Source of the DNA: Candidatus Dojkabacteria bacterium
GTDB lineage: Bacteria; Patescibacteriota; Dojkabacteria; J137
Reading direction: 5' to 3'
Length of the DNA stretch: 64,000 nt
Assembly (NCBI GenBank): GCA_030950485.1
Contig: JAUZRK010000001.1
Coordinates: 39,998-103,997 of the forward strand
Both the position numbers and the translations under genes were made by a program. How positions within the stretch are numbered: position 1 is the stretch's first letter; every line of letters begins with the position of its first letter. The notes below the pieces were generated by a model. That model saw nothing but the letters and a program-made list of their open reading frames with translations. It searched no databases and was not told where the DNA came from. Shown piece by piece: positions 1 to 64,000 of the stretch.

Positions 1-1059
1 TCCTGTAATAAAGATCTGAAATTTACAGCTTATCAAATATTTCGCGAGGTTAATTCTATGTTCCTCATCAAGCTCAGACATAACATCGTCAATTAGAAAT
101 ATAGCATTAATATTCGTCTTACTCTCAAGATATTTATGTTGAGACATTTTAAAAATAAAACTACTTATTCTTTGTTGTCCTCTTGAACCTCTAAATCTTA
201 GTTCATTTTCCCCGAAATTAAATCTATAATCATCTTTATGAATACCATAGAGAGTTTTACCAACTATAATTTCTTTAGCTTTATTTTGCTCATATTTGTC
301 TAAATATGCTGACTTAAAGTTTGCTTCTGTAGTTTCTAAGTTAGGTAAATACTCTAGATTAAATTCAAGTGTACCTCGATAAATATCGCTACCTGTATCA
401 TTTATAAACTGGCTTATCTCATTAAAAAATAGAATACGATACTTGAATATTAGATAAGCTGTATCGACTAGTCCATTTGTCCAGAACTCAAGCTCGTTCT
501 GTGAGGACTTACCCTCACGAATATTCTTTATAAGAGCATTTCTATTTTTTAATAAAGTTTTGTATTTTTTTAGTGAACTTTTATATTCATTAAAACAAGT
601 AGAAAGAAAAATATCTAAATCTGTTCTTCTATCCGAAGGAGTTCCATTTGTTATATTGATTGAATACGGCGCGAAAAGAATTACCTTTATTAGCTCACTA
701 GATTTGCGTTGATTAGTATTTTTTGTATTTAACTTTAATTGAGATTTAAGAATATTAGAAACATTTGAAATTACTAATTCTAAATTATTCTCTTCAGTAG
801 CTATTGATATTTTGGCAAAACCGCTTTCTGAATCAATATTGATAAAATCTAGTTTTGAGTATAATTGCCTAAAAGTAGATCCATTAGACATTAAGAAAAT
901 TGATTCCAGAATATTTGTTTTCCCATATCCATTCTTCTCTACGATTAGATTTATGTGATCGCTGAATTGGAGATCAAGATTTTTAATATTTCTGTAATTT
1001 TTTAGCTTTAGATTTCGTATATACAAATTTGTTAGTATAATAGACAAACAATTATACAT
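1..1059 (-). CDS. recF: DNA replication/repair protein RecF (3' end of gene beyond window edge; start ATG at 1059 or TTG at 1026)
   Basis: Manual minus-strand translation gives an uninterrupted ORF: MYNCLSIILTNLYIRNLKLKNYRNI..EKNGYGKTNILESI (Walker A)..GSRGQQR (signature)..IFLIDDVMSELD (Walker B/D-loop). Missing from the supplied ORF track apparently because it runs off the window edge. Confidence 0.85.
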   Translation of the reverse strand, partial: MYNCLSIILTNLYIRNLKLKNYRNIKNLDLQFSDHINLIVEKNGYGKTNILESIFLMSNGSTFRQLYSKLDFINIDSESGFAKISIATEENNLELVISNVSNILKSQLKLNTKNTNQRKSSELIKVILFAPYSINITNGTPSDRRTDLDIFLSTCFNEYKSSLKKYKTLLKNRNALIKNIREGKSSQNELEFWTNGLVDTAYLIFKYRILFFNEISQFINDTGSDIYRGTLEFNLEYLPNLETTEANFKSAYLDKYEQNKAKEIIVGKTLYGIHKDDYRFNFGENELRFRGSRGQQRISSFIFKMSQHKYLESKTNINAIFLIDDVMSELDEEHRINLAKYLISCKFQIFITG

Positions 1060-1076
1060 TAATGTAAATATAGTTT

Positions 1077-2159
1077 ATGAAAATAGGTATTGATTTATCA
1101 ATGGTTGATGAGAATAAAGCAGGTATAGGTTACTATGCATCTGAGTCTACAAGACAATTAATATTATTAGATAAAGAATCAATTTTCTATCTCTATACAT
1201 ATAATAAAAATCTTGTAAGTTCTTTTTCTCAGTTAAATAATGTAAAAGTTGTTGAGATAAAATCTAATAGACCAAATTTAAAATGGATAATAAAAACTTA
1301 TATTGATTTTAAAAAGAAAAAAATTGATTACTTTATATCTCCATCAAATTTTATGTTTGGTGTATTGTTCTCTAGAACTATCCAAATAATACATGACCTT
1401 CTACCTATTAAAAGGTCGGAATTCTGGCCAAAGAAAGCAGGTATTTTCTATAAGTATCAATTGAAATTAGCTTCCAGAAGAGCATTTGGTTTCGCAGTTA
1501 ATAGCGAAGCTACAAAAAATGATTTAAATTACTACTTCCCAAAAACTAAAGATAAGGCTTTTTATATTGGAGGTGGCTTAAATGAATGGGCTAAAAAAAA
1601 TTATACTAATAAAGAATTAGAAGTATCTAAAGAAAAACTTCAATTACCTGAAAATTACTTTTTCTCTGCTGGAACGTTACAACCAAGAAAGAATTATGAA
1701 GGTATGATCAAAGCTTTTTATGAATTTAAAAAAGATCATTCTGAATTTAAATATTTAATTTCGGGAGGGAAAGGTTGGTATTATGACCATATTTTCAAAA
1801 TTGTAAAAGATTTAAAACTAGAAGACGATGTAATATTCCTAGGTTATACAGATGAAATAGATTTCCCAGCTCTGATAAAGTTTTCCAGTGGTTTCCTATG
1901 GGTAAGCCACGACGAAGGATTTGGTATGCCATGTTTAGAAGCATATGCTTTTGGAAAACCTATTCTAACTTCAGATATTCCTGTCTTAAGAGAAGTTATG
2001 GAAGAAAATGCTTTTTTTGTAGATCCTAACAATATATCTGCTATAGTTAAAGGTATGAGTAATATATTGAGTGTAGGTGATCAAAAGGTAAATAAAGAGT
2101 TTCTAAACAAACATTCTTGGAAAAATGTAGCAAAAAGATTAAAAAATATTTATATATAA
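1077..2159 (+). CDS. Glycosyltransferase, GT4/GT1-type (GT-B fold)
   Basis: C-terminal motif EGFGMPCLEAYAFGKPILTSDIPVLREV, typical of GT4 retaining glycosyltransferases. 360 aa. Confidence 0.7.
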   Translation: MKIGIDLSMVDENKAGIGYYASESTRQLILLDKESIFYLYTYNKNLVSSFSQLNNVKVVEIKSNRPNLKWIIKTYIDFKKKKIDYFISPSNFMFGVLFSRTIQIIHDLLPIKRSEFWPKKAGIFYKYQLKLASRRAFGFAVNSEATKNDLNYYFPKTKDKAFYIGGGLNEWAKKNYTNKELEVSKEKLQLPENYFFSAGTLQPRKNYEGMIKAFYEFKKDHSEFKYLISGGKGWYYDHIFKIVKDLKLEDDVIFLGYTDEIDFPALIKFSSGFLWVSHDEGFGMPCLEAYAFGKPILTSDIPVLREVMEENAFFVDPNNISAIVKGMSNILSVGDQKVNKEFLNKHSWKNVAKRLKNIYI

Positions 2160-2181
2160 TTAACAGACTAGATAAATCAGC

Positions 2182-2209
2182 TTGACAAATCGAGCATTCT
2201 GAGATAATT
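2182..2209 (+). promoter_or_regulatory. Sigma70-like promoter candidate (TTGACA ..16 nt.. ATAATT) upstream of the acidic-protein/tig genes
   Basis: ttgaca at 2182-2187, ataatt at 2204-2209, in the intergenic region after the glycosyltransferase stop. Confidence 0.35.
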
Positions 2210-2232
2210 TCTCATGTAGTTTAATCAAAAAT

Positions 2233-2526
2233 ATGAAAAAGACAAAGCTAAATACAGACTTAGACAATAAGGATATCGAAGAAAAGGATGAAGATGCATC
2301 TGATGACATCAACTTCACAATGGGAGATATAATCCATGATGGAGATGATGCTGATGAAGATAAGCAGATACTTTCTAGAGCAAAAGACATTTTAGGAGAT
2401 AATTCAGATCCAGATGAGTATGAAAACCAGACATTTGGAGCAGAAGATCTAGAACTAGATGATTCAGATGATTTTTTAGCTGGAGAAGATTTTGATCCAG
2501 ACTATTTTGATCCAGAAGATTACTAA
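2233..2526 (+). CDS. Small highly acidic hypothetical protein (D/E-rich, 97 aa)
   Basis: Complete ORF rich in D/E (DDSDDFLAGEDFDPDYFDPEDY). No recognisable domain. Confidence 0.4.
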   Translation: MKKTKLNTDLDNKDIEEKDEDASDDINFTMGDIIHDGDDADEDKQILSRAKDILGDNSDPDEYENQTFGAEDLELDDSDDFLAGEDFDPDYFDPEDY

Positions 2527-2552
2527 AATTTTAAATATAAAATCCCATTTAC

Positions 2553-3728
2553 ATGAAGTACGAATATAAAGTCTTAAAAAAAGATACTGAACAAACGGAA
2601 ATTGAAATTTCAGTTCCATTTATTGAATTTGATAAGTTTAAAGAGGATGCTTTTAAAGAATTAGCAGAACCTATTGTAATACCAGGGTTTAGACCTGGTA
2701 AAGGGCCAAGAGAGTCTATTGAAAAGAAACTAGGTGAGAAGTTGATAAATAGATCTATAGAGAAACTTTTTCCTGTTCCAGCTATGGAAATTCTAACTAA
2801 AGAAGATTTAAAACCTATTTCTAGAGTTAAATATGAACTAAGTAAATTCGATTTAAAAGAAGGAATAGCTTACAAAATTATCTTTACAGAATACCCTATT
2901 GTTACATTAGGGGATCTTTCAAAGCTAAACGTAAAAAAAGAAATAGAGAAATCTAAAACTGAAGATATCGATATGGTTATTAAAAATATCGTTAGATCAA
3001 GCTTAAAACCTGAAGTGTTGAAAAAATACGAGATAAAGCAAAAAGTACAAAGTACAAAGTCAAAGAAAAGTGATAGTGAACAAGAAGAAAAAGGAAAAAA
3101 TGATTCAAAATCAAAAAATGAAACTCCAAAAGCAGAGGCTATTGAGTTTGACCTAAGCGATGAGCTAATTAAAGAACTTGGGTACAAGAAGGAAAAGACT
3201 GTAGTTGAAATGAGAAAGCAGGTCGAAGAAAGATTAGCTGGTATTAAAGAAAAACAAGCGGAAGATAAATATATTGAAGAATTAATTACAAAAGCTGTCG
3301 AAGCTGCAAAAGTAGACCTTCCAAAGTCTCTTATTCAAAATGAAGCTAGACTTTATGAAGAAGACTTTAATAGTAGATTAAAAGAATTAAATCTTGATGC
3401 TGATACTTTCTTAAAGACTCAAGGGTCAAGCATAGAAGATAAAAAGAAAGAATGGACAAAGCAAGCAGAGGGTAAGATCAAGACTGAACTAGTACTATAT
3501 CAAATAGCAACTGATCATAAATTAGATGTAGAGGAAGAAGAGATTGAAACAGAGATTAATGCAATTACTGATGAAAAAGTAAGATCTAGTTATCAAAGGG
3601 GCGATGCAAAGAATTATATTAGATCTGTACTAATTAAAAGAAAGGCAGTTGAGAAATTAAAAGAGATTGTTGATGGAAAGAAATCAGTTACGAAGAATGT
3701 AGAGAAGAAGGTAGCTACTAAGAAATAG
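2553..3728 (+). CDS. tig: Trigger factor (ribosome-associated chaperone / PPIase)
   Basis: N-terminal ribosome-binding signature GFRPGKGPRE, 391 aa, trigger-factor-like domain order. Followed by a terminator. Confidence 0.75.
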   Translation: MKYEYKVLKKDTEQTEIEISVPFIEFDKFKEDAFKELAEPIVIPGFRPGKGPRESIEKKLGEKLINRSIEKLFPVPAMEILTKEDLKPISRVKYELSKFDLKEGIAYKIIFTEYPIVTLGDLSKLNVKKEIEKSKTEDIDMVIKNIVRSSLKPEVLKKYEIKQKVQSTKSKKSDSEQEEKGKNDSKSKNETPKAEAIEFDLSDELIKELGYKKEKTVVEMRKQVEERLAGIKEKQAEDKYIEELITKAVEAAKVDLPKSLIQNEARLYEEDFNSRLKELNLDADTFLKTQGSSIEDKKKEWTKQAEGKIKTELVLYQIATDHKLDVEEEEIETEINAITDEKVRSSYQRGDAKNYIRSVLIKRKAVEKLKEIVDGKKSVTKNVEKKVATKK

Positions 3729-3752
3729 AATAAAGACCGGACGCGAATCAAA

Positions 3753-3782
3753 AGGAGGCATTTAAATGCCTCCTTTTTTTTA
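3753..3782. terminator. Rho-independent terminator (AGGAGGCAT..ATGCCTCCT + T8), likely bidirectional between tig and the convergent minus-strand gene
   Basis: Perfect 9-bp stem followed by a T-run at 3775-3782. Confidence 0.7.
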
Positions 3783-3798
3783 ATTTAATCTTTAAGAA

Positions 3799-4272
3799 TT
3801 ATACTGGTGTTGAAGCATTCCAAGCTATATTAAACATTTGGTTTAATAATTTAACCATATTCTTATCTGATATTATTATCCCTATTAGATTATCAGAATC
3901 TTTATTAATTATACTTGCCTTATCTCCATACAGCGAAAGTGTTGACTCAAAATTTACGGATTCATCCATGAATCTACTTTCTTTTAAAGTTTGCACATTT
4001 GAAATTTCTAATTCATTTTCTCTATCTTTATAATGAATCAAATTCTTTAAAGCTATACCTTTTTCTACTCTTTTAGATATATAACCTTGTATAGTCTCTG
4101 GTATTTTAGGGTGAAATTTAGCTGCTACTTCTCCATTCACCATCTGTTTTATTTCTTTATCACCAGATGAAATTCTGTCTACTAAAAGTGCAAGATAAGT
4201 ACCATTACCCTTATATACTTCAATCTCGTTATTTTTTAACTCAGACATTTCTTTTATACTTTGGAATTCCAT
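3799..4272 (-). CDS. TrmB C-terminal-domain-like protein (no HTH), paralog of the neighbouring TrmB-family genes
   Basis: C-terminal ...MFNIAWNA resembles MYLMIWENAE (4289..4837) and MFELAWNAAM (50070..50858). No N-terminal HTH. Confidence 0.4.
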   Translation of the reverse strand: MEFQSIKEMSELKNNEIEVYKGNGTYLALLVDRISSGDKEIKQMVNGEVAAKFHPKIPETIQGYISKRVEKGIALKNLIHYKDRENELEISNVQTLKESRFMDESVNFESTLSLYGDKASIINKDSDNLIGIIISDKNMVKLLNQMFNIAWNASTPV

Positions 4273-4288
4273 ATTTCTTTTTTAAAAA

Positions 4289-5070
4289 TTAATATATGAT
4301 TTCAGCATTTTCCCAAATCATTAAATACATAGATTTAACCATATTAGTAATAAACTTATCTTCTATTACTACTCTTAATAATCTATTATCTAACTTAGTA
4401 TGAAAACTTACGTTCGAATCAAAAAAGGAAATTAACGTACTAAATTTATAATTACCCTTTAAGGCTCTTACTTCTTTTAGATTATTGCTAGAGGTAGTAT
4501 CAAATTTATCAATGGCTTCTGAGTTATCTGTCATGTACTTTAAACTAATACCTAATTTCACTCTTCTACTTATATAGTCAGCTATATAACTGTCATACTC
4601 TTTACCTTTTGGGACAAATTCCTGTACAAACTTTCTATTTCCAATTTCATACAAAACTTTATCTTTTACTTTCAATCTACTATCCATAAAAAGTTTATAT
4701 CCTTGTTTACCTTCATAAACTTTTATATTACTATTCTTATAATGATTTCTAGCATATTCATCTATGTCAGAAATAAAAGCCTCTATGCCGCTCTTAGCGC
4801 TCTCTAATTTACTCTTTTCATTCTGATAGATATCCATATTAGTGTTTTTGATTCCAGAGCTCCAAATAGCTGATTTCGCTTCTCTCCTGTTACAGTCACT
4901 AAACCTATATCTTGAAGTTTTTTCAAGGCTCTATATGTTGAAGATTTATCCATACTCAATGAAAGATAAATATCAGTTCCGCTAGAAACTTCATTTCTAA
5001 GTAAAAATCTATAAATATCTATTTCGTTTTCCGTTAAACCTAATTGTTCTAAAGATTGTATTTGATTCAT
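4289..5070 (-). pseudogene. TrmB-family transcriptional regulator, split by a frameshift at an A5 run (HTH part 4804..5070, effector-domain part 4289..4837)
   Basis: The 88-aa winged-HTH ORF (TrmB-like: ..LGLTENEIDIYRFLL..GTDIYLSLSMDKSSTYRALKKLQDIGLV) overlaps a 182-aa TrmB C-domain ORF in the +1 frame. One added A in the run at 4845-4849 would fuse them (..ALESKNTNMDIYQ..). An intact 262-aa paralog lies at 50070..50858. Confidence 0.6.
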
Positions 5071-5151
5071 ATGCTATTGCATCATATAGTTGCATTCAAT
5101 ACAACTATATTACAGTATTGCATTTTTATAGTATATATAGTCACAACTTGC

Positions 5152-5183
5152 AAAAAAAAAGACACCTATAAGGTGTCTTTTTA
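5152..5183. terminator. Rho-independent terminator (AGACACCT-ATA-AGGTGTCT flanked by A9 and T5) downstream of rpsI
   Basis: Perfect 8-bp stem with a flanking A-run (5152-5160) and T-run (5179-5183). Functions for the minus-strand ribosomal operon. Confidence 0.7.
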
Positions 5184-5201
5184 AATTTATTATTAGTATT
5201 T

Positions 5202-5600
5202 TTAACGTTTTGAGAATTGTTCTGCTTTTCTCGCTTTTCTTAAACCTGGTTTCTTTCTTTCTACCATTCTAGAATCTCTAGTTAGATATCCTGCCTTTTT
5301 AATAGCATCTTTAGTCTCAGGGCTAACTTTTACTATAGCTCTAGCTAGCGCGTGTCTAACAGCCTCTGCTTGAGCAGAATGACCACTGCCAGATACTCTA
5401 ACTGTATAATAAAAATCTTCTTTCTTTAAACCAGCAACTTCAAAAACATTATTAATTTTGTATTCATAGTTTGCCTTTGGGAAATATTCTGCAATAGATT
5501 TCTCATTTACAACATTTGCACCTTTCTCTTCGAACAACCTTAATGTAGCTGAAGCTGTTTTTCTTCTTCCAATTGTATATGTATACTTTTTATCAGCCAT
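5202..5600 (-). CDS. rpsI: 30S ribosomal protein S9
   Basis: Strong S9 similarity (..GGGHSAQAEAVRHALARAI.. C-terminal ..RKARKAEQFSKR). Confidence 0.9.
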   Translation of the reverse strand: MADKKYTYTIGRRKTASATLRLFEEKGANVVNEKSIAEYFPKANYEYKINNVFEVAGLKKEDFYYTVRVSGSGHSAQAEAVRHALARAIVKVSPETKDAIKKAGYLTRDSRMVERKKPGLRKARKAEQFSKR

Positions 5601-5615
5601 ATATTATATCTTGAA

Positions 5616-6059
5616 TTAAATTTTAAATTCTTTAGCATTTATTACTACTGGTTTATTGGCTTCATGATTATGAATAGCCTCAGTATAAACCTTTAGATTT
5701 GTAATCAACATTCTACCTTTCTTATTCTTAGGTAACATTCCTTTTACAGCATTTTCTATTACAAAATTAGGATCTTTTGCAAACTTCGTATCCAAGTCTT
5801 GAACAGATAATCCACTTGGGTATCCAGAATATTTTTTATAAAACTTAGAGAAACCTCTCTTTGCAGTAAAATCAATTTTAGAACTATTTATTACTACAAC
5901 TTTCTTCATAGGATTAAGATAATCTCTTACAAGAGGATCTGTTTTACCTAATAAAAGCTCTGCAGCTATAGTAGCTACTCTACCACTTCTCATTCCAGCA
6001 GCATCTATTAAAAACCACTCTTCTTTTATATCTTTTTGACTTATACTACTTGTTTTCAT
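5616..6059 (-). CDS. rplM: 50S ribosomal protein L13
   Basis: L13 hallmark N-terminus (..KEEWFLIDAAGMRSGRVATIAAELLLGK..). Confidence 0.9.
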   Translation of the reverse strand: MKTSSISQKDIKEEWFLIDAAGMRSGRVATIAAELLLGKTDPLVRDYLNPMKKVVVINSSKIDFTAKRGFSKFYKKYSGYPSGLSVQDLDTKFAKDPNFVIENAVKGMLPKNKKGRMLITNLKVYTEAIHNHEANKPVVINAKEFKI

Positions 6060-6558
6060 AATTTTTATTTATCTGTTTTTGTTGATTTCTTAGTTGTTTT
6101 CTTATCACTAGTTTTTTAGTACTAGATTTTTTCTTGCTAGCTTTAGTTTCTTGCTTTTCTAAAGCTTCAGAAACTTTAGATTTCTTAGCTTTTGCTTCTA
6201 CATTAACAAGCATAACATATACTTGTTCTGCATTATCTCCAGCTCTATTTGTAGTTCTTATAACTCTTGTATATCCTGAGTTTCTATCTCCTAATTTATT
6301 TTCAACTTGATAAAAGAATCTATTTATTGCTCTATCATTATTATTAAAAAATGATTCTACTTGTCTTCTACTATGTTGTGTTCCAACTTTAGCCTTAGTT
6401 ACAAGTCTGTCAAATATAGACTTTAGTGCTTTAGACTTTGCTGGTGTAGTTTTAATTTTCTCATTTCTCACTAGCTCGATTACTTGTGATTTAATCATAG
6501 CTTTTGTATGAGAAGCTGTTTTACCTTGAATTTTTATTTTATTTCTATTTGAGAACAT
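6046..6558 (-). CDS. rplQ: 50S ribosomal protein L17 (with Lys-rich C-terminal extension)
   Basis: L17 core (..SGYTRVIRTTNRAGDNAEQVYVMLV..) plus a roughly 50-aa K/A/E-rich tail. Confidence 0.85.
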   Translation of the reverse strand: MFSNRNKIKIQGKTASHTKAMIKSQVIELVRNEKIKTTPAKSKALKSIFDRLVTKAKVGTQHSRRQVESFFNNNDRAINRFFYQVENKLGDRNSGYTRVIRTTNRAGDNAEQVYVMLVNVEAKAKKSKVSEALEKQETKASKKKSSTKKLVIRKQLRNQQKQINKNYENK

Positions 6559-6578
6559 TTCTCTCTACTAAATTTAAA

Positions 6579-7544
6579 TTATATAACTTTAATTTCGTAT
6601 TTCTTTAATACTTCTATTAATTCATCTAGTGACTTTTTACCCATTCCTTTAATACTTGCCAATTCTTCTTCAGTATATCCTTCTAGTTTAGTTAACTCAT
6701 CAATTCCAGATCTTAGTAAAGCGTTTGTAAGTCTAGTTGAAAGATTTAGGTCTTCTACAACTAATTGCTTTTTAGTAGTCTCATCTTCAACAACAACTTC
6801 TTCTTCTTTTACAGTTGTTGATTTTAATATTTCAGCCTCTTTTCCGTCAAGTAAATCTTTAGTAATTTGACTTAAATGAGATGTCATTTCATTTAATAAT
6901 CTTACTGAAATGTTTACAGCTTCTAAACTATTAATAGATCCGTTAGTCTCTACAGATAGATTTAGCTGATCTAAATCAGTTTCTTGTCCAACTCTAGTTT
7001 CAGCTACATCGTAAGAAACTAAAACTACAGGTGAGAAAGTAGCATCTATTGGTAAAGTACCTAGTTCTTTTCTAACCTCTTGATCAGGAAAGATGTAACC
7101 AGTTCCATTATTAATAGTAAATTCTGCTTTGAAACTTGCTTTTCCGTCTAATTTTGTTATTACGTAATCACCATTTACAATATCTACATCTGAATTCTTT
7201 TCAATATCAGAAGCTTTAACTTCAACCTGAGCACCCGCTTTACCTTGAACATTAAGTGTTAATGTTACTGGCTCGTCTACTCTAGATCTTACAACTACGT
7301 TCTTAATTGAAAGTAAAACTTTTAATACATCATCTAAAACTCCATCTAGTGAAGCATACTCATGTAGAGCACCATCTAATTTTACAGCTGTAATAGCAGA
7401 TCCTGGAATAGAAGATAATAATATTCTTCTTAACATGTTTCCTAAAGTATGACCGTAACCTTTTGGTAATGGACCTACTTCAAAATTCATTGTATTCCCT
7501 TCTTCAGAAGTTTTTTTAATGTTGAAAGAATTTAAGGAAACCAT
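6579..7544 (-). CDS. rpoA: DNA-directed RNA polymerase alpha subunit
   Basis: N-terminal ..FEVGPLPKGYGHTLGNMLRRILLSSIPGSAITAVKLDG.. plus a C-terminal alphaCTD-like ..LSTRLTNALLRSGIDELTKL.. Confidence 0.9.
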   Translation of the reverse strand: MVSLNSFNIKKTSEEGNTMNFEVGPLPKGYGHTLGNMLRRILLSSIPGSAITAVKLDGALHEYASLDGVLDDVLKVLLSIKNVVVRSRVDEPVTLTLNVQGKAGAQVEVKASDIEKNSDVDIVNGDYVITKLDGKASFKAEFTINNGTGYIFPDQEVRKELGTLPIDATFSPVVLVSYDVAETRVGQETDLDQLNLSVETNGSINSLEAVNISVRLLNEMTSHLSQITKDLLDGKEAEILKSTTVKEEEVVVEDETTKKQLVVEDLNLSTRLTNALLRSGIDELTKLEGYTEEELASIKGMGKKSLDELIEVLKKYEIKVI

Positions 7545-7575
7545 ATTTGAGAATCTCTAATAACTAAATTAACTA

Positions 7576-8172
7576 CTACCTAGAATATAATTCTACTATC
7601 AATTTTTCTCTAATTGTAGAGTCTATTTCTTCTCTTGTAGGCTCTGCAACAACTTTTCCTCCACTTACTAATGCTGATAGCCACTTAGGTGCAGAATAGT
7701 TTTTCATTTCTGATTGAATAATTGCAAAAAATTGTCCCTTTGCAATTTTCTCTTTTAATTCAACTTCGTCTCCAACTTTAACAATTGTTGAAGGAATATC
7801 ATGTTTCTTACCATTTAACAACAGATGTCCATGAGTAATAAATTGTCTAGCCTGTGCTCTGGTTTCTGCTAAGCCAAGTTTAAAAACAACATTATCTAAT
7901 CTCATTTCAAGTAACTGTAATAATCTCACCCCTGTGTTTCCAGTTGATTTCAATGCTTCAGTATAGAATTTAACAAATTGCCTTTCTGTCATTCCATAAG
8001 TTCTCTTTACTTTCTGCTTTTCTCTAAATTGAATAGCATAATCTGAAGGTCTCTTTTTAAGTACAGCGAATTGTCCTGGTAAAGACATTCTTCTCTTCCA
8101 TTTATCAGACTTTCCAAGAACTGTAGCGTTCTCTCTTCTATTTATTCTCCATTTAGGACCTGTATATCTCAT
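7576..8172 (-). CDS. rpsD: 30S ribosomal protein S4
   Basis: S4 signature (MRYTGPKWRINRRE.., S4 RNA-binding domain). Confidence 0.9.
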   Translation of the reverse strand: MRYTGPKWRINRRENATVLGKSDKWKRRMSLPGQFAVLKKRPSDYAIQFREKQKVKRTYGMTERQFVKFYTEALKSTGNTGVRLLQLLEMRLDNVVFKLGLAETRAQARQFITHGHLLLNGKKHDIPSTIVKVGDEVELKEKIAKGQFFAIIQSEMKNYSAPKWLSALVSGGKVVAEPTREEIDSTIREKLIVELYSR

Positions 8173-8201
8173 ATAATTATTTATTCGTAATTATTTATTT
8201 A

Positions 8202-8618
8202 TTATTTTTTAGGCTTTCTTCTTGACTTGCAACCTCCGTGTGGAACTGGAGTCTTATCAGTCAATAAAGTTATTTTAAGTCCTGCCTGTCTAATTCCTTT
8301 AATTGCAGCTTGTCTTCCAATACCTACTCCTTTAACTACTACTTCAGCTTCTTTAGCACCTTGATCAATAGCTTTCATTGCTGCATCTTCTCCTGTTTTT
8401 GTTGAAGCGTATGCAGTTGATTTTCTACTTCCTTTAAAACCTATAGCTCCACAACTACTTGTAGCAATAATACTACCGTCATAAGTTGCTGCTGAAACTA
8501 TTGTATTATTATATGTAGCTTTTACATACATTAACACTTTAGGTGGAATTGATTTTTTAGTCTTTTTTTTACCTCCAGCTTTCTTAGCTGTTACTACTTT
8601 TTTATTAACTTTAGCCAT
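8202..8618 (-). CDS. rpsK: 30S ribosomal protein S11
   Basis: S11 core (..YVKATYNNTIVSAATYDG..CGAIGFKGSRKSTAYA..). Confidence 0.9.
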   Translation of the reverse strand: MAKVNKKVVTAKKAGGKKKTKKSIPPKVLMYVKATYNNTIVSAATYDGSIIATSSCGAIGFKGSRKSTAYASTKTGEDAAMKAIDQGAKEAEVVVKGVGIGRQAAIKGIRQAGLKITLLTDKTPVPHGGCKSRRKPKK

Positions 8619-8624
8619 TATTTA

Positions 8625-9008
8625 TTATTTGTGAGTTAATTTAACTTTTAATCCTCCGACAGCTTTATTCTTTCCTTTTCTAGTTCTTGAATTAGTTCGA
8701 GTATTCTGTCCTCTCACTGGAAGACCAGCTCTATGTCTCGTCCCTCTATATGTTCTAATATCTCTTAATCTTTTTATGTCTTGGAAAACTTTTTGTTTAA
8801 CTTGTCCTTCAGTTAGGATGTTTTTATCTATATAATCGTAGATTCTTTTAATCTCAACGTCTGTCAAATCCTTAACTCTTTTACTTGGATCAATATTAGT
8901 TGCTTGTAAAATAGATTTAGAAGATGTTAATCCTATACCATGTATATATGTTAGAGCTACCTCTACTCTTTTTTCATTTGGTACTTCTACTCCTACAATT
9001 CTTGCCAT
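8625..9008 (-). CDS. rpsM: 30S ribosomal protein S13
   Basis: MARIVGVEVPNEKRVEVALTYIHGIGLTSSKSIL.. typical S13. Confidence 0.9.
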   Translation of the reverse strand: MARIVGVEVPNEKRVEVALTYIHGIGLTSSKSILQATNIDPSKRVKDLTDVEIKRIYDYIDKNILTEGQVKQKVFQDIKRLRDIRTYRGTRHRAGLPVRGQNTRTNSRTRKGKNKAVGGLKVKLTHK

Positions 9009-9032
9009 ATTTTTATCTCTTTAAATATAATA

Positions 9033-9188
9033 TTATCCTTGTCTTTGTTTATGTCTTGGATTTGATTTGCAATAAACGTAATAAATTGGCTGTACTTTGA
9101 CAGCTCCTTTTTTACTTATTTGTTTTTTTCTTCTTTTTACAATGTAGCAACTACTACACATTTTTTTTACACTAGCTTGTACTTTCAT
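9033..9188 (-). CDS. rpmJ: 50S ribosomal protein L36 (51 aa, contains a roughly 13-aa insertion relative to the canonical 38-aa form)
   Basis: Manual translation: [51 protein letters not shown], with a C..C..C..H zinc ribbon and the canonical HKQRQG end. Absent from the ORF track because it is under 60 aa. Confidence 0.8.
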
Positions 9189-9431
9189 ATATTTTTTTAT
9201 TAGCGCCTGTATTTATAACAAAATTACCCAAAATAGTAAATAGTATTTATAGAGAAAAATTTATTTATTCCTATTTTAGGCTATATAACTATGATTAAGT
9301 TTTTATCGGTGCAGTTAATTCGTTTGGTAATTATAGAGCCAAACTGCGATTTAATCAAGAACTTCAAATATTTTGAACTAAATCAGCTGAATTTGCTAGA
9401 ATTTAATACTTATTTTTAAGCCAATAAATTT

Positions 9432-9590
9432 ATGTCAGAGCGTAACAGTGGGGAATTAAGTACACGAGATGAATTAGAACAAATTGATTTAGTAACAGGT
9501 CTAATTAATGAGACTGATGAGTTAGATTTTAAAGAAACTATGCTTTTATTTGAAAATATTGAAAAAAACTACAGATACTTTAGAAAATGA
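9432..9590 (+). CDS. Small hypothetical ORF (52 aa, acidic)
   Basis: ATG-initiated ORF MSERNSGELSTRDELEQIDLVTGLINETDELDFKETMLLFENIEKNYRYFRK in the long intergenic region upstream of rpmJ. No homology recognised. Confidence 0.2.
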   Translation: MSERNSGELSTRDELEQIDLVTGLINETDELDFKETMLLFENIEKNYRYFRK

Positions 9591-9616
9591 AGAGGAGGCT
9601 TAACTAAACCTCCTCT
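9591..9616. other. GC-rich hairpin (AGAGGAGG..CCTCCTCT) between the convergent small ORF and tyrS; lacks a U-tract
   Basis: 8-bp perfect stem and 10-nt loop. No T-run on either strand, so it may not be a classical intrinsic terminator. Confidence 0.4.
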
Positions 9617-9625
9617 ATAACTATA

Positions 9626-11452
9626 TTATCTAGTAACCTGATAGCTCTGCACTCTTTCCAATAACTCTTTTGCTTCATTATTATTAGTAAAATGAGCCCT
9701 TACTGGCGTTAGCAATTTATTTAAATACTTAATTACTGCAAGTTTTAGATCAAGTGGGAATAATACACCTTTCCTAAATGATTCCTCTAGTTCTTGATAA
9801 GTATTGTATGAGACATCTCCTCCAAATTTATCTTCTCTTTCTACTTTAAATACTCCATCCTCTAATAGTGATTCTTGTAATTTAAGATGGTGTGCTTCAA
9901 AAATAATTTGTTTACAGTATCCAAGAATTGGATTATCAGATATTTCTTCAGGCGGACAATAAGCTGCCATTATCTTTCTTTTTACATCTTCTTCTGAATC
10001 AGTCATAAAGATAGCAGTATCAGGCTTTGACTTAGACATTTTTTGAGAAATCTTAGCTGCCTCTGGGTCTTCATGGTACCTAACTTCTATCTCTGGTAAA
10101 TTATCCTCTTTATTTCTACCTACAAACTTAAAATCTACACCAAATTTAGTAACCGAATCATTCTCAATCAAACTAATAAGTTCTAATCTTCCTTTCCCAA
10201 TAGAAGAAACATTAAACTGAATTCCCTCTTCATTGCCTTGACCAAATTCAATATGATACTGAGATGAACCTAGTCTTAATTCTTGCCTCCCTTCTTTTAG
10301 CTTTATTAGCTTAATACTCTTTTGCATTGGCTTTTGCAACCCTTGAAGCATTCCATGACTAACAACAACAGGCTTCCAGTAGCCTACACTTGGACCAACT
10401 TCTCTTGCAAGCATGTTAACTTTTCTCTGATCCATTCCAAGCTCTGTAACTTGACACTTCATGACATGAAAAATATCAGTAGTCTGCATACAAGGATAGA
10501 TAATTTGAGCTCCCGAAAGATCATCATCTTCAGATCTACCCATTATCTCTGTTGTTCTTAGAATTCGTTTTAGTGTTGCAGATTTAGAAACCTTCATAAC
10601 TATTTCCCAATACTTAGGATCTTTAATTACATCACTAGTCCAAATAAATTCAGTATTATCTAAATCCATCCCTGATGCTTTCCAGATTTCAATAAAATAT
10701 TTACCGACATCTTTTATTTTTTCAAGATCTCCTCCCATCTTATTGTTTAAATATCCAAACCAATCTGCAACATACATCCTAAATGTAAAGCCAGCCTTAA
10801 TCATTTTATTCGTGTTTATAGCTCTAATGATTCCCTGAGCAATATGCATTTGTCCAGAAGGCTCAAATCCATCATAAGTATATAGATCTTCGCCAGAGGT
10901 CAAAATTCCAGCTAATTGATCTTCACCTATAACTTCTCCTCCAGTTTCTTCAGATCCTACAGACATAATTAAGTCTATTCTCTCTTGTAATTTAGGTGTA
11001 ATCTCAATCTCTTGGTACTGATTAAAAGCTCCAATATAGAAACTTTCTTTAGTTGCATCTAATATACTTTTACCTATTGCATCATCAATACTCATTTCTA
11101 ATTCACTTCCTTCAATCACTCTAATCCTAGTATGATCTTCACTTGTACCTATTTCATCTTCAGCTAATATCATTCCTTCAGAATCAACTCCCCTTAATGG
11201 TCTCTTTTCTAATTTAATTTCTTTCCCTTCTTTAAATAAGAATCCAGGAACTACCTCGCCAACACCTAAAAATGGTACTAGATCACCTGGTTTAAAATTA
11301 GAAGCACCTGTAACAATCTGAAATTCTTTATCTCCATCAGTTATTTGAACAACTAGCAATCTATCTGCATTTTCATGCTTCTCTACTGATAAAACTTTTG
11401 CGATTTTTATTTTTTCTAAGAGTTCTGTAATTCTTTCTTTTCTAAATTTCAT
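9626..11452 (-). CDS. tyrS: Tyrosine--tRNA ligase, archaeal/eukaryotic type, with an N-terminal Trbp111/EMAP-like tRNA-binding domain
   Basis: Class I motifs FEPSGQMHIAQG (HIGH-like) and KMSKS. Core resembles eukaryotic/archaeal TyrRS (MYVADWFGYLNNK.., ..SGAQIIYPCMQTTDIFHVMKCQVTELGMDQRKVNMLARE). The first roughly 110 aa (KIKIAKVLSVEKHENADRLLVVQITDGDKEFQIVTGASNF) match the Trbp111/CsaA/MetRS-C tRNA-binding fold. Confidence 0.8.
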   Translation of the reverse strand: MKFRKERITELLEKIKIAKVLSVEKHENADRLLVVQITDGDKEFQIVTGASNFKPGDLVPFLGVGEVVPGFLFKEGKEIKLEKRPLRGVDSEGMILAEDEIGTSEDHTRIRVIEGSELEMSIDDAIGKSILDATKESFYIGAFNQYQEIEITPKLQERIDLIMSVGSEETGGEVIGEDQLAGILTSGEDLYTYDGFEPSGQMHIAQGIIRAINTNKMIKAGFTFRMYVADWFGYLNNKMGGDLEKIKDVGKYFIEIWKASGMDLDNTEFIWTSDVIKDPKYWEIVMKVSKSATLKRILRTTEIMGRSEDDDLSGAQIIYPCMQTTDIFHVMKCQVTELGMDQRKVNMLAREVGPSVGYWKPVVVSHGMLQGLQKPMQKSIKLIKLKEGRQELRLGSSQYHIEFGQGNEEGIQFNVSSIGKGRLELISLIENDSVTKFGVDFKFVGRNKEDNLPEIEVRYHEDPEAAKISQKMSKSKPDTAIFMTDSEEDVKRKIMAAYCPPEEISDNPILGYCKQIIFEAHHLKLQESLLEDGVFKVEREDKFGGDVSYNTYQELEESFRKGVLFPLDLKLAVIKYLNKLLTPVRAHFTNNNEAKELLERVQSYQVTR

Positions 11453-11610
11453 TTTTAATGAGTTAATATAAATAATAAAAAAATCCCTACTGGGATTTCA
11501 AAAATTCGTAAGTATCCCGGACTTAATAAAGATAAGACATGTAATAATATGTATTTGAAAATGTTTTAATATTCAACATGACTTGATTATCGCATAATTT
11601 ACAGAAATTA

Positions 11611-12753
11611 TTAACTCTCTTTATTCATTAATAGAATAATTTTCTGACAGTTTCTCTTGCTAATATCCAGGTCTTTGTACTTTTCAATAATTTCTACTAC
11701 TTCATTTCTAATTTCTTCCGGAATTCTTTTTAGCATGCTAGCCATTTCTACTTCCATTTGCTGCCTAATTTGTTGAGCTATTATTCCTCCAGCCTCAGAA
11801 GCATTAGAATAATCATTTTCAGGTTCTTGAACCCAGCCGATAACTTCAGCCCTTCGAAATTTCCTTCGGATAGAATAATCTTGAATTAATCCGCTATATC
11901 TAAGCTGATGAGTAGCTATCTCTACACCTAACGACATGTTTTGCGCTATTAGATTTAAAATCTCAGCAACTGTAGCTTCAGATAAACCTCTCATCTGAGT
12001 TATATTAACCAATTCATCAATTAGAACTGGATGTTCATCTAATACACTTACTCGAGCTAAATCATCTAAAGTTCTTTTAGCCAATCTAGATTTTGTTGAC
12101 CGAATAGATATTTCTCTTGCTCTAATAAACATATCATCTTCTCCTTCTACTTTCCTAGAGATAAACTTATACAAGCTACTCTCTATAATCCCTAGCTTCT
12201 TAGCTACCATTTGTACAGACATATCTAAGAGTAAGAATTCTAATATTTGATCATTATATTCATCAAACTGACTTTTTCCTTTCCTTGCAGCAGCGCTTCT
12301 CTCCGCTGCTTTCCTCCTACTCTCAGGCTTTGCTAATGTCCGTTTTGTAATAACATCATTTCTATCATCTATTTGTACTTGAGTAGCAAAGTTATGAGTT
12401 TTAATAATAGAATTTTGAATCTCATACATAATCGTATAAACGGCAGCTGTGAATAAATTATCACTATATGCAGGATTCATAGTAGCGTTTAATTCATCTA
12501 TAACCTTCTGTATATAATCTGGAGCATCAGTTATCAATAGAATTTGTTCTAATTTTGCTGAACTATTAGAACCTTCAGGATCTATAAAATACAGTAAGAC
12601 ATTCTTGATTCTTTCAAAATTATCACTTTGATCATCTAGAATTATTGTATTCCAGACATCTTCTGAAATATCTCTATTAGATACAATCTCTTTTACAATT
12701 CCAACTGAGGACTCTCGTGCCCTATCCCAAGCAAATTTTTCATTTGACTGCAT
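11611..12753 (-). CDS. Hypothetical protein with a putative internal HTH (380 aa)
   Basis: Complete ORF with an HTH-like segment (MSVQMVAKKLGIIESSLYKFISRK). No confident family assignment. Confidence 0.4.
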   Translation of the reverse strand: MQSNEKFAWDRARESSVGIVKEIVSNRDISEDVWNTIILDDQSDNFERIKNVLLYFIDPEGSNSSAKLEQILLITDAPDYIQKVIDELNATMNPAYSDNLFTAAVYTIMYEIQNSIIKTHNFATQVQIDDRNDVITKRTLAKPESRRKAAERSAAARKGKSQFDEYNDQILEFLLLDMSVQMVAKKLGIIESSLYKFISRKVEGEDDMFIRAREISIRSTKSRLAKRTLDDLARVSVLDEHPVLIDELVNITQMRGLSEATVAEILNLIAQNMSLGVEIATHQLRYSGLIQDYSIRRKFRRAEVIGWVQEPENDYSNASEAGGIIAQQIRQQMEVEMASMLKRIPEEIRNEVVEIIEKYKDLDISKRNCQKIILLMNKES

Positions 12754-12865
12754 TCCCTTTTATCTTCATTAATTGTACTGCTATTACTCATAATGAAGGA
12801 TTATAGTATCCTCTTTAAAATGCCTTGATTTACTTCCGTTAACTAGTCTGCTATTATTAACCCCG

Positions 12866-13153
12866 ATGAAGAAAGAAGACAAAATCGAATCAGAAAAAAA
12901 GGTTGTAGCAGAAGGAGAAGTAAAAGAAATTTTACCTGGATTAAAATATCTAGTTGAGGTTGATTTTAAAGGTATCAAACATAAAGTTATCTGCTATGTA
13001 TCAGGAAAAATGAGAACTCATTATATCCAATTAGCATTAGGAGATTTAGTTAGAGTTGAAATTCCTCTATCAGATATAGATAAAGGAAGAATAGTTTACA
13101 GAATAACAAATAAAAACCCCCGAAGTGCCCCTCCAAGAAGACCTAAGAAATAA
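12866..13153 (+). CDS. infA: Translation initiation factor IF-1 (S1-like OB fold) with a short basic/Pro-rich C-terminal extension
   Basis: ..GEVKEILPGLKYLVEVDFKGIKHKVICYVSGKMRTHYIQLALGDLVRVEIPLSDIDKGRIVYRI.. matches IF-1. Extra tail NKNPRSAPPRRPKK. Confidence 0.8.
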   Translation: MKKEDKIESEKKVVAEGEVKEILPGLKYLVEVDFKGIKHKVICYVSGKMRTHYIQLALGDLVRVEIPLSDIDKGRIVYRITNKNPRSAPPRRPKK

Positions 13154-13254
13154 TTAGTAGCTTTACTAATATATTAAATTCAAACTTATACTCCCCCATT
13201 AAATTGCATAATACACGCTTTTAGCCATATAATGCATTCAGATTAATTATAAAC

Positions 13255-13914
13255 ATGGGACTACTTAGCTATAAAAACAAGACTAGTTTGAAGAATCGAA
13301 TACTAAACAACGCCAAATTTAATAAAGTCATATTCTATTTAACATTTTCAGATATTTTTAACTGGGGAGCTATTGATGTAATTAATAGTTTAGTTGGTAT
13401 ATTTATCGCAGAAAAGTTCGGAGATAGTGCTATTGAATATGTTGGTATTGGTTTTGCAATAATAAATATAACTAAAGCTTCACTTCAAATCCCTATTGGA
13501 TTATTGGTAGATAAAATAGCAGGAAATAAAGATGAAATAGTATTTTTAATATTTGGAAGTATTTTTATAGGTATCCCCTTCTTACTATATCCATTAATCA
13601 CAACAAAATATCAGTTTTTCATACTTCAAGCTTGTATTGGAGTCGGAATGTCACTTAATCTTATAAGTTGGCGTAAACTATTTGCCTTAAATCTCGATAA
13701 AGGAAATGAGGGGATAGAATATGGAGTCTACGATACAATTTATAGTATTTCAGTTGCCCTTTTAAGTTTTATTGCTGGAATGGTAGCTGGAATAAACAAT
13801 ACATTTTTCAATACAACTGTTGTGACATTTGGTATTATTGTAATATTAAGTTCCCTTTGGGCAATTCTAATTGCCAAGGAGTTAAAAAAACATAGCATAA
13901 ACCATAAACTATAA
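13255..13914 (+). CDS. Polytopic membrane protein (hypothetical; possibly a short MFS-like half-transporter)
   Basis: 219 aa with about 6 hydrophobic segments. Stop overlaps the next ORF start (TAATGA), implying an operon. Confidence 0.4.
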   Translation: MGLLSYKNKTSLKNRILNNAKFNKVIFYLTFSDIFNWGAIDVINSLVGIFIAEKFGDSAIEYVGIGFAIINITKASLQIPIGLLVDKIAGNKDEIVFLIFGSIFIGIPFLLYPLITTKYQFFILQACIGVGMSLNLISWRKLFALNLDKGNEGIEYGVYDTIYSISVALLSFIAGMVAGINNTFFNTTVVTFGIIVILSSLWAILIAKELKKHSINHKL

Positions 13915-14480
13915 TGAAAATCTATTATTCATCTTCAACAGCAAATTTTATCAGTAACGAGACTGAACTTAAGGAGATCCAAAAAAATATAGAGGGAAGA
14001 AATCATGAGGTAATGAATAGCTGGCTTATAAAAAAATTACATAAGGAGAAAAATAAGCTTAGTTCTAAAGAAAGATTGAAGGAGAATAAAAAAATGATAC
14101 TTAATTCAGATGCTATGGTTCTAGAAGTAACTACACCATCAATAGGTATCGGATATGTATTTGGATACGCACTTGCACATAGAAAGCCGATACTCTGTCT
14201 TTATAAAGATAAATTTAATGATGAAGAAATATCTGAAGTAATCAAAGGTGAATCTTCTTCATTAATTTTCTTAAAAAACTATAATAACGAGAGTATAGGA
14301 AACATATTAGATAAATTTTTCGAAAATTTGGAACTACATAAACTTCAAAAGTTTAATTTCGTAGCATCAAAAGAGATAGTAGACTTTATTAAACAAGGTG
14401 CAGAAAAAGAAAGAAAGTCAGCTTCTGAATTTCTAAGAGACCTTATAGCAGATAATTTCATAAGACAAATAAATTCTTGA
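13914..14480 (+). CDS. Nucleoside 2-deoxyribosyltransferase-like protein (hypothetical)
   Basis: Core ..DAMVLEVTTPSIGIGYVFGYALAHRKPILCLY.. resembles the nucleoside 2-deoxyribosyltransferase/LOG-like Rossmann family. Weak. Confidence 0.3.
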   Translation: MKIYYSSSTANFISNETELKEIQKNIEGRNHEVMNSWLIKKLHKEKNKLSSKERLKENKKMILNSDAMVLEVTTPSIGIGYVFGYALAHRKPILCLYKDKFNDEEISEVIKGESSSLIFLKNYNNESIGNILDKFFENLELHKLQKFNFVASKEIVDFIKQGAEKERKSASEFLRDLIADNFIRQINS

Positions 14481-14731
14481 TAATGCAAACAGCTATTTAT
14501 ATAATCTTTTTATAGATGGCGCAATGGCGTAATATGAAAATAGATTAAAATACATTCAACTTTGCATTAATAAGCTAGAGGAACAGTTACAAATATTTGA
14601 AATAAATCCTTCAGATCTTACACTTGACTGGAGTAAATACGTAATTCTTGAAGAAAAACTTGAAATGTTAAAGAAAGAAGAAAGAGAGTTAACAAGACAT
14701 AACCGTTATCTAAGTATTAATAGTATCTCCG

Positions 14732-14941
14732 ATGGCAAAAGCTGATGATCTTATGCAAATACTTCTTCAAGATACTACTTCTACTGAAGTAGAAACTTTT
14801 ATCAAAGAAATTCGAACTGAGGGTGAAGTAACTTATACTCCGGATATGCTTAGAATCTATATGGCTGTAACAGGTAGAGAATTCATCAGTGAGGAACATG
14901 CAGACCCAGAGGGTGAAATTCAGGCTATACTCGAAGCTTAG
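14732..14941 (+). CDS. Small hypothetical protein (69 aa)
   Basis: Complete ORF upstream of fni. No domain recognised. Confidence 0.25.
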   Translation: MAKADDLMQILLQDTTSTEVETFIKEIRTEGEVTYTPDMLRIYMAVTGREFISEEHADPEGEIQAILEA

Positions 14942-14973
14942 TTCAATTTATTTAACTATTAATTTTATACTTA

Positions 14974-15231
14974 ATGGCAACAGGAACAAGCTTAAATCTA
15001 CACGAAGAGATTGAGTCATATAAAATTCAATTATCTACTTATGATGAAAAAATCTTAGAGGAATGGCAAAGATTAGATAGTGCAAGGGATGCAGCTTGGA
15101 ATGCAAATGGCGAGTATATATTAGCAAGAATGGAGAAAATTAGACCAGAAGTAGAAAGAATACAAGCTGAAGTAAACTACGCTTTTAATAACAGTAATCC
15201 CGTAGATGACTCTCTAGAGTTAGAATCTTAA
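14974..15231 (+). CDS. Small hypothetical protein (85 aa)
   Basis: Complete ORF upstream of fni. No domain recognised. Confidence 0.25.
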   Translation: MATGTSLNLHEEIESYKIQLSTYDEKILEEWQRLDSARDAAWNANGEYILARMEKIRPEVERIQAEVNYAFNNSNPVDDSLELES

Positions 15232-15270
15232 AAGTACTGCATAAAGTCTATATTCATAGTAAAATCTACT

Positions 15271-16272
15271 ATGTCTCAAATACAAGATAGAAAAAAAGAT
15301 CACATAAACATTGTCTTAAACAAAGATGTAGAACCAAACGACTCAAGTTTTACAAAATATAGACTTCCGTATAAATCATTTCCAGAAATAGACTTTGAAA
15401 AGATAGATACGACTGTTGATCTATTTGATAAAAAACTTTCTTTTCCATTCATAATTTCTTCAATGACTGGTGGAGAAAAACTAGGAACGGTAATAAATAA
15501 AAATATTGCAATTGCAGCTGAAAAGGCAGGAGTAGCTTTTGGGCTAGGTTCAATGAGGGTGATACTAAGAAAACCAGAATCTTTAAAGACATTTAATGTT
15601 CGTAAAGACTGCCCTACTATCCCAATGTATGCAAATTTTGGTGTAGTTCAATTAAATTATGGCTATGGGGCTGATGATATAAATAAAATTATAGATTTAG
15701 TTGAAGCAGATGGAATTTTTTTACATGTAAATCCAATACAAGAAATTATCCAACCTGAAGGAGATAAAAACTGGGAAGGTTTATTATTAAAACTTTCTAA
15801 AATCATACCTAAAATCAAAGGAAATGTAATTTTAAAAGAAACTGGTCATGGAATTGATTTTGCCTCAGCAAAAAAATTAGCAGAAATGGGAGTTAAATGG
15901 ATTGATGTATCAGGTAGTGGTGGAACATCTTGGGCAAATGTAGAAGCTTATCGAAGAATTGATGACATCGGCCATCTTTTCAAAGCTGAAGGAATTCCAA
16001 CCGATGAACTGCTTAAATCGCATTCTAAGATAAAAGGCTTAAATTTAATCGCAGGAGGAGGAATTAGAAACGGTAAAGATGTAGCAAAATCTATAGCACT
16101 TGGTGCAAAAATAGCTACAGCAGCAAAGCCTCTTCTAGCAGACGCACTTAAAAGTGATGAAAAAGTTTTTGAGACATTACAAAAACTAAAAACAGAGCTT
16201 AAAATTGCTATGTTCATAACAGGAGCAAAAAATTTAAATGAGCTAAGTAAAATCAAACTAACAGAAGCATAA
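15271..16272 (+). CDS. fni: Isopentenyl-diphosphate delta-isomerase, type 2 (FMN-dependent)
   Basis: ..KKDHINIVL.., ..FPFIISSMTGGEKLGTVINKNIAIAAEKAGVAFGLGSMRV.., TIM-barrel IDI-2 pattern. 333 aa. Confidence 0.8.
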   Translation: MSQIQDRKKDHINIVLNKDVEPNDSSFTKYRLPYKSFPEIDFEKIDTTVDLFDKKLSFPFIISSMTGGEKLGTVINKNIAIAAEKAGVAFGLGSMRVILRKPESLKTFNVRKDCPTIPMYANFGVVQLNYGYGADDINKIIDLVEADGIFLHVNPIQEIIQPEGDKNWEGLLLKLSKIIPKIKGNVILKETGHGIDFASAKKLAEMGVKWIDVSGSGGTSWANVEAYRRIDDIGHLFKAEGIPTDELLKSHSKIKGLNLIAGGGIRNGKDVAKSIALGAKIATAAKPLLADALKSDEKVFETLQKLKTELKIAMFITGAKNLNELSKIKLTEA

Positions 16273-16373
16273 ACCATTTAAAACTAAAAGTATTGTCTAG
16301 ATATTGATTCATTTTAAAATTTTTCAGCTTTAAGCTTTCTATTCATACACCCCGCTATGTTAAAATATTCATC

Positions 16374-17432
16374 ATGAAAATTATTAAGTCTGATAGTAGT
16401 CAAACAATTAAAGAAGCTGTTAAAACCTTAAAAGCTGGTGGCATTTTAATATATCCTACCGAAACCTGTTATGGTGTTGGCGTAGATGCAACTAATATTG
16501 AAGCTGTAACAAATGTCTTAGAATATAAGAAACGTCCTGCTGGAAAACCAATATCAGTTGGTATATCTTCTCTAGAAATGGCAAAAGAATATGTTGAAAT
16601 AAATAAAAATGCGGAGAACATTTATAATGAGTTGCTACCCGGACCAATAACAGTTGTATCTAAATCACTAAAAAAAGTCGATGTTAGACTTGAGTCTGAA
16701 AATGGAAACTTAGGTATAAGATATTCTAGTAATAAATTGCTCCAGAAAATAATCAATGAGTTTGGAAAGCCAATAACAACAACATCTGCTAATACAAACG
16801 GTAAGAAAACACCCTACTCTGTTGATGATATTCTTAATAATATTAATGAAAAACAAAAAGAATTAATTGGTTTAATAATTGATTTTGGTGAATTACCAAA
16901 AAATAAGCCTTCAACGGTAATTGATACTACAACTGATAAACTTAAGACCTATAGGGGTGGTGACGTAAATATTAAAGAAGACTCTAGAAAAGTAACAACT
17001 AATAGCTACGAAGAAACAATTAAGCTTGGATCGGAGCTGATGTCAGAAAACATAAATTCACTTAAAGACACTGCTCTTCTATTTAAACTTAGCGGTGACT
17101 TAGGTGCTGGGAAAACCCACTTTGTTAAAGGTATAGCCAGAGCATTGGAAGTTGAGAAAAACATTAAGTCTCCTACTTATACCTATGTTTCAGAATATAA
17201 GCTTGAAAATAAAAATAAGTTATACCATCTAGATGCTTGGAGGCTTAAAAGTGCACTCGATGTAGAAGCATTAGAAATCGGATCCTGGTTTAAAAAAGGT
17301 AATGTTATTGCAATTGAGTGGCCTGGTGTATTGAAGCAATTAGAATTTGATTTCAAATCAAACAGTAAGATTATAGAAATTTTTATAACTGCGCCAACTA
17401 AAGAGAAAAGGAATTTCATAATCAATGACTAA
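16374..17432 (+). CDS. TsaC/YrdC (threonylcarbamoyl-AMP synthase) fused to TsaE/YjeE (t6A ATPase) - bifunctional t6A biosynthesis protein
   Basis: N-terminal YrdC fold (..GGILIYPTETCYGVGVDATN..KRPAGKPISV..). C-terminal TsaE (..LSGDLGAGKTHFVKGIARAL..SPTYTYVSEY..LYHLDAWRL..VIAIEWP). Confidence 0.75.
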   Translation: MKIIKSDSSQTIKEAVKTLKAGGILIYPTETCYGVGVDATNIEAVTNVLEYKKRPAGKPISVGISSLEMAKEYVEINKNAENIYNELLPGPITVVSKSLKKVDVRLESENGNLGIRYSSNKLLQKIINEFGKPITTTSANTNGKKTPYSVDDILNNINEKQKELIGLIIDFGELPKNKPSTVIDTTTDKLKTYRGGDVNIKEDSRKVTTNSYEETIKLGSELMSENINSLKDTALLFKLSGDLGAGKTHFVKGIARALEVEKNIKSPTYTYVSEYKLENKNKLYHLDAWRLKSALDVEALEIGSWFKKGNVIAIEWPGVLKQLEFDFKSNSKIIEIFITAPTKEKRNFIIND

Positions 17433-17491
17433 GCTTTTTGGTAGGCAGTATTCAATCTAATATGCTATAATATTATAGAATATTAAGTTCT

Positions 17492-18523
17492 ATGAGCTTA
17501 AAAAATAAACTACAAAATACAGCGCACGAAGTCTACTCCGAAGCCGAACTTAGGTTTTTCGGATTTTTCGACAAGAAAAAAAATGATTTCGACCAATTCA
17601 GAATACACCCTGAAAATTTCCTTGAACAAATAGGATCTGCAAGAGTAGAAATGTTAAGAAGTATACTTAAGAAGATTGGATTCAAGTTCAACGAAAACTT
17701 TGTAGTAGACCTAACAATGCCTGGTAATGTTGGTGGTTATTTTGCTCCTAGCGCTAACTTACTTGCAATAAATCCTTGGTTACTTTTAGAAGGTACGGAG
17801 AGGCAAATCGCACATGTGCTTTTTCACGAAGGTCTTCACGCAGGAATATATGGAGATCCAATAATGGAGGAAACCATTGTTGAAACTCTGACTATTAGTA
17901 AAATTGAAGATATTTACGGGAAAGATGGCTTCCCATCAGGCTATATGACATTAGTAAAGTCATTTGAAGAGAATTTTGGTAAAACTAGCTTTGAAGAGTT
18001 AAAAGAAAAAATCGAGGGTGGAGATGAAAAAACTTTAGATAATCTTTTACAAATGTTGGTAATAGATAGAGAGCTTAGTAATAACGAAATAGATAGATTA
18101 AGCTGGGATAGTATTAGTAAGAGGTTAAAAAACAAATGGTCACTTATAGAAAAATTATTTCCAAGAATTGTAAACTCTATTGCTGGAAATGGAAAAGATC
18201 TACACGAGTCAGGAGATCTTAGTTTCTCTGATTACAAATTAGAAGGTTTACTTAACAATGCAGCGGATGAAATACTAAGTGGAGGTAGAGGGATGTTATT
18301 GGATCTTTTACTTAAGGTAACAAACTTTGGGAAAGCAAATTTAAATAAGCTTGATATTATCGCAGGTCTTAAAGATGAAGGTTATGCATATCTGTATGAC
18401 TATGATGCAGCGTTAGTTGAGAGAATTATAAACATGTATATAACTCAGGTTATGGTTGTAATTTTCAATAATCCAGAGGTCGAAGTAACTACTAATAATA
18501 TAATTTTAAAAGGTATTGCTTAG
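17492..18523 (+). CDS. Hypothetical protein with HExxH zinc-metallopeptidase-like motif
   Basis: HEGLH motif (..VLFHEGLHAG..). 343 aa. Overlaps the next ORF by 8 nt. Confidence 0.35.
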   Translation: MSLKNKLQNTAHEVYSEAELRFFGFFDKKKNDFDQFRIHPENFLEQIGSARVEMLRSILKKIGFKFNENFVVDLTMPGNVGGYFAPSANLLAINPWLLLEGTERQIAHVLFHEGLHAGIYGDPIMEETIVETLTISKIEDIYGKDGFPSGYMTLVKSFEENFGKTSFEELKEKIEGGDEKTLDNLLQMLVIDRELSNNEIDRLSWDSISKRLKNKWSLIEKLFPRIVNSIAGNGKDLHESGDLSFSDYKLEGLLNNAADEILSGGRGMLLDLLLKVTNFGKANLNKLDIIAGLKDEGYAYLYDYDAALVERIINMYITQVMVVIFNNPEVEVTTNNIILKGIA

Positions 18524-19277
18524 GATGAAAGATGATCTTTGGGTTAAAAGTAAATACTACCAATACTCTAAAAGTGCTCCTCTGCTAATTTATCTATCAG
18601 GCTGGGATATTAAAATGTGGTACCAAAGACCTCTATTTCGACATGTCAGCAAAAAAGGCTTTAATGTTTTAGCTTTTTCATATTCTAGAGATATTCTTAA
18701 ACCTAATCCAGATCCAAAGAAGCATTTCGAAAGATTTAAAACTATTTATGATCAGATTAAGAAAATTAGTGATCAATATATTGCAGATTCAACAGATCTA
18801 AATATAATAGGATCAAGCGTAGGCTCGACTCTAGGATTTATTCTAGGTAGCGAGTATTCTGATAAAACCAAAAATGTTGTTTTAAACTTGTATACCTCAG
18901 ATTTCGTTGAGTCTTTGTGGAAATGGAAAAAGGATATGTATAAGTTATTATCGAAAGACTTTGCCAAGCATGTTGAGAATAAGGATATCTATCTTAGCAC
19001 TGGTAAAAGTATTGATGACGCAAGAAAAGATTGGATATTTATGAGGCTACAAACTCATGTTAATAAGTATAATCCGAACAAAACAAAATTCTTACTGTAC
19101 TCATCTTTAAAAGATAAAATTATTCCATTCGAGAAAAATGATCAATTGGAGGAATCTTTAAAATCTGGTAACTTTAACTACAAAAGAATTATTAACAAAC
19201 AATCTAGAGGACATTTAACTGCTGGGTTTATTAACTTAATTAAAACTAATCAGTGGATTGAATTTTTAAAATCCTAG
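18516..19277 (+). CDS. Alpha/beta-hydrolase-like protein (GxSxG nucleophile elbow)
   Basis: ..IIGSSVGSTLGF.. GxSxG motif. 253 aa. Confidence 0.35.
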   Translation: MLRMKDDLWVKSKYYQYSKSAPLLIYLSGWDIKMWYQRPLFRHVSKKGFNVLAFSYSRDILKPNPDPKKHFERFKTIYDQIKKISDQYIADSTDLNIIGSSVGSTLGFILGSEYSDKTKNVVLNLYTSDFVESLWKWKKDMYKLLSKDFAKHVENKDIYLSTGKSIDDARKDWIFMRLQTHVNKYNPNKTKFLLYSSLKDKIIPFEKNDQLEESLKSGNFNYKRIINKQSRGHLTAGFINLIKTNQWIEFLKS

Positions 19278-19281
19278 ATTT

Positions 19282-20040
19282 TTATTGAATCTCTCTGACT
19301 ATTAATACTGGAGTTCTAACTCCTTCATCCTCCTGAGACTGAGGATTACCTCTTAAAACTTGCATAAGATCTGACTCACTAAATTTTTTCTTTAACGAAT
19401 CACTCATTCCTAATATATTATTATCAATATTATTACCATCAATTATTGCTACTTTTACTCCCATTTTCTTCTCATATTCATTACATATTTTATCTCCATC
19501 TTTAGGAGGGAGTATTGCATATTGACCACTAATAGGTCCGTCTGTAAAACCATCAATTGCATTAATCTGATTGCCTGCTATTTTATAAAAATAACCTTTA
19601 ATCCCAAATAGCTTTAAAAAAGTACCTACTCCTAGTGCTAATATTATTCTTAAATAACCAGCTTCATTAATAGCTACTTGCATTTTCCTTGGATTAGCAT
19701 ACCCTGGATCATTTGGCCACTTCTTAACAAATTTAACAATTAGCTTAGCAAGCCAAGAAGCTTCTACTTTAGACTCATGAACAACAAAATTATTAGCAAT
19801 ACTTATAGCTTTTGCTGAAATACATAAGATGTCTTCTTTTTCTAAATCCTCTTTTACATTTTTTTCAATCACTGCAACTAAATCATCTCCAATATTTATA
19901 AATGGCATTTCAACAGGATATCTTGAATATCTTTTGCTATTGAACTCTACCGTTAGTTCTCTGTTTGGATTTGCTTCTTTTTGAATTCCTAATTTTCTTT
20001 CCATAGAATAATAATACCAAGTTACATGTAAAAAGTACAA
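19282..20040 (-). CDS. CofE-like / F420-0:gamma-glutamyl ligase-family protein (hypothetical)
   Basis: ..DILCISAKAISIANNFVV.., ..NEAGYLRI.., ..KVAIIDGNNIDNNILG.. loosely match the CofE/FbiB N-domain pattern. Confidence 0.35.
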   Translation of the reverse strand: MYFLHVTWYYYSMERKLGIQKEANPNRELTVEFNSKRYSRYPVEMPFINIGDDLVAVIEKNVKEDLEKEDILCISAKAISIANNFVVHESKVEASWLAKLIVKFVKKWPNDPGYANPRKMQVAINEAGYLRIILALGVGTFLKLFGIKGYFYKIAGNQINAIDGFTDGPISGQYAILPPKDGDKICNEYEKKMGVKVAIIDGNNIDNNILGMSDSLKKKFSESDLMQVLRGNPQSQEDEGVRTPVLIVREIQ

Positions 20041-20152
20041 AGCAAAAATGGTTGTTTATCGTTTATACTTTTAACTTTTGACTTTTGACTTAGTACTATT
20101 TAATGTAGAATACTAATTAGCTAATTTGTACATTTTTTAAACTCATAAATAC

Positions 20153-20833
20153 ATGAGGCGATTGCTTACATATACATTAATATTGTTGTTTGGAACACTA
20201 CTAGCCCTATGGTCACCATGGTTAAGGTGGAATATTTCAATAGCAGATCTTTTAGGTGCTGAGAAACCAGAAAGTATTGCAGGACTTCAGGTCTTCTCAT
20301 TAGCAGGTGAGCTTAATATTTATGTTGATGATGAATTCCAAGGTACAGTTACCACAGATAATTCACCGTATTTTATAAATAATATAACGCCTGGAGAACG
20401 AAGAATTAGAGTAGAAAGAAAATCAGATACTAATGGTGCTTATTGGAATTTCAATAGATTAATTAGTTTTGAAGAAGGAAATGATGTTGTTATCTCATAT
20501 AATATAGGTCCGAGTGAAGAATTCTCAACTGGAAATTTTATATATACTACGAAATCTTCAGAAGATGAAAAAAATAGAGCTAAACTAAATTTCAAACTAA
20601 ATGTAGAAGATTCAATAATTAGCATTGATAACATTACAAAAGTTGTTGATGGCTATACAGTTAGCGAATATGTAAATCTGGATAAACAGTATTCTGTAAA
20701 AGTAAGTAAGTCCGGATATGAAGATCTAGAATTTACCTTACTACCAAGTGAAAGTGAACTTAGATCAGAACTCGAAGGCCATGATCTAAATGTAGAAGTA
20801 AATTTAATGTTGCAACCAGTATTAGTCGAATAA
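20153..20833 (+). CDS. Secreted/membrane-anchored hypothetical protein (N-terminal TM), translationally coupled to the downstream 1043-aa gene
   Basis: N-terminal hydrophobic helix (LLTYTLILLFGTLLALW). Stop TAA overlaps the ATG of the next gene (TAATGA). Confidence 0.4.
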   Translation: MRRLLTYTLILLFGTLLALWSPWLRWNISIADLLGAEKPESIAGLQVFSLAGELNIYVDDEFQGTVTTDNSPYFINNITPGERRIRVERKSDTNGAYWNFNRLISFEEGNDVVISYNIGPSEEFSTGNFIYTTKSSEDEKNRAKLNFKLNVEDSIISIDNITKVVDGYTVSEYVNLDKQYSVKVSKSGYEDLEFTLLPSESELRSELEGHDLNVEVNLMLQPVLVE

Positions 20834-23800
20834 TGAGAGTACCAGACCAATTTAAACTAAAAAACACTATTAAATATCCAACCTCAATTATAGTCGGTGG
20901 TATTTCTAAATTAGGGCTTGAAGTAGCTGAATCTCTAGTTGAACAAGGTGGATATGTAATCATAATTGATACAGTAAACGAAGAAAGTATCGCTAGATTA
21001 GGGACTTTCAGTAGAAATGATCTAGTAAGTCTTTTAGATTACTCTTCAATTCCGCACTTAGAGGAAGATATAAGGAGATTAGATTATGTATTCTACTTCA
21101 ATCACGAAATAGTAGACTTTAAAAATAAAATATCTACTCAAGAATTTCTAACTTTTTCGAACTATCTTGATGCAGTTTTAACACTAGCTACTAAATTTGA
21201 AGCTAAGTTTCTTTTAACTTCTTCTATAAAAGTAAATCAAGTAATACTATCGGAAGCTGAATTAAGTTTAGGACTTGGTTCATCTGATAAAGTTACCCAT
21301 ATTTATACTGAAATGGAAACACAGAAGTATGCAGAAGGATTAGTAATGGAATATGGAGAGAAAGCTGAGTTAGATGTAAGAATAATAAGATTGGGTGAGA
21401 TAATTGGAGATGAGATGAATTTCAGAAATCTTACATCCTTTACTGAATTCATTTTAAATGCAGTTAGAGGTAAGGCACTTGAATTAAAAAAAGATGGGTT
21501 AGAAAATGAATGGTACATACATCTTTTAGATGCAGCATACGCTTTAATTAAGGCACAATTTGGATCTAAAACCTCTGCTAGAATATTTTCAGCTAGCTAT
21601 GATACGTCATTCTCTCATTTAGCTATAGCTTATAAGATACAAGAATATTCAGATGGGAAAACAGAAATAAGATTTATAAGAGAAAATGACAATCTACCAT
21701 CACTAAAACTTTATAAACCTGCTAAAAGCTTATCAGATATAGGTTGGGTTCCTAAAATCTCTTTTGATAAAGCGATAAGAGAATCGGTTGCTTCAGCAAA
21801 GATTTTTTTAGCGGAAAAGAATATTGAAAAAATAAAGAGAAACTCTAACGCTTCTTTAAGTTCTAAACTAATGAGTTTTCTTAGCCTAGCTAATGATGAT
21901 TCAGAAAATAGACTAAATGAAGATATTTTAGATACTATGGCTAGGGAGCATGATAATGATAAGAAAGTGAAAAAAAATCGATTAGTATTAGGACATAGAG
22001 ACTTAAAAAAGAGAAGGAGAAGACCAAAAACTAGAAAAGAGAAATTTCAAGATATTTTCTGGGCGGGATTTACACGATTTGCAAATATTTTTACTTTCTT
22101 TAGGAATAAATCGCCACTAGAAATAGGTGCGTTATTTGTATCAGTAACACTTTTAATATTTGTATATTTCTTTGCATTTGCTCCATTTATATATTTAACA
22201 AAGAACTATACTACTGCAATTCAAGATACAGAAGAACTGTTAGATTTTGCTAATGAAAAGAATTATGAACAACTAACTTCAAAAACTGAAAAAATAAAGA
22301 TAGCATTAGAAGACAATATTGATCTTTTGTCTATGTATGAATTCAGCTCAAAATTTATTACACTTGAGGATGAATTAGCTGATATTCAAGAAATAAATGA
22401 TATATATGCTCTTGCAATTAGTGGAATAATTGATGTTTCAGAAAATATAGACCCATTAAATGTATATCTTAATGAATTCTATAATAATACAGTTTTAAGA
22501 TCAGGTAATGAAAGCTATCTTTCAATTAATGATAACGGGGTGGATTTCTCAGCTGAACTATCCAAAGTAGAAGGCAATAGAATTTATTTAGTATCAGGAT
22601 TAGAAAAGCTGGATAAAGCAATTGAGAGATTAAATAAGAGAGACTATACTCATCTTCCAGAATATATAGCTACAAGGATAGTTGATATGAACTTAAAACT
22701 TTCAGAACTTAAGTCATCTTTAGAATCTAGTTATTATGAAAGTTATTTAGCAGAGCTTTTAGGGGCAACGAATCAGAAGACTCATTTAATCTTAGTTCTT
22801 GATAATACTCGTCTTTCACCTATCGGTGGAGATATATCCGCATTCGCCTTAGTTACATTTAAAGGAGGTAGCGTTGTAGATATTGTAGTTAGACCTGTAA
22901 CTGATAGTTTAGAAATACCTACTTTTAGCAATGAGGAAATAGCTTACTTAAATACTAATAGATTTAGCTTAATAAATGCTACAGATATTGAATTGAATGA
23001 TTTTTCAAGCCTTACAGATTTTAGAGAATTTGCTTTTGAAATGCGTTCTGTTTTTGAGAATGAATATGAAAGAGATATTGATGGAGTAATTACTTTAAAT
23101 TTAAATTCTTTATCTGAGTTATTATCAGTCAATCAAATTGGTCCTGTAAATGTATCGGGATTAGACTTTAATGAATCAAATTTCTTAAACTCTTTAAATA
23201 ACGCTCAAGTTCAAAATGAAAATGTTGAGGTTAGAAGAGATTTAATTGCACAAGTATTAGCTACATTCCTTTACAATGAGTTTAATTCCTACTCTAATAC
23301 GTATTCAGACTTGGTAAATAAAATTACAAGTCAGTTATTATTAGACAACATATACTTAGACTTTGATACATCAAATATACAAGATGAATTAGATAAAAAT
23401 TATATTAGCTTCGCTGAAGATACTGATAGTTATATAAAGGTAACTACTTTAATGAATGATCCTAATAATGTAAATATTTCAAAGTTTTCTGATATTAATA
23501 TTGCTCTTGAGACAAGTATTTCAAATGAATTATCACTAAGTCATAAAGCAACTGTTAACTTTACGAATCTAGGAAATGGTCAAGAACTGGCTGTATGTTT
23601 ATCAAGAAATACAGATCCAGATTCTGTAGTTGTTAGCGGACTGACTTCAGATTCGCTTAGATATGTTATTAATGAAGGTGAAGATGATGTTTGTATAGTG
23701 ATGAGAATACTCTCTGAGAATTCAGTTACTATTACATGGAAAGAGTTCTCTAAATTTGAAGTTAATGGAGGAGAGACTATAATACAGCTTGGAGTAGCTA

Positions 23801-23964
23801 GAGTAAAAGGGGCTAGAACTACTCTAGATCATACAATTAAGTTGGGAAACAACTTACAAATAAGTAATATTGAGTCTGATATATCTTTCGTTCCGGGATC
23901 AACTGAGGTTGGCTATAATAAGCAAATACTGTCTGATCAAATCACTACTCTCAGCATACGTTAA
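20833..23964 (+). CDS. Large multi-domain protein (1043 aa): N-terminal NAD(P)-binding Rossmann (epimerase/SDR-like) domain, central TM segment, large C-terminal domain of unknown function
   Basis: N-terminal IIVGGISKLGLEVAESLVEQGGYVIIID (Gx2Gx2G-like). Hydrophobic stretch PLEIGALFVSVTLLIFVYFFAFAPFIYL near residue 430. About 600-aa C-terminal region with no recognisable domain. Confidence 0.45.
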   Translation: MRVPDQFKLKNTIKYPTSIIVGGISKLGLEVAESLVEQGGYVIIIDTVNEESIARLGTFSRNDLVSLLDYSSIPHLEEDIRRLDYVFYFNHEIVDFKNKISTQEFLTFSNYLDAVLTLATKFEAKFLLTSSIKVNQVILSEAELSLGLGSSDKVTHIYTEMETQKYAEGLVMEYGEKAELDVRIIRLGEIIGDEMNFRNLTSFTEFILNAVRGKALELKKDGLENEWYIHLLDAAYALIKAQFGSKTSARIFSASYDTSFSHLAIAYKIQEYSDGKTEIRFIRENDNLPSLKLYKPAKSLSDIGWVPKISFDKAIRESVASAKIFLAEKNIEKIKRNSNASLSSKLMSFLSLANDDSENRLNEDILDTMAREHDNDKKVKKNRLVLGHRDLKKRRRRPKTRKEKFQDIFWAGFTRFANIFTFFRNKSPLEIGALFVSVTLLIFVYFFAFAPFIYLTKNYTTAIQDTEELLDFANEKNYEQLTSKTEKIKIALEDNIDLLSMYEFSSKFITLEDELADIQEINDIYALAISGIIDVSENIDPLNVYLNEFYNNTVLRSGNESYLSINDNGVDFSAELSKVEGNRIYLVSGLEKLDKAIERLNKRDYTHLPEYIATRIVDMNLKLSELKSSLESSYYESYLAELLGATNQKTHLILVLDNTRLSPIGGDISAFALVTFKGGSVVDIVVRPVTDSLEIPTFSNEEIAYLNTNRFSLINATDIELNDFSSLTDFREFAFEMRSVFENEYERDIDGVITLNLNSLSELLSVNQIGPVNVSGLDFNESNFLNSLNNAQVQNENVEVRRDLIAQVLATFLYNEFNSYSNTYSDLVNKITSQLLLDNIYLDFDTSNIQDELDKNYISFAEDTDSYIKVTTLMNDPNNVNISKFSDINIALETSISNELSLSHKATVNFTNLGNGQELAVCLSRNTDPDSVVVSGLTSDSLRYVINEGEDDVCIVMRILSENSVTITWKEFSKFEVNGGETIIQLGVARVKGARTTLDHTIKLGNNLQISNIESDISFVPGSTEVGYNKQILSDQITTLSIR

Positions 23965-24058
23965 ATTTAATTTTGCTAATGCTAACTTTCGTGGTAATAT
24001 GGAAGTAATGGGTTCCTTTCGGGGATCTATTTTTACTGTTAATTTTTAAGAAAATATT

Positions 24059-24559
24059 GTGGCTAAAGAAATGCAAAGTGATAACGAAACAATCGAATTA
24101 ACTCAAGAAGCTCATGATGAATTGTCAGCTGAGTTAGAAGAACGTAAAACTGTTACACGACCAAAAATCGCAGAAGAAATTAAAGAAGCAAGAGAGTTAG
24201 GTGATTTAAGCGAGAATCATGCCTATACAACAGCAATGGAAAGAAAGGATTTAAATGAAGACAGAATAACTGATCTTGAGAGAATGCTTAAAAATACAAA
24301 AGTTGTTACAACTTCAGCTTCAACTAAAGTAGTAATGATAGGACATAGTATTGAAATTGAAAATACTGCTAATAATAGAAAGAAGGTTGTAAGACTTGTC
24401 GGAGGAGAAGAAACACTATCAGCGGATTCAAGAGAAGGTAAAATTTCTACAGACTCCCCTATTGGTAGAGCTATTTTCAAATCTAAGATTGGAGATGTTG
24501 TCAAAGTTGATCTTGGTGAAAGAGAAATTGAGTATAAAATTGTAAAATTTGTAAAGTAA
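24059..24559 (+). CDS. greA: Transcription elongation factor GreA
   Basis: ..KIAEEIKEARELGDLSENHAYTTAMERKDLNEDRITDLERML.. coiled-coil plus a C-terminal FKBP-like domain. 166 aa. Confidence 0.85.
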   Translation: MAKEMQSDNETIELTQEAHDELSAELEERKTVTRPKIAEEIKEARELGDLSENHAYTTAMERKDLNEDRITDLERMLKNTKVVTTSASTKVVMIGHSIEIENTANNRKKVVRLVGGEETLSADSREGKISTDSPIGRAIFKSKIGDVVKVDLGEREIEYKIVKFVK

Positions 24560-24577
24560 TTTCAAATGGGTTTAAAA

Positions 24578-24607
24578 AGAGGGCATCTTAAGCTGCCCTC
24601 TTTTTTT
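24578..24607 (+). terminator. Rho-independent terminator after greA (AGAGGGCA..TGCCCTCT + T7)
   Basis: Perfect 8-bp stem followed by T-run 24602-24608. Confidence 0.75.
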
Positions 24608-24619
24608 ACTTATATAACT

Positions 24620-25261
24620 TTATTTTTTACTTTCCTCTTTCTTTACCATTTTATAAGATTTCATAATGTACATTCCCCAGAAAATTAAGCTTGAAAATAA
24701 TACTGCTAAGCTATCTGCACTTAGGAAATCTGCTTTTTCATACATATTATCCAAAATATTTCCTGCTACTATAAATATTGAAATGAATGACAGAACTGAG
24801 AAGATTACTACACCTAAGTTTATAAAAACCTTGTTTGCAACTGTTCCTTCTTTTACATCTTCTGCTTTTATAATAGTATTGTAATAATAATGGAATGCCA
24901 TTATCATAAGTCCTATCAAAAGATAAACTAAACCTCTTACAAAAGTCTCAGATTCGATTTCTAGGTATGCATTCTCATCTGGAAGTATCACCTCAAAAAG
25001 ATATGATAAAACCATTTGAAGTCCAACAAAGGCTGAAATAGAACCTATAAGTAACCAAGCACAGTTATTGATTCTTGTACCTACCTTCATTAATCTAGGC
25101 ATGAATTCTTCTGCGTGCTTTTTGTTGCCTGAAAAGTAGTATAAAACTAGTCCAAACATTGCTAATGCAATTGGAAATAACATTACAGAGAGTAATGAGT
25201 TTATAACGGCAAGTCCTGCTGAAAATGCCATATCTAATCCTGTAGTTGGTCCACCTAACAT
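24620..25261 (-). CDS. Polytopic membrane protein, possibly CPBP (CAAX protease/Abi)-family intramembrane metalloprotease
   Basis: About 6 TM segments. EEFMPR matches CPBP motif 1 (EExxxR). FHYYYN matches HxxxN. Motif 2 is unclear. Confidence 0.3.
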   Translation of the reverse strand: MLGGPTTGLDMAFSAGLAVINSLLSVMLFPIALAMFGLVLYYFSGNKKHAEEFMPRLMKVGTRINNCAWLLIGSISAFVGLQMVLSYLFEVILPDENAYLEIESETFVRGLVYLLIGLMIMAFHYYYNTIIKAEDVKEGTVANKVFINLGVVIFSVLSFISIFIVAGNILDNMYEKADFLSADSLAVLFSSLIFWGMYIMKSYKMVKKEESKK

Positions 25262-25311
25262 AAATGAAAATTTAAATATATAATGTTTATTATATATTTA
25301 GAGTATAGAGG

Positions 25312-26760
25312 TTACAAATCTAGTTTTTCTTTTAAAAGCTCTTCAGTAGTATTAGGGTTTGCTTTACCTCTACTTTCTCTCATAACTAAGCCAACGAGGA
25401 ATTTTACAGCGTTCGGATTTTTCTTAATATCTTTTACGACTTTTTCATTATCGGATATTACTTTATCGACAAATTTTTCTAGTTCAGATTCATCAGTTAT
25501 CTGTAAAAGATTTCTTTCTTTTATAATTTCTTCTGCTCCAGCTTTTCCTGTAGTAAATATTATCTCAATGACCTTCTTAACTACAGTACCAGTTATTTTA
25601 TTTTCTAAAAGAAGATTAAGTAAATATAGAAAGTCTTTTGTAGTTAAAGGCATTTTTTCAAAGCTTGTTTTTCGTTTTTCAACAAATCCAGCAATGTCAG
25701 AGTTAATCCATTTAGATAGTTCTTTTGCTATCTTAGTATCGTTACTCCCTTCTTCTTGGCAAACGAGATCAAACCAATCACCTCTATCAGTATCCTCAAT
25801 AAATATATCAGCTTGTTCTAATTCAAGTCCTAATTCTAAATATCTAGTTTTTCTTTCTAATGGTAGCTCTTTAATACTTTCTTTTATTTCGTTAATCCAT
25901 GTATCATCTAATTTTATTGGAGGAATATCTGGTTCTGGAAAATATCTATAATCGTCAGCACTCTCCTTTGTTCTTTGTAATAAAGTCTCACCGGACATAT
26001 TTTTAAGTCCCCTAGTCTGACTAATCATCTTCTTGCCGTTATCAATTTCTATTGATTGTCTTTCATATTCAAAATCTATTACTTTCTCTAATACAGAGAT
26101 AGAACCGATATTCTTAACTTCGATTCTATAATCTGGAAGCTCATGCGCTGCTAGATCTGGAGTTTTTAGACTCATATTAAGCTCAAATCTCATCTGTCCT
26201 TTTTGCATTTCTGCGTCACTTACTTCTGCATATCTTATAATCTGTCTTAATCTTTTAGCAAATGCTGCTATCTCCTCTACTGTTTGAAAGTCCGGTTCAG
26301 TAACGATTTCAATTAATGGTGTTCCAGATTTATTGTAATCTACTAGTGTATCTTCGCCTTCATGAATTGATTTTGCTGTATCTTCCTCCATATGTACTCT
26401 CTTTATTCTAATTCTTCTAGAGTCATCCCCTATTTCAATTTCAACGTAACCATCTTCCCCAAATGGGATGTCTGATTGTGTTATCTGATAGCCTTTCGGT
26501 AAATCGGGATAATAATAGTTCTTTCTGTCAAATTTAGAATTGTTATTTATTTTACAATTTAGTGCAAGTGATAGTTTTATGCACTTTCTTATTGCCTCTT
26601 CATTTGGAACAGGAAGAGCGCCAGGTAAGCCGAAGCAAACAGGACATATATTTATATTTGCCTCTTTACCAAAATAATCTGAGCTACAGCTACAGAACAT
26701 TTTTGAATTTGTTTTTGCTTGTAAGTGGACCTCGAGTCCAATAACTGTTTGATATTTCAT
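25312..26760 (-). CDS. gatB: Aspartyl/glutamyl-tRNA(Asn/Gln) amidotransferase subunit B
   Basis: MKYQTVIGLEVHLQAKTNSKMFCSCS.. canonical GatB N-terminus. 482 aa with a C-terminal GatB/YqeY domain. Confidence 0.9.
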   Translation of the reverse strand: MKYQTVIGLEVHLQAKTNSKMFCSCSSDYFGKEANINICPVCFGLPGALPVPNEEAIRKCIKLSLALNCKINNNSKFDRKNYYYPDLPKGYQITQSDIPFGEDGYVEIEIGDDSRRIRIKRVHMEEDTAKSIHEGEDTLVDYNKSGTPLIEIVTEPDFQTVEEIAAFAKRLRQIIRYAEVSDAEMQKGQMRFELNMSLKTPDLAAHELPDYRIEVKNIGSISVLEKVIDFEYERQSIEIDNGKKMISQTRGLKNMSGETLLQRTKESADDYRYFPEPDIPPIKLDDTWINEIKESIKELPLERKTRYLELGLELEQADIFIEDTDRGDWFDLVCQEEGSNDTKIAKELSKWINSDIAGFVEKRKTSFEKMPLTTKDFLYLLNLLLENKITGTVVKKVIEIIFTTGKAGAEEIIKERNLLQITDESELEKFVDKVISDNEKVVKDIKKNPNAVKFLVGLVMRESRGKANPNTTEELLKEKLDL

Positions 26761-26791
26761 CAGAGTAATTCTAGCTTAAGAGAGCTTAATT

Positions 26792-27274
26792 TTAAAGCTC
26801 AACTACTTCATCTAGTTCAATTGCCATTTCTTCTTCAGTTCTATAGACAAATTCCCCTGGAGGTTGATGAGTTATGTACATTATTCCAGTATAGTCTCTA
26901 AATATATCTGGAAGATAATTACTTATGATCGCTCCTGGTGGTCTTTGTGACATACTGATACAATTTTCTGTTCTAAATATAGCGAAGTGCCCTAATTTTT
27001 CAGGGTCAATTTTTCCACCTTCTATATAAATATAAGAAACGCTTTATGGTTGGAGCGTTGGTGAAGCTTGCGAAGAATCAGCATGATAAATCTCTTGGGT
27101 TTCCAGCCATTTTATAGAGTTAGCTTGAGCCTTAGCTAGGCTACTTCCTTCTAGATGCTCAACAAGACCTGGTTCATACCCAGTCCCGGTTTCTCGAGCC
27201 CTTTCTTCAGAATAGTTTTGGTAAGTAAATTCTTCAGCCACCAGAGATTTTAGCGCGAATAATGTAATAAGCAA
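26792..27274 (-). pseudogene. Hypothetical gene interrupted by a single in-frame TAA (27044-27046); GC content above local background
   Basis: The 76-aa ORF (27044..27274) and the following 80 codons are in the same frame (..SPTLQP*SVSYIYIEGGKIDPEKLGHFAIFRTENCISMSQRPPGAIIS..EVVEL*). Family not recognised. Confidence 0.3.
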
Positions 27275-27401
27275 AGTTAAATTGCTATTGTATTACAACT
27301 CTGATATTGATATTTTCAAGAGGGTCGTGACATTATTAATGATGCATATATATCATTTAATCAATTTACTAACCACTTGCCCCTCATCACTAATCTCTAG
27401 C

Positions 27402-28910
27402 CTAAAACTCTATCTTCATTGCTTCCTTCATCTCATCCGCTATGCCTCTTGCTATCTTGCTTACTTTCTTACTGCCCTCTACAGCTTTTTCTACTAACTC
27501 AGCTTTCTTTCCTTCTGCCTCTCTTCTCTTTTCCCTAATCGGAGTTAAAACCTCGTTCATAGCAGCAAATAGTTTTTCTTTAACTTCAACGTCTCCAACT
27601 TTCCCAGCTTCGTATCTAGCTTTTAAGTCTGCTACTTCCTCTTTATTTGAATTAAACAAATCATGATAAGTAAATGCTACATTTCCTTCTACAGTGCCTT
27701 TATCAGTTGCATGAATTCTATTTGGATCTGTATAAACACTCATAATCTTTTTCTTCAGTTCTTCTTCTGAATCAGATAGATAAATTCCATTATTTAAGCT
27801 CTTTCCCATCTTTGCATTTCCATCAATACCTGGAACATTTTTAGGCACACCAAAATGTGCTTTTGGTTGTCCAAAAACCTCTTTTTTATACGTATTGTTG
27901 AATTTTCTAGCTATCTCCCTACAATCTTCTACCATTGGCGCCTGATCTTTACCAACAGGCACTAAATCTGCATTAACACAAAGAATGTCTGCAGCTTGAT
28001 GAGTTGGATAAATAAAGAAACCTAACGGAGTAGAATCTTCCATATTATTTTGTTTAATCTCAGTTTTCAATGTTGGGTTATGCATTAGTTGTTGAACTGA
28101 AACAAAATTCGAAAGATACATAAATATTTCATGTGTCTCTGGAACCTCACTTTGGATATAAACAGTTGATTTATCAAAATCTAATCCAGATGCATAGTAA
28201 TCACATAAAAGTTCTCCAATGCTTTGTTTTACTTTCTCAGGATTGTCTCGATTATCTGAAAGAGCATGAATATTTGCTATCAGAATAAAAGTCTCATATT
28301 CTTCCTGAAACTTCACTCGATTCATTAATGATCCGAATAAATGACCGATGTGTAATTTACCAGTTGGTCTATCTCCAGTAAGTATTCTTTTTTTTCTTGT
28401 ATCATTTAACACATTCTGTCTTCTTTCATTTGGAACCATTATGTCTACTCTCTCAAATATTGGAATTAGTTTTTCTAGATCAGTCCTTTTAATTTCTAAA
28501 GCTAATTCTGAGCTTGTGCTTCCACAAATGACTTTATTCATTTCAAAGAATGATTCATCGATAAGAATTTTATTAATTTTATTTTCTCCTTGTAGAAGAT
28601 CTAGAACCAAAGGTGATGCAAGTCCAGGTTCAAATCCTATAGATTTTAGCTCCTCATCAGATGCAAACGATACCCTGCTTGTTCCCAAATATTTTTTTAA
28701 TTTCTTAGAATCAATATTTTTATCATCTCTTCTTAGAATTCCAACATATTTATCTCCGCCATATCTAAATATTAAAGTTGATAAACCTTCTGAATATTTT
28801 ATCCCTAAAGATTTAACAATCTCGTCTATACTTAATGAACTAACCTTATGAAAGCTATGTTTAATATTTCTTTTTTCTAATAAATCTTTTATAAATTCAA
28901 AATGTTTCAT
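27402..28910 (-). CDS. trpS: Tryptophan--tRNA ligase with N-terminal YbaK/ProX-like aminoacyl-tRNA deacylase domain
   Basis: C-terminal TrpRS: ..TGDRPTGKLHIGHLFGSL.. (HIGH), ..VPVGKDQAPMVEDCREIARKFN.., ..KMGKS... N-terminal roughly 160 aa: ..STLIFRYGGDKYVGILRRDDKNIDSKKLKKYLGTSRVSFASDEELKSIGFEPGLASPLV.., a YbaK-like pattern. Confidence 0.8.
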   Translation of the reverse strand: MKHFEFIKDLLEKRNIKHSFHKVSSLSIDEIVKSLGIKYSEGLSTLIFRYGGDKYVGILRRDDKNIDSKKLKKYLGTSRVSFASDEELKSIGFEPGLASPLVLDLLQGENKINKILIDESFFEMNKVICGSTSSELALEIKRTDLEKLIPIFERVDIMVPNERRQNVLNDTRKKRILTGDRPTGKLHIGHLFGSLMNRVKFQEEYETFILIANIHALSDNRDNPEKVKQSIGELLCDYYASGLDFDKSTVYIQSEVPETHEIFMYLSNFVSVQQLMHNPTLKTEIKQNNMEDSTPLGFFIYPTHQAADILCVNADLVPVGKDQAPMVEDCREIARKFNNTYKKEVFGQPKAHFGVPKNVPGIDGNAKMGKSLNNGIYLSDSEEELKKKIMSVYTDPNRIHATDKGTVEGNVAFTYHDLFNSNKEEVADLKARYEAGKVGDVEVKEKLFAAMNEVLTPIREKRREAEGKKAELVEKAVEGSKKVSKIARGIADEMKEAMKIEF

Positions 28911-28989
28911 TGTTTATATTTTCGTAATTATTTTAATTATACACTTTTTAAGTAGTTACTCATTTCCAGATATAAAACTACCTAAAATA

Positions 28990-29014
28990 ACAAAAATCCC
29001 GCATTTGCGGGATT
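28990..29014 (-). terminator. Rho-independent terminator for the minus-strand gene ending at 29106 (AATCCCGCA..TGCGGGATT, U-tract on minus strand)
   Basis: 9-bp stem with an A-run at 28992-28996 on the plus strand (T-run on the minus strand). Confidence 0.6.
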
Positions 29015-29105
29015 GGTAAGTCGTTAAGTTTTAAAAGCTTTACCAAGCCCATCTGTCTGAATAGTTTTGCCAATATATTGAATATATCATAGAGTAATTA
29101 TATCA

Positions 29106-30157
29106 TTAAATGTGTTGATTTTGCTTAGCTGATAAAAGTAATTTAATTGTGTAGATCAAACCAATTAGTATTAGCGTGACTATACCAAGATATATAGTTA
29201 CATCTAATGCCCCAAATTCATCGATAAGACTACCTAATGGGATAGCGAGAATGACATATGGCATTCCTTTTATAATTGAAAAAGTAGACAATGCAGTGGC
29301 TCTATATTTTGATTCAATACTATCGTTTATATCTTTTGAATTTATAGCATTAATTGATGGTTCAAGCATAAATCTTATAGTTAGCAATACAATTGTTAAT
29401 ATAACTGAGTTGATATTTGTAAATAGTAAGCTCAATACGTATATAATTGAAAGAATACTGAAAAGTTTATTTGGTTCCATCTTAATTGTGGCTTTTGAAT
29501 ATATCCATGCGCCAAATGCGCTCGCAAATGTCATAGCTGAGAATAAAATTCCAAGCATTTCTTCAGGTATTCCTAATGCCATTGGATAAGCTGCATTCAA
29601 AACATTATCTAGTACATTCAGAACTCAAAATATGATTAAAAAATATACAAGCTTAATAAGTGGAATATTATGTTTAATTTGTTTTATACCTTCTCTGTTT
29701 TGTTTTATATAATTTCTTAGAGAAAATTTTTCAGAATCAATTGGAGGCTCAGTTATTAAAATTAGTATTAAAATTCCTCCTACTATAATAAATGTACCTG
29801 TAAAAAAATACGGTAATCCCTCATCAATTTTATATAGAAACCCACCAATTATTCCTGATACTCCTAGTAATAAGAGCTTATTTCTCTCTACTAGTGCCAA
29901 ATACTTATCATAAACATTTTCAATACCAAGAGATTTATGAGAATCATAGATTAACGCCTCAGCTGTTCCAGAATATAATGCAGCTCCTATTACTATTAGT
30001 AGTAAGGAGATAAAAGGTGATAGTATTCCGTACTAAATCCCATCAGAATATTTCCTAAACCAAATAGAAAAAAAGCAACGATTAAAGTACTCTTCTTTCC
30101 AAACAGATCGGAAAATGCCCCAGTGGGGATCTCAATTAATAATCCAAATTAAAACAT
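29106..30157 (-). pseudogene. MFS transporter, fragmented by multiple stops/frameshifts
   Basis: Pieces 29106..29600, 29625..29900 and 29900..30157 each read as MFS TM segments. The N-terminal piece carries MFS motif A (GAFSDLFGKKSTL) but starts MF* with an immediate stop. Confidence 0.6.
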
Positions 30158-30874
30158 AGAACTTTCTAAAAAGCCTATTCCTTCATAGTCTGGAATTGTC
30201 AGGTAAAATATTAACCAGACGCCTAGCCAGAACCAAGCCCTGTATAAAGCTAAGATATATTTTAAAACTTTTAGATTTTTCTCCATATTTCTATTTATAT
30301 ATCTTTTTTTTGCTCTCAATGAATAAACTACCTTAACCATACTAGTTAACATGCCTTTTGCGTCTGCGTAAGATACATCTAACTTTGAGTACTGCGTTGT
30401 ATTATTTCTAACATTTATTAACTGATAGACCATTATAACGGTCTCATTATATAGATCCTCTTTAAAATCATCAGCTAATAACACTACTCTTCTAGCAATT
30501 TCACATTGAAATGCAAATTTATTCCCCTTATCTAAAACATCATAAAGATCAGTAATTACATTGTAGCTATTTATGCTTTTTATATCCGGCTGATGACTAT
30601 GACAGTGAAATACAATTGAGTGTAGAGCCATTATATCGTCAACTACGTTACGGTTTAAAGCAGTAATCCCTGGATGATTTAATAAGTAATCGCCTACTTT
30701 ATAGCCATCCTCAAGCTCAATATCATAAAAACTTGGTTGGTCATATTTTTCAAATTTCTTACTAAGTTTTGAGCTGGATCTATCTTCATCTAACGGAAGT
30801 GCAGCATACAGTTCGTCTTGCCTTTTTTCTGAAAATAAGTCTATATCATCTCTACCTAAATTCACTGTCAGCAC
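30149..30874 (-). CDS. Hypothetical protein (241 aa; C-terminal TM)
   Basis: Complete ORF. No domain recognised. Confidence 0.3.
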   Translation of the reverse strand: MLTVNLGRDDIDLFSEKRQDELYAALPLDEDRSSSKLSKKFEKYDQPSFYDIELEDGYKVGDYLLNHPGITALNRNVVDDIMALHSIVFHCHSHQPDIKSINSYNVITDLYDVLDKGNKFAFQCEIARRVVLLADDFKEDLYNETVIMVYQLINVRNNTTQYSKLDVSYADAKGMLTSMVKVVYSLRAKKRYINRNMEKNLKVLKYILALYRAWFWLGVWLIFYLTIPDYEGIGFLESSMF

Positions 30875-30915
30875 TAATTAATGAAGTTAAAAAGCTTTTT
30901 ACCTCAGCAATTTTA

Positions 30916-31617
30916 TCATATAAACTCCCTTTTTTTACTATTATATGTATTAACTACAGCACTTCCAACAACTGCAATATCAGCATGTTGTGATAACGCT
31001 TTAATATGTTCAGATTTGGAAATTCCATAACCTACAGCAATTTCAGTTTTAATATATTTTTTTACTCTATTAATATGACTAGATAATTCTGGGTCTAATT
31101 CACTTTTTTCACCAGTCGTTCCTTTTCTACTTGATAAATAAATTAAATCTTTTGCGTACTTTGCATTTTTCTTTATCCTCTCATCAGTACTTGTCGGAGC
31201 AAGAAGCCTAATTGGGTTAATATTATATTTCTGGCGTAATTCAATAAAATGTTCTTTATCTTCCATTTCAATTGAAATATCTGGAATTATTAATCCATAC
31301 GCACCAGCCTCAGACGAATCCTTAATAAATTTCTCGAGACTATAGGCGTTTAAAATATTGAAGTAAGTCATAAATATTAGCTTTGCTTTTACTTTAGAGC
31401 TCATTTCTTTCATTAGTTTAAAAGCATCTTCTACTCTTGTACCATTTTCAGGTGCAATTCTATTAGCTTCCATTATTGTCGGTTCGTCTCCTAATGGGTC
31501 AGAAAAAGGGATCTGAAGTTCGATATAGCTAACTCCAACTTCGTCCATAGCCTCAATTAATTTCCTTGATTCTTCTAAAGTTGGGTATCCAACTACAATG
31601 TGTGTCATTAGTTTCAT
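30916..31617 (-). CDS. trpA: Tryptophan synthase alpha subunit (N-terminally short; possibly decaying)
   Basis: ..YIELQIPFSDPLGDEPTIMEANRIA.. (TrpA active-site region) and C-terminal ..IAVGYGISKSEHIKAL..VVGSAVV... 233 aa, about 20 aa shorter at the N-terminus than typical TrpA. Its partner trpB is a pseudogene. Confidence 0.7.
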   Translation of the reverse strand: MKLMTHIVVGYPTLEESRKLIEAMDEVGVSYIELQIPFSDPLGDEPTIMEANRIAPENGTRVEDAFKLMKEMSSKVKAKLIFMTYFNILNAYSLEKFIKDSSEAGAYGLIIPDISIEMEDKEHFIELRQKYNINPIRLLAPTSTDERIKKNAKYAKDLIYLSSRKGTTGEKSELDPELSSHINRVKKYIKTEIAVGYGISKSEHIKALSQHADIAVVGSAVVNTYNSKKREFI

Positions 31618-31776
31618 AAATTTGTTGTAATTTAAAATATAATTTTATATCTAATCCTTGTCGCATCCTCCCCGGCCCTCCTCCGAGCTCTAAGGAGAGA
31701 GAATGAGTTTGTGCCTTGAGCTGTACTTGCTTCCTCTATATGTAATGCCTTCTCTTTACAAATGAGAGGGAATTTT
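31605..31776 (+). repeat. Direct repeat copy 1 (about 170 bp) containing GC-rich palindromes; includes the trpA start region
   Basis: About 90% identical to 32315..32484 (..tcattagtttcataaatttgttgtaatttaaa..gtcgcatcctccccggccctcctccgagctctaaggagag..gagctgtacttgcttcctctatatgtaatgccttctctttacaaatgagagggaatt). Confidence 0.8.
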
Positions 31777-31830
31777 GATCGCTACTACCTCCTTCCATGC
31801 CTCGGCCGCTATTAATTATGAAGGAATTAC

Positions 31831-32238
31831 TCACTCATTCTCTCCGTCAGCTATGCGGTCCTCCCTTCCGCGAAAGGAGGGTTGGGAGGGATGCTGCAAC
31901 AACCACAGCTTAATTCTCTCCACAACTCCCCCAACATTACTCATAATTTCATAATTCCAAAATCTTACAACTCGATATCCCATCCCATTTAACACTCTAG
32001 TTCTTTCAACATCATATTCTCTTCTACTCAAATGAACCTCTCCATCTACTTCGATAACTAACTTATACTTTGCAATATAGAAATCAACTATATATCTACC
32101 AATTACTTTCTGTCTTAGAACTCTAACACCTAATTTATCTCGTCTGATTTCTTGCCATAATATGTTTTCAGACTTTGCCATATTAGTTCTATTCTCCCTA
32201 GCAAATTTCTTTATCCTTCTCATAAAAAAAATTAGCAT
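31831..32238 (-). CDS. DUF559 / Vsr-like (restriction-endonuclease-fold) domain protein, inserted between trpB and trpA
   Basis: ..ILWQEIRRDKLGVRVLRQKVIGRYIVDFYIAKYKLVIEVDGEVHLSRREYDVERTRVLNGMGYRVVRFWNYEI.. matches the DUF559 consensus. Its C-terminal 20 codons are encoded by an inverted partial copy of the flanking repeat (31831..31900). Confidence 0.65.
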   Translation of the reverse strand: MLIFFMRRIKKFARENRTNMAKSENILWQEIRRDKLGVRVLRQKVIGRYIVDFYIAKYKLVIEVDGEVHLSRREYDVERTRVLNGMGYRVVRFWNYEIMSNVGGVVERIKLWLLQHPSQPSFRGREDRIADGENE

Positions 32239-32314
32239 AGGTTTCGATTATTCAATCATCCAAAATCTTATCTTTGTAAGCTTCTTGAAAGCTTTCTGAC
32301 ACTCTTTCAATTGT

Positions 32315-32484
32315 TCATTAATTTCATAAATTTGCTGTAATTTAAACTTTATTTTATATTTAGTCTTTGTCGCATCCTCCCCGGGCCTCCTTCGAGCTCG
32401 AAGGAGGGAGAATTAGTTTGGGCCTCGAGCTGTACTTGCTTCCTCTATATGTAATGCCTTCTCTTCACAAATGAGAGGGAATTC
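32315..32484 (+). repeat. Direct repeat copy 2 (about 170 bp), with perfect 20-bp palindrome CTCCTTCGAGCTCGAAGGAG; carries a decayed duplicate of the trpA start (MKLMNN*)
   Basis: Aligns with 31605..31776. Weaker similarity continues about 60 bp upstream, into a degraded trpA 5' coding fragment. Confidence 0.8.
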
Positions 32485-32526
32485 TCAATTCAACTTGTCT
32501 TAAACTACATGAATTCCTTAGAATAA

Positions 32527-33841
32527 TTAGAAAAATTCACTTTTACTTTTTACTTTTGCCTTCAAATAATCCCTAAACCCCTCATCCCCAAACTCCTCAG
32601 TCAGAATAAATAAGTCTTTATCTCCACGTCCAGATAAATTAATCACAATTACATCTTCCTTCTTAGTCTTAGGAACAAATTTAATTGCGTATGCGACAGC
32701 GTGCAATGATTCTAAAGTACCTATTATTCCTTCAGTTGCTGCTAATGTTTTAAAAGCTTCTTTTACTTTATTATCAGTAGCGTGTTCATACTTCACTCTA
32801 CCCTGCTCGTATAGCATTGCATGTTGAGGGCCGATACCTGCGTAATCTAGGCCTGCAGAAATACTGTGAGTAGGTTGAACTTGGCCGTCAGTATCCTGTA
32901 GAAAATATGATTTATAAACCTTCTACAACACCAATTTTTGGATCATTATTAAGTCTAGATGCATGATCACCTATTTCTTTAACTCCTTTCCCCCCTGCCT
33001 CAACTGCTATTAAATTAACTTCTTTATCATCTAGAAAAGTATTAAATATTCCGATTGAGTTACTTCCACCTCCAACACAAGCAATAATATAACTTGGTTT
33101 AGTTTCTCCATACTTTGTTATTTGCTCCTTAACTTCTAACCCTATAATAGATTGAAAACCTCTAACCATTGATGGATAGGGATGCGGTCCTAATGCAGAT
33201 CCTAGTAGATAATAGCTATCGTCGACATTTGCAATCCAATCTTGAATTGCAGCTGTAACCGCGTCTTTTAATCGTCTTGTTCCATGCTTTATCGGAACTA
33301 CTGTCGCTCCAAGGCTTTCCATCCAAAAAACATTCGGCCTTTGTCTTTTATAATCAACTTCTCCCATATAGACAATACATTCCATTCCAAATTTTGCCGC
33401 AACTGTTGCAGTTGCAAGTCCATGTTGACCAGCTCGGGTTTCGGCAATCAATCTTTTCTTCCCCATTCTTTTCGCCAGAAGGGCTTGACCTAAGCAGTGA
33501 TTAATTTTATGTGCTCCAGTATGGTTCAATCCTTCATTTTTTATATAAACTTTTCCTCCTCCTAATTTCTCAGTTAAGTTTTTAGCATAATATAAGGGTG
33601 TAGGTCTTCCTCAGTAATTTTTATATAAATCATTTAAAAATTCTGGATCATTTTTAGCAGCTATATAAGCATTTTCTAATTCTTCTAAAGCTGGTATTAA
33701 CATCTCAGGAACATACGCGCCACCATAATTACCAAAGAAGCCTTTATTATCTGAATCATATTGTGTCTTAATGAATACTTGCTTTACCATGTAGTTCGTC
33801 ATAATAAGTAAATTCTGGAGATAAAAGTTCATTAATCTCAT
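32527..33841 (-). pseudogene. trpB: Tryptophan synthase beta subunit, disrupted (in-frame TGA near 33593, frameshift near 32905-32915)
   Basis: Three fragments: 33611..33841 (..[14 protein letters not shown]..), 32912..33529 (..[41 protein letters not shown]..) and 32527..32817 (..NLSGRGDKD..). Reading through, ..[16 protein letters not shown].. shows a stop inside conserved sequence, and ..VVEGL*/..VYKSYFLQD.. needs a 1-nt shift. Confidence 0.8.
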
Positions 33842-34112
33842 TTATAAAATCATTAGGGTTCTCAATGTCTGATACATCTGCTATTTTAGAGCTATCTAAA
33901 CATTGAATAATTTGTTGAACTTCGCTAGTGTCATTCCTTCTTAAAATAACTTGCCTTGCTGCAATAATAGAACCTTATAAGTTATTAGATTGGACTATCG
34001 TACCTATTATTAAATCAAGATTAAAATCAAACTGAGGATTAAATTCAATAGTCCTTCCCGTACTAATTATTTGTCTAACTAAATTACTAAACTGTATCAT
34101 TTTAAAATTTCT

Positions 34113-34141
34113 AAAAAATAAAAAAACACCCTTTCGGGTGC
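34113..34141 (-). terminator. Rho-independent terminator downstream of the minus-strand yerC-like gene (CACCC-TTTC-GGGTG with U-tract on minus strand)
   Basis: Hairpin 34127-34140 preceded on the plus strand by A14 (T-run on the minus strand). Confidence 0.6.
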
Positions 34142-34254
34142 TTCATAAAATTTATTCGTTCAGCTACACCCAATAAAAATTGAGCTGCCACCAAGTTTTA
34201 GAAATTAGTTTAGAAAAGTTCATAGAAGAATGATACTATACTAGTCTGCTAGTA

Positions 34255-34515
34255 TCAACTACTTTTTATTATTTTTAATTCACCATTTTTTAAAGCCTTT
34301 GATCCCCTTGTTACAGTAGCAACACCTACTCCTAATTTCTTTGCAATATCGTGGTGCTTTTCTCCTTTTAAAATTAATTCAACTATATCTATTCTTTTAG
34401 GAATTTCTTTCATTTCTTTTGCTGTAAGGATTCTTTTTAAGAATTTTGATATTTCTTTTGGATCATTTATCTCTGCTAGGATATCTACTAATTTGTTGAA
34501 ACTTGATTTTTTCAT
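34255..34515 (-). CDS. TrpR-like YerC/YecD-family small DNA-binding protein
   Basis: ..ILTAKEMKEIPKRIDIVELILKGEKHHDIAKKLGVGVATVTRGSKALKNG.. matches the YerC/YecD (Trp-repressor-like) family. 86 aa. Confidence 0.6.
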   Translation of the reverse strand: MKKSSFNKLVDILAEINDPKEISKFLKRILTAKEMKEIPKRIDIVELILKGEKHHDIAKKLGVGVATVTRGSKALKNGELKIIKSS

Positions 34516-34604
34516 TATCTAAATTTAATAGATTAATATATTAAATATTGTGTTGAAGTGATTTAATTGATAATCTTATCTAGTATATAGAGTTTTTACA
34601 GAAA

Positions 34605-36329
34605 ATGAAGAAAAGAAAATTTTTAATAGGAATACTTTTAATTTTAACGATAGGGTTAGTAGGTGCATCACTATATGTAGGATTAAATCTACAAAATAGT
34701 GAAGGTCCTGAAGATAGTAGTGCAAGTACTTCTTGTACAGATACTTCTCCTGCATGTGTAGGGAAATCTAATGGTGATGACGCGGGATGTCAGGGTGGAG
34801 GGAGTGCTTTTAGATGTAAATGTGTAGCCGTTGCTTCTAGTGACCCTAACTGTAGTTCAGGAACTCTAAAAGTTAACTGTAGTTATGCTGATTCGAGCTG
34901 CGGTACTCCAACTAATAAATGTCCAAATGGTTCAAATTATTCAGGAGGTTGCGGTCAAGATGGATGCGCTTCTAATCAAAAGCCTCTTTTTGCTTGTGAT
35001 GCTAGTACAGAAAATACCTCTAAGACTGGTTGTCAAAGATCTCAAGATTGTGAAAATACAGTAGATCCTTGTAATGCTAATAGCGGTAGAGCTAATGCGT
35101 GTCAATGTTCTAGTAGCGGACAGTGTAGTTCAGGTTTTTGTAATTCAAGTAATAAGTGTGCAACAAAAACTAGTATAGGTGGCTTCACTTGCCCTAATCC
35201 TCCAAATGCCAGTGCAGTAATTTGTGCAGTATATGACTGCCCTAATGGAGATACTAATGGAGATGGCGAGTGTTTAGCTAGTGATGAAGGATCTAGCGAA
35301 GCTTTTTATACTTCAAACTGTCCAAGTAGCCCTCCTTCTGGTTGTGGTCAAATTGATTATTATACAGCTGCTAGCGGAAGTAGACCTGATTTTGGCTCTT
35401 ATTGTGGTTATTCATTCTTAAGCTTTAGCGCATGTAGTGGTGGAGTATCAGATCCTGTTTGCGGTAATGGTAAAAAGGAAGCTGGTGAAGAATGCGATGA
35501 TGGTAACAATAACAATAATGATTCATGTAATAATAATTGTAAGACAGTTGTACAACCTGTTTGCGGTGATGGGAAAATGGATGCAGGAGAAACTTGTGAT
35601 GATGGGAATAAAATAGATGGTGACGGCTGCGATTCTAATTGTCAAATCTCACCAAAATGCGGCGATGGCAATATGGATACTGGAGAGACTTGTGATGATG
35701 GGAATAATATTGATGGTGATGGGTGCGATAGTACTTGTCAAATTGAAGTAGATCCAACTTGCGGAGATGGGAATATGGATGCTGGTGAAACTTGTGATGA
35801 CGGTAACAATATAAATGGTGATGGGTGTGACTCAACTTGTCAGCTTGAAGAAAACCAATGTGGTGATTCTTGTACTACAAATTCTGAATGCCCTAATAAT
35901 CATTCTTGTATTTCAGGAACTTGTACTTTAAATGGTTGTACAGATAGTAACTGTGTTAATGGCTGTGCTCCAGTTTGTGGCGGACCTTGTACTTCTAATC
36001 TTGATTGTCCAAATGATCATAGCTGTGATTTAAATACTAATAAATGTATCTTAAGTGAATGTGCTAATGATCCTACTTGTATTAATAATGGCTGTCTTCC
36101 AAAGACTGCTCTTTTCTCTTCTGATAGCGGAATTCTAGCTGAAGAAAACAGACTTTTACTAAATGGTGTAGTTTTAATTATTAGCGCACTTTTAATTTAT
36201 AGATTAAAAGCTTTTAGTAAAACAGCAAAGTTTATTTCTGATGCAAATATTAGATTTACGTTTACAGGGAATGAAGATAGAAAAAGAAAAGAGTTTGAGA
36301 AAAAAATGAGTAGAAAAACTAGTAAATAA
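34605..36329 (+). CDS. Cysteine-rich repeat surface protein (574 aa): N-terminal signal/anchor, tandem Cys-rich repeats, conserved C-terminal module with CLPKTA + TM + basic tail
   Basis: N-terminal MKKRKFLIGILLILTIGLVGASLYVGLNLQNSEGPEDS. Four repeats of CG(N/D)G..(E/D)xGE.CDDGN..(N/D)GD(G/S)C(N/D)..C (Myxococcus-type cysteine-rich repeat pattern). C-terminal ..ECANDPTCINNGCLPKTALFSSD.., a 20-aa hydrophobic helix, then RLKAFSK. Confidence 0.6.
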   Translation: MKKRKFLIGILLILTIGLVGASLYVGLNLQNSEGPEDSSASTSCTDTSPACVGKSNGDDAGCQGGGSAFRCKCVAVASSDPNCSSGTLKVNCSYADSSCGTPTNKCPNGSNYSGGCGQDGCASNQKPLFACDASTENTSKTGCQRSQDCENTVDPCNANSGRANACQCSSSGQCSSGFCNSSNKCATKTSIGGFTCPNPPNASAVICAVYDCPNGDTNGDGECLASDEGSSEAFYTSNCPSSPPSGCGQIDYYTAASGSRPDFGSYCGYSFLSFSACSGGVSDPVCGNGKKEAGEECDDGNNNNNDSCNNNCKTVVQPVCGDGKMDAGETCDDGNKIDGDGCDSNCQISPKCGDGNMDTGETCDDGNNIDGDGCDSTCQIEVDPTCGDGNMDAGETCDDGNNINGDGCDSTCQLEENQCGDSCTTNSECPNNHSCISGTCTLNGCTDSNCVNGCAPVCGGPCTSNLDCPNDHSCDLNTNKCILSECANDPTCINNGCLPKTALFSSDSGILAEENRLLLNGVVLIISALLIYRLKAFSKTAKFISDANIRFTFTGNEDRKRKEFEKKMSRKTSK

Positions 36330-36406
36330 ATACTATTTAAATTGTAAATTAATTGTAATCATTCTCCTAAATTGATAGTCTGTATTGAGACGTTCACTAA
36401 CGACAT

Positions 36407-38734
36407 ATGAAGAAAAAAAGTAGAAAAATTGTAATTGCAATATTATTAATATTAACTCTTGGTTTAACAGGAGTTTCTGTTTATGTAGGACTTAATCTAC
36501 AAACTAGCGAAGCCCCAGAAGATTCAGCAGCAGGATGTTGGTGTACGGGATCAAATGAATGCCCTAGTGGTTACAGCTGGCAAGGCTCTGGCTCTGGCTG
36601 GTGTAGTGCTCCATTAGGCTGCTGTAATGCTGGAGGTGGCGGTTCGGCTGGAGGTGGAAGTACTGGAGGAGGGACACCTTCTACAGGAAGTTCTGACGGT
36701 TCTGCTTGTACATTCGGTAATAACTCTACTTGCGGTAACGTTTGTTGTTCATGTGGTAAGTGTGGGGGTGTTACAAAGACTTGTAATCAGATATGTGGAT
36801 CTTCAAGTGCAGGTGGAAGTAATCAATGTGAGACAGATACAGGAAGACCTGTAAATTGTGCTTGTAATAATGGTTCGCAGTGTTCATCTGGGAATTGTTC
36901 TGGTGGTACTTGTAAAAATGCTATTGACCCTTGTTCTGAGACTTCTGGAAGACCAAATGGTTGCTCTTGCAGTTCAGGATCTCAATGTTCAACGGATAAT
37001 TGCTCTGGAGGATCTTGTAAAACAACAGACAATACTGGAGGTGGTTCAACAGGTGGAGGACTAGGAGTTGGTGATGCTTGTACATTAGGAGGAGCTAGCT
37101 GTCCAACAGGATCGGCTTGTACACCGAATCAAAATGGAAACAATGTATGTAATGCTATTGATGGTTCAGGATTAGTAGATGGAACAAACCTAACTTACAA
37201 CCAGTGCGTTGCAAGTGGTTCTACTTGCGGTGGTAATTATATTGCATTTAACTGTCCTAATGGATTTGGAGACCAATGTTTTGAAAATGAATTAAGAACT
37301 ACTTCTTTATCTGCTGCTACTTCGCATATGAATGGTTGCGGGCAAGTTGACACAGTATTCCAAGGTGGTTCTTGTAATGATCGTTTATGCGGTGGATTTG
37401 TTATTTCAAAAACAAACTGTGGAGGAGGCGGTGGTGGTGGAACTGTAGACCCTGCTGGACCAGTTTGTGGTAATGGAGTAAAAGAAAGTGGTGAGCAATG
37501 TGATGATGGTAATACAAATAATAACGATAGCTGTAATAATAGTTGTAAAACTGTAGTTCAGCCAGTATGTGGTAATGGTCTTATGGAAAGCGGTGAAGCT
37601 TGTGATGACGGTAACAATAATAATGCTGATAGTTGTAATAATAATTGTCAGATTGTAGACGCAATTAGCTGTGGAGATGGCGTTATGGAAGGTGATGAGC
37701 AATGCGATGACGGTAATAACGTAAACAATGATGGGTGTAGTGCAACTTGTACTTTAGAGCAGTTTCAATGCGGGGAGCCATGTTCAGTAGATGCTCAGTG
37801 TCCAAATGGCCATTCTTGTCTAGATGGAATATGTACATTAGATACTTGTACAGCACAAACATGTACAAATGGTTGCCCTAACTCTTGTGGTAATGGTGTT
37901 TTAGAAACAGGAGAACAGTGTGATGATGGGAATAATACAAATGGAGATGGATGTAGCGCTACTTGTACACTAGAGGCAATAGATCCTCTTTGTGGTGACG
38001 GTAATCTTGACCCTGGAGAAGAATGCGATAATGGTACAGGCAATGGAGCTGTTTGTACTCCAACATATGGAAATAATTGTCAGTTCTGTTCTCTTAACTG
38101 TTCTCAGTTAGAAATTGAAGGACCTAGCTGTGGTAATGGAACAGTTGAAAGTATGGAGCAATGTGATCCCTTAGCAACACCTAATGGCTGCGCAGCATCT
38201 TCAACATGTACTAGCTCTTGTATTTGTGAACCTGTGACTGGTCCACAATGTGGTGATACCTGTGGATCAAATCTAGATTGTCCAAATAATCATTCATGTA
38301 TTTCTGGTAAATGTACACTTAATGGATGTACCGATGGAAACTGTGTTAATGGTTGTTTCCCACTATGTGGAGGACCATGTACCTCAAATAAAGACTGTCC
38401 AAATGATCACACTTGTAATTTAATAACTAATCGTTGTGTATTAAGTGAATGTGCAAATGATCCAACATGTATTAATAATGGATGCTTGCCAAAGACTGCA
38501 ATATTCTCATCTGATGATGGAGTATTCTCTGAAAGTAATAGAAATTTAACTTTTGGGTTAATGATTATGGCTACTGCTCTATTGCTTTATAAGTTTAATT
38601 TCTTTACAAAGATAGGTTTAAATCTTACTGGAAGTAAATATAGATTTGTATTCTCTCCTTTAGATAATGATCTAAAACAAAAAGGATTTGAATATAAAGT
38701 AGAAAAAGACTTAGAAGATAAAGCTAAAGATTAA
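36407..38734 (+). CDS. Cysteine-rich repeat surface protein paralog (775 aa) with the same N-terminal anchor and C-terminal CLPKTA + TM module
   Basis: MKKKSRKIVIAILLILTLGLTGVSVYVGLNLQTSEAPEDS. Gly/Cys-rich N-region. Six or more CG(N/D)G..GE.CD(D/N)GN..(N/D)GDGC repeats. C-terminal ..ECANDPTCINNGCLPKTAIFSSDDG.. + TM + ..KFNFFTK... Confidence 0.6.
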   Translation: MKKKSRKIVIAILLILTLGLTGVSVYVGLNLQTSEAPEDSAAGCWCTGSNECPSGYSWQGSGSGWCSAPLGCCNAGGGGSAGGGSTGGGTPSTGSSDGSACTFGNNSTCGNVCCSCGKCGGVTKTCNQICGSSSAGGSNQCETDTGRPVNCACNNGSQCSSGNCSGGTCKNAIDPCSETSGRPNGCSCSSGSQCSTDNCSGGSCKTTDNTGGGSTGGGLGVGDACTLGGASCPTGSACTPNQNGNNVCNAIDGSGLVDGTNLTYNQCVASGSTCGGNYIAFNCPNGFGDQCFENELRTTSLSAATSHMNGCGQVDTVFQGGSCNDRLCGGFVISKTNCGGGGGGGTVDPAGPVCGNGVKESGEQCDDGNTNNNDSCNNSCKTVVQPVCGNGLMESGEACDDGNNNNADSCNNNCQIVDAISCGDGVMEGDEQCDDGNNVNNDGCSATCTLEQFQCGEPCSVDAQCPNGHSCLDGICTLDTCTAQTCTNGCPNSCGNGVLETGEQCDDGNNTNGDGCSATCTLEAIDPLCGDGNLDPGEECDNGTGNGAVCTPTYGNNCQFCSLNCSQLEIEGPSCGNGTVESMEQCDPLATPNGCAASSTCTSSCICEPVTGPQCGDTCGSNLDCPNNHSCISGKCTLNGCTDGNCVNGCFPLCGGPCTSNKDCPNDHTCNLITNRCVLSECANDPTCINNGCLPKTAIFSSDDGVFSESNRNLTFGLMIMATALLLYKFNFFTKIGLNLTGSKYRFVFSPLDNDLKQKGFEYKVEKDLEDKAKD

Positions 38735-38739
38735 CAACT

Positions 38740-38976
38740 TTAAGGTAGTTCTATTCTAGGTTCTTCTAGATCCATCATTTGCATTAGCAACTTGTATCTT
38801 ATAAGAAAATCTTCTATATCGATAGATTCCCATTCTTCGGGTGCCTGACCCCTAAATAGAGCTGAACTAATATAATTTGAATCTCTTAACCTTAATGGGT
38901 TCATTATTTTTCTATATTTAACCCTTGCATCTTTCATACTAGTTCCTTCTTTTTTTGCTGCTACAATATTGTTCAT
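38740..38976 (-). CDS. Small hypothetical protein (78 aa)
   Basis: Complete ORF; unknown. Confidence 0.25.
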   Translation of the reverse strand: MNNIVAAKKEGTSMKDARVKYRKIMNPLRLRDSNYISSALFRGQAPEEWESIDIEDFLIRYKLLMQMMDLEEPRIELP

Positions 38977-39161
38977 ACTTCTATTATTAGCATCCCCATA
39001 TTCCTTAGAATTATCTATTAGATAATTACTTACCTATGATAGTCTTTGAAGCAAATCCGATCTAGTACCTTCTTCTAGCTTACTTAGAGAATCATTAATA
39101 TAAGTTTCAATAATTCTATAACTATTAAGATTATTAATAAGAGTCTTAGTGCCCTCTTTAT

Positions 39162-39587
39162 CTATAAAAAAACTTGATTATCTATTAGAGTAATATGTGC
39201 AGAATAGCTTAAGACCGATCTTAGTGTATCTTCTTGATTCATCGTTATAAGATCAGGTAGTTTTAACAGTGTATTTATAGCAGCATAAGCGAGAAAGAAT
39301 TCGTTTTTGAAAACTTCAACAGAACTTAATAAAGAAATTCCTAAAGGCATATGCCTCTTCTCCATTGCCTTGAAATAGTAACCATCATTTTTTGATTCCT
39401 CATCTATCTGTTGTAAGTGACCAATTATATCTGCAGTTATGTCCCCGTTAGCATCAATATTAAGCATCTCTACAACTTTTAGTATTACTACTTGTGAACT
39501 TCCTTGTGCATATTTTTCTGTCGTAATAACCTTCAGATCTAGGCCTTCAGGGTTTAGATAATCATCTCCCAATTCATCTATTAACAT
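39162..39587 (-). CDS. Hypothetical protein (141 aa)
   Basis: Complete ORF; unknown. Confidence 0.3.
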   Translation of the reverse strand: MLIDELGDDYLNPEGLDLKVITTEKYAQGSSQVVILKVVEMLNIDANGDITADIIGHLQQIDEESKNDGYYFKAMEKRHMPLGISLLSSVEVFKNEFFLAYAAINTLLKLPDLITMNQEDTLRSVLSYSAHITLIDNQVFL

Positions 39588-39769
39588 ACTTACATAATAT
39601 TAATATTATTTTGTCTAGATATTTAGACTGGGGATTTTATCACAACCAATAACGTTATCCGATACTGGCGACGTAATTAAGCTATCTACTTATATGTCTT
39701 ATTCTTTGTGTTAAGTGATTAAAGATAGGGCTTTTGCCTAGGCACAGTAAAAGCTAATATACTACTTCT

Positions 39770-40375
39770 CTACCCTACTATTTGTTTTAAATATTTAATC
39801 TGACTGATTAGAATCAACAAAGAGTTTCTTGGGCCTAATATTAAGTAGTTTTGACCAGAAGCATTGTGTATTCGTTCTAATTCTAACTTAGTTGGATCTA
39901 AAAGTTCTTTAAATTTCGAATTTACTTTTTCGCTCGCTCTAGATTTTAATTCGTAGTTCCCATCCTCATCAATTGTAAATAGACAAAAAACATCATCGCC
40001 TTTAGTATAATTAAGATATTGAACCTTCATACTGCTGACTACTATTTCTAATTTTTCATGTCTATTTGTAATATTTACGAGAGGTAGTTTTATAGTAGAT
40101 CTATCTATCTCTGCAACTGACATTATTGATATAGTAATAAGTGGATGCGGCAGCGATTGGTCTTTAGTTATAACAAGCTCGTACTGCTGTTTGAAAAGTA
40201 TGTCTTCAAACATAATAACTATGTTTGTATCGCTTTTAATATCAACATTAAATTGAATATCTCTACCCACGATTGCTTCGTCCCAAATATCTAATATATC
40301 TTCTGCAAATGCTGGATATAAGTTTAACTCTTTATCGTAGAAAGGTCCTTTTTCTGTTTACTCTTCGATATTGTT
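39770..40375 (-). CDS. Hypothetical protein; N-terminus apparently split by a frameshift at an A5 run (MADNKTISKSKQ.. in another frame upstream of 40270)
   Basis: ORF 39770..40270 continues upstream without a stop to about 40340 in one frame. An ATG ORF (MADNKTISKSKQKKDLSTIKS*) in the adjacent frame overlaps it at acagaaaaagg. Confidence 0.3.
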
Positions 40376-40432
40376 TTATTATCAGCCATAAATCAGTTTT
40401 GAATATATTTAGACATTATTTAAGTAATAAAA

Positions 40433-40786
40433 TTACTTGTTAGATTTATCCAATTGCTCTCTCAACTCTTCATTCTCTTTCTGTAAAGCTTCGATAGCCT
40501 TAAAAGTTAGTTCATTAAATTTCTGTTGCCTCATACTCTGTTTCTCAACAATATTAAAAGTAATATTTCTTATCCTTGTAAGAAATAATCTCTTAGCTTT
40601 GCTGATTAAACCTGCTCTTTTAGGTGGTTCATAAGAATACAAAGAAGACAAAGTATCTTTCGAGTTTTCAAGAGCTGGGATGATAAGTTCAGAAAGTATT
40701 TCTGAATTAGTTTTTTTTGCAGCTACAGAAGTACCTTCATCTTCTAAAACTTTGTTAACTCTTTCTAATAATCCATTATCACTCAT
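40433..40786 (-). CDS. Coiled-coil hypothetical protein (117 aa)
   Basis: Heptad-like charged sequence; unknown function. Confidence 0.3.
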   Translation of the reverse strand: MSDNGLLERVNKVLEDEGTSVAAKKTNSEILSELIIPALENSKDTLSSLYSYEPPKRAGLISKAKRLFLTRIRNITFNIVEKQSMRQQKFNELTFKAIEALQKENEELREQLDKSNK

Positions 40787-40788
40787 GT

Positions 40789-41979
40789 TTAATTTCTATA
40801 AATTGGATTAATTATCATCTCTTCAGCTCCTAGTGCAAAATCTAATTCTAAAAATGAATTATCTTTATACTGATACCATTTTGAGTCATTATCAAAATCT
40901 ATTTTTATTAAAAGTTCATATTGCCCCAAACTAGTACATTCAATAGTTTCTTCATCGAGTTCTAGTGGTATTTCACTAGCAAATATCTTCTGTTCAATAA
41001 TATTGCCTGCAATATTGAAATAAACAAACTTAAGCTCATTTACTTCATTATTTAAAGTATATCCGATGAAATCATCATTTGAGATTGAGCAAGCAGTCTT
41101 AAAATTGTTCTCTATAAAATTGTCTATCGCTAAATCGCTACCTATATAAGTTTTAAACATTGAACTTATAAATGGGTTTATCTTAGATTCAAAAATCACT
41201 CTTTCAGAATCCTTACTGAAGACTAAATTTGTAGGTACTAAGTTTATATCACCTTCACTTTTAATTCCCCCTAAATCCCAAGCCACATTCCCTTTTGTAG
41301 TCAACACCCTTATTACATAACTTATTGTATCTTTTACAACAAGGTACTGACCATTTTCAGTTATTTTAATAATATCAGCATTTATAATTTGTTCTTTTAA
41401 TATTTGATTATCAGCTTCTAGATCAAGACTTTGTAACCATATTTCATTTTCTTCTTCACCTTGTGTAAAAAGTATATTTTTATCTCCACTCCACTCATAG
41501 CTTTGAATTCCTCTTCCAACTTCGTTAAAATTTGAAACTTGTTCCCATGACTCATTTTTAAATGAATATATCCATAGATCGTATTGTTCTATAGTCTGAG
41601 TCTCTCCCTCAGCATCTTCATAACTAAAATCATATGGCTTAAGTGCGGATAGATATAATCCATCATTAGAAAATTGTAGATTTTTCCAATCATCTCTTTC
41701 TAAATTAATATCTATTTCCTTACTATTTTTATCAATAGTCATGATTGTCTTGTCAGCAGTAATTACAGCATACTTTATATCTTCTGTCGTAAATTGATCC
41801 AACGGATCCTCAACTTGATTATTACCATCATCTGGATTACTAGTGGGTTTAATATCAGTTATTTGACCTGAATCTGAAGATTCTGAGTTAGGAGTAGAAG
41901 AATTTAGCGCAACAAAAGCTACTCCAAATATGAGCATTAAAATAACTAGGACTATAAATATAAATTTCTTAGATAACAT
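40789..41979 (-). CDS. Secreted/membrane-anchored hypothetical protein (396 aa, N-terminal TM/signal)
   Basis: MLSKKFIFIVLVILMLIFGVAFVALNSS.. followed by a Ser/Asp-rich linker and a large beta-rich region. Overlaps the upstream methyltransferase gene by 11 nt. Confidence 0.4.
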   Translation of the reverse strand: MLSKKFIFIVLVILMLIFGVAFVALNSSTPNSESSDSGQITDIKPTSNPDDGNNQVEDPLDQFTTEDIKYAVITADKTIMTIDKNSKEIDINLERDDWKNLQFSNDGLYLSALKPYDFSYEDAEGETQTIEQYDLWIYSFKNESWEQVSNFNEVGRGIQSYEWSGDKNILFTQGEEENEIWLQSLDLEADNQILKEQIINADIIKITENGQYLVVKDTISYVIRVLTTKGNVAWDLGGIKSEGDINLVPTNLVFSKDSERVIFESKINPFISSMFKTYIGSDLAIDNFIENNFKTACSISNDDFIGYTLNNEVNELKFVYFNIAGNIIEQKIFASEIPLELDEETIECTSLGQYELLIKIDFDNDSKWYQYKDNSFLELDFALGAEEMIINPIYRN

Positions 41980-42667
41980 CTTTTTTATAAATCTTATATA
42001 AGTTCATTCTATCTTCTTTCCCATCAGAAAAAAAGCTGTCTACTAGTAATAAGTTACTTTCCGACTCTATTAATCTTATTTCATCTTCATTCGAAAAGTG
42101 ACAAAATCTGTAAGTTGAGTTATCTTTTCCAAAAGTTAACAAGTAATCATTTTCTCCAAGACTAACCTCATTGTAAGCGATATTAGATTCCTCTAGTTTA
42201 TGGGATTCTACATACCCTTCAATAGCAGCAAATTGCCAGAATGTATTTATAAATATTCCCATACTATGCAATAAAATATTTACTGAATTATATACGTTCT
42301 CTCTTGCTTTGTTATTTTCCAGGTGATGCATAACTCCAAAACAAACAATCAGATCATACTCATCATTTAGTTTTCTAGACCATTCTGAATCATTTAAATC
42401 TATTTCTATAAATTTTTTACTAGCATTTGTATTTTTAGTATTATCAATTGCAATTTCTAAAAGTTCCTTTGAGTTATCAATACCTGTATAACTTTTAACA
42501 TCAATATGTTTTTCTTCTAGAAAATCCAAGAATCTTCCATTCCCACAACCTATATCAAGGATCGATAAAGGTTTATTATCTATATATTCAGTTAGTCTAC
42601 CCCACCCTTTCCAAGGATATGCTCTGGAATTAGAGAATTTTTTTGCGTGTGTAGTATAAAGATTCAT
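41969..42667 (-). CDS. Class I SAM-dependent methyltransferase
   Basis: Motif I ..ILDIGCGNGRFLDFL.. and an acidic motif II (..DLIVCFGVMHHL..). Confidence 0.65.
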   Translation of the reverse strand: MNLYTTHAKKFSNSRAYPWKGWGRLTEYIDNKPLSILDIGCGNGRFLDFLEEKHIDVKSYTGIDNSKELLEIAIDNTKNTNASKKFIEIDLNDSEWSRKLNDEYDLIVCFGVMHHLENNKARENVYNSVNILLHSMGIFINTFWQFAAIEGYVESHKLEESNIAYNEVSLGENDYLLTFGKDNSTYRFCHFSNEDEIRLIESESNLLLVDSFFSDGKEDRMNLYKIYKKDVI

Positions 42668-42726
42668 TAGATGATATAAATATTTTATTCAATTATAATG
42701 CATTAGCTTTTTAAATAATAAAAGAT

Positions 42727-44118
42727 TTGACCAAACCATATTCTAAAATTTTTGAACTTAAGTTTTTTTCTCACCTTATATTAATCTTACTTAGTTTTGG
42801 GATTTTAACTATACCCCTTGTTACTGGTTTTAATAATTATACTCTAGGAAGAGGTTGGGATTTGCCAAAGGTTAATTTATTAATGCAATTATTAGTATTA
42901 CTTAGTTTTTTAATACTAGTGCAAAAAACTTACTTAATCTCTATTAATAGACTGAACTTTAGTAGGGCTAAGAAGATTCTTCTGCCTATAGTTCTTTTAA
43001 CCTACCTATTTATAGTAACAATTAATTCTAGTTGGACTAGAAATTTAGATCCAGATACTGAATTAAATAGTATTTATAAGTTCCTCTTTCATAATATTCT
43101 TGGCAAGACTGAACTAATCGAAGTAAATCAATCTTTAGTCGGAAATGCATTTAGAGAGACTGGATTTGTGTTTTATTTTATCTTATTGGTATCTCTATTT
43201 CTAATCTCATCTTATATAAACAAAGATACTATTAAATATATATTTTTAGCTTTTATAACCTCTTCAATTTTACAGTCATTTATTGGGCTAAATCAGTTTT
43301 ATAGACTCTACCAAAATGACCCAGAAAATATTTTTCTTGGAGAAAGAGTTTATGGAAGCTTTGGGCAGGCAAATTTTTTTGCAGGACATATTTTTATTGG
43401 CTTCTTTATTTCGGCATTCTTATTAACTAATTATAAGCAAAGGTCAAAGCTTAAAAATATAATTCTTTCAATTTCAACTAGCTTAATACTTTTAACACTA
43501 ATACTGTCTTTTTCAATTTGGATTTATGTAATCATGGTTCTATCCTTACTATTTATTCTAATTTATAAATACTTTGATAAAAAATACTATAGGAAAGTAT
43601 TGGCATTATTTTTTATTTTATTAGCAATCCTAGCAGTTCCATTAGGTTCCTTATTTGTTAAATATAATAGTGAGTATGAACATAGAGTAACTATTTGGGA
43701 GGATGTTATTAGAGTTTATATTCAAAACCCAATTGATGGTAAAGATGATATTAAACTAATGTTATTTGGTTCAGGTTTTGATACTATGGGCGAAGAATTT
43801 AGAGAATGGAATAAAATTCCTGGGAACTACACAGATAGGTCGCATAATATAATTTTTGATACAATTGCTTTTACTGGAATTTTTGGATTAGTAGTACTAG
43901 CTTCCGGACTGATATACATTTTTCTTAGAAGAAGTAGTTTTAATAGTGAACATCAGTATTTGCTTTTTACACTTTTCTTCTTACTATTAGCTAGAAACTT
44001 AGTTCATACTTACTCTGCTGTAAACTTATTTGAGTTATTCTTGTTTGGTATAATTTTACTGAATAGTGGTTTATACACTACGAAAGATCTGCAATCTGAT
44101 AAAGAGATTGCAGCTTAA
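42727..44118 (+). CDS. Polytopic integral membrane protein (10+ TM; possibly O-antigen ligase/polymerase-like)
   Basis: 463 aa, almost entirely hydrophobic helices with one larger loop. Family not confirmed. Confidence 0.35.
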   Translation: MTKPYSKIFELKFFSHLILILLSFGILTIPLVTGFNNYTLGRGWDLPKVNLLMQLLVLLSFLILVQKTYLISINRLNFSRAKKILLPIVLLTYLFIVTINSSWTRNLDPDTELNSIYKFLFHNILGKTELIEVNQSLVGNAFRETGFVFYFILLVSLFLISSYINKDTIKYIFLAFITSSILQSFIGLNQFYRLYQNDPENIFLGERVYGSFGQANFFAGHIFIGFFISAFLLTNYKQRSKLKNIILSISTSLILLTLILSFSIWIYVIMVLSLLFILIYKYFDKKYYRKVLALFFILLAILAVPLGSLFVKYNSEYEHRVTIWEDVIRVYIQNPIDGKDDIKLMLFGSGFDTMGEEFREWNKIPGNYTDRSHNIIFDTIAFTGIFGLVVLASGLIYIFLRRSSFNSEHQYLLFTLFFLLLARNLVHTYSAVNLFELFLFGIILLNSGLYTTKDLQSDKEIAA

Positions 44119-45973
44119 ATCCTCTTTTATCATAATACTCTCTTGTCCCAATAGCTGAGATTACAGCCAGTTTACTAAATCCATTCTCTTTCGCAATCTC
44201 TTTAGATTTCTCGATTAATTTTGAACCTAAGCCTAAATGTTGAGCTTCACCTTTTGAACCTTTTGACAGTTCTAGACTTGGACCGTAAACATGTACCTCA
44301 CGAATAATTGCAGAATCTTTTAACTCATAAGATACACTTCTCATGCTTTGTCCCTCCCCTTGAGGGGAGGTTAGGTGGGGTGAATCACCCCGGTCTTTAC
44401 GTGGAACTGATAATCTCAAAAAACCAGCAATCTCTCTCTCCTTCGTTATGTATTGTAAAAAGTACTCAGTACTTACAGTTGTAGAGAATTTAATAATGTC
44501 TAATTCAAGATCATCAAAAGTAACCTTTTTTCCTTTAATTTCTCGAGCTCTGATATTTGGATTAGCTCTACTCTCTTTCTTTAATTTATATTCAACTACT
44601 TGTCTTAAATTTGTAGTTTTATTTCCAGCCTCAATTTCCGTTGAAGGTATATCTCTAATTACTCTAGTTATTCTAGTATACTCGGGTGCAGTCTCCATCA
44701 TCTCTGATATTAGTTTAATCAAGGTTTCATTATCATATGGTTCGTATTTGCCTTCTTCATATAAATCACTAAGCTCAGTGTTTTTGATAATTGATGTTGG
44801 ATAAATTTTCACTTCGTCAGGTTTATAATTTTCAGACTCATATAACTCATGCCAAGATTTCAAATCTATTTCTGGTCTTGCACCGTAAAGATTTGGCATC
44901 ATATGCGCATGGATTTTAAACCCAGCTTTACGAAGCAATGCAAATGCGTTCGCTGTGTGAACCTTATGTTCTCCTCTTTTATTTAAATCGCTTATATTGT
45001 CGTCTAAAACTTGGATTCCAAGTTGTACCTTAGTAGCTCCGAGTCTTCTCATTCTATAAACCTCTTTTTCAGTTATTAAATCGGGTCTAGTTTCTAAAAC
45101 TAAACCAACACATCTTATTTTCCTAATAGCATTAGTTTTATGTAAATCTTCTAATTCTTTCCATAAATCATCAACTGAAGTTTTACGATCGTATGTTTCT
45201 AAAGCTACATATTTATTTTCAAAACCTTCCTTAAACTCTTTAGTTCTTACAAGCTTATTATATGAATCATCTCCAATCTCATCTCTTAATTTTTCATTAT
45301 AATCCTTTGATAAATATTCTTTCATCTCAAGAGCACTTAGAGTATCTTGTTTATCGTCAACATCGCTACTTATTTCAAATTCCTGCATAGCTCTAAAACA
45401 TTCTTTAATAAACCAAACTTGATACTTTTCTGGATAAGATGACCAAGATCCACCAAGAATTAGTAGTTCAATCTTTTCAGTTGGATGACCAATATTTTTT
45501 AATGCTTTTAGTCTATTGAAAGTCTGTAGATATGGGCTAAATTTATTAGCTAAAGCCCTCTGCGCTCCTGGCTCTGTCGCTATATAACTCTTTGGCATTC
45601 TTACATCATTTGGACAGAAGACACACTTCCCAGGACACATCCAAGGTTTTGTGAAAACAGTTACAGTAGTTACTCCTGAAATAGTTCTAGTTGGTTTCAT
45701 TTTAATAAAACCTTTTAGCTTTTGAAAACTGGTATTATCTTTTACTTCTTTCTCTAACATCTCTATTCCTTGAATAAGTTGGTCTCTAGAAAAGAGTTCT
45801 GATTTATCTTTCGGATTATTTTTTAATATTCGTTCAATTTTTTGATTAAACTTTATTCTATTTTTTTGTGTTATTTTTCTAAATTCGTCAGTGTCTATCA
45901 AATCTAGGATTTGATTTAATATTATAGTTAGCTCAGTTTTATATACCTCAGGACTGAATTGATATTTTTTCAT
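44078..45973 (-). CDS. elp3: Elp3-like radical-SAM/GNAT tRNA modification enzyme (elongator protein 3 homolog)
   Basis: Radical SAM Cx3Cx2C (..TKPWMCPGKCVFCPNDV..), central Elp3 core, C-terminal GNAT (..REVHVYGPSL..HLGLGSKLIEKSKEIAKENGFSKLAVISAIGTREYYDKRGF). 631 aa. Carries an in-frame GC-rich palindromic insertion (44343..44402). Confidence 0.8.
   Translation of the reverse strand: MKKYQFSPEVYKTELTIILNQILDLIDTDEFRKITQKNRIKFNQKIERILKNNPKDKSELFSRDQLIQGIEMLEKEVKDNTSFQKLKGFIKMKPTRTISGVTTVTVFTKPWMCPGKCVFCPNDVRMPKSYIATEPGAQRALANKFSPYLQTFNRLKALKNIGHPTEKIELLILGGSWSSYPEKYQVWFIKECFRAMQEFEISSDVDDKQDTLSALEMKEYLSKDYNEKLRDEIGDDSYNKLVRTKEFKEGFENKYVALETYDRKTSVDDLWKELEDLHKTNAIRKIRCVGLVLETRPDLITEKEVYRMRRLGATKVQLGIQVLDDNISDLNKRGEHKVHTANAFALLRKAGFKIHAHMMPNLYGARPEIDLKSWHELYESENYKPDEVKIYPTSIIKNTELSDLYEEGKYEPYDNETLIKLISEMMETAPEYTRITRVIRDIPSTEIEAGNKTTNLRQVVEYKLKKESRANPNIRAREIKGKKVTFDDLELDIIKFSTTVSTEYFLQYITKEREIAGFLRLSVPRKDRGDSPHLTSPQGEGQSMRSVSYELKDSAIIREVHVYGPSLELSKGSKGEAQHLGLGSKLIEKSKEIAKENGFSKLAVISAIGTREYYDKRGFKLQSLYQIADLS
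44350..44393 (+). repeat. GC-rich palindromic element (CCTCCCCTTGAGGGGAGG + GGGGTGAATCACCCC) inserted in-frame within elp3
   Basis: Two adjacent palindromes in an otherwise AT-rich gene, encoding ..DRGDSPHLTSPQGEGQSMRS... Related to copies at 56454..56492 and 59749..59796. Confidence 0.7.
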
Positions 45974-46034
45974 CCAGTAATTATACCACTTGTAAGACTA
46001 CTTAAAGAAACCGTAGAAATTTAACTTCAAATGA

Positions 46035-46697
46035 TTAGTAAATGAAATCAGTCCAATCAATGTGATTAATAGAACTATACTTGTAGTCTGTTGGATAATC
46101 GTATCCCCATTTTTCAGCGTGTTTCAAATGATTATTTATTGTATATAAGTATTTAACATTAAATTCTTTCTCATTACGAATTACTCTATAGTAAAAAGAC
46201 TTTTGCCATTTGAATTTTGGATCATTTGATTTTGGTATATCTTTTCGATGTCTTGATATGTAATCGTGTATTTGTTCTAGGAGATTTGGTAGAGAGGCAT
46301 TTGTATGATATTGCCGTGAACGTAGGGGAAGAAACGTTTCTTCCCCTACGTTGCCTCTGGCGTTACTCCCTGCCATAGGCCCATTCGAATCAAACATCAA
46401 TTTATTAAACCCCATAATCGTATTACAGCTATGCGAAAACTGTTTCTTAATAGAAAACATAATTTTTGAAATATCAGACTTTTCTGATGGCTTAATAATT
46501 AGATGTAGATGATCATACAATATATTAAATGCATACAACTCGAATCCATGAATCTTTTTTGATAATTTCAATTGCATAATTAATAAGTCAGCGAACACGT
46601 TGTTTTTAAAATATGGATAATTATTTTGTGTTTTTGTTGTTATAAAATATATGGCATGATCTACATAAAACCTTTCTGTTGTTTTGTATTTGTTCAT
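46035..46697 (-). mobile_element. REP-associated tyrosine transposase (RAYT; IS200/IS605 TnpA-like HUH Y1 transposase) with an internal REP insertion
   Basis: HUH motif ..YDHLHLIIKP.. and RAYT C-terminal motif ..KWQKSFYYRVIRNEKEF... A perfect 30-bp palindrome CGTAGGGGAAGAAACGTTTCTTCCCCTACG (46321..46350) lies in-frame inside the gene (..GSNARGNVGEETFLPLRSRQYH..). Confidence 0.7.
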
Positions 46698-46784
46698 ACA
46701 TAATGATATACAATATAACGGGTTTTATAGATCGCAAAGAAATCAATATGAAAAGTTTTAGCAAGGAATTAAATCAAAAATTAA

Positions 46785-46818
46785 AGAGTAGGTGAAGAAA
46801 CATTTCTTCACCTACTCT
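46785..46818. repeat. REP-like palindrome AGAGTAGGTGAAGAAA-CA-TTTCTTCACCTACTCT, sister of the RAYT-internal REP; probably also the terminator of the helicase gene
   Basis: 16-bp perfect arms, same GAAGAAAC core as the 46321..46350 palindrome. T-rich on the minus strand downstream of the 46840..48468 stop. Confidence 0.7.
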
Positions 46819-46839
46819 TTTTAAATTTACCTTCTATTC

Positions 46840-48468
46840 CTATGAGTTCAAAATAATTAATTCACTCTTTGCCCTTGTTGCTGCTACGAATAATAGTTGT
46901 CTATCAACCTTTGTAAATTCTTCTTTAGATATATCACATTCTAATTCAAAAAACTGGTTCTTATCTAAAAAGCTATTTTTATTTGCAATAAATACAGTAT
47001 CAAACTCCATTCCTTGAGAATCTTCTGAAGTTAAGAAATGATAATTATCTGGCCAGTTTTGATTTTTAGAAAAGTCTAATTCTTCTATATATTTTGAAAG
47101 AACTCCTACCTGTCCTTTATAACCTGTATCTACAAGCTTGTTTAATTCAGCTGTAATATGTTCATGTTTTAATTTATCATTTACAAAATTCATTTCAATA
47201 ACCGCTTTTCCAATTTCTGTTACCATATCAACGTTTACATCATAGTCCTCTTTTTCTAACCAACTTAATATAGACTTTGTATTCCTATATGCTTTAGTTA
47301 GAGTCACCTCATTATCAACAGGATATCCTTCTTCTAATTCATTCCAACTTCTTATTGTAAATGGTTTTGTTCTTTGGTTAATATCTCCAACATAGGTTAC
47401 AGAGTCGAATTTGACATCCGTAATAATCTTAATTATATCAAGCTGCATTGGCAACCAGTTCTGAACCTCGTCTACAACGATATGACTATATACTCTCTTA
47501 TGAACTTCTGTATTCTTGCATAGAAGTGCAGTATCAATATCATCTAACCAATAATCTTCTTGCTGATTATTTATAAATGATTTAAATATTTTTAAAAATG
47601 GGGATTTAGATTGAAATGAGTTATATATATTAAAAAGCCTATCTAAACCAACATTTTCTTTACCTATGTTTTTTAATGCTTCAAGTTTATATTTTCTAAT
47701 TTCATTGAAAATGATTTCAGGGTTTAGATTTGTACCTACTTCCATTTCATAATTAAGAATAGATAATGCCTGATCTTTTGTTAAAGCTTTATATCTTTTA
47801 TTAAAGTTTTGATTTACTACTGCCAAAGACCATTCCAAGAAGGTTAAGACTTTTGCAGTTTTTATTCCTAAATCAAGTAGTAATGTACTAAAGTATTTAA
47901 TTGCTGAATTATCACTTACAAATACAATTATATCTTCAGCTTTAAAGTACTCGGTAAACTCTGGTGATTGAATTAAATAAGCCAATCTATGTAGAGCAAG
48001 AGTTGTTTTTCCAGAACCTGCTGGACCGGATATTAAAAAGCCTCCTTTTGGATCTAATCTAATTATTGTATCTTGAGCTGCTTCAAGTTGAGCTATTATC
48101 TCTGGAAGTGCGAAATCTTTTTTCTCTGATAAATGTTTATGAAAAATAAGTTCTCTTTCATTATCTTCCCTATCTAAAGTAAGATATGTGATATCACTAT
48201 TTGTAATGATATAACTATATTTTTCATTTATAAAAACTTCTTTACGCTGACCGTTTGGAATTTCGTACGAAGCTTTACCGTTTTTTTTTAATCGTAATCT
48301 TGCTATTGGAGATATCCAAGAGACAATATTTTCATCTCTATCAAAATGTTTACCAATAAACAGATTATAGTTCTGGCCATGTCTTTCTGAGTCAAAATCT
48401 ATTTTTGCAAAGTAAGTAGAATCTACTAGCTTTTCTAAACTATCTGCATCCTCGATAAACAGAGTCAT
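46840..48468 (-). CDS. UvrD/HelD-like superfamily-1 DNA helicase
   Basis: Walker A GPAGSGKTTLALHRLAYL, DExx ..IVVDEVQN.., ..TKAYRNT.., ..SQGMEFD.., motif VI ..LFVAATRAK... The reading frame stays open upstream of the annotated ATG, so a longer N-terminus with a non-ATG start is possible. Confidence 0.65.
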   Translation of the reverse strand: MTLFIEDADSLEKLVDSTYFAKIDFDSERHGQNYNLFIGKHFDRDENIVSWISPIARLRLKKNGKASYEIPNGQRKEVFINEKYSYIITNSDITYLTLDREDNERELIFHKHLSEKKDFALPEIIAQLEAAQDTIIRLDPKGGFLISGPAGSGKTTLALHRLAYLIQSPEFTEYFKAEDIIVFVSDNSAIKYFSTLLLDLGIKTAKVLTFLEWSLAVVNQNFNKRYKALTKDQALSILNYEMEVGTNLNPEIIFNEIRKYKLEALKNIGKENVGLDRLFNIYNSFQSKSPFLKIFKSFINNQQEDYWLDDIDTALLCKNTEVHKRVYSHIVVDEVQNWLPMQLDIIKIITDVKFDSVTYVGDINQRTKPFTIRSWNELEEGYPVDNEVTLTKAYRNTKSILSWLEKEDYDVNVDMVTEIGKAVIEMNFVNDKLKHEHITAELNKLVDTGYKGQVGVLSKYIEELDFSKNQNWPDNYHFLTSEDSQGMEFDTVFIANKNSFLDKNQFFELECDISKEEFTKVDRQLLFVAATRAKSELIILNS

Positions 48469-49040
48469 TTTGGCTAATGTTGCTGCCTTTGCTTCATTTG
48501 CAGGATCTGCTGGATTCTCGATTATGTGCGCCAGGTCAGGTGCTGCATTCTTGATCTCATCTATTCTTTCTTTATAAACTGAAATTCTTTCTTTTATACT
48601 TGAGATTTTATTTTCTAAAGTTTTTTTCTCTTTATCGAGAATGTTCTTTTTTTCTTTTTATCCATTTAAAGAGAGTAAAAACTAAAGTGGGTGTGCAAAG
48701 ATCAAGATGAAATCTCATCTTAATTTAATAAGTATAAAGTGCAATTACTTTCTTGCGTGGGATCAGGTTTCCAAAGTCGTGAATTTATTGTACCATTTTT
48801 AATAAATCCGCTCAAATCAATAACCATTAAAGCAATGTAATGACATATTAAATCAATGATAATAAATGAAAGAATTTATAGAGTTAAAGATACCTTTATC
48901 ATTAAGTCATTTCAAACCAGTTTACAAATCAGCGAGCGATGGATTATTCATACATGCTATTCTATTGACAGCCACAAGTGACAATTCTGTACATATTATG
49001 TATAATCCATTCGTAATTTTAACCTTTTATAATAAGCTAT

Positions 49041-49604
49041 ATGGCAGATAATCCAGATGATAATCAATATATTCAGTCTGATGATTCCGATAAAATAGAC
49101 ACTAAACAAAATACAATAGAATTATCTTTTTCAAGACCAGAGGAATATTCTTGTAATGTATTGATGGCTAAACTTCAGGGAAATGCTCTAAGCTATGAAG
49201 AAGTTAAAAGAATAAACAATGAAATCTCATCTGAACTGGATAGGTCTGAGCCTGGAACCATAGTAGTTCTAGATCTAACAGAGTATACAATACCTGCAGG
49301 TAATGTATTCGGAGTAATAATAGATATTTTTAGGAATTCACAAGAAGGTCATAGTGTTTATAATCATAAGAATTGTATTAGTCCATGGCTAGCAGTCCTT
49401 AGTGATAAAGCAGGTAGTCGTTTTATAGATACTCTTAGATTAGCATTAAGTAATGGTGTAAGGATGCTGTCTAGAGTGACAACTGTTGATGTCAACTTTG
49501 TAAATGGGATGAATCAACTAACTTATAGAATCGAACAGTTAGTTAGTAATAAGGGGATAGAAGAAGACAATGATAGACAAATAATTGATTCAGATGAATC
49601 TTAA
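49041..49604 (+). CDS. Hypothetical protein (187 aa)
   Basis: Complete ORF; acidic termini; no domain recognised. Confidence 0.3.
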   Translation: MADNPDDNQYIQSDDSDKIDTKQNTIELSFSRPEEYSCNVLMAKLQGNALSYEEVKRINNEISSELDRSEPGTIVVLDLTEYTIPAGNVFGVIIDIFRNSQEGHSVYNHKNCISPWLAVLSDKAGSRFIDTLRLALSNGVRMLSRVTTVDVNFVNGMNQLTYRIEQLVSNKGIEEDNDRQIIDSDES

Positions 49605-49693
49605 ATAATAAACTGTTAAACAAAATCATCCATTTTTATTTATGCCTATACAATTCAATACAATTTATAGACACTCTTAGTATCTATCTAATA

Positions 49694-50077
49694 ATGTTGT
49701 ATACTAAATATATGAAAAATAGTGACAATCAATCTGAAATTGAAAAAATTCTTGAACCTGATGAAGCAAGCCCAACTGAATTGGATGCTAGAATTAATGA
49801 TCTAGAAGAGAAGATAGAGAAATTAGGATTATTAAGCAGGTACTCTACTCTACAAAGACAATGGGACAAAAGTCTTGTTAAACTTTTAACAATGATTGTA
49901 ACTACTTATATATTTGTAGCAGTCGTTATGTATTTCTCTGATGTTTCAGATTTTCTTTTTGCAGCCTTAATTCCAGCTTTAACATTTGTAGCTTCAACTG
50001 CAGCATTACCTTTCGTTAAAAGATTCTGGGTAAAAAGATATGTAAAAGCTGAGAAAGAGTCAGCGAAAATTACATAG
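49694..50077 (+). CDS. Small membrane protein (127 aa, 2 TM)
   Basis: N-terminal coiled segment then two hydrophobic helices. Confidence 0.3.
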   Translation: MLYTKYMKNSDNQSEIEKILEPDEASPTELDARINDLEEKIEKLGLLSRYSTLQRQWDKSLVKLLTMIVTTYIFVAVVMYFSDVSDFLFAALIPALTFVASTAALPFVKRFWVKRYVKAEKESAKIT

Positions 50078-50858
50078 CGGCATTCCATGCAAGTTCAAAC
50101 ATTTGCCTTTGGAACTTTGCTATTTTAGAATTATAAATCTCAAGACCAAATACTTCGTCATCATGCCAAGTATAGTAACTAACTATATCATTATAAATAT
50201 CAACTTGATGAGATATTTTTAAAACGTTGCTGGTAATAGTTTTAGTTTTAAATGCTTTTTCGTTCCCCGAAGCTAATACTGGTTCATCAGTATAATCTTC
50301 ATTAACTAAATCTCTAAACTTTAGTTTTTTTAAAATAAACTCCATTTTCCATTTTCTATAGAAATCTAAACCAATAAGTTCAGAAAGATCTCTAAAAGTA
50401 TATCCAACTATTTCTTCTTTAGCTTGTAATATATTCCAAACCATTTGCTTTATTCTCTCTGTCCCTTTATACATAATTACTTTAGTTCCCGGTTGTGAAA
50501 GAGAAATATCAGACGCTATAAAGTTACTTAATTCAGGTAGTAACTTTTTTAAAGTTTCAGTTTTTGATTCATGCTCTTTTACTAACAATTCCAGTTTATG
50601 TAATCCTACAGGCATTAGTATTTTCTTATTGTCTTTCTCTACTTGCTCTATTAATCCAAACGCTATTAGTTCTTCTACAAATCGATAGGTAGAAGTTCTG
50701 CTTATTCCAGTAGTTCTTGAAAGCTGAAGTACAGTCTGTCCTCCTTTTTGCATTAACGCTAGGTAAAGTTTAGATTTCTCTACATCTAAACCAAGAGTTG
50801 ATAGAAATTTTAGTATTATTGTTAGGTCTTTCATAGAGAATGTCCGGTTATAGGACAA
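50070..50858 (-). CDS. TrmB-family transcriptional regulator (intact, 262 aa)
   Basis: N-terminal winged HTH (..LYLALMQKGGQTVLQLSRTTGISRTSTYRFVEELIAFGLI..) plus a TrmB C-domain ending ..MFELAWNAAM. Confidence 0.6.
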   Translation of the reverse strand: MSYNRTFSMKDLTIILKFLSTLGLDVEKSKLYLALMQKGGQTVLQLSRTTGISRTSTYRFVEELIAFGLIEQVEKDNKKILMPVGLHKLELLVKEHESKTETLKKLLPELSNFIASDISLSQPGTKVIMYKGTERIKQMVWNILQAKEEIVGYTFRDLSELIGLDFYRKWKMEFILKKLKFRDLVNEDYTDEPVLASGNEKAFKTKTITSNVLKISHQVDIYNDIVSYYTWHDDEVFGLEIYNSKIAKFQRQMFELAWNAAM

Positions 50859-50926
50859 CAGTTATACTCTATTCTATTTCTAGACTATAATATTGTCAAG
50901 GATGTTTAATTTTATAACAGAATATT

Positions 50927-51661
50927 ATGAGAAAGGATAGCTTTGAAGAGATATTTAAAGATATCAATAAAGTGTTAGTTGTAATTGCTCACCCAGATGA
51001 TTGTGAGGTTATTTGTGGAGGAACTATAGCTAGATTAATAGATAGTGGGAAAGAAGTTCGTTTAGTTACAACTACAAATGGAGAAAAGGGAATGCAAGAT
51101 AAAAGAGACATTGATAAAACCGACTTTGTAAATTCGAGGATAAAAGAGCAGACACTTGGAGCAGTAGAACTTGGTATTAAAGAATCAGAATCATTTAACT
51201 TGAATATTGCAGATGGAGAATTAGAGGCATCCGTTGAAAATATAGGCAAAATCGTTTTTCATATAAGGCAGTTCAAACCTGATTTAGTGATTACACATAA
51301 TCCCAATGATGCAGTAATAAAATTTGGTGGTTCAAAGTGGGTTAACCATAGAGATCATAGAAATACAGGATGGATAACTTTCGATGCTATATATCCTTAT
51401 TCTAGAGATCGGGGATTTTTTGAGGAGCATTTTACAGAACACGGTCTAGAAGGTCATTCTGTTAACAAAATCTTAGTTGCAGACACATATGAGTATGACG
51501 ATGTTAGTTATTTTGAGATATCTGATTTTATAGATAAGAAGAAGAATGCTTTTAAAAAACATATTAGTGCTTTTAATCCAGGAGATGAGGAGATGTTTGT
51601 CAAAGAAAATAAATTCGGCGATAAGTATTTTGAGCCATTAAGACTATTAAAGGTTTATTAG
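50927..51661 (+). CDS. PIG-L/LmbE-family N-acetylglucosaminyl deacetylase
   Basis: ..VLVVIAHPDDCEVICGGTIARL.. (HPDDE-type zinc motif), ..ITHNPNDAV.. H-x-D region. 244 aa. Confidence 0.7.
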   Translation: MRKDSFEEIFKDINKVLVVIAHPDDCEVICGGTIARLIDSGKEVRLVTTTNGEKGMQDKRDIDKTDFVNSRIKEQTLGAVELGIKESESFNLNIADGELEASVENIGKIVFHIRQFKPDLVITHNPNDAVIKFGGSKWVNHRDHRNTGWITFDAIYPYSRDRGFFEEHFTEHGLEGHSVNKILVADTYEYDDVSYFEISDFIDKKKNAFKKHISAFNPGDEEMFVKENKFGDKYFEPLRLLKVY

Positions 51662-51680
51662 AAATATTCTCAATAACATA

Positions 51681-51711
51681 AAGGAGTAAGCTAATAACTT
51701 ACTCCTTTTTT
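51681..51711. terminator. Rho-independent terminator (GGAGTAAG..CTTACTCC + T7) between convergent genes
   Basis: Perfect 8-bp stem with T-run 51705-51711. Confidence 0.7.
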
Positions 51712-51723
51712 CCTGTCTCAGTC

Positions 51724-52920
51724 TTAAGCTAGCATTTTTAAAAGAAATTCAGGGATATCTACTAGATCATTACCTATCTTTTCCCATACAACTATTTGTT
51801 CTTCTTCACTCAGTGGTTCTATTAACCTATTTACAAAACTTCGCCAATACTTAACTGTAAATGAAAGATTTGTATTAACTAAAGATACAAACTTTTCTGA
51901 ATCTATTACTTCATCCCCAAATGGTTTTACAAACTGATCCATATCTTTAAATCCTTCTGGATGTAAGTTTTCTTCAGAATTATTTCCTATTTTATATCCT
52001 GCAAGTGATAGCTGCTGGACATCAACTACAATTTTTTCAAGGAACTGATAAGCCAGCAATGGAATAAAATCAATTGGATCAATGTCATTTGTTAAGTTGA
52101 ATTTATAATGTGGATGATCCGCTAGGCTGTCTCTAAAATGATACAAAATCTTCATTACATTATTTCGCTCTCTATCTAATATCCATTCACTCCTACTCGA
52201 AGCTTTTATTACATGATCTAGGTCTTGCACAGAATAAATAGTGCACTGACTAAATATTGTAACTGAAAGCCTATTCTCTCCGGTTGAGCTAGGAAACTCA
52301 GCACTTCTTTTTTCTAATTCATCCAAATCAATCGCTATTTCACCTGAAGATAAAGTCTTTGTAGGAAACGCAGCAAGAACTCTTCTAGCTCCAACAAATT
52401 CTTGCTCAACAACCTTACCCTTTAGATTGCACACGGGTATAGATTCAGATAGTTCAATTACAGCTAAATTTATATCTTCTTCAATCTTATCAAACTTACC
52501 AAACCCCCATATACTATCTTCAGCTAGGTTTGTCGCTTTTATGTGCTTTCGATTTCCCGGACTATTGTATTTGTAATATCCATTAGATTTTACAGCAACT
52601 ATATTTCTAATATAATTATCTCTTAGATATTTAGCTAGCTCGACTAGCCCCATTCCTTCTAGTGCTTCAGCAGTGTAATAGCCTTTTCTATTCGTCGTTG
52701 CAGTTATTAATGCTTTACCTACAATATTATTTTGATTTTCGTCTATCTCTTCTCCAGTATTTGGATCTACTAATTTGAGGCTTGGCGCTGATTCAGCTAA
52801 CGCTTTGGTATCATTTAAAACAAGTGGATCTTCTACTGTCGTATAACTGGGCTGATCAGCAACGGTTATAACACCTTTATGAACTTCGTATTCTTTTACT
52901 CCTGGTAGATCCTCAGCCAT
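51724..52920 (-). CDS. Hypothetical protein (398 aa), downstream of hisS
   Basis: Complete ORF; no family recognised. Confidence 0.35.
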   Translation of the reverse strand: MAEDLPGVKEYEVHKGVITVADQPSYTTVEDPLVLNDTKALAESAPSLKLVDPNTGEEIDENQNNIVGKALITATTNRKGYYTAEALEGMGLVELAKYLRDNYIRNIVAVKSNGYYKYNSPGNRKHIKATNLAEDSIWGFGKFDKIEEDINLAVIELSESIPVCNLKGKVVEQEFVGARRVLAAFPTKTLSSGEIAIDLDELEKRSAEFPSSTGENRLSVTIFSQCTIYSVQDLDHVIKASSRSEWILDRERNNVMKILYHFRDSLADHPHYKFNLTNDIDPIDFIPLLAYQFLEKIVVDVQQLSLAGYKIGNNSEENLHPEGFKDMDQFVKPFGDEVIDSEKFVSLVNTNLSFTVKYWRSFVNRLIEPLSEEEQIVVWEKIGNDLVDIPEFLLKMLA

Positions 52921-53012
52921 AGAAAAACCTTATAAATAAATTTCTCTTTAAATCTGAAACTTTAAGCTATAGCAGGGTCGTACCCTGGTCAGAGACATCT
53001 CAATGATGAGTA

Positions 53013-54299
53013 TTAATCTAAATTAATATCCTCTTCCACCCCGCTCTTCATATCCTTAATCTTATAGACCCCTCTACTCTTCTCTTCTTCACCTAAAATA
53101 ACGACATAATCAATTTCTTTCTTATCCGTCCATTCTAAAGCCTTACCTAATCTTTGTTCTTCTAAACCATCAATTGCAATATTTCCATCTTTTCTAAGAG
53201 TAGTTGAGATTGAATCTCTTATATCAACAAATGATTCATCTAGTAATGGAAGATAATAAGATTTAGGCTTATTTTCTTTTGCCTGATCTAAAAGATTCCA
53301 ACCCTCTAAGAACAACCTAGTAGTCTCATCCCCAGGTGCACACCCGGTAGCTGGAAAGCTTTGTGAACCGAACAGTGCTGCAAGCCCATTGTATCTTCCT
53401 CCTCCAAACATAGATCTACTATTTTCAGGATTTTTATCAAAAACTTCAAAGACCATTCCATCGTAATAATCAAAGCCTCTAATAACTGATGGGTTAAATG
53501 ATATCCACTCTGAATACCCCATTTCATTTAATGCCTCCATAGTTTCATTAATTTCCTTTAAGCCTTCAGAACCTTCAATTTCAGGTAGATTTTTAACCAA
53601 ATCTTCTCCATTCTGACTTTGCATAAATTTTTTCAAACTTTCTATTTGATCATCATTTAACGCAGCATCCTCTTTTAATCTTTTAGCAAATTCTTCTTCA
53701 TTTAATTTTTCCCATTTATCTAATATCCTTACGGTTTGAGTTCGTTGCTCTTCAGTAACACTAACTACTTCATTTAATACATAATCAATTAACCTCCTAT
53801 TATTTATATACATTACAAAACTACCCTTTGGAGGATTAAATCCAAGCATAATTTCAAGTGCAACCTGTAAAACCTCGATGTCAGCATTTACAGAATCAAC
53901 TCCAAAAATGTCAAAGTTCAGTTGCCAAAATTCTCTATTTCTACCTCTTTGAGGCTTTTCATTTCGCATAAAATTAGCAATAGAAAAAAGCCTGATAGGT
54001 TTAGGTGTGTCTTGATAAATTCTAGTTACCATTCTAGTTACAGAAGGTGTCATCTCTGGTCTAATCGCAAATTCTCTACCTTTCAAATCGGTTAAAGTCC
54101 ATAGTTCTTTTCCTCCTAAATCTTCTCCGGATTTAGCTCGATATACATCAGCAAGTTCAATTTGTGGAGTTAGATATTCTTCATAACCAAAGCTTGTACA
54201 TACCTTTCGCCAAGTATCGAAAATATACTTTCTAATTTGAAACTCTCCAGGCAACCAATCACTGGTTCCTTTAGGAGGTTGATTTGATAATTTATTCAT
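53013..54299 (-). CDS. hisS: Histidine--tRNA ligase
   Basis: ..PKGTSDWLPGEFQIRKYIFDTWRKVCTSFGYEEYLTPQIE.. (class II motif 1 region), ..FAIRPEMTPSVTRM.., ..RYNGLAALFG.. and a C-terminal anticodon-binding domain. 428 aa. Confidence 0.85.
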   Translation of the reverse strand: MNKLSNQPPKGTSDWLPGEFQIRKYIFDTWRKVCTSFGYEEYLTPQIELADVYRAKSGEDLGGKELWTLTDLKGREFAIRPEMTPSVTRMVTRIYQDTPKPIRLFSIANFMRNEKPQRGRNREFWQLNFDIFGVDSVNADIEVLQVALEIMLGFNPPKGSFVMYINNRRLIDYVLNEVVSVTEEQRTQTVRILDKWEKLNEEEFAKRLKEDAALNDDQIESLKKFMQSQNGEDLVKNLPEIEGSEGLKEINETMEALNEMGYSEWISFNPSVIRGFDYYDGMVFEVFDKNPENSRSMFGGGRYNGLAALFGSQSFPATGCAPGDETTRLFLEGWNLLDQAKENKPKSYYLPLLDESFVDIRDSISTTLRKDGNIAIDGLEEQRLGKALEWTDKKEIDYVVILGEEEKSRGVYKIKDMKSGVEEDINLD

Positions 54300-54370
54300 T
54301 TTAAATTCATTAATATTTTAATTATAACTGATTTTAACTTTTAGCTTTGTAAAAACTGCACTATTTGATC

Positions 54371-54844
54371 TTAAAATCTTCTCATAGCTAAAGCCTTCAT
54401 TGAAATATCTCTTATTTCACTATAACTGATTTCATAGCCTTCTGGATTGTAATAGACTTTGCGTCTTTCAATTTCATTTAAAAGTAGTTCATTACTAATC
54501 TCCATCTTACTTATTACTTTTCGTAGAATTTTACCCAATCTTTCATCACTAACATTCTCGAATAGGTCAGATTCAAAAATCACTTCAACATCTTTTCGAA
54601 CAAAGATTTTATATCTACGTTCTAAAAATGCTTTTTGATCCAGACTAAGTTTAGGAGCGTTTTAAACATAACTCATAAAAGTATCTACTACTAGAAATAT
54701 AATGTTTTTGCTATCTGCTATTTCTATTTTCGTTTTACTAGCCCAACCTTCTATTAATTCAGGTTCAACAATAAATTCTCCATTTTGCTTCCTCTCAACT
54801 TTATAAGTCGCAAATTTAATTAGTTTTTTATCATTTTTATTCAT
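54371..54844 (-). pseudogene. Small gene interrupted by an in-frame TAA (54662-54664); two ORFs of 60 and 70 aa in the same frame
   Basis: ..VVDTFMSYV*NAPKLSLDQKAFLERRYKIFVRKDVEVIFESDLF.. reads continuously apart from the single stop. Function unknown. Confidence 0.3.
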
Positions 54845-55939
54845 AGCTCGCAGGGAAAATAACTGGTAATTTATCTGGATCTATTAATTTTGTAGTTCTG
54901 CTTACATAGCTTTCTGAACTTGGCTCTACAACCAATAGACAATCTACTCTTTCTGCTAACCAAATCCCCTCCATTGCATACTCAGTACCTTGTAATGCAA
55001 CTGTTCTTTTTGTACGTTCATATGCCAACTCTGATTCCATACCAGCTTCAATAAGTTGATTAGCTTTTCGTTCTACTCGATCGTTCACTTCAGGACCGGT
55101 AACCAGATATTCAGTCTCTGTTTCAGCAAGTCTCTTTTCTAATTGCTCATTAAAATTTTGAGAGTAAATCTCACCATCAATAGGTAATTCTCTAGATCTT
55201 GGTGAGATTTTTACTGTGCTTCTATTGATCTTATTAGTAAGTCTATTAATAACTTTTTCAGTAACTTCAGCAACTGCAGACTCGCCTCCAAACATTAAAT
55301 CATCAGTCTGAATAATCCCCTCCGTATCTGCAACCCAGATATCTAACTTCTAATTAACACCAACTTCATCAAGCCTATCGCACAAAGCATTAATTTGTTC
55401 AGCATTATAATCAAGAGGAGATTTAAGCCTCGCTGGCTTATACCTATATCGAATTTCTCCATTATCTTGCATTATTTCAACCTCTAACTTATGCATACAA
55501 GTAATAAGACCTAACCTAATTTGCTCACCGCTTTCAATAGCTCTTAATATGTTTCTCTTAGAACTTCAACATTGAAAGCAGGAATTGTTGATGATGAAAC
55601 CAAAGTTTCTAAAACTCTATTTGCGTAGAATTCAGCATTCTCAAAAATTTCTATTTTCTTTTCAAATGCTTTTTGATAACTACTTAGTTTATTCCTTTCT
55701 GACTTTGTATTTCTATCCATAGCATTATTTATCTCACCACTTTCATTTAATGGAGCTGAGTACCTAATTGTTCCAGATTCATCAATGAAAGTTTCTTCAA
55801 CATACTCGCTACTTCGAATCATATAATCTAAATCCTGCTTATATATTACAGCCTGGTATAAAGCTTGATCTGAAACTTCTACATCCATACCTAATACTTC
55901 TCTTACTTGATCATTATAATTTTCCATTTTTAAACTCAT
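54837..55939 (-). pseudogene. Hypothetical gene of about 370 aa broken by one frameshift (near 55540) and one in-frame TAG (55349-55351)
   Basis: ORFs 55544..55939 and 54837..55295 plus an intervening 68-codon segment read as one protein (..NVEVLRETY* / SSKRNILRAIESGEQIRLGLITCMHKLEVEIMQDNGEIRYRYKPARLKSPLDYNAEQINALCDRLDEVGVN*KLDIWVADTEGIIQTDDLMFGG..). Confidence 0.35.
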
Positions 55940-56041
55940 TAAAAATAAAATACCCCCAAACTAAAATTAAGTTTGAGGGTGTAAAAAAGTACCACTTTCG
56001 TGATACTTATAAATTAAAAAAAATTGCAAAAGTATCACCCT

Positions 56042-56341
56042 CTAATGAGAGTGATGATGTGAATTCAATCTATCTAAAATTAATCTATATCCGTCCATTC
56101 CATTTTTCAAGAATCTATTAACTCTTGTAACAGTAGCAATACTAACGCCAGCCTCTGTTGCAACCTGTCTCTGTGGCTTACCTTTATCTAACTCCTTTGC
56201 GACTTCAAATCTTGATGAAAATTCTTCAATTTCTTTCTCAGTCAAAAGATCTCGCATAAAGTTAGCAGCCTCATCAACTGTCTTTAGTTTCAAGATTGCT
56301 TCAAATAAGTCCTCTGATTTTTTATTTTTCCATTTTATCAT
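56042..56341 (-). CDS. TrpR-like YerC/YecD-family small DNA-binding protein (second copy; His-rich C-terminus)
   Basis: ..LLTEKEIEEFSSRFEVAKELDKGKPQRQVATEAGVSIATVTRVNRFLKNG.. ending NSHHHSH. Confidence 0.55.
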   Translation of the reverse strand: MIKWKNKKSEDLFEAILKLKTVDEAANFMRDLLTEKEIEEFSSRFEVAKELDKGKPQRQVATEAGVSIATVTRVNRFLKNGMDGYRLILDRLNSHHHSH

Positions 56342-56453
56342 AGCGTAATATTACACTAATACATGTGATTTTGTCAATGACAACTTGAGTTTCTTACTCA
56401 AGAGCCATACCTGCAAAAAGTCAGGCGACATAATACAATGAAATGCACACTGC

Positions 56454-56492
56454 CTTTCTCCCCCTTGAGGGGGATTTAAGGGGGTGACCCTG
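56454..56492 (+). repeat. GC-rich palindromic element (CTTTCTCCCCCTTGAGGGGGATTTAAGGGGGTGACCCTG)
   Basis: Core perfect palindrome TCCCCCTTGAGGGGGA at 56459-56474. Near-identical copy at 59749..59796; degenerate copy inside elp3. Confidence 0.75.
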
Positions 56493-56751
56493 TGAGTGAT
56501 GATATGAAGATCTTCCCATAAAGGAATACACTGCATCACATTAAAAACTTATTTTCTTTTGTTAAGTTTTGCAGTAATAACGACGGGCAATGATGTATCA
56601 GCTTCGGCAGGACTAACTCCGCCAAAGAGAGGGTAATTCAATTTGAAACCAAGTTAGTTACTACAAGTTACAACAAGAGTAAATCAGATTTAACTCTTCC
56701 AGTATAAAGAATTTAAAAAATTAGCAATCTAATACACCTAACATACTCGTT

Positions 56752-57471
56752 TTAATCCCTCCTATTATTTGAACTAACAAGCATTACAAAATAAGCTAAC
56801 TGACCTAGTGATTGAACAAGACCAGCAAAGTAAGTAAGCGCTGCAGCTCTTAGTACAACCTTCGCTCCGCCATAGTGACTAGGGGCTATAAGACCGTGCT
56901 TTTCAATTAACTTCATAGCTCTTCTACTAGCATCTAGTTCAACTGGTAATGTTACTAATGAAAATACAGTGACAGTAGAAAAAAGAATTATCCCAACCCA
57001 AGCAAGTCCGCTTGAAGCAATCATTAATCCAATCATTATTAATACATACCCTACTCCTGAACCGAAGCTTACAACTGGTACTATTGTCGATCTTAATTTA
57101 AATAAACTTTGACCAACTTGCTTTTGCTGAACGTGACCAAATTCGTGTGCGACAACTGCAATATTTGCAACTGAGTCATTTACTGCGTTATCAGAAGATA
57201 AATTTACTAAATTATTTTTTGGGTCAAAGTAATCATTGAGTTGCCCTTCTGTTGTTTGAAAACTAACGCCAAAATTTCCTGAATCATTTATAAGTTTTGC
57301 AGCCTGCATTCCAGTCATAGACGTACCTGCAGAAATTTTTGAAAATTTCCCATAACTTCTTTTAAGTAAGAACTGTGCATATAGCCCTATTATCAATCCT
57401 GGTAATACGAATAGTAAATATAGAAACATTATTTTAATTTTAATAAATACATTACTTAAATATTTTATCAT
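56752..57471 (-). CDS. YugP-family membrane zinc metallopeptidase
   Basis: N-terminal TM, ..VVAHEFGHVQQ.. HExxH, C-terminal TM helices. Typical Zn_peptidase_2 (YugP) layout. Confidence 0.65.
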   Translation of the reverse strand: MIKYLSNVFIKIKIMFLYLLFVLPGLIIGLYAQFLLKRSYGKFSKISAGTSMTGMQAAKLINDSGNFGVSFQTTEGQLNDYFDPKNNLVNLSSDNAVNDSVANIAVVAHEFGHVQQKQVGQSLFKLRSTIVPVVSFGSGVGYVLIMIGLMIASSGLAWVGIILFSTVTVFSLVTLPVELDASRRAMKLIEKHGLIAPSHYGGAKVVLRAAALTYFAGLVQSLGQLAYFVMLVSSNNRRD

Positions 57472-57569
57472 GATCTAAAAAAATACATAGCAAGACAATT
57501 ACAAACACTAAATATTAAAATGGCTTTAGTTTTACCTTAGACTTTTAGCTTTTGACTTAACCTTGATTC

Positions 57570-59671
57570 ATGTACAATTTTAGTAAATATACTCATATAA
57601 TGTCTATTCTTTCATCAAAATCAAAAGTAAAAGAATATATTCTTCAAAAAGTAGTAATTAAGATTGCTGTTCCTAAAGACAATGAGAAACAGTCTGAGTC
57701 TGCAGTTCAACTTTTCCAAGCTATTCATGGAACTTTACGTAATAAAATGATTTTGGAAGATCATTTTAGTTTAGAACTTATTGGAAATGGTGACGGAGTA
57801 TTTTTTATTGTTGTATGCGAAGAGCGATACTATAAATTCGTTGAAAGCCAAATATACGCTGCTTATCCCGATTCTGAAATTACTAGGATTAATGATTATG
57901 TAAATTTAGATATTTTGAAAAGTTTTTCAATAGAATCAAGTAAACTTACTCTAAAGAAGCCTAGTTATTTGCCAATAAAAACATATGATCGATTTAATAC
58001 TGATCCTATTGCTCCTTTAATATCAGTTATTTCAAAACTACCCGCTACTCAAAGCGCTTGGATACAGATTTTAATTCGTCCTGTAAGTAATTCAATTAGT
58101 GAATTAGGTAAAAGATATATTAAAAGGATTTCAAAAACTGTAAATGAACAAGGGAAAGAAGTTAGTTTAAGCTTAGATAATGATCAAAGAGAAGAAATTA
58201 GACAAATAGAAAATAGAAGTAATTCTGATGGATTTCAATTCTTAATTAGAATTCTTACAATTGCTGGTACTACTTCAGATGCTAATTATGCACTTGAAGA
58301 TATTGAAGCAAGTTTCAATCAATTCGATAGTTCGAAATTAAATGGGTTTAAAGAAAAAATAGATAAGAAAGGCTTTCTAGGTGAACTTATAGGAAACGAA
58401 GATTTAACTATCGAAAGTCGTTATTTAAATAGATTTTTAGATGACAATGAAAAAGGAATCTTAAATACTCAAGAAACTGCATCTGTATTTCATTTACCAA
58501 ATAAATCAGTAAAAATTACGCAACTAAACTGGTCTAGTAGTACAAAGCTTCAAGTTCCAAATGACCTACCAGTAATAAATACTCAGATCGACTTAAACCA
58601 TAATAATTTTGATATTAAATATTCTTCCGAATTTTTACATACTGGAGTTAGATACTTTGGTCTTACTGATTACAGAAATAACCACTTCCCTTTTGGAATA
58701 AAAAGAGAAGATCGAAGAAGACATATGTATCTTCTTGGAAAAACAGGAACTGGAAAGTCATTGTTCATTAAAAACATGGTTTTTGATGATTTATATGATG
58801 GTGAAGGATTTGCAGTAATAGATCCTCATGGCGATTTAGTAGAAGAGATTTTAGAGCTAATTCCTGAGCATAGAAAAAATGATGTTGTCTATCTTGACCC
58901 TTCAGATATCGATAATCCTATTGGTTTAAATATGCTTGATATTAAAGAAGGAGAATCAAAAGAGCTTTTAGCAGATGGTATTGTTTCTGTTTTTATTAAA
59001 TTATTTGGTCATTCTTGGGGACCGAGATTACAACATATTCTTCATAATACTGTACTAACACTACTCCACTGCCAAAATGTTTCATTATTGGCGGTTCAAC
59101 GGATATTACTAGATGGGAATTATAGAAAATTCTTATTAAATCATTACTATCTTACTTAGTTCAGACATTGTTATATCTTCCTCTTGATCAACAACGTGAT
59201 TTCTATCTTTATGTCGATGAATTCCAGAATTTTGCTACTACTACTTTTATTAAAATACTCTCTGAAGCGTGTAAATATGCCCTTAATTTGCTTGTAACTC
59301 ATCAATATATAGATCAGATAGAACCTAGTATTCAAGACGCAATTCTTGGTAATGTAGGGACTTTAGTCAACTATGTTGTTGGTCCTAAGGATGCCAGTAG
59401 ATTAGAGAGAGAATATACTCCGCATCTCTCTTCTGAAGATCTAGTAAATCAAGAGAAATTCAACTTTGTTATTAAAGAAACAATTGATGGCGCTCAGTCC
59501 TATCCTTTTACCGGGGAGCTAATGTTAATGGATCTTCATAAGTCTAATTTAAAGGAAGAGGTTAAACATCTTTCTAGAGCTAACTACTCTACTAAAAGAG
59601 ATATTGTAGAGGAAAAACTTCATAAATGGGCTACTAATAAATATAACGATAAGGGGAATCTTATTTCCTAA
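57570..59671 (+). pseudogene. VirD4/TraG/TraD-like (type IV coupling protein family) AAA ATPase, split by a frameshift near 59140-59165
   Basis: Walker A ..MYLLGKTGTGKSLF.., ..FAVIDPHGDL... Second ORF (TTG start at 59168) carries Walker B ..FYLYVDEFQNFA.. and a TraD/TraG C-terminal-like ..LNLLVTHQYIDQI..AILGNVGTLVNYVVGPKDASRL... The frames differ by one nucleotide. Confidence 0.55.
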
Positions 59672-59748
59672 TTTTGGCGACATACTAGATATATCCGTTA
59701 GCTGCGTGGTTAATGAGTCATAGCAACAATGAAGGCTAAAAAAGACTG

Positions 59749-59796
59749 TCTTTCTCCCCCTAGAGGGGGATTTAAGGGGGTGATCCTGTTCGGGGG
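59749..59796 (+). repeat. GC-rich palindromic element (CTTTCTCCCCCTAGAGGGGGATTTAAGGGGGTGATCCTGTTCGGGGGG)
   Basis: Core TCCCCCTAGAGGGGGA at 59755-59770. About 90% identical to 56454..56492. Confidence 0.75.
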
Positions 59797-59843
59797 GAAG
59801 TAAAAACTAAGTTAATAATAGAGGAAAAAGTGCAAATAGTCGT

Positions 59844-59877
59844 AAAAAAAGAGCAGATTTTACTCTGCTCTTTTTTA
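59844..59877. terminator. Bidirectional rho-independent terminator (A7-AGAGCAG..CTGCTCT-T6)
   Basis: Stem flanked by an A-run and a T-run, between convergent genes. Confidence 0.65.
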
Positions 59878-59893
59878 ATATCTTAACTTTATA

Positions 59894-60535
59894 TTACGCT
59901 GCTATTGCAATAGGGTCATCACTGAATCTTAATTTTTCTTGTTCAGCCTTAATTCTATCATTTAATTGAGGAACTACAGCAGAGTTTATCTTACCCCTTA
60001 AGGCTTGTAATTCATTAAGTCCATTTGCCTCGGTAACAAAAATTGTATCTCTTCTAATTTCTAGAGTATTTATTGCTGTCTTAACAGATACAGTTTGTTC
60101 TTCTAAAGCTTCTAATTCTGCAATTAAATCATTAATCTTAATTGGATCATATATACTCTGTGCCACTTTTAATATTTCACTTGCTTTTTCATTTGCCGAA
60201 TTCTGTGCCTCTGAAATTACTGAATCAGTAATATCTCCTCTTACTCCGTCTATGTATCCGATTCCACTTTCAATTCTTTCAATTTCACTTTCATCGCCTG
60301 CTTTTACTGCTGCCAAAGTTACTTCATCAACATTAAATCTTGTTCTAGCAGTCTTTTCAATAGTTTCACCAGTTTTGCTATCAATATAAGAGCTAACTAC
60401 TTTAGTCTCTTCTGCCTCAGGAATGGGTGCAACACTTTTTTCTGAAGCAATTGCTCCAAATAAGTTAAAAATTTGTATCTTTTCTTCTGAAGTATACTTA
60501 TTGAATAGCGCAGGAGTATTAATTGTATCTCTCAA
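59894..60535 (-). CDS. Hypothetical protein (213 aa)
   Basis: Complete ORF; no domain recognised. Confidence 0.3.
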   Translation of the reverse strand: MRDTINTPALFNKYTSEEKIQIFNLFGAIASEKSVAPIPEAEETKVVSSYIDSKTGETIEKTARTRFNVDEVTLAAVKAGDESEIERIESGIGYIDGVRGDITDSVISEAQNSANEKASEILKVAQSIYDPIKINDLIAELEALEEQTVSVKTAINTLEIRRDTIFVTEANGLNELQALRGKINSAVVPQLNDRIKAEQEKLRFSDDPIAIAA

Positions 60536-60610
60536 CTCATTAAAATCCGGATTTTCTAAAAGCTTATCAAAAGGTACAAAAGCTGCTTCTAACGAGGCAT
60601 CTGTAGTACT

Positions 60611-61897
60611 CTAATTTCTAAAGACTGCAGTTATCCACTTGTGACTTCTCTTTATATGTCCAATTTTAACTACTTTAAGATCAGCTTTTATAGCTCGATC
60701 TCTCAGTTCATCTTCGCTAAACAAATGATAAAATCTTTCAACATCTCCATATTCTTTATTGTCATTTTTCATTTCTTCACCCTCTCCTTCTCTAACAATC
60801 AGATAAAAAATTCCATCCTCAACCAGAGCTTTTGCAATGTTTGCAAAAACCTTATCAAGCTTGTCGCCTTCAATGTGGTGAAGCGCTCCTCTACTCCAAA
60901 TTCCTTTATATATATTCTCACCTAAATCTCTTTCAACAACATCACAATACTCTACATCAACTCCTGGATTCTCATATTGAGCAATTTCTACCATTCTCTT
61001 AGAGATATCTAATGCTTTCATTGAATATTTTTCTGAAAGATATTTTGTATCAAACCCTGGACCGCAACCAATATCTAGAACTCTAGCTGGTGGATTAACC
61101 ATTGTAATAAACTCATCTAATTGTTCTTGAGCTACTAATTTACCAGCATATGTTTTGTGATAACTAGATGTATGTGCCTCATATGTTTCAGTTGTTCTTT
61201 TCATCCTAGGAGACAGTATAAATGCAGTTTCGTCACCTGTTATGTTCTCAAGCTTACAATGTTGAATCTTTTGCTCATGGTCAGTTAAATGAGCTAGTAC
61301 TTCTTCAGGTGTAGTTGCTTTATAAAGAACTCCAAGTTCCGTCTCGTCTATATATAAAGCCTTTTGAAAAGCTTCTATCAAGTCTTCCCAGAAATCTCCA
61401 AATAATATTACAGGCTTGTGACATCCATAATACAGCTTAGACAAAGCCCAAACTAATCCAAATTCTGATACGGTACCTGTTCCACCCTTACAAACTATAT
61501 ATGCATCTCCTCTTTCGATTAGTCCAAAAGTTCGATTTACATAATTAGAAGAGGCTGATGATTTATCAGTAACATTTGCTAAATTCTTCCCTTCAAAGAA
61601 AGAAGCAAGTTTAGGTTCCCAGTAAACTGCCTGTGTTTCTCCACCAACGCTCTCAGCCCCATCAGTTGCTGCTTTCATTAGCCCTGGACCTCCACCATCA
61701 ACTACTGTGTAACCTCTCTCAGCTAATGCTTTAGAAAGCTCCCACACTGATTTATAAATCGGGTCTCCTTCAGGTATTGCGGAGTCTCCAAAAAAGGTGA
61801 TGTTTTGAATTATTCTATCTCTATCTTTATGTTTAATTGTACTATCATCAGCAGAATCAGCACTATCTTTTCTAGGTAATTTTATATTAGTTGGCAC
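60611..61897 (-). CDS. LOG-family (TIGR00730 Rossmann nucleotide-binding) domain fused to a class I SAM-dependent methyltransferase
   Basis: N-terminal ..VVDGGGPGLMKAATDGA.. and ..CKGGTGTVSEFGLVW.. (PGGxGTxxE LOG motif). C-terminal ..RVLDIGCGPGFDTKYL.. motif I. 428 aa. Confidence 0.65.
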   Translation of the reverse strand: MPTNIKLPRKDSADSADDSTIKHKDRDRIIQNITFFGDSAIPEGDPIYKSVWELSKALAERGYTVVDGGGPGLMKAATDGAESVGGETQAVYWEPKLASFFEGKNLANVTDKSSASSNYVNRTFGLIERGDAYIVCKGGTGTVSEFGLVWALSKLYYGCHKPVILFGDFWEDLIEAFQKALYIDETELGVLYKATTPEEVLAHLTDHEQKIQHCKLENITGDETAFILSPRMKRTTETYEAHTSSYHKTYAGKLVAQEQLDEFITMVNPPARVLDIGCGPGFDTKYLSEKYSMKALDISKRMVEIAQYENPGVDVEYCDVVERDLGENIYKGIWSRGALHHIEGDKLDKVFANIAKALVEDGIFYLIVREGEGEEMKNDNKEYGDVERFYHLFSEDELRDRAIKADLKVVKIGHIKRSHKWITAVFRN

Positions 61898-62000
61898 GGC
61901 TATATACTTAAAATTTTAATTGTTTCTAAGGCATTATGTATGAAGGGGAAGAAAATGTCTAGGTTAATCGGCAATTCTCAATAGTCAATTGCCGATTAAA

Positions 62001-62669
62001 TTACATATTTAGTGCTAAATCTAATTTCATCCAATCTAACTCAAGATTTTCCGATTTTGAAAAATAAGAACCAACACTAACTCTATCTAGGGCATGTTCT
62101 CTTATTAGTTCTGCAGTTTTTAAATTAACTCCCCCATCTATACTAATTTTCCCCTTGTATCCATTTTCTTTTAAGTACTCTACTCTATCCAAAACTTCAG
62201 GAATAAATTTACCACCCTGAAAGCCTATTTGCACAGTCATCAATTGAATTTCATCAAATTCATTATAAAATTCCAATCCTTTAAATGGAGTTTCAGCCTT
62301 TATACTTAGGGCCAAGCTCAATCTATCACGCTCTTTATAGTCAAGAACTTCTCCTATTTTGGTTTCTTGTTGTAAATAAAAAACGCACTTTTCTAAAAGT
62401 CCTAATTCCTTAAATTTAACAATCTCTTTCAATGGTTCTGAAACCATAAGGTGTATACCAAATTTCAAATCCTCAGGTGTTTTCTTTAAAATTTGTACTA
62501 CTTGATCAGACGCAGTTGTAACATTACCTTCAAATAAGTCATTGGCTATATTAATATCAACATCAACTTGCTTAGCAAAGTTAACATAAAGATTTAACTC
62601 TCCTTCAAAAGTATTTAGATCACTTTCTAATATAGCAGGACTTATAATGATTTTTTTATTATGTTTCAT
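62001..62669 (-). CDS. rpe: Ribulose-phosphate 3-epimerase
   Basis: ..ISPAILESDL.., ..GIHLMVSEP.., ..MTVQIGFQGGKFIPEVLDRV.., ..SIDGGVN... TIM-barrel Rpe pattern. Confidence 0.7.
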   Translation of the reverse strand: MKHNKKIIISPAILESDLNTFEGELNLYVNFAKQVDVDINIANDLFEGNVTTASDQVVQILKKTPEDLKFGIHLMVSEPLKEIVKFKELGLLEKCVFYLQQETKIGEVLDYKERDRLSLALSIKAETPFKGLEFYNEFDEIQLMTVQIGFQGGKFIPEVLDRVEYLKENGYKGKISIDGGVNLKTAELIREHALDRVSVGSYFSKSENLELDWMKLDLALNM

Positions 62670-62770
62670 ATGAAAATTGTTTATAGGTAATCTTTCACGT
62701 AAAATCTTTCAACAATCTTACATTTATTCAATAATATACTTGGCAGGGAATAGAATCAAGAGCATTTGAT

Positions 62771-63331
62771 TTAAACAATTGGCGGATACTGTCTATTTTC
62801 TTTTAAATACTTATCAAACTCATCTTCTTTCCATATATTCGCTGGGTTCTCAACATGAGAAAGGAAAAGAATACCGTTTAAATGATCAAGCTCATGCTGT
62901 ATTAAATGGGAGAAAAAACCATCAGCATCTAAAGATCTTTTATTTCCTTTTTGGTCATAGTACTCTATTCTAACCTTTTTCGGTCTATACACTGGACCAT
63001 AAAGTCTATTTTCTCCAGTATTTATAGATAAACAGCCCTCCCATATTAATGACTCCTTTTTATCTAAAATTTTAATATTTGGGTTTATCATGACTTCCCA
63101 CTGATCTCTATATTCATCCTCTAGGTCCGTTCTTTTAACAACAAAAACTCTCTTTAGTACTCCGATCTGTACTGCTGATAATCCAGCGGCATCTTCGAAA
63201 TTAGCCTTACATGTATCGAGTAGATCTTTAATTAGGCTCCTAGTTTCTTTAGAATCTATATCTGCTCTTTCAACTTTTACTGATTCTTTAAGCAGTCTTT
63301 TGTCTCCTATTTGTATTATTTCTTTAATCAT
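62771..63331 (-). CDS. def: Peptide deformylase
   Basis: Motifs GLSAVQIGV (motif 1), EGCLS (motif 2), QHELDHLNG (motif 3). Confidence 0.9.
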   Translation of the reverse strand: MIKEIIQIGDKRLLKESVKVERADIDSKETRSLIKDLLDTCKANFEDAAGLSAVQIGVLKRVFVVKRTDLEDEYRDQWEVMINPNIKILDKKESLIWEGCLSINTGENRLYGPVYRPKKVRIEYYDQKGNKRSLDADGFFSHLIQHELDHLNGILFLSHVENPANIWKEDEFDKYLKENRQYPPIV

Positions 63332-63625
63332 TTTTTTAAATAATATAGCTAATTATAACCTATAAACTTAGTAAATCATGATAAAAAGTACTTTTTACAG
63401 AGAAAAACATCCTATGTTAAATGTATGTGGGTGATATTCTAAGTAGAGCCCTCATATTTAGAGTCTATATACTTGCTTGAGCTACTATAAACGCCAGATA
63501 CTCAGTACATATAGTGCTTTTAGCAGAGCTGGACATAATGCCCACCCTATAAGCTTTTAGTTACCTGCAGCTTATATAAATTTCAACAGTTACATTAATT
63601 TCAAAACCCATCCAGCCCTCTAGTA

Positions 63626-63654
63626 TTGACAATTACCTGATTTATTCATAAACT
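63626..63654 (+). promoter_or_regulatory. Sigma70-like promoter candidate for hup (TTGACA-17 nt-TAAACT)
   Basis: ttgaca at 63626-63631 and taaact at 63649-63654, about 55 nt upstream of the hup ATG. Confidence 0.4.
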
Positions 63655-63709
63655 TGAGTATAAGTTGAAGTTTTCAATTTAGATTTATTTTATTTATTAC
63701 TAATTTAAG

Positions 63710-63985
63710 ATGAACAAATCAGATTTAGTAGAATACATTTCTAACAAAACAGGTTTAACAAAAAAAGATGCTAATGCAGCATTAGATGCATTCATGGAAG
63801 CTGTAGTTTCTACAGTATCTTCAGGAAACAGCGTTACAACTACAGGTTTCGGAACATTCACTTTTGTTGACAAAAAAGCAACAACTAAGAGAAATCCAAA
63901 AACTGGAGCGCCAGTAAAGGTTCCTGCTAAGAGAGTTCCAAAGTTCAGACCAGGAAAGGCTTTCAAAGAGTCTGTAAACAAATAA
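63710..63985 (+). CDS. hup: HU-family DNA-binding protein
   Basis: MNKSDLVEYISNKTGLTKKDANAALDAF..GFGTFTFVDKKATTKRNPKTGAPVKVPAKRVPKFRPGKAFK matches HU/IHF. 91 aa. Confidence 0.85.
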   Translation: MNKSDLVEYISNKTGLTKKDANAALDAFMEAVVSTVSSGNSVTTTGFGTFTFVDKKATTKRNPKTGAPVKVPAKRVPKFRPGKAFKESVNK

Positions 63986-64000
63986 TCTTAATCGATTAAT

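Follow-up and report, generated by a model that had tools for sequence, protein, structure and literature searches.

Does a stretch of bacterial DNA in which roughly one gene in eight is broken record genes that are being lost, or does it record mistakes made in reading the DNA? The question is raised by a 64 kb window (here, the whole stretch of DNA that was analysed) of a MAG of Candidatus Dojkabacteria, a tiny-genome member of the candidate phyla radiation (CPR). CPR genomes are usually of high coding density, which is read as a sign that they hold few pseudogenes (PMC9166423). This genome has a G+C content of 31% and is dense in homopolymers. Intact coding sequence makes up only 74% of the window and disrupted sequence 12.5%, and about 11-14% of its genes are affected.

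The original prediction named eight disrupted loci and called their number unusually high. The stops and frame changes that it placed at these loci are all found in the sequence. Six of the eight are single disrupted genes, as judged by homologues that span the break or by family profiles: a TrmB paralog, an MFS transporter, trpB, the genes at 54371-54844 and 54837-55939, and a VirD4-like ATPase. The other two, at 26792-27274 and 39770-40389, are not demonstrably single genes. A ninth candidate, absent from that prediction, is a HelD-like helicase.

Whether such a load is unusual was asked, as had been proposed, by comparison with relatives. Here, a count that makes no use of homology was taken of pairs of ORFs that lie in the same frame and are separated by one stop. 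The window holds 4 such pairs; 80 relatives hold 0.61 per 64 kb. This is an approximately sevenfold excess (Poisson p ~0.004), and the load is indeed high.

The 12 lesions, spread across 8 genes, are clustered (simulation p = 0.02), and none falls within housekeeping genes, which make up 24% of the coding DNA (p = 0.04); both values are modest and come from partly circular statistics. Core genes had been predicted to be intact, and the ribosomal proteins, RpoA, TyrRS, TrpRS, HisRS and GatB all are. Substitutions account for half of the lesions; a further one is a deletion of ~250 nt.

The best explanation, to which we assign a probability of about 80%, is that dispensable or accessory genes are decaying through ordinary mutation, presumably under relaxed selection. 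Most of the breaks would then be real decay rather than sequencing mistakes.

A broken tryptophan operon

The trpB pseudogene (32527-33841, minus strand) carries two disabling lesions. A TGA at 33611-33613 stands in place of the residue that precedes GRPTPL, and a T3 run at 32916-32918 has one extra T, which shifts the frame at GVVEG|YKSYFLQD. Reconstructed across both, the protein aligns over its full length with TrpB proteins of solved structure (510 bits) and scores 570 bits against TIGR00263, where the cut-off is 392. By the criteria of its family, the reconstructed sequence would be a tryptophan synthase beta chain. It keeps HTGAHKIN with the catalytic Lys, GGGSN and SGRGDKD; the ORF itself is broken.

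The reconstruction also carries missense changes, G111R-type and R141W-type among them. All of these are radical and at conserved sites. The loop ETGAGQHG reads ETRAGQHG, and another site has become NVFWM. Others are KREDL to KNEGL, VRDFQ to VRGFQ, and GIIPALES to GIIGTLES.

The partner gene, trpA (30916-31617, minus strand), is an intact ORF of 233 aa, identified by Pfam Trp_syntA (202 bits), TIGR00262 (186 bits) and PDB alignments. Between the two, as an insertion, sits a DUF559 endonuclease-like gene (31831-32238, minus strand; Pfam DUF559, 115 bits), within the segment 31596-32483. Direct repeats of 179 bp (31596-31774 and 32308-32483; 90% identity) border the gene and take in the start of trpA. 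Upstream of trpB is a TrpR-family regulator (34255-34515, minus strand), which matches PF01371 and scores 60 bits against TIGR01321, just under the cut-off. The layout is thus trpR-trpB-trpA and, since no other trp genes lie nearby, it agrees better with the salvage of indole than with de novo synthesis.

An operon of this kind is known from Chlamydia trachomatis, where trpR-trpB-trpA salvages indole and is inactivated in ocular strains (PMC8262981). The resemblance extends to a stand-alone TrpR-family gene followed by trpB and trpA, to the lack of other trp genes nearby, and to point lesions that inactivate the operon in one lineage. In ocular Chlamydia, however, it is trpA that is broken (PMC8262981), whereas here trpB is broken, by a nonsense mutation and a frameshift. 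Further, trpB and trpA are separated here by the DUF559 gene and its flanking repeats, and the regulator falls short of the TrpR cut-off.

Other genes with disabling lesions

The MFS transporter pseudogene (minus strand) had been placed at 29106-30157, but the gene is longer, running over 29106-30286 with its start at 30286. Its N-terminus falls within a 241-aa ORF (30149-30874). Three lesions break it: a TAA at 30149-30151, a frameshift whose probable site is near the T4 run at 30012-30015, and a TGA at 29625-29627. Over all of these, the reconstruction matches positions 30-337 of the 347 in Pfam MFS_1, with 59.6 bits.

The VirD4/TraD-like type IV coupling-protein ATPase (57570-59671, plus strand) matches Pfam DUF8128 plus a DUF87/TrwB domain; the match to TrwB_AAD_bind is weak (18 bits), and one to DUF87 was also obtained. 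It had been listed among the loci with frameshifts or stops, but its lesion is no simple frameshift. Rather, it is an internal out-of-frame deletion, with its junction near 59139-59141, that has removed ~83 codons from the interval separating Walker A from the DEFQNF Walker B region; 8 more codons are missing. Homologues are plentiful (6054 were found), and the ~83 residues occur in all of the close ones. Against three of these (P0008, P0009, P0011), the N-terminal fragment aligns as far as ...YRKF(I/L)L, and the C-terminal fragment resumes 83 residues on. Walker A (GKTGTGKS) and the DEFQNF region therefore lie in different frames, and the gene holds no contiguous P-loop ATPase domain with both Walker A and Walker B.

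Adjoining hisS is a lineage-specific cassette of two genes. The small gene (54371-54844, minus strand) has a TAA at 54662-54664, where an intact homologue has Tyr; that homologue, on metagenome contig L086, is an ORF of 170 aa whose alignment continues through the stop (E = 3e-9). Its neighbour (54837-55939, minus strand) belongs to an uncharacterised conserved family with the motifs CMPK...ADTE...LQDxEYAMEG. An exhaustive HMMER search found six relatives, whose alignment (A1) covers both of its lesions. One is a frameshift, placed by inference at the A3 run at 55552-55554, where A4 restores EVLRENILRAIESG; the other is a TAG at 55350-55352. Two otherwise invariant residues have also been lost, CMPK becoming CMHK and LQD becoming LQG.

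Thus, constraint appears relaxed beyond the disabling lesions themselves in the MFS, trpB, 54837-55939 and VirD4-like genes. The TrmB paralog, 39770-40389, 54371-54844 and the HelD-like gene have one lesion each, with no further sign of relaxed constraint.

A second assembly of the same strain

All or most of these lesions might, of course, be artefacts of assembly or polishing, in a genome whose pseudogene content is normal and low. The window comes from a MAG, and two of the lesions are placed at short runs (T4 and A3). A further assembly of this strain is public (GCA_030949735.1); built independently and much noisier, it shows what such errors look like. It resembles an unpolished long-read assembly, with ~6% error at one contig end. 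Over ~57 kb, it differs from the window by 28 indels, mostly in runs, and by 2 SNPs (0-1 per contig). The 28 indels are private to it and break L13, S11, HisRS, TrpA, Def and HU there only. These are exactly the homopolymer indels expected of long-read metagenome assemblies, with essential genes broken.

The lesions in the window are unlike these. All are common to both assemblies, and none of the differences between the assemblies falls on a lesion. The trpB lesions recur in the sister contig, those of the MFS gene in contig L003 and that of 54371-54844 in contig L004. Five fragment proteins are identical across the two, including a 152-aa fragment of 54837-55939 and both fragments of the VirD4-like gene. 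Because substitutions between the assemblies are nearly absent, the six nonsense substitutions are not of the type that errors produce here. Nor are the large deletion, the two or three lesions within single genes while every housekeeping gene is spared, or the radical missense changes at conserved sites in trpB and 54837-55939. An artefact would be marked by homopolymer indels that differ between assemblies and strike essential and accessory genes alike; the lesions do not fit this pattern, with the possible exception of three poly-A cases. The two assemblies may derive from a common set of reads, so that shared systematic errors are possible. Even so, five genes appear to hold lesions beyond what sequencing error accounts for, and artefact as a general account is highly improbable.

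A different view holds that the lesions are real but polymorphic. A MAG is the consensus of a population; the defective alleles might be those that entered it, while intact alleles coexist and the population keeps the functions. The sister assembly does break and become divergent just where the 5' part of trpB lies (33534-36178), which might be strain heterogeneity. That divergent stretch, however, contains 92 gap openings over 2.6 kb and resembles raw long-read noise, not a second strain. Both assemblies have the same allele at every lesion, and several lesions per gene imply inactivation of long standing. Polymorphism is therefore rather unlikely.

The genetic code

Gracilibacteria and Absconditabacteria, which are related CPR bacteria, use code 25, in which TGA is read as Gly. 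This makes it reasonable to ask whether the in-frame stops are translated as sense codons, through reassignment or programmed read-through, especially as TGA accounts for two of the six. The remainder, however, are three TAA and one TAG, and all three codons terminate intact genes (TAA 38, TAG 13, TGA 4). No single stop both recurs in frame and goes unused as a terminator, as table 4 or 25 would have it. No housekeeping gene of the window has an in-frame stop, and affected genes have frameshifts as well. With all three stop types found in frame and all used as terminators, reassignment and read-through were rejected as candidates; their probability is close to nil, in agreement with what the original prediction had said of codon reassignment.

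Probable decay of accessory genes

Decay of accessory genes, the reading that had been put forward, is thus left in a strong position by lesions shared between two assemblies and, in five genes, of kinds atypical of error (six nonsense substitutions, the ~83-codon deletion, multiple lesions per gene and radical missense). In an AT-rich, homopolymer-dense genome, mutation would favour substitutions that give AT-rich stops and one-base slips in A/T runs, and genes once dead would gather further lesions. The functions affected would be the salvage of indole to tryptophan (with trpB dead and trpA separated from it by the DUF559 insertion), together with an MFS transporter, a type IV coupling-protein-like ATPase, a TrmB-type regulator and the two-gene cassette beside hisS. 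The HelD-like helicase and two ORFans may be affected too.

The process is a known one. In the reductive evolution of host-restricted bacteria such as Mycobacterium leprae, Sodalis glossinidius and Rickettsia, pseudogenes build up as nonsense mutations, indels of one base and deletions inside genes disable what is dispensable. Several lesions per gene, spared housekeeping genes and AT-richness are features that the window has in common with these. The fraction of genes affected in the 64 kb is, however, far lower than in M. leprae. Further, the window belongs to a CPR bacterium, from a group whose small genomes are generally regarded as compact and poor in pseudogenes (PMC9166423). Decay of this kind is uncommon in this bacterial group.

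An ORFan and the single poly-A lesions

The ORFan region at 26792-27274 (minus strand) consists of two open stretches in the same frame, of 76 and 83 codons, separated by a TAA at 27044-27046. Homologue searches and Pfam found no match for it. Its coding score would suit a coding sequence but does not decide the matter, and a 53-aa fragment has the identical sequence in the second assembly. The region may hold one disrupted gene or, alternatively, two small ORFs.

At three loci, the only lesion is a one-base frameshift in a run of A. In the TrmB-family regulator paralog (4289-5070, minus strand), a frameshift at the A5 run at 4845-4849 separates an 88-aa fragment, which contains the Pfam TrmB HTH, from one of 182 aa. 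With A6 in place of A5, the gene would read ...ALESKNTNMDIYQNEK..., and this reconstruction aligns past the shift to the intact paralog at 50070-50858 and to one ORF in the relative L054.

The ORFan at 39770-40389 (minus strand) is an ORF of 166 aa that begins with GTG and has, directly upstream, 29 in-frame codons that lack a start. The gene had been given as 39770-40375 and split at an A5 run. Such a run is present, at 40349-40353, but the ATG at 40387-40389 lies beyond that end. This ATG is out of frame, and A6 would join it to the ORF. Homologue searches found none for this ORFan, and the upstream stretch has a weak coding-like score, of a kind that control h213 shows can mislead. A frameshift here is plausible but unproven.

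The HelD-like RNA-polymerase-recycling helicase (46840-48665, minus strand; HelD_BACSU profile) is a 542-aa ORF with 63 in-frame codons ahead of it that contain no start, an outlier where the next largest such stretch has 32. Its 5' end, with an out-of-frame ATG at 48663-48665, is detached at an A7 run (48647-48653), where A8 would restore MDKKKKKNILD.... The upstream extension has a coding score of +26. The ORF alone begins at position 88 of HelD_BACSU; the extension aligns with positions 21-87, adding only ~1 bit.

Whether these three are real mutations or consensus errors is ambiguous. Under-calling by one base in homopolymers is the typical and commonest long-read error, and it had been anticipated that such errors might explain a subset of the lesions. 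Each of the three runs needs exactly one more A, and the indels of GCA_030949735.1 show how readily runs are miscalled. Within intact genes of the window assembly, however, the frame is kept at 342 runs of at least 5 bases, 119 of at least 6 and 41 of at least 7. The error rate needed, ~2%, predicts ~2.4 errors in the runs of at least 6 bases (p ~0.09). Two of the three runs are only A5, short for errors of this kind. Further, the sister assembly, noisy and with errors in both directions, gives the same length for each run, and its contig L002 is unchanged throughout 39770-40389. That all three genes are intact and under-called is possible, but doubtful; we infer that the three lesions are real.

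The same runs might alternatively be switches, varying in phase by slipped-strand mispairing, or be rescued by transcriptional slippage or -1 ribosomal frameshifting. As in contingency loci, two of the three are found early in the gene, in its first 6-13 codons. The sequences G_AAA_AAG (39770-40389) and AAA_AAA_A (HelD-like) look like slippery sites, where slipping by -1 would yield exactly the restored protein. The TrmB site, TCA AAA ACA, however, is no slippery heptamer, and the motif is likewise absent at the trpB, MFS and 54837-55939 shifts. Homologues of 54837-55939 and of the TrmB paralog read in one frame, and no run differs in length between the assemblies at the three sites. Either form of rescue or switching is quite improbable. 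In the AT-rich insect endosymbionts Blochmannia and Buchnera, frameshifts that lie in homopolymer tracts have been documented to be rescued (PMC3017870, PMC5009743). The window resembles them in that a one-base indel in an A-run is the sole lesion of a gene in an AT-rich, reduced genome. The documented tracts, however, are ~9 or more bases long, 9-12 in the poly(A)/poly(T) frameshifts of those endosymbionts, in place of the 5-7 seen here (PMC3017870).

Gene disruption in the window

Three-frame translation and inspection of the DNA confirmed every stop codon and frame change listed in the original prediction. Twelve lesions are distributed over eight loci: six nonsense codons, five one-base frameshifts and one large deletion. 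TAA interrupts locus 26792-27274 (at 27044-27046), an MFS transporter gene (30149-30151) and locus 54371-54844 (54662-54664), TGA interrupts the MFS gene again (29625-29627) and trpB (33611-33613), and TAG interrupts locus 54837-55939 (55350-55352). A common sequence context around these six in-frame stops was looked for and not found. Four of the five frameshifts are mended by adding one base to a run: A5 at 4845-4849 in a TrmB paralog, A5 at 40349-40353 in locus 39770-40389, A3 at 55552-55554 in locus 54837-55939 and, probably, T4 at 30012-30015 in the MFS gene. The fifth is an extra T in a T3 run (32916-32918) of trpB. The lesion sites of the original prediction thus stand, but two of its gene boundaries do not; the MFS gene begins at 30286, and the 39770 locus has its ATG at 40387-40389.

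The window (31% G+C) codes for a bacterial ribosomal-protein/rpoA cluster, three aminoacyl-tRNA synthetases, GatB and many lineage-specific genes; no tRNA or Rfam match was found in it. Its protein accessions (MDQ69847xx) ascend monotonically along it, implying that it is part of the contiguous assembly.

Evidence that the fragments are single genes

Six of the eight loci were shown to be single genes: the VirD4-like ATPase, trpB, the MFS gene, the TrmB paralog, 54837-55939 and 54371-54844. For the VirD4-like ATPase, 6054 homologues were found. Its N-terminal fragment aligns with the closest of these up to ...YRKF(I/L)L, and its C-terminal fragment picks up 83 residues later, with another gap of 8 residues. 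This indicates an out-of-frame internal deletion of ~0.25 kb, between the Walker A and DEFQNF regions. The coupling-protein-like ATPase family is retained in thousands of Patescibacteria.

The reconstructed MFS protein spans positions 30-337 of the 347 in MFS_1. Since its start lies within a 241-aa ORF (30149-30874), the gene carries three lesions. In that ORF, an unrelated coding region of 195 codons reads without a stop into the first 46 MFS codons; it represents either an N-terminal extension native to the transporter or a separate gene upstream whose stop has been lost.

The reconstructed TrmB paralog aligns across the shift with the intact paralog at 50070-50858 and with a single ORF in one relative. 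Immediately downstream of the broken gene, a 157-aa ORF (3799-4272) codes for a TrmB-type C-terminal domain alone, with no HTH. It matches residues 132-261 of the intact paralog (E=1e-7) and may be a truncated tandem copy.

Reconstructed TrpB can be aligned over its whole length with solved TrpB structures (510 bits) and reaches 570 bits against TIGR00263. Radical replacements have affected its carboxylate-binding loop, where ETGAGQHG reads ETRAGQHG, the arginine of NVFRM and other sites. The gene is probably dead in this genome. Together with a TrpR-family gene and trpA it forms a trpRBA layout resembling that of Chlamydia (PMC8262981). Before trpA, a DUF559 endonuclease-like gene has been inserted between direct repeats of 179 bp (31596-31774 and 32308-32483, 90% identical). 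Both copies have a core rich in G+C and include the start of trpA (its first ~20 bases); in the upstream copy these bases are degenerate. The intergenic region was therefore duplicated upon insertion. Decay of trpA itself was considered and rejected, as its deviations are also seen in solved TrpA proteins.

An exhaustive HMMER search with the product of 54837-55939 gave six relatives, and the alignment crosses both lesions; two residues invariant among the six are gone from the product. A metagenome contig (L086) shows the same two-gene arrangement as 54371-55939, and in its intact 170-aa ORF, which aligns through the TAA of 54371-54844, a Tyr stands at the position of the stop. This cassette lies between a TrpR-like gene and hisS. 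In relatives those two genes are direct neighbours (L078) or are separated by one unrelated gene (L006), which argues that the cassette is a lineage-specific insertion. A synteny search anchored on HisRS in 80 GTDB genomes (best identity 64%) found no orthologues of the loci beside hisS.

The family of 54837-55939 is uncharacterised. It carries the motifs CMPK, ADTE and LQDxEYAMEG, is accompanied by a small downstream gene and has no match in Pfam, PADLOC or PHROGs. The AlphaFold model of one relative (P0128; m39a7879454d0) is confident over residues 100-357, and its best Foldseek matches in the PDB are TyrRS catalytic domains and PvcA (E ~1e-5, TM 0.35-0.4).

Probably real lesions and possible consensus errors

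An exact-sequence search identified the window's proteins as those of Candidatus Dojkabacteria, a phylum of the candidate phyla radiation (CPR), and placed each of them in two NCBI assemblies, one with a contig of 179,567 bp. The second, GCA_030949735.1, is a public assembly of the same strain in contigs of 9-23 kb, five of which cover nearly the whole window. Leaving out one noisy contig end (window 33595-36178), where an error of ~6% resembles that of unpolished long reads, 2 SNPs and 28 indels separate the assemblies over ~57 kb. Wherever a gene intact in the window differs between them, it is the sister copy that is broken (L13, S11, HisRS, TrpA, Def, HU and others); thus, the sister assembly is the noisy one.

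None of the 30 differences falls on one of the listed lesions, and five of the fragment proteins have the same sequence in both assemblies. Because SNP differences are nearly absent, the six nonsense substitutions are very unlikely to be noise, and so is the 250-nt deletion. The lesions are also clustered (12 in 8 genes; simulation p=0.02) and spare the housekeeping genes, which make up 24% of the coding DNA (p=0.04).

The original prediction allowed that homopolymer errors in long reads might explain a subset, and this may apply to three loci that are broken only by a poly-A run lacking one base: the A5 runs of the TrmB paralog and of 39770-40389, and an A7 run in a HelD-like helicase. An error rate of ~2% per run of at least six bases would account for all three. 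However, intact genes in the window keep frame in 342 of 342 runs of at least five bases and in 119 of 119 of at least six, which marginally disfavours such a rate (p about 0.09). A minority of the lesions could be consensus errors.

Recoding as an alternative

Reassignment of a stop codon, already judged unlikely in the original prediction, is excluded: the in-frame stops include TAA, TAG and TGA, and the same three end 38, 13 and 4 intact genes. Programmed frameshifting or slippage at the shift sites is unlikely. The shifts in the TrmB paralog, trpB, the MFS gene and 54837-55939 have no slippery motif, the available homologues of the TrmB paralog and of 54837-55939 use a single frame, and documented cases of rescue involve tracts of about 9 or more bases (PMC3017870, PMC5009743), longer than the runs here. 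A small possibility of rescue attaches to G AAA AAG in 39770-40389 and to the A7 run of the HelD-like gene.

Loci without relatives and a probable ninth case

No relatives were detectable for 26792-27274 and 39770-40389, and a scan of viral contigs for these ORFans gave nothing. The first may be no more than a pair of small ORFs that share a frame. In the second, the GTG is preceded by a stretch that looks coding but has no start codon. The codon-usage score applied here separates frames perfectly in windows of 50 codons, but gives no clear verdict on short stretches free of stops. As a control, it gave a false positive at the gene 59894-60535 (region 59894-60613), where 25 startless, coding-like codons separate a putative TTG start from the in-frame TAG of a LOG-methyltransferase gene, a stop that seven relatives show to be native. 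The evidence for 39770-40389 was downgraded accordingly.

The HelD-like helicase is a probable ninth disrupted locus. Ahead of its ORF (46840-48468) lie 63 in-frame codons, none a start codon, where the next highest count in the window is 32; the coding score of this stretch is strong. With A8 in place of the A7 run at 48647-48653, the ATG at 48663-48665 falls into frame. On its own, the ORF matches the HelD_BACSU profile from position 88 onwards; the extension covers positions 21-87, with a gain of only ~1 bit.

How unusual the load is

Of the ~64 genes of the window, disruption is demonstrated or probable for 7, and for as many as 9 if the ORFans are included (11-14%). Intact coding sequence makes up 74% of the window, and disrupted genes take up 12.5%. 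A homology-free count sought pairs of open stretches in one frame, each of at least 60 codons, separated by one stop that at least 20 startless codons had to follow. Comparison with relatives, a check proposed with the original prediction, bears out the excess: the window has 4 such pairs (one the proven false positive), against 13 in 1.37 Mb from 80 related genomes, or 0.61 per 64 kb, a baseline inflated by relatives that use code 25 (Poisson p about 0.004).

The evidence thus supports gene decay of the ordinary kind, which is amply documented for other reduced genomes and not commonly reported in this lineage. The types of lesion, their clustering, the sparing of housekeeping genes and the presence of the lesions in both assemblies all favour the reductive evolution of accessory functions originally proposed. 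A broader reading, to which we give roughly three chances in ten, is that more than 10% of genes are disrupted genome-wide, and that the lineage is in an early, active phase of reduction in which indole-to-tryptophan salvage and a type IV coupling ATPase conserved in the CPR are being lost. A survey of CPR genomes reported a median coding density of 89%, taken as a sign of few pseudogenes (PMC9166423). If true, the broader reading would run counter to the picture of CPR genomes as anciently small and pseudogene-poor. Gene loss in the CPR could then be observed in progress, perhaps following a recent host or niche shift, including which accessory functions go first: here, a trpRBA-type salvage operon, a transporter, a coupling ATPase and regulators.

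Two public assemblies of one strain differ ~thirty-fold in apparent frameshift content, and pseudogene counts taken from GCA_030949735.1 would be grossly inflated. Numbers of pseudogenes derived from long-read MAGs should accordingly be cross-checked in this way.

Other elements in the window

A G+C-rich hairpin of ~45 nt (core CCCCTTGAGGGG) occurs in three copies, at 56449-56493, 59745-59789 and about 44345-44395. Two copies bracket a block made of a Zn-peptidase gene and the VirD4 pseudogene, and one lies in frame within an Elp3-like ORF. A RAYT/IS200-like Y1 transposase gene (46035-46697) is found near the element.

TrpRS (27402-28910) has an N-terminal domain (residues 10-148) resembling YbaK and the ProRS editing domain, and TyrRS (9626-11452) has an N-terminal tRNA-binding domain and matches its profile in two separate stretches. 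Two neighbouring genes (34605-38734; 35-39% G+C, above their surroundings) code for large Cys-rich secreted or anchored proteins of 574 and 775 aa with many CGDG...CDDGN repeats (DUF4215-like).

Follow-up and report, generated by a model that had tools for sequence, protein, structure and literature searches.

The gene described here, from a 64,000-nucleotide stretch of Candidatus Dojkabacteria DNA (hereafter the window), encodes a bifunctional protein of the t6A37 pathway in which a predicted TsaC synthase is joined to a predicted TsaE ATPase. The TsaC-TsaE fusion is real, chance and artefact being excluded. No description of such a fusion was found in the literature searched (full text), and it constitutes a hitherto undescribed variant of a known pathway.

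The fused gene

As the initial annotation had proposed, one ORF at exactly these positions (Table 1) joins a TC-AMP synthase to TsaE. The frame is unbroken on the plus strand, with neither a stop codon nor a frameshift between the TsaC and TsaE halves, and the possibility raised at that time of two split genes therefore falls away. All of the motifs listed there were recovered in the translation, namely PTETCYGVG (aa 28–36), GDLGAGKTHF (aa 241–250), SPTY (aa 266–269), YHLDAWRL (aa 284–291) and IEWP (aa 314–317).

An error of assembly, frameshifting or gene calling that merged two genes has a negligible probability. Besides the continuous frame in the window, the identical 352-aa protein is present in a second, independent Ca. 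Dojkabacteria assembly (GCA_030949735.1), each of 46 public loci that were fetched contains this single-ORF fusion, and the architecture recurs in at least 133 clusters at 50% identity. The NCBI entry for the identical protein (P0001, Ca. Dojkabacteria) carries only the name L-threonylcarbamoyladenylate synthase. A promoter and terminator scan around the fusion gene gave no signal above the shuffled background.

Table 1. Features of the tsaC::tsaE gene and its product (positions in the window; A1, alignment A1)
Feature	Position	Strand	Evidence
Complete tsaC::tsaE fusion gene	16374..17432	+	ATG to TAA ORF, 352 aa plus stop
Predicted TsaC/YrdC TC-AMP synthase domain, aa 18–196	16425..16961	+	PF01300, TIGR00057, Foldseek
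KxR part of the predicted TsaC catalytic tetrad, K52-K53-R54	16527..16535	+	K52 invariant, R54 at least 90% (A1)
SxN part of the predicted TsaC catalytic tetrad, S138-A139-N140	16785..16793	+	A139 invariant, S138 and N140 at least 90% (A1)
Inter-domain linker, aa 197–209	16962..17000	+	Short, poorly conserved; lowest-confidence block of the model, pLDDT ~67
Predicted TsaE P-loop ATPase domain, aa 210–346	17001..17411	+	PF02367, TIGR00150, Foldseek
Walker A/P-loop, G241-D-L-G-A-G-K-T248	17094..17117	+	G244, G246, K247 and T248 invariant (A1)
Switch I loop, S266-P-T-Y-T270	17169..17183	+	S266 and P267 invariant (A1); motif in 46/46 loci
Switch II, H285-L-D-A-W289-R290	17226..17243	+	H285, D287 and W289 invariant (A1); Arg retained
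E315-W316 of the TsaE (I/V)EW motif	17316..17321	+	Invariant in A1; in 44/46 loci

Domains and conserved motifs

The AF2 model of the whole fusion has a pLDDT of 90.4 and a pTM of 0.74. Sequence matches in the PDB divide near residue 206, those to TC-AMP synthases being N-terminal and those to TsaE C-terminal. An HMM scan with Pfam and the NCBIfam equivalogs bore out both the domain identities and the t6A37 assignment of the initial annotation.

The N-terminal half is, as judged from its sequence, a type-1 L-threonylcarbamoyl-AMP synthase (TsaC): it passes the family cut-offs, possesses the catalytic tetrad and is modelled with the YrdC fold. It matches PF01300 (Sua5_yciO_yrdC; E-value=1.2e-44, 152 bits against a cut-off of 25.1) over positions 2–178 of the 178 in the profile, and the TIGR00057 equivalog with 164 bits against a cut-off of 123.2. 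Foldseek on the AF2 model aligned this domain to E. coli YrdC (1hru; TM 0.82, rmsd 2.8 Å), with YciO (1k7j) as a further good structural match. The tetrad of TsaC is defined by the KxR...SxN motif (PMC9654439), the SxN part of which occurs in 45 of the 46 fusion loci; mean pairwise identity in the domain is 52% over 46 species.

The C-terminal half, likewise above the family cut-offs and with Walker A and Switch I in place, is a predicted TsaE, the t6A ATPase subunit type 1. Assignment to some other P-loop family, which the initial annotation had considered as an alternative, is contradicted by both PF02367 (TsaE; E-value=3.6e-29, 101.8 bits against a cut-off of 26.6, positions 2–126 of 128) and the TIGR00150 equivalog (89.5 bits against 60.1). 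Its closest structures in Foldseek include HI0065 (1htw; TM 0.80, rmsd 2.2 Å) and the TsaE of T. maritima (6n9a_E). The domain makes up the C-terminal 40% of the 352-aa protein, unlike stand-alone TsaE of about 150 aa. In the T. maritima TsaBDE structure the Switch I loop of TsaE inserts into the active site of TsaD (PMC6009658). Tyr82 and Arg83 of Switch II (HxDxYR) act in the reset step (PMC6614819). Trp replaces the canonical Tyr of Switch II in 38 of 46 fusions, whereas all 44 stand-alone TsaEs compared have Tyr; the Trp is a feature of the Dojkabacteria/Microgenomates fusion clade. The linker has a median length of 13 aa over the 46 loci and a mean identity of 19%.

Both halves of the fusion are under purifying selection. 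Among homologues with only 45–57% identity there is little or no variation in the motifs KxR...SxN, Walker A, SPT(Y)T, HxDx(W)R and EW. It is very improbable that one half has been repurposed, as a YciO-like protein which is not a synthase or as a degenerate TsaE which is not an ATPase, so that the protein would not serve both t6A roles. The structural closeness of YciO to the N-terminal domain and the change of the Switch II Tyr to Trp are in keeping with such a change of function, but the protein passes two equivalog models, TIGR00057 and TIGR00150, and shows no loss of the tetrad, Walker A, Switch I or the EW motif, all of which are conserved. Moreover, no second TsaC or TsaE was found in any fusion locus, and tsaD is tightly linked to the fusion.

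Distribution of the fusion

The fusion is old and is found lineage-wide in Dojkabacteria, Microgenomates and some other CPR bacteria. Among the best 120 homologues all 120 contain the Pfam domains of both TsaC and TsaE, as do 133 of the best 150 representatives at 50% identity, in which the order is always TsaC followed by TsaE; the figure of at least 133 clusters is a lower bound, having been counted among these 150. The architecture is kept down to about 31–35% identity. It had been called uncommon, and globally this is so, with 236 clusters at E≤1e-30 as against 37,031 at E≤1e-3, the latter set pooling the wider TsaC/Sua5/YciO/HypF and TsaE families; it does not apply to the Dojkabacteria and Microgenomates, of which the fusion is the usual form. 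Further cases occur in Kerfeldbacteria, in the planctomycete Ca. Uabimicrobium with its 9.5-Mb genome, where no adjacent tsaD was seen, and on archaeal (DPANN) contigs. Two of the latter (L026, L033) carry genes for eIF2-alpha, PAC2, S6e, deoxyhypusine synthase and tRNA-intron endonuclease, and these archaeal genes rule out mislabelled CPR bins as their source. The fusion module has been transferred horizontally intact.

Association with tsaD

Only tsaD recurs strongly beside the fusion. In 33 of the 46 loci it follows on the same strand, within 150 nt in 22 of these and farther downstream in 11 more; in 17 of the 46 it overlaps the stop codon of the fusion. Long WS6/Dojkabacteria contigs show the same arrangement, and on contigs that are genuinely archaeal tsaCE and tsaD likewise form a unit. 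The TsaD linked to the fusion passes the bacterial TsaD equivalog (TIGR03723).

Neither tsaD nor tsaB was detected in the 64-kb window using E. coli and CPR probes with tblastn, phmmer, three HMMs and a six-frame search, and the closest relatives (L001, L002, L006–L010) have no tsaD at distances of up to 10 kb from the fusion gene. Extension of the window ends through exact-protein look-ups gained about 1.7 kb on one side and none on the other. A search with a Dojkabacteria TsaD for that of the window's subclade returned matches only from clades in which tsaD is adjacent to the fusion. Operon coupling is thus not universal, and in the present genome the fusion protein would have to rely on a tsaD gene at some other place.

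The question of TsaB

In the systems studied TsaE binds the asymmetric TsaB-TsaD heterodimer only, and not TsaD homodimers (PMC6009658). Six-frame searches of the 64-kb window and of fusion neighbourhoods reaching 10 kb from the gene (about 50 loci, 1.35 Mb) detected neither TsaB nor mini-TsaB; in the controls 76 of 80 and 80 of 80 canonical TsaBs were recovered. The weak TsaB-like matches of an initial HMM search proved to be adenylate kinase, KsgA, HAD, DsbA and similar proteins. A metagenome scan with an AT-biased TsaB motif yielded mostly ordinary tsaE-tsaB-tsaD operons without CPR affinity, and one match (L103) led to a mini-TsaB family, none of whose best 120 members lies on a contig equal in length to one that carries the fusion; recoding of UGA as the cause of the short TsaB in L103 was ruled out, the stop codon being TAA. 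Another small-genome lineage, plausibly CPR, possesses an abutting but unfused tsaE-tsaC-miniTsaB operon.

It is possible, if on the whole unlikely, that the fusion together with TsaD, perhaps as a Qri7-like homodimer, is a complete t6A machine independent of TsaB, the TsaC domain replacing the TsaB-TsaE contacts. The sensitive neighbourhood search points in this direction, as do the position of tsaE directly upstream of tsaB in 39 of 66 cases among ordinary AT-rich bacteria, the strong recurrence of tsaD alone beside the fusion, and the tsaCE-tsaD unit on archaeal contigs, TsaB not being known in archaea (Thiaville 2014). On the other hand, tsaB is linked to neither tsaE nor tsaD in many phyla (SyntTax paper) and the search covered up to 10 kb; the TsaE proteins studied need the heterodimer; and at least one other small-genome lineage, the one plausibly CPR, keeps a recognisable mini-TsaB. 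The fusion is also found in a 9.5-Mb planctomycete, in which genome reduction is not an issue. It is not established that the fusion makes up for the absence of TsaB in reduced genomes, as had been suggested earlier.

Somewhat more doubtful is the wider proposal that tsaCE and tsaD form a self-sufficient, mobile, TsaB-independent module of CPR origin, in which the tethered TsaC would take over from TsaB the placing of TsaE on TsaD, and which would have been transferred intact into DPANN and as tsaCE alone into planctomycetes. If it is true, the module supplements or replaces KEOPS in DPANN archaea and represents a third t6A architecture beside TsaBDE and KEOPS/Qri7. Should TsaB prove to be missing, a pathway that is essential and universal would exist here in a new, minimal form, which would also exemplify the transfer of core translation machinery from CPR to DPANN.

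Proposed role of the fusion

TsaE in the bacteria studied docks on the TsaD transferase and drives an ATP-dependent reset. Its SPT(F/Y)T loop reaches down into the active site of TsaD, the binding site of TsaE is also that of tRNA, and TC-AMP retains access to TsaD in the TsaE-bound state; the authors hypothesised that TsaE readies TsaD to receive TC-AMP from TsaC (Missoury et al. 2018). Multiple turnover requires ATP hydrolysis by TsaE; what part TsaC plays in the reset is expressly left open (PMC6614819). TsaC of E. coli pulls down TsaB and TsaD.

The best explanation of the fusion is probably that a bifunctional TsaC-TsaE tethers the source of TC-AMP to the subunit which docks on TsaD, and the joining of the two domains suggests that TC-AMP synthesis and the TsaE reset work as one unit. 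[quoted passage not shown] TsaE would depart next, and tRNA could then bind in the same cavity of TsaD. The cycle in which TsaE prepares TsaD for TsaC (Missoury et al. 2018) would be hard-wired in one polypeptide, and the ratio of TsaC to TsaE would be set at 1:1.

The initial annotation had spoken of a tight coupling of both steps, and indirect support for this comes from the conserved, often overlapping tsaCE-tsaD arrangement, from the unfused tsaE-tsaC-miniTsaB operon of the other small-genome lineage and from the published mechanistic proposal. Speaking against the tethering role are the absence of a nearby tsaD (up to 10 kb) from the window and its closest relatives, and the replacement of the functionally important Switch II Tyr by Trp. 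In TobZ the TsaC-like module is located on the side of the TsaD-like module opposite to the TsaE binding site; with a linker of about 13 residues the fusion may therefore be unable to form a channel like that of TobZ to one and the same TsaD protomer.

A rather unlikely alternative to the tethering of TC-AMP supply to TsaD docking is that two adjacent genes of the pathway merged when a streamlined ancestor lost the stop codon between them, the result being neutral or of stoichiometric value, with co-expression but no kinetic or channelling role. Such a merger is easy to imagine, since tsaE and tsaC are adjacent yet unfused in another lineage; the linker, moreover, is short, variable and poorly conserved, and fusions of t6A genes are frequent (yeaZ::rimI::ygjD, alr::yjeE, Kae1-Bud32). 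The fused order is, however, C then E, the reverse of that in the unfused neighbours, and so does not correspond to plain read-through of genes arranged in that way. Further arguments against a neutral origin are the persistence of the architecture to such low identity in so many clusters, the order never being reversed among the best 150 representatives, and the horizontal spread of the module in intact form; the pTM of the model would also suggest a defined packing of the two domains.

Comparison with known systems

The two halves belong to the same families, with the same motifs and folds, as the canonical TsaBCDE proteins (YrdC and YjeE of E. coli; TsaC2 and TsaE of T. maritima), and the relatives of the fusion share the association with tsaD. 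In the canonical systems TsaC and TsaE are separate and Switch II of TsaE has Tyr, whereas here they form one polypeptide, TsaC preceding TsaE, with Trp in the Dojkabacteria/Microgenomates fusions. Classical operons have the order tsaE-tsaB-(rimI)-tsaD, in contrast to the loci of the fusion, near which no tsaB was found.

Sua5/TsaC2 is the top whole-chain Foldseek match and similarly consists of a YrdC-type domain, a linker and a second alpha/beta domain of similar size, but with an rmsd of 11–12 Å the resemblance is positional only. Its C-terminal domain is SUA5, which has no Pfam match here, the present protein having a TsaE P-loop ATPase (PF02367) instead. In TobZ, HypF and the TsaN of Pandoravirus a YrdC module is also fused to another component of carbamoyl or threonylcarbamoyl transfer, and fusions of this type are thought to protect or channel the labile adenylate. 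These proteins join the synthase to a Kae1/TsaD-like transferase, whereas the present fusion joins it to a regulatory ATPase and is without a PF00814 domain, TsaD being encoded in its relatives by a gene of its own, which lies downstream and often overlaps.

Archaeal Kae1-Bud32 (PRPK; MJ1130, HVO_1895) is another natural t6A fusion involving an ATPase/kinase-type regulatory subunit, and it has been read as evidence of functional linkage. Its partners are the transferase and Bud32 of the KEOPS system, and TsaE is unrelated to Bud32. Among bacterial fusions of t6A domains, yeaZ::rimI::ygjD, alr::yjeE, hydrolase::yeaZ and the TsaC/HemK of M. genitalium have been used as Rosetta-stone evidence; none is TsaC with TsaE, and they were described in Gram-positive lineages or Mycoplasma rather than in CPR, DPANN or Planctomycetota.

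Significance

Proteins of this kind are annotated only as threonylcarbamoyl-AMP synthase, with the result that TsaE is missed in these genomes, and reconstructions of the pathway in CPR and DPANN may wrongly score it as absent. The transfer of TC-AMP from TsaC to TsaD and the true purpose of ATP hydrolysis by TsaE are still open in the field. An ancient and widespread fusion provides Rosetta-stone evidence that TC-AMP is delivered in the very step in which TsaE is bound, as in the hypothesis of Missoury et al. (2018). It is also a natural single-chain reagent for testing this idea of TC-AMP delivery, for which Ca. Uabimicrobium amorphum, with a complete RefSeq genome, is a defined source of the gene.

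Domain organisation and predicted fold

The claim of the initial annotation that TsaC (YrdC) and TsaE are joined in one open reading frame is borne out by Pfam, NCBIfam, PDB matches and a structural model, and all of the motifs it quoted are present in the translated sequence. A domain scan, which it had proposed as a check, recovered both families at full length and above curated cut-offs. Residues 18–196 match the whole Sua5_yciO_yrdC profile (PF01300; E-value=1.2e-44) and residues 210–346 match TsaE (PF02367; E-value=3.6e-29; profile positions 2–126 of 128). The protein also passes the equivalogs TIGR00057 (L-threonylcarbamoyladenylate synthase; 164 bits, cut-off 123) and TIGR00150 (TsaE; 89.5 bits, cut-off 60). 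In the PDB, residues ~5–206 match TC-AMP synthases (TsaC2, Sua5, YrdC) and residues ~209–323 match TsaE (HI0065 and the TsaEs of T. maritima and B. subtilis), with no solved chain covering both halves. Neither outcome named in the initial annotation as refuting its claim was seen: the two domains are not split by a stop or frameshift, and the C-terminal half does not belong to a different P-loop family. An AlphaFold2 model built from 36 homologues (pLDDT 90.4, pTM 0.74) is confident throughout, save around residue 200 in the linker. Its N-terminal half superposes on E. coli YrdC (1hru; TM 0.82, rmsd 2.8 Å) and its C-terminal half on TsaE (1htw; TM 0.80, rmsd 2.2 Å) as well as on 6n9a_E, the TsaE of a TsaB2D2E2 complex.

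Coordinates of the features discussed (L, public loci; A1, alignment of fusion homologues)
Feature	Location	Strand	Remarks
tsaC::tsaE fusion gene	window 16374..17432	+	single ATG-to-TAA ORF, 352 aa
TsaE Switch II, H285-R290	window 17226-17243		HxDxWR in place of HxDxYR
Hypervariable insertion point, TsaE domain	A1 columns ~334-371; window nt ~17202-17216		window aa ~277-281
Planctomycete fusion	L017:10001-11074 (NZ_AP019860.1)		Ca. Uabimicrobium amorphum, complete RefSeq
Planctomycete fusions	L048:10001-11074; L027:10001-11077		
Archaeal fusion + tsaD	L026:10001-12150 (PFTQ01000027.1)		Ca. Aenigmarchaeota
Archaeal fusion + tsaD	L033:9992-12202 (CAZERP010000019.1)		Ca. Micrarchaeota
Archaeal fusion + tsaD	L018:9941-12542; L028:6212-8406		archaeal by label only
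Small gene near fusion	L011:6561-6953	-	
Small gene near fusion	L018:11051-11443; L028:5716-6195		
mini-TsaB locus	L103:1406-1723	-	
mini-TsaB loci	L210:8852-10321; L211:8990-10321		
Class-Ib (Trp/Tyr-type) aminoacyl-tRNA synthetases	window 27402-28910 and 9626-11452	- (both)	N-terminal appended domains
Apparently fragmented trpB	window ~32527-33841	-	adjoins trpA-like 30916-31617 (-)

Conservation

An identical protein is on record at NCBI from a Ca. Dojkabacteria MAG, labelled only 'L-threonylcarbamoyladenylate synthase'. Both Pfam domains occur in all of the 120 best homologues (46–100% identity, 349–396 aa), and each of the 46 public loci retrieved encodes the fusion in a single unbroken reading frame (334–415 aa). 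Mean pairwise identity over these loci is 52% in the TsaC domain, 37% in the TsaE domain and 19% in the linker, the median length of which is 13 aa. Homologues conserve the TsaC KxR...SxN tetrad (as defined in PMC9654439), Walker A, the Switch I SPT(Y)T loop, Switch II HxDx(W/Y)R and the EW motif; judged from these motifs, both halves are under purifying selection. The insertion point in the TsaE domain, which falls between the strand that follows Switch I and the one running into Switch II, holds 0 to ~40 extra residues depending on the homologue (e.g. proteins P0009, P0015 and P0042).

The HxDxWR form of Switch II is found in 38/46 fusion proteins, which constitute the Dojkabacteria/Microgenomates clade. 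The Tyr is kept by exactly eight fusions, the archaeal, planctomycete and Kerfeldbacteria copies, and is present in 44/44 stand-alone TsaEs examined. The equivalent residue in T. maritima, Tyr82, belongs to the Switch II loop which mediates TsaE-driven reset (PMC6614819); its replacement by Trp may stem from co-evolution at an interface or point to a changed reset.

Taxonomic distribution

When 1.84 billion representatives at 50% identity were searched exhaustively with HMMER, 236 clusters reached E<=1e-30 against 37,031 at E<=1e-3, the latter set pooling TsaE with the broader TsaC/Sua5/YciO/HypF families; the fusions are therefore a small minority globally, yet a large, old family. The architecture had been called uncommon, which holds globally but not within its clade, where it is not rare. 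Both domains are present in 133 of the 150 best representatives, with TsaC preceding TsaE in every case. Full-length fusions occur in Dojkabacteria (WS6), Microgenomates (Levy-, Roizman-, Beckwith-, Shapiro- and Woesebacteria), Kerfeldbacteria, one Parcubacteria-group MAG, Planctomycetota (including the complete 9.5-Mb genome of Ca. Uabimicrobium amorphum) and contigs labelled Aenigmarchaeota and Micrarchaeota.

TsaE has been described as lacking archaeal homologues. Mislabelling was rejected for the Aenigmarchaeota contig, which also carries eIF2-alpha, PAC2 and an archaeal-type Toprim protein, and for the Micrarchaeota contig, where S6e, deoxyhypusine synthase, a tRNA-intron endonuclease and an aIF5B-like factor are co-encoded. 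The TsaD beside the archaeal-contig fusions is of the bacterial type, scoring 377–381 bits on TIGR03723 (cut-off 296) and failing arch_KAE1 (164–179 bits, cut-off 375, which a genuine DPANN Kae1 exceeds with 458). The planctomycete fusions cluster with those of Kerfeldbacteria and of the archaeal contigs. The nesting of archaeal and planctomycete fusions among CPR sequences in a neighbor-joining tree, together with the shared Switch II Tyr, points to horizontal spread of the module, in a direction left unset by this tree without support values. The bacterial tsaCE-tsaD pair on DPANN contigs is probably the product of CPR-to-DPANN transfer of a core translation-related module.

Gene neighbourhood and TsaB

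The sole strongly recurrent neighbour of the fusion is tsaD (34/46 loci), followed by thioredoxin (11) and a HIT-family protein (8). On the same strand, tsaD starts <=150 nt downstream at 22 of the 46 loci and lies further downstream at 11; at 17 it overlaps the fusion stop codon. The fusion product is shown as a predicted bifunctional TsaC-TsaE protein, normally co-encoded with TsaD. Long WS6 contigs display a conserved def-ymdB-HU-tsaCE-tsaD-serS block, a synteny lost in the Dojkabacteria subclade of the window (L001, L002, L006–L010) as compared with the sister WS6 clades (L003, L016 and L086–L088). No tsaD was found within 10 kb of the window fusion, of those nearest relatives or of the planctomycete fusions, and none of the 120 best TsaD matches comes from contigs of the window subclade. 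The window fusion is flanked by a type-2 IDI-like FMN enzyme and a protein of unknown family (gaps of 101 and 59 nt), with promoter-like sites at background level only.

Often a small gene adjoins the fusion or separates it from tsaD. Recurrent in this position is a HIT-family gene (histidine-triad nucleotide hydrolase), and the ORFs at L011 and L028 are HIT-like by sequence. HIT enzymes hydrolyse acyl-adenylates, and a link between this neighbour and stray TC-AMP is conceivable.

Six-frame translations of the window and of 1.35 Mb of fusion neighbourhoods yielded no TsaB, whether full-length or shortened, with a TsaD-derived HMM, a mini-TsaB HMM and a dedicated HMM based on 72 TsaB sequences; control searches recovered 76/80 and 80/80 canonical TsaBs. 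Since tsaE lies directly upstream of tsaB in 39/66 cases from a sample of ordinary AT-rich bacteria, this consistent absence beside the fusion is notable, but because tsaB is unlinked in many phyla (SyntTax paper) it does not equate to genome-wide absence. The mini-TsaB family (103–115 aa; 793 matches) passes the TsaB equivalog TIGR03725 while covering only positions 1–88 of 212, that is, the N-terminal subdomain of TsaB alone. As a half-size dimerisation subunit it appears to be previously undescribed. In a small-genome groundwater lineage such genes end an operon of abutting reading frames, tsaE-tsaC-miniTsaB, that has no tsaD in the 10 kb around it; tsaE and tsaC are thereby linked genetically a second time, independently of the fusion.

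Possible role of the fusion

Fusions of pathway partners are common. Those published for t6A-related proteins are TsaC/HemK, Kae1-Bud32, yeaZ::rimI::ygjD, alr::yjeE, hydrolase::yeaZ and TobZ/HypF/TsaN (YrdC plus a Kae1-like module). A full-text literature search found no description of a TsaC-TsaE fusion and no pairing of TsaE with CPR or DPANN; public databases hold such proteins, with both Pfam domains precomputed, under the name TC-AMP synthase only. While the parts and the pathway are known, the joining of TsaC to TsaE is undescribed and mechanistically informative, bearing on an explicitly open question of t6A synthesis, and the archaeal copies add surprise.

The T. maritima TsaBDE structures place TsaE where the TsaD active site opens (Missoury et al.), with its SPT(F/Y)T loop reaching into that site (PMC6009658). 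TsaE and tRNA occupy one TsaD cavity, and TC-AMP retains access to TsaE-bound TsaD. In the cycle proposed by Missoury et al., TsaE 'prepares' TsaD for TsaC, TC-AMP is passed on while TsaE is still bound, and hydrolysis of ATP then expels TsaE, allowing tRNA to bind. Luthra et al. (PMC6614819) found this hydrolysis to be required for multi-turnover ('reset') only, with Switch II Tyr82/Arg83 involved in signalling, and left open the role of TsaC in reset. We infer that a covalent TsaC-TsaE would fit the Missoury scheme directly, each docking bringing a source of TC-AMP to TsaD. In TobZ the YrdC-like module lies on the face of the Kae1-like module opposite TsaE, and a linker of 13 aa would call for a different hand-off geometry or for the participation of a second protomer.

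A minimal system without TsaB, akin to the compensation suggested in the initial annotation, is possible though doubtful: tsaCE and tsaD do form a two-gene module, probably transferred into archaea and with TsaB absent nearby, but TsaE needs the TsaB-TsaD heterodimer in the systems studied, the fusion also resides in a 9.5-Mb genome, and another small-genome lineage, plausibly CPR, has kept mini-TsaB. Slightly less likely is a neutral or purely stoichiometric gene merger, with which the persistence, constant order and mobility of the architecture fit poorly. Repurposing of one half is very improbable and essentially excluded; an artefact is excluded more firmly still, as no stop or frameshift separates the domains and the identical protein is also encoded on an independent assembly.

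Other features of the window

The window has 31.6% GC, and a search for RNA genes across its 64 kb found none. One of its two class-Ib synthetases carries a YbaK-type tRNA_edit domain (PF04073 + PF00579), as in the relative L002, and the other a tRNA_bind domain (PF01588 + PF00579); an editing domain on a class-Ib synthetase seems unusual. The trpB gene appears to be represented by a 205-aa ORF covering positions 31–193 of 295 of the PALP profile, flanked by short ORFs that are TrpB-like in sequence without a Pfam match; this apparent fragmentation may denote a pseudogene or a sequencing frameshift.

Follow-up and report, generated by a model that had tools for sequence, protein, structure and literature searches.

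A TrpRS gene of Candidatus Dojkabacteria encodes, ahead of a complete bacterial-type synthetase core, an N-terminal domain of INS/YbaK fold that lacks the lysine conserved in this superfamily. By sequence comparison, the domain falls into a distinct branch of the INS/YbaK superfamily that lacks the lysine and has not been described before; the association of this branch with class Ic synthetases recurs in independent arrangements. The domain may still bind the aminoacylated CCA end and proofread tRNA(Trp) post-transfer, a reading to which we assign a probability of roughly 0.4; a non-catalytic role in tRNA handling comes close to it in likelihood.

Gene architecture and start site

The fusion gene (Table 1) occupies positions 27402-28910 of the window, the 64-kb stretch of DNA analyzed here, as an uninterrupted frame whose sole stop is the terminal one (27402-27404), and every motif quoted in the preliminary description of this DNA is present in the 502-aa ORF. 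The synthetase part matches TIGR00233 (NCBIfam trpS) with 245.2 bits vs a cutoff of 176.75, spanning model positions 2-326 of 328, and PF00579 (Pfam) on residues 171-455 with E 2.5e-63; no second TrpRS was found within the 64-kb window. The linker is preceded by a conserved 'PNxxRQ' tail, which is the endpoint of split stand-alone forms, and mean pairwise identity is 0.37 in the N-domain vs 0.72 in the TrpRS core, the N-domain evolving much faster.

Table 1. Features of the fusion gene and its upstream region, in window coordinates
Feature	Residues	Position	Strand	Basis
Whole gene, INS-like domain + TrpRS fusion, 502 aa		27402..28910	-	ORF list, Pfam and NCBIfam matches
N-terminal INS/YbaK-fold domain	1-165	28416..28910	-	Pfam, model, Foldseek, profile vs PDB
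Ser44 codon (TCA) at the superfamily's conserved Lys (YbaK K46 / INS K279 / ProXp-ala K45)	44	28779..28781	-	alignments, codon read directly
R60-R61-D62-D63 motif on neighboring beta-strand; R60 is proposed to be the relocated basic residue	60-63	28722..28733	-	alignments, covariation, model strands
GXXXP loop G96-L-A-S-P100, intact here	96-100	28611..28625	-	alignments
Flexible linker	roughly 166-172	28395..28415	-	pLDDT <50 at residues 167-171
Complete bacterial-type TrpRS core	173-502	27405..28394	-	TIGR00233, relatives' motifs
HIGH motif 'TGKLHIGH'	183-190	28341-28364	-	invariant in 26 relatives
KMSKS motif 'KMGKS'	367-371	27798-27812	-	invariant in 26 relatives
Upstream region with terminator-like hairpin and extended -10-like box		28936..29014	-	pattern scan and direct reading; consensus matches only
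Terminator-like hairpin of preceding gene		28995-29014	-	consensus match only
Extended -10-like 'TGTATAAT' ahead of ATG at 28910		28936-28943	-	consensus match only

The preliminary description had called for a scan with PF04073, an inspection of the catalytic lysine, and a survey of the fusion among related genomes. In the survey, the best 120 matches contained 25 further 90%-identity clusters with both domains, and more INS-like/TrpRS fusions were seen among 50%-identity representatives; thus, the fusion is no assembly accident.

A start at 28910 is supported. The NCBI gene call (P0003) is a 345-aa protein of 100% identity that starts at Met158 and is without the N-domain, and a purine-rich GAGAGAG stands upstream of that methionine. 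Taken together with the lack of a gene call on record for the full 502-aa product, these observations would fit an annotation or assembly artefact, in which the 345-aa TrpRS would be the sole product and the 157 codons ahead of it either untranslated or a remnant in decay. This is nevertheless very improbable: Met1 is kept among relatives of the fusion, whereas Met158 is peculiar to this sequence (most relatives have T or S there); the N-domain is an intact ORF with conserved motifs in >35 diverged relatives, at identities down to 21%; its structural model is confident; and terminator-like and promoter-like elements, both consensus matches only, precede the ATG at 28910. Another call, P0038 at 380 aa, is apparently shortened as well. 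Since the NCBI call cuts the gene to 345 aa, public protein records for some such genomes do not show the domain.

Family and fold of the N-terminal domain

PF04073 (tRNA_edit) matches residues 27-148 (28467-28832) with E 6.8e-18 and 65.4 bits, above the gathering score of 25.5, and the match covers profile positions 6-123 of 123. It is the only Pfam match in the N-terminal region, with none to the AlaX/AlaRS editing domain. An AlphaFold model built for the N-domain by itself has a mean pLDDT of 95, and all PDB matches found with it by Foldseek at E<=1e-3 (37 of 37) are YbaK/ProX/INS structures with TM 0.63-0.83, including 1dbu (E 2.6e-11) and 1wdv (TM 0.76/0.83, rmsd 2.3 A). A profile search against the PDB also gave 1wdv (APE2540) as the best match, with E 5.5e-18 over the whole domain, and ProRS-INS next. 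The fold of the N-domain and its membership in the INS/YbaK family are secure, and the proposal in the preliminary description that an INS/YbaK-superfamily domain precedes a complete TrpRS holds. Its narrower assignment, a YbaK/ProX-type Cys/Ala-tRNA(Pro) deacylase, is not supported: Ser44 replaces the lysine, a loss that the preliminary description itself had named as refuting, and TIGR00011 (YbaK, Cys-tRNA(Pro) deacylase) scores 26.3 bits vs a cutoff of 153.25. Its broader suggestion, quality control in cis or a moonlighting role, is refined in the readings weighed below.

Other members of known editing families were considered and rejected as identities for the domain. Similarity to ProXp-ala is weak by profile (5vxb at E 4.6e-7, behind 1wdv, ProRS-INS, YbaK, and 3op6), 9bu5 is the lowest-ranked significant Foldseek match, and the lysine is absent. 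The INS domain of ProRS is an insertion in a class II synthetase, placed between its motifs 2 and 3, whereas the domain studied here is N-terminal to a class Ic TrpRS. An apicomplexan-type AlaX-like identity is contradicted by Pfam, which gives PF04073 only for this N-domain, and by the fold matches, which are all INS-type.

Stand-alone and fused relatives of the N-domain were recovered by exhaustive HMMER search. Homologues number 4,941 in total. A word-indexed search with the single N-domain sequence yielded one weak free-standing match and recovered no known fusions, and the same type of search with a 26-sequence profile yielded two matches and missed the known fusions. Across the lysine-less branch, T45, G96, D118, and G130 are conserved to the same extent as in canonical members, G96 being invariant. 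P100 is kept in 58% of the lysine-less branch vs 98% of canonical members, and G132 in 61% vs 98%.

The missing lysine and position 60

Ser44 stands opposite the conserved lysine in three independent alignments (e.g., ProRS-INS 'AKTMIF' and, at YbaK K46, 'FKTLLV'). Inspection of this position in relatives showed that the lysine is likewise absent from 25 of 26 close fusions, which have S, A, or G there, and that 39 of the 41 domains fused to class Ic synthetases are non-Lys at position 44; across the lysine-less branch, the substitutes are S, A, G, or P. In the INS superfamily, this lysine is described as strictly conserved and positions the C75-A76 phosphate (PMC10164551), and mutating it 'dramatically impairs deacylation' in every member assayed (PMC10164551; PMC11286415).

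The R60-R61-D62-D63 motif is nearly invariant in the fusions. An Arg or Lys occupies position 60 in 59 of the 66 non-Lys44 domains vs only 1 of the 106 domains keeping Lys/Arg44, and 44-60 is the top covarying pair of the domain (MIp 0.61, not corrected for phylogeny). In the model, strand 42-50 runs into strand 54-61 through a 3-residue loop. The pair 49-55 gives independent backing to the hairpin register i+j=104. This DSSP register, together with the covariation, suggests that Arg60 fills the lysine's place in space. The sole fused member keeping Lys44 inside the lysine-less cluster (P0026) has Ala60, and its neighbors in that cluster are A44/K60 and A44/R60. By NMR, the K45A mutation of ProXp-ala perturbs G63 (PMC10164551), which is position 62 here, indicating that the neighboring strand adjoins the lysine. 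INS domains catalyze chiefly through positioning, backbone atoms, and the A76 2'-OH, and use no side-chain base (PMC10164551); activity could therefore plausibly survive a relocation of the positive charge. Covariation also links column 44 to GXXXP positions 97 and 100 and, since G96, D118, G130, and T45 are kept, this points to a pocket that has been remodeled, not one that has decayed. Alternatively, the 44/60 covariation could stem from a structural salt bridge (e.g., to D118 or D62) instead of substrate binding.

Partners and distribution of the lysine-less branch

Among the relatives compared, the lysine-less branch was found with TrpRS or TyrRS and with no other partners. Its domain is N-terminal on TrpRS in >35 clusters, C-terminal on TrpRS in P0187, N-terminal on a bacterial TyrRS in P0126 (seen in two samples), and C-terminal on an archaeal-type TyrRS in P0173; in P0131, it is combined with a PheRS-type B3/4 editing domain. 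Split forms were also found, in which a 168-aa PF04073 gene directly upstream of trpS ends 6 nt before it, and the stand-alone proteins P0123 and P0124 end in '...VPNLNRQ(N/D)IN', exactly at the linker. The split and stand-alone forms suggest that the domain can work as a separate polypeptide, like trans-editing factors. INS-like fusions to GatB (P0257) and to a methyltransferase (P0256) both keep the lysine.

The fusion carriers' taxa on record are Dojkabacteria and 'Patescibacteria group'. A scan of GTDB genomes with a single protein returned five loci, of which one is fused, and close syntenic relatives without the domain exist (L009 and L002). Sister CPR TrpRSs with cores 72-76% identical (P0041, P0065, P0084) bear a C-terminal PF01588 tRNA-binding domain instead, and the TyrRS encoded in the window (9626-11452) has PF01588 at its N-terminus. 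In two related Dojkabacteria genomes that carry the fusion, the ProRS, of bacterial type, has an INS domain of its own, and in the ProRS of L007 (602-2359, full gene read) this INS domain retains the lysine. In the literature collection searched, no paper joins YbaK with CPR, Patescibacteria, or Dojkabacteria.

Proposed function and alternatives

Class Ic synthetases (TrpRS and TyrRS) are the textbook case of fidelity without editing, and the statement in the preliminary description that TrpRS has no known editing was judged right. Indeed, we know of no editing need for either TrpRS or TyrRS. In the proofreading explanation, the gene encodes a Dojkabacteria (CPR/Patescibacteria) TrpRS that bears, on a flexible linker, a well-folded INS-like domain. 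The phosphate-steering lysine has there given way to a small residue (Ser44), a basic residue, Arg60, stands at the adjacent cross-strand position, and the GXXXP loop and the pocket residues T45, G96, D118, and G130 are kept. Whether joined to TrpRS or made from a gene immediately upstream of trpS, such a domain would provide a post-transfer proofreading site for class Ic products. We infer its binding of the tRNA 3' end, its hydrolytic activity, and its substrate: it would still accept an aminoacylated tRNA 3' end and would hydrolyze non-tryptophanyl (smaller or wrong-isomer) aminoacyl-tRNA(Trp), with Trp-tRNA(Trp) excluded. The most specific form of this proposal, namely, an active hydrolase whose steering residue has hopped to Arg60, making it the first class Ic proofreading module for mis- or D-aminoacylated tRNA(Trp)/tRNA(Tyr), in CPR bacteria, is doubtful. 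Such a relocation has a conceptual analogue in the WNK ('with no lysine') kinases, in which the 'invariant' lysine is missing from the canonical strand, a basic residue on an adjacent strand substitutes for it, and the enzyme is active; fold and chemistry are, however, entirely different, and the domain studied here is a putative enzyme. Speaking for proofreading are the secure fold, the coupling of positions 44 and 60, the kept pocket residues, the recurrent link to class Ic enzymes, the split forms, and a catalytic mechanism that uses no side-chain base. Counting against it are the loss of the lysine, the relaxed P100 and G132, the lack of a known editing need for TrpRS or TyrRS, the syntenic relatives without the domain, the PF01588 domains that sister CPR TrpRSs and the TyrRS in the window bear instead, and the faster evolution of the N-domain.

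Several of the same observations would suit a pseudo-deacylase that lost hydrolysis along with the lysine and now binds the tRNA(Trp) acceptor end or braces the TrpRS catalytic domain, improving charging; this reading is likewise tentative. The invariant lysine, whose mutation impairs deacylation so strongly in the INS members assayed (PMC10164551), is gone, P100 and G132 are relaxed, and the Arg-rich RRDD, which is newly conserved, could touch RNA. The PF01588 domains on sister CPR TrpRSs and on the TyrRS in the window also fit a non-catalytic helper role: these Trbp111/EMAPII-type domains occupy an equivalent appended position, although they have an unrelated OB fold, bind tRNA non-catalytically, and possess no aminoacyl-adenosine pocket. 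A precedent is provided by the cytosolic TrpRS of Plasmodium falciparum, in which an N-terminal AlaX-like domain, judged non-editing, is required for aminoacylation (PMC3240968; PMC3680381). There, too, an N-terminal domain from a tRNA-editing family sits on a TrpRS, but the family is AlaX and not INS/YbaK, the TrpRS is eukaryotic, and the lineage is another, so that the likeness is one of analogy and not homology. In contrast, a generic tRNA binder would need no charge restored exactly at the cross-strand neighbor of the lost lysine, nor would the pocket glycines and D118 need to remain conserved. The occurrence of the domain as a separate gene adjoining trpS, its pairing in P0131 with B3/4, another domain of editing type, and the charging of tRNA(Trp) by close relatives without it also argue against this role.

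Two further readings retain hydrolysis with other substrates, and both are improbable. In one, the domain would remove D-Trp or D-Tyr from tRNA(Trp) or tRNA(Tyr), taking the place of D-aminoacyl-tRNA deacylase (DTD) or adding to it in the reduced genomes of CPR bacteria; the TyrRS and TrpRS products D-Tyr-tRNA(Tyr) and D-Trp-tRNA(Trp) are classic substrates of DTD (PMC1807948). The specific attachment of the lysine-less branch to TrpRS and TyrRS agrees with this, and a small residue in place of the lysine could enlarge or reshape the pocket. However, INS-family pockets characterized to date accept small L-amino acids, and to our knowledge the Gly-cisPro chiral selectivity of DTD has no counterpart in the INS fold. 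In the other, close to the idea in the preliminary description of quality control of a different tRNA in cis, the domain would trans-edit in the ordinary way on some other tRNA (Ala- or Cys-tRNA(Pro), or Ser/Thr-tRNAs) and be tethered for co-expression, as might be expected from its place in the INS superfamily, from the known fusion of ProXp-ala to ProRS in protists (PMC11295145), and from the relatives fused to GatB or a methyltransferase, both of them lysine-bearing. Nonetheless, the YbaK equivalog score is far under its cutoff, the similarity to ProXp-ala is weak, and the lysine-less branch accompanies TrpRS or TyrRS and not others. Moreover, fusion-bearing Dojkabacteria already have an INS-bearing ProRS, lysine-bearing where checked, and a role in tRNA(Pro) editing is thus not needed.

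Comparison with known INS-type proteins

With canonical INS/YbaK proteins, the N-domain has in common the fold (TM 0.63-0.83), PF04073, GXXXP, and D118/G130/T45; the canonical proteins keep the lysine, whereas here it is missing and an Arg stands on the neighboring strand. A 2024 review lists INS members as single-domain proteins, except for the ProRS INS domain, ProXp-ala-ProRS fusions, and a plant C-terminal domain (PMC11295145); in contrast, the N-domain sits on a class I synthetase. Of the solved structures, APE2540 of Aeropyrum pernix (1WDV) comes closest by profile. It is a free-standing putative ProX-type trans-editing protein that, unlike the N-domain, is single-domain and keeps the canonical 'KTL ... 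IPGD' motifs; the literature collection searched had no functional work on APE2540. In trypanosomatids, apicomplexans, and other protists, ProXp-ala is attached to the ProRS N-terminus through a disordered linker and edits in cis or trans (PMC11286415; PMC11295145). These proteins resemble the fusion described here in linking an INS-superfamily domain to the N-terminus of a synthetase. Their partner, however, is a class II ProRS that makes the mischarged substrate, and Lys and GXXXP are kept, whereas here a class Ic enzyme, for which no misacylation problem is known, is the partner and the lysine is gone. ProXp-7, -8, and -9 are reportedly listed by Kuzmishin Nagy et al. in 2020 as uncharacterized INS clusters. 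ProXp-7 is described as eukaryotic and MCP3-like, with the lysine kept (PMC11286415).

Significance and genomic neighborhood

The lysine-less domains form a sizeable uncharacterized branch that departs both from the strictly conserved lysine and from the single-domain rule of INS/YbaK. An active domain would demonstrate editing for aromatic amino acids in bacteria with reduced genomes and would make the branch a natural 'residue-hopping' experiment on the INS mechanism. If hydrolysis with Arg60 in the lysine's role were true, it would overturn both the view that TrpRS and TyrRS never edit and the view that the INS lysine is indispensable, and such clearance would suit CPR bacteria living on scavenged, unbalanced amino-acid pools. 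An inactive domain would be a clear bacterial example of an editing fold converted to tRNA handling, with Plasmodium TrpRS as its parallel.

A functional link to the adjacent gatB, prompted by the INS-like-GatB fusion, was rejected because in L006, L007, and L009 gatB is not kept as the neighbor. In the 640-nt trpS-gatB gap, a search for structured RNA gave no Rfam match near threshold and a folding z-score of -0.8. trpA and trpB lie near the fusion gene in the window, where trpB looks disrupted; relatives showed no adjacency of these genes to the fusion.

Domain Organization and Gene Model of the Fused TrpRS

The preliminary description had proposed that a tryptophanyl-tRNA synthetase (TrpRS) is fused to an N-terminal YbaK/ProX-like deacylase of the Cys/Ala-tRNA(Pro) type. 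The fusion itself was confirmed, since one reading frame carries all of the motifs quoted there, a PF04073 domain scoring over its gathering threshold and a complete TrpRS (see table). The TrpRS equivalog TIGR00233 scored 245 bits (cutoff, 177) with nearly the entire model covered, and the HIGH (TGKLHIGH) and KMSKS (KMGKS) motifs are invariant across relatives. The AlphaFold model of the N-domain has a pLDDT of 95 alone and about 84-94 within the full-length model, where a low-confidence linker (residues 167-171) lies between it and the TrpRS core. All 37 significant Foldseek matches of the N-domain in the PDB are YbaK, ProX, or ProRS-INS structures (TM 0.63-0.83).

Coordinates of the fusion gene, its domains, and other features of the window
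Feature	Position	Strand	Details
TyrRS	9626-11452	(-)	608 aa, archaeal-type; NF006330 323 bits (cutoff 220); N-terminal PF01588, residues 15-107
DUF4012 protein	20833-23964	(+)	1,043 aa
Intergenic region	26761-27401		640 nt, trpS stop to gatB start
Fusion gene (trpS)	27402-28910	(-)	ATG at 28910, stop 27402-27404; one unbroken ORF, 502 aa
PF04073 (tRNA_edit, YbaK/INS fold)	residues 27-148		Pfam E 6.8e-18; 65.4 bits (gathering score 25.5)
PF00579 (class Ic synthetase)	residues 171-455		Pfam E 2.5e-63
Terminator-like hairpin	29014-28995		upstream of ATG
MFS-type transporter	29106-29900	(-)	ORFs 29106-29600 and 29625-29900
trpA	30916-31617		intact; adjoins trpB
DUF559 ORF (Vsr-like endonuclease-related)	31831-32238	(-)	135 aa; between trpA and trpB remnants
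trpB	32527-33790	(-)	in-frame TGA 33611-33613; frame break near 32914
DUF4215-repeat proteins	34605-38734	(+)	two, adjacent; 574 and 775 aa

Public annotation truncates this gene: the NCBI protein P0003 ("Candidatus Dojkabacteria bacterium" TrpRS, 345 aa, identical across 69% of the query) begins at a nonconserved internal Met, and no gene call for the full 502-aa product is on record. The long reading is nevertheless the supported gene model, because the hairpin and a TGTATAAT box lie upstream of the ATG, Met1 is conserved in relatives, Met158 (the internal start of the NCBI call) is T or S in most of them, and the N-domain stays an intact, motif-bearing ORF in relatives with as little as 21% identity. 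Pairwise identity averages 0.37 in the N-domain and 0.72 in the TrpRS core; the window as a whole has ~31% G+C. Another TrpRS from Dojkabacteria, P0038, looks shortened as well: its call has 380 aa and stands on a contig of 315,585 nt, a length shared by the contig (L001) on which tblastn detects a full-length fusion. As a result of such truncated calls, the editing-like domain is absent from some public protein records.

A Lysine-Less Branch of the INS Superfamily

The assignment of the N-domain as a canonical YbaK/ProX deacylase did not hold. In three independent residue-level alignments, Ser44 ("GLSTLIF") stands opposite the superfamily lysine of ProRS-INS ("AKTMIF"), Haemophilus influenzae YbaK ("FKTLLV"), and Escherichia coli YbaK ("YKTLLV"), and the profile alignment likewise sets it against the lysine of APE2540 ("VKTLIV"). 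This lysine, described as strictly conserved, guides the aminoacylated A76 to the pocket via the C75-A76 phosphate, and mutating it "dramatically impairs deacylation activity" in every member tested (PMC10164551, PMC11286415). In 25 of the 26 fusion proteins aligned, this column is occupied by Ser, Ala, or Gly; the remaining one, P0026, has Lys. The YbaK equivalog TIGR00011 scored 26 bits (cutoff, 153). Among solved structures, the closest by profile is APE2540 (1WDV), a free-standing archaeal protein (5.5e-18), followed by ProRS-INS (5e-13) and YbaK (4e-12), with ProXp-ala (5e-7) and ProXp-x (5e-5) far lower. Thus, profile, fold, and the GXXXP loop place the domain in the superfamily, while the missing lysine and the low equivalog score argue against filing it as YbaK or ProXp-ala.

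Nor is the fused domain needed for tRNA(Pro), judging from relatives of this genome. The 64-kb window contains no ProRS. On the 792-kb Dojkabacteria contig L007, which encodes the fusion P0022, a bacterial-type ProRS of 585 aa lies 6 kb upstream and has its own INS domain with the lysine retained ("QTTKTIIY ... VRGD"); the fusion-bearing L001 genome contains a fragment of an INS-bearing ProRS.

When 1.84 billion representatives were searched exhaustively with HMMER and the profile of the N-domain, 4,941 relatives were recovered, and columns were read in the best 150 of these plus 25 close fusions, aligned to that profile. Free-standing proteins of ~155 aa have Lys at position 44, a hydrophobic residue at position 60, and the motifs "KTL", "(L/V)PGD", and "GxVxP"; domains on class Ic cores have S/A/G/P at 44, R/K at 60, and the motif "(R/K)R(D/A/G)D". 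R/K60 occurs in 59 of 66 non-Lys44 domains versus 1 of 106 Lys/Arg44 domains (Fisher p 6e-37, uncorrected for phylogeny), and 44-60 is the top covarying pair of the whole domain (APC-corrected mutual information, MIp 0.61, also uncorrected for phylogeny). Column 44 further covaries with 42, 62, 97, and 100, the last two within the GXXXP loop. The modelled strands 42-50 and 54-61, joined by a three-residue loop, imply a hairpin register of i+j=104, which puts 44 and 60 next to each other across the strands, on one face. Mean covariation peaks at this register, and the pair 49-55 gives it independent support. That the neighbouring strand adjoins the lysine is also indicated by NMR of ProXp-ala, in which K45A perturbs G63 (PMC10164551), the equivalent of position 62 here.

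The lysine-less domains group together in one main cluster when ordered by neighbour joining. P0026, with Lys44 and Ala60, falls inside it beside A44/K60 and A44/R60 neighbours, an example of the 44/60 swap within the clade. Conservation of T45, G96, D118, and G130 in this branch matches that in canonical members, while P100 (58% vs 98%) and G132 (61% vs 98%) are relaxed; the window protein keeps G96-L-A-S-P100 intact.

Partners and Architectures

According to a 2024 review, superfamily members besides ProRS INS are single-domain proteins, except for protist ProXp-ala-ProRS fusions and a plant C-terminal domain (PMC11295145), and our literature search found no paper on CPR, Patescibacteria, or Dojkabacteria that deals with YbaK-type domains. 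The fold and superfamily are known; what appears new, relative to the characterised members of the superfamily, is the subfamily signature (no Lys, Arg60, RRDD) and the class Ic partnership.

N-terminal TrpRS fusions comprise 25 clusters plus roughly a dozen more 50%-identity representatives. P0187 is a TrpRS with the domain at its C terminus (Pro44). P0126 joins a lysine-less RRDD domain (Ser44), which the tree places next to the window's clade, to a bacterial-type TyrRS (TIGR00234, 291 bits) with an S4 domain, and occurs identically in two independent samples. P0173 is an archaeal-type TyrRS with a C-terminal, Lys44-retaining domain, and P0122 has two tandem copies (Thr44 and Ser44) on a truncated class Ic core. 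P0131, a single occurrence of 744 aa on a 2.9-kb NCBI metagenome contig, is a TrpRS with two unlike editing-type domains, a PheRS-beta B3/4 domain (PF03483, E 4.9e-25) followed by a lysine-less INS-like domain (Gly44). Lysine-retaining domains at the N terminus of GatB (P0257, 631 aa) and the C terminus of a SAM methyltransferase (P0256, 447 aa) are additional undescribed multidomain architectures of the superfamily.

Among close relatives of the window TrpRS, the domain is fused, split, or absent. In the split state, a PF04073 gene encoding 168 aa stops 6 nt short of the trpS of P0031 (core 78% identical), and the stand-alone P0123 and P0124 terminate ("...VPNLNRQ(N/D)IN") precisely at the linker. 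Locus L009 shares the synteny UvrA-PEGA-trpS-MreB-MATCAP with the fused L007; its TrpRS has 342 aa with a 324-nt gap upstream, and no INS-like domain was found within 5 kb of trpS, nor within 8 kb at L002. On L006, a 1.1-Mb Dojkabacteria contig with the fusion P0009, a Trp_repressor-family gene (PF01371, 87 aa, 5498-5761 (+)) precedes the fused trpS by 2.2 kb.

Proposed Function

According to these data, the domain is well folded, represents a new branch of the INS superfamily, has a remodelled pocket, apparently still under selection, and is coupled in function to TrpRS and TyrRS. We tentatively propose, with a probability of roughly 0.4 for the mechanism as a whole, that Arg60 would take over as the phosphate-steering charge, so that the aminoacylated CCA end would still enter the domain, and that the domain, tethered to TrpRS or encoded beside trpS, would proofread TrpRS products. 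Working like a double sieve, it would hydrolyse aminoacyl-tRNA(Trp) charged with a smaller amino acid or the wrong isomer and would shut out the bulky cognate Trp. WNK kinases are a conceptual precedent for a relocated charge. A moved charge could preserve activity because positioning, backbone atoms, and the A76 2'-OH account for most of INS catalysis (PMC10164551). A Trp-poor, scavenging, genome-reduced CPR cell would plausibly face high noncognate/cognate ratios.

The main rival, a pseudo-deacylase kept as a tRNA-handling or structural helper, is only slightly less likely than this mechanism. It is favoured by the loss of the lysine and the relaxation of P100 and G132, and by the PF01588 tRNA-binding domain that sister CPR TrpRSs (P0041, P0065, P0084) and the window TyrRS bear at the equivalent appended position. 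Plasmodium TrpRS provides a precedent, its editing-derived N-terminal domain being nonediting yet required for charging (PMC3240968, PMC3680381); that domain, however, is AlaX-like, whereas the one described here is INS-type. Minor alternatives are chiral proofreading against D-Trp and D-Tyr, the classic substrates of DTD (PMC1807948), a generic trans-editing factor that is only tethered to TrpRS, and an annotation artefact.

Other Features of the Window

The window TyrRS, with its Trbp111-like PF01588 domain, is a second class Ic enzyme with an appended domain and weakly resembles the "TyrS-associated TapR" model. The trpB gene appears disrupted, its TGA falling within the conserved "NY*GRPTPLY" motif and its pieces matching trpB residues 75-276 and 311-383; the gene may be a pseudogene, the MAG may contain sequencing errors, or the TGA may be read through. 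Of the 63 ORFs in the window, only 4 end in TGA. The MFS-type transporter directly upstream of trpS appears split and may be a further disrupted gene, with a weak, subthreshold MFS_1 match in its 29106-29600 ORF only. The intergenic region between trpS and gatB has somewhat raised G+C, no ORF of >76 aa, nothing near threshold in Rfam, and no folding advantage over shuffled sequence (z -0.8). A short ORF ("MSQRPPGAIISNYLPDIF...", ~54 aa) terminates immediately ahead of gatB. The two large DUF4215-repeat proteins and, further upstream, the DUF4012 protein are probably cell-surface proteins typical for CPR genomes.
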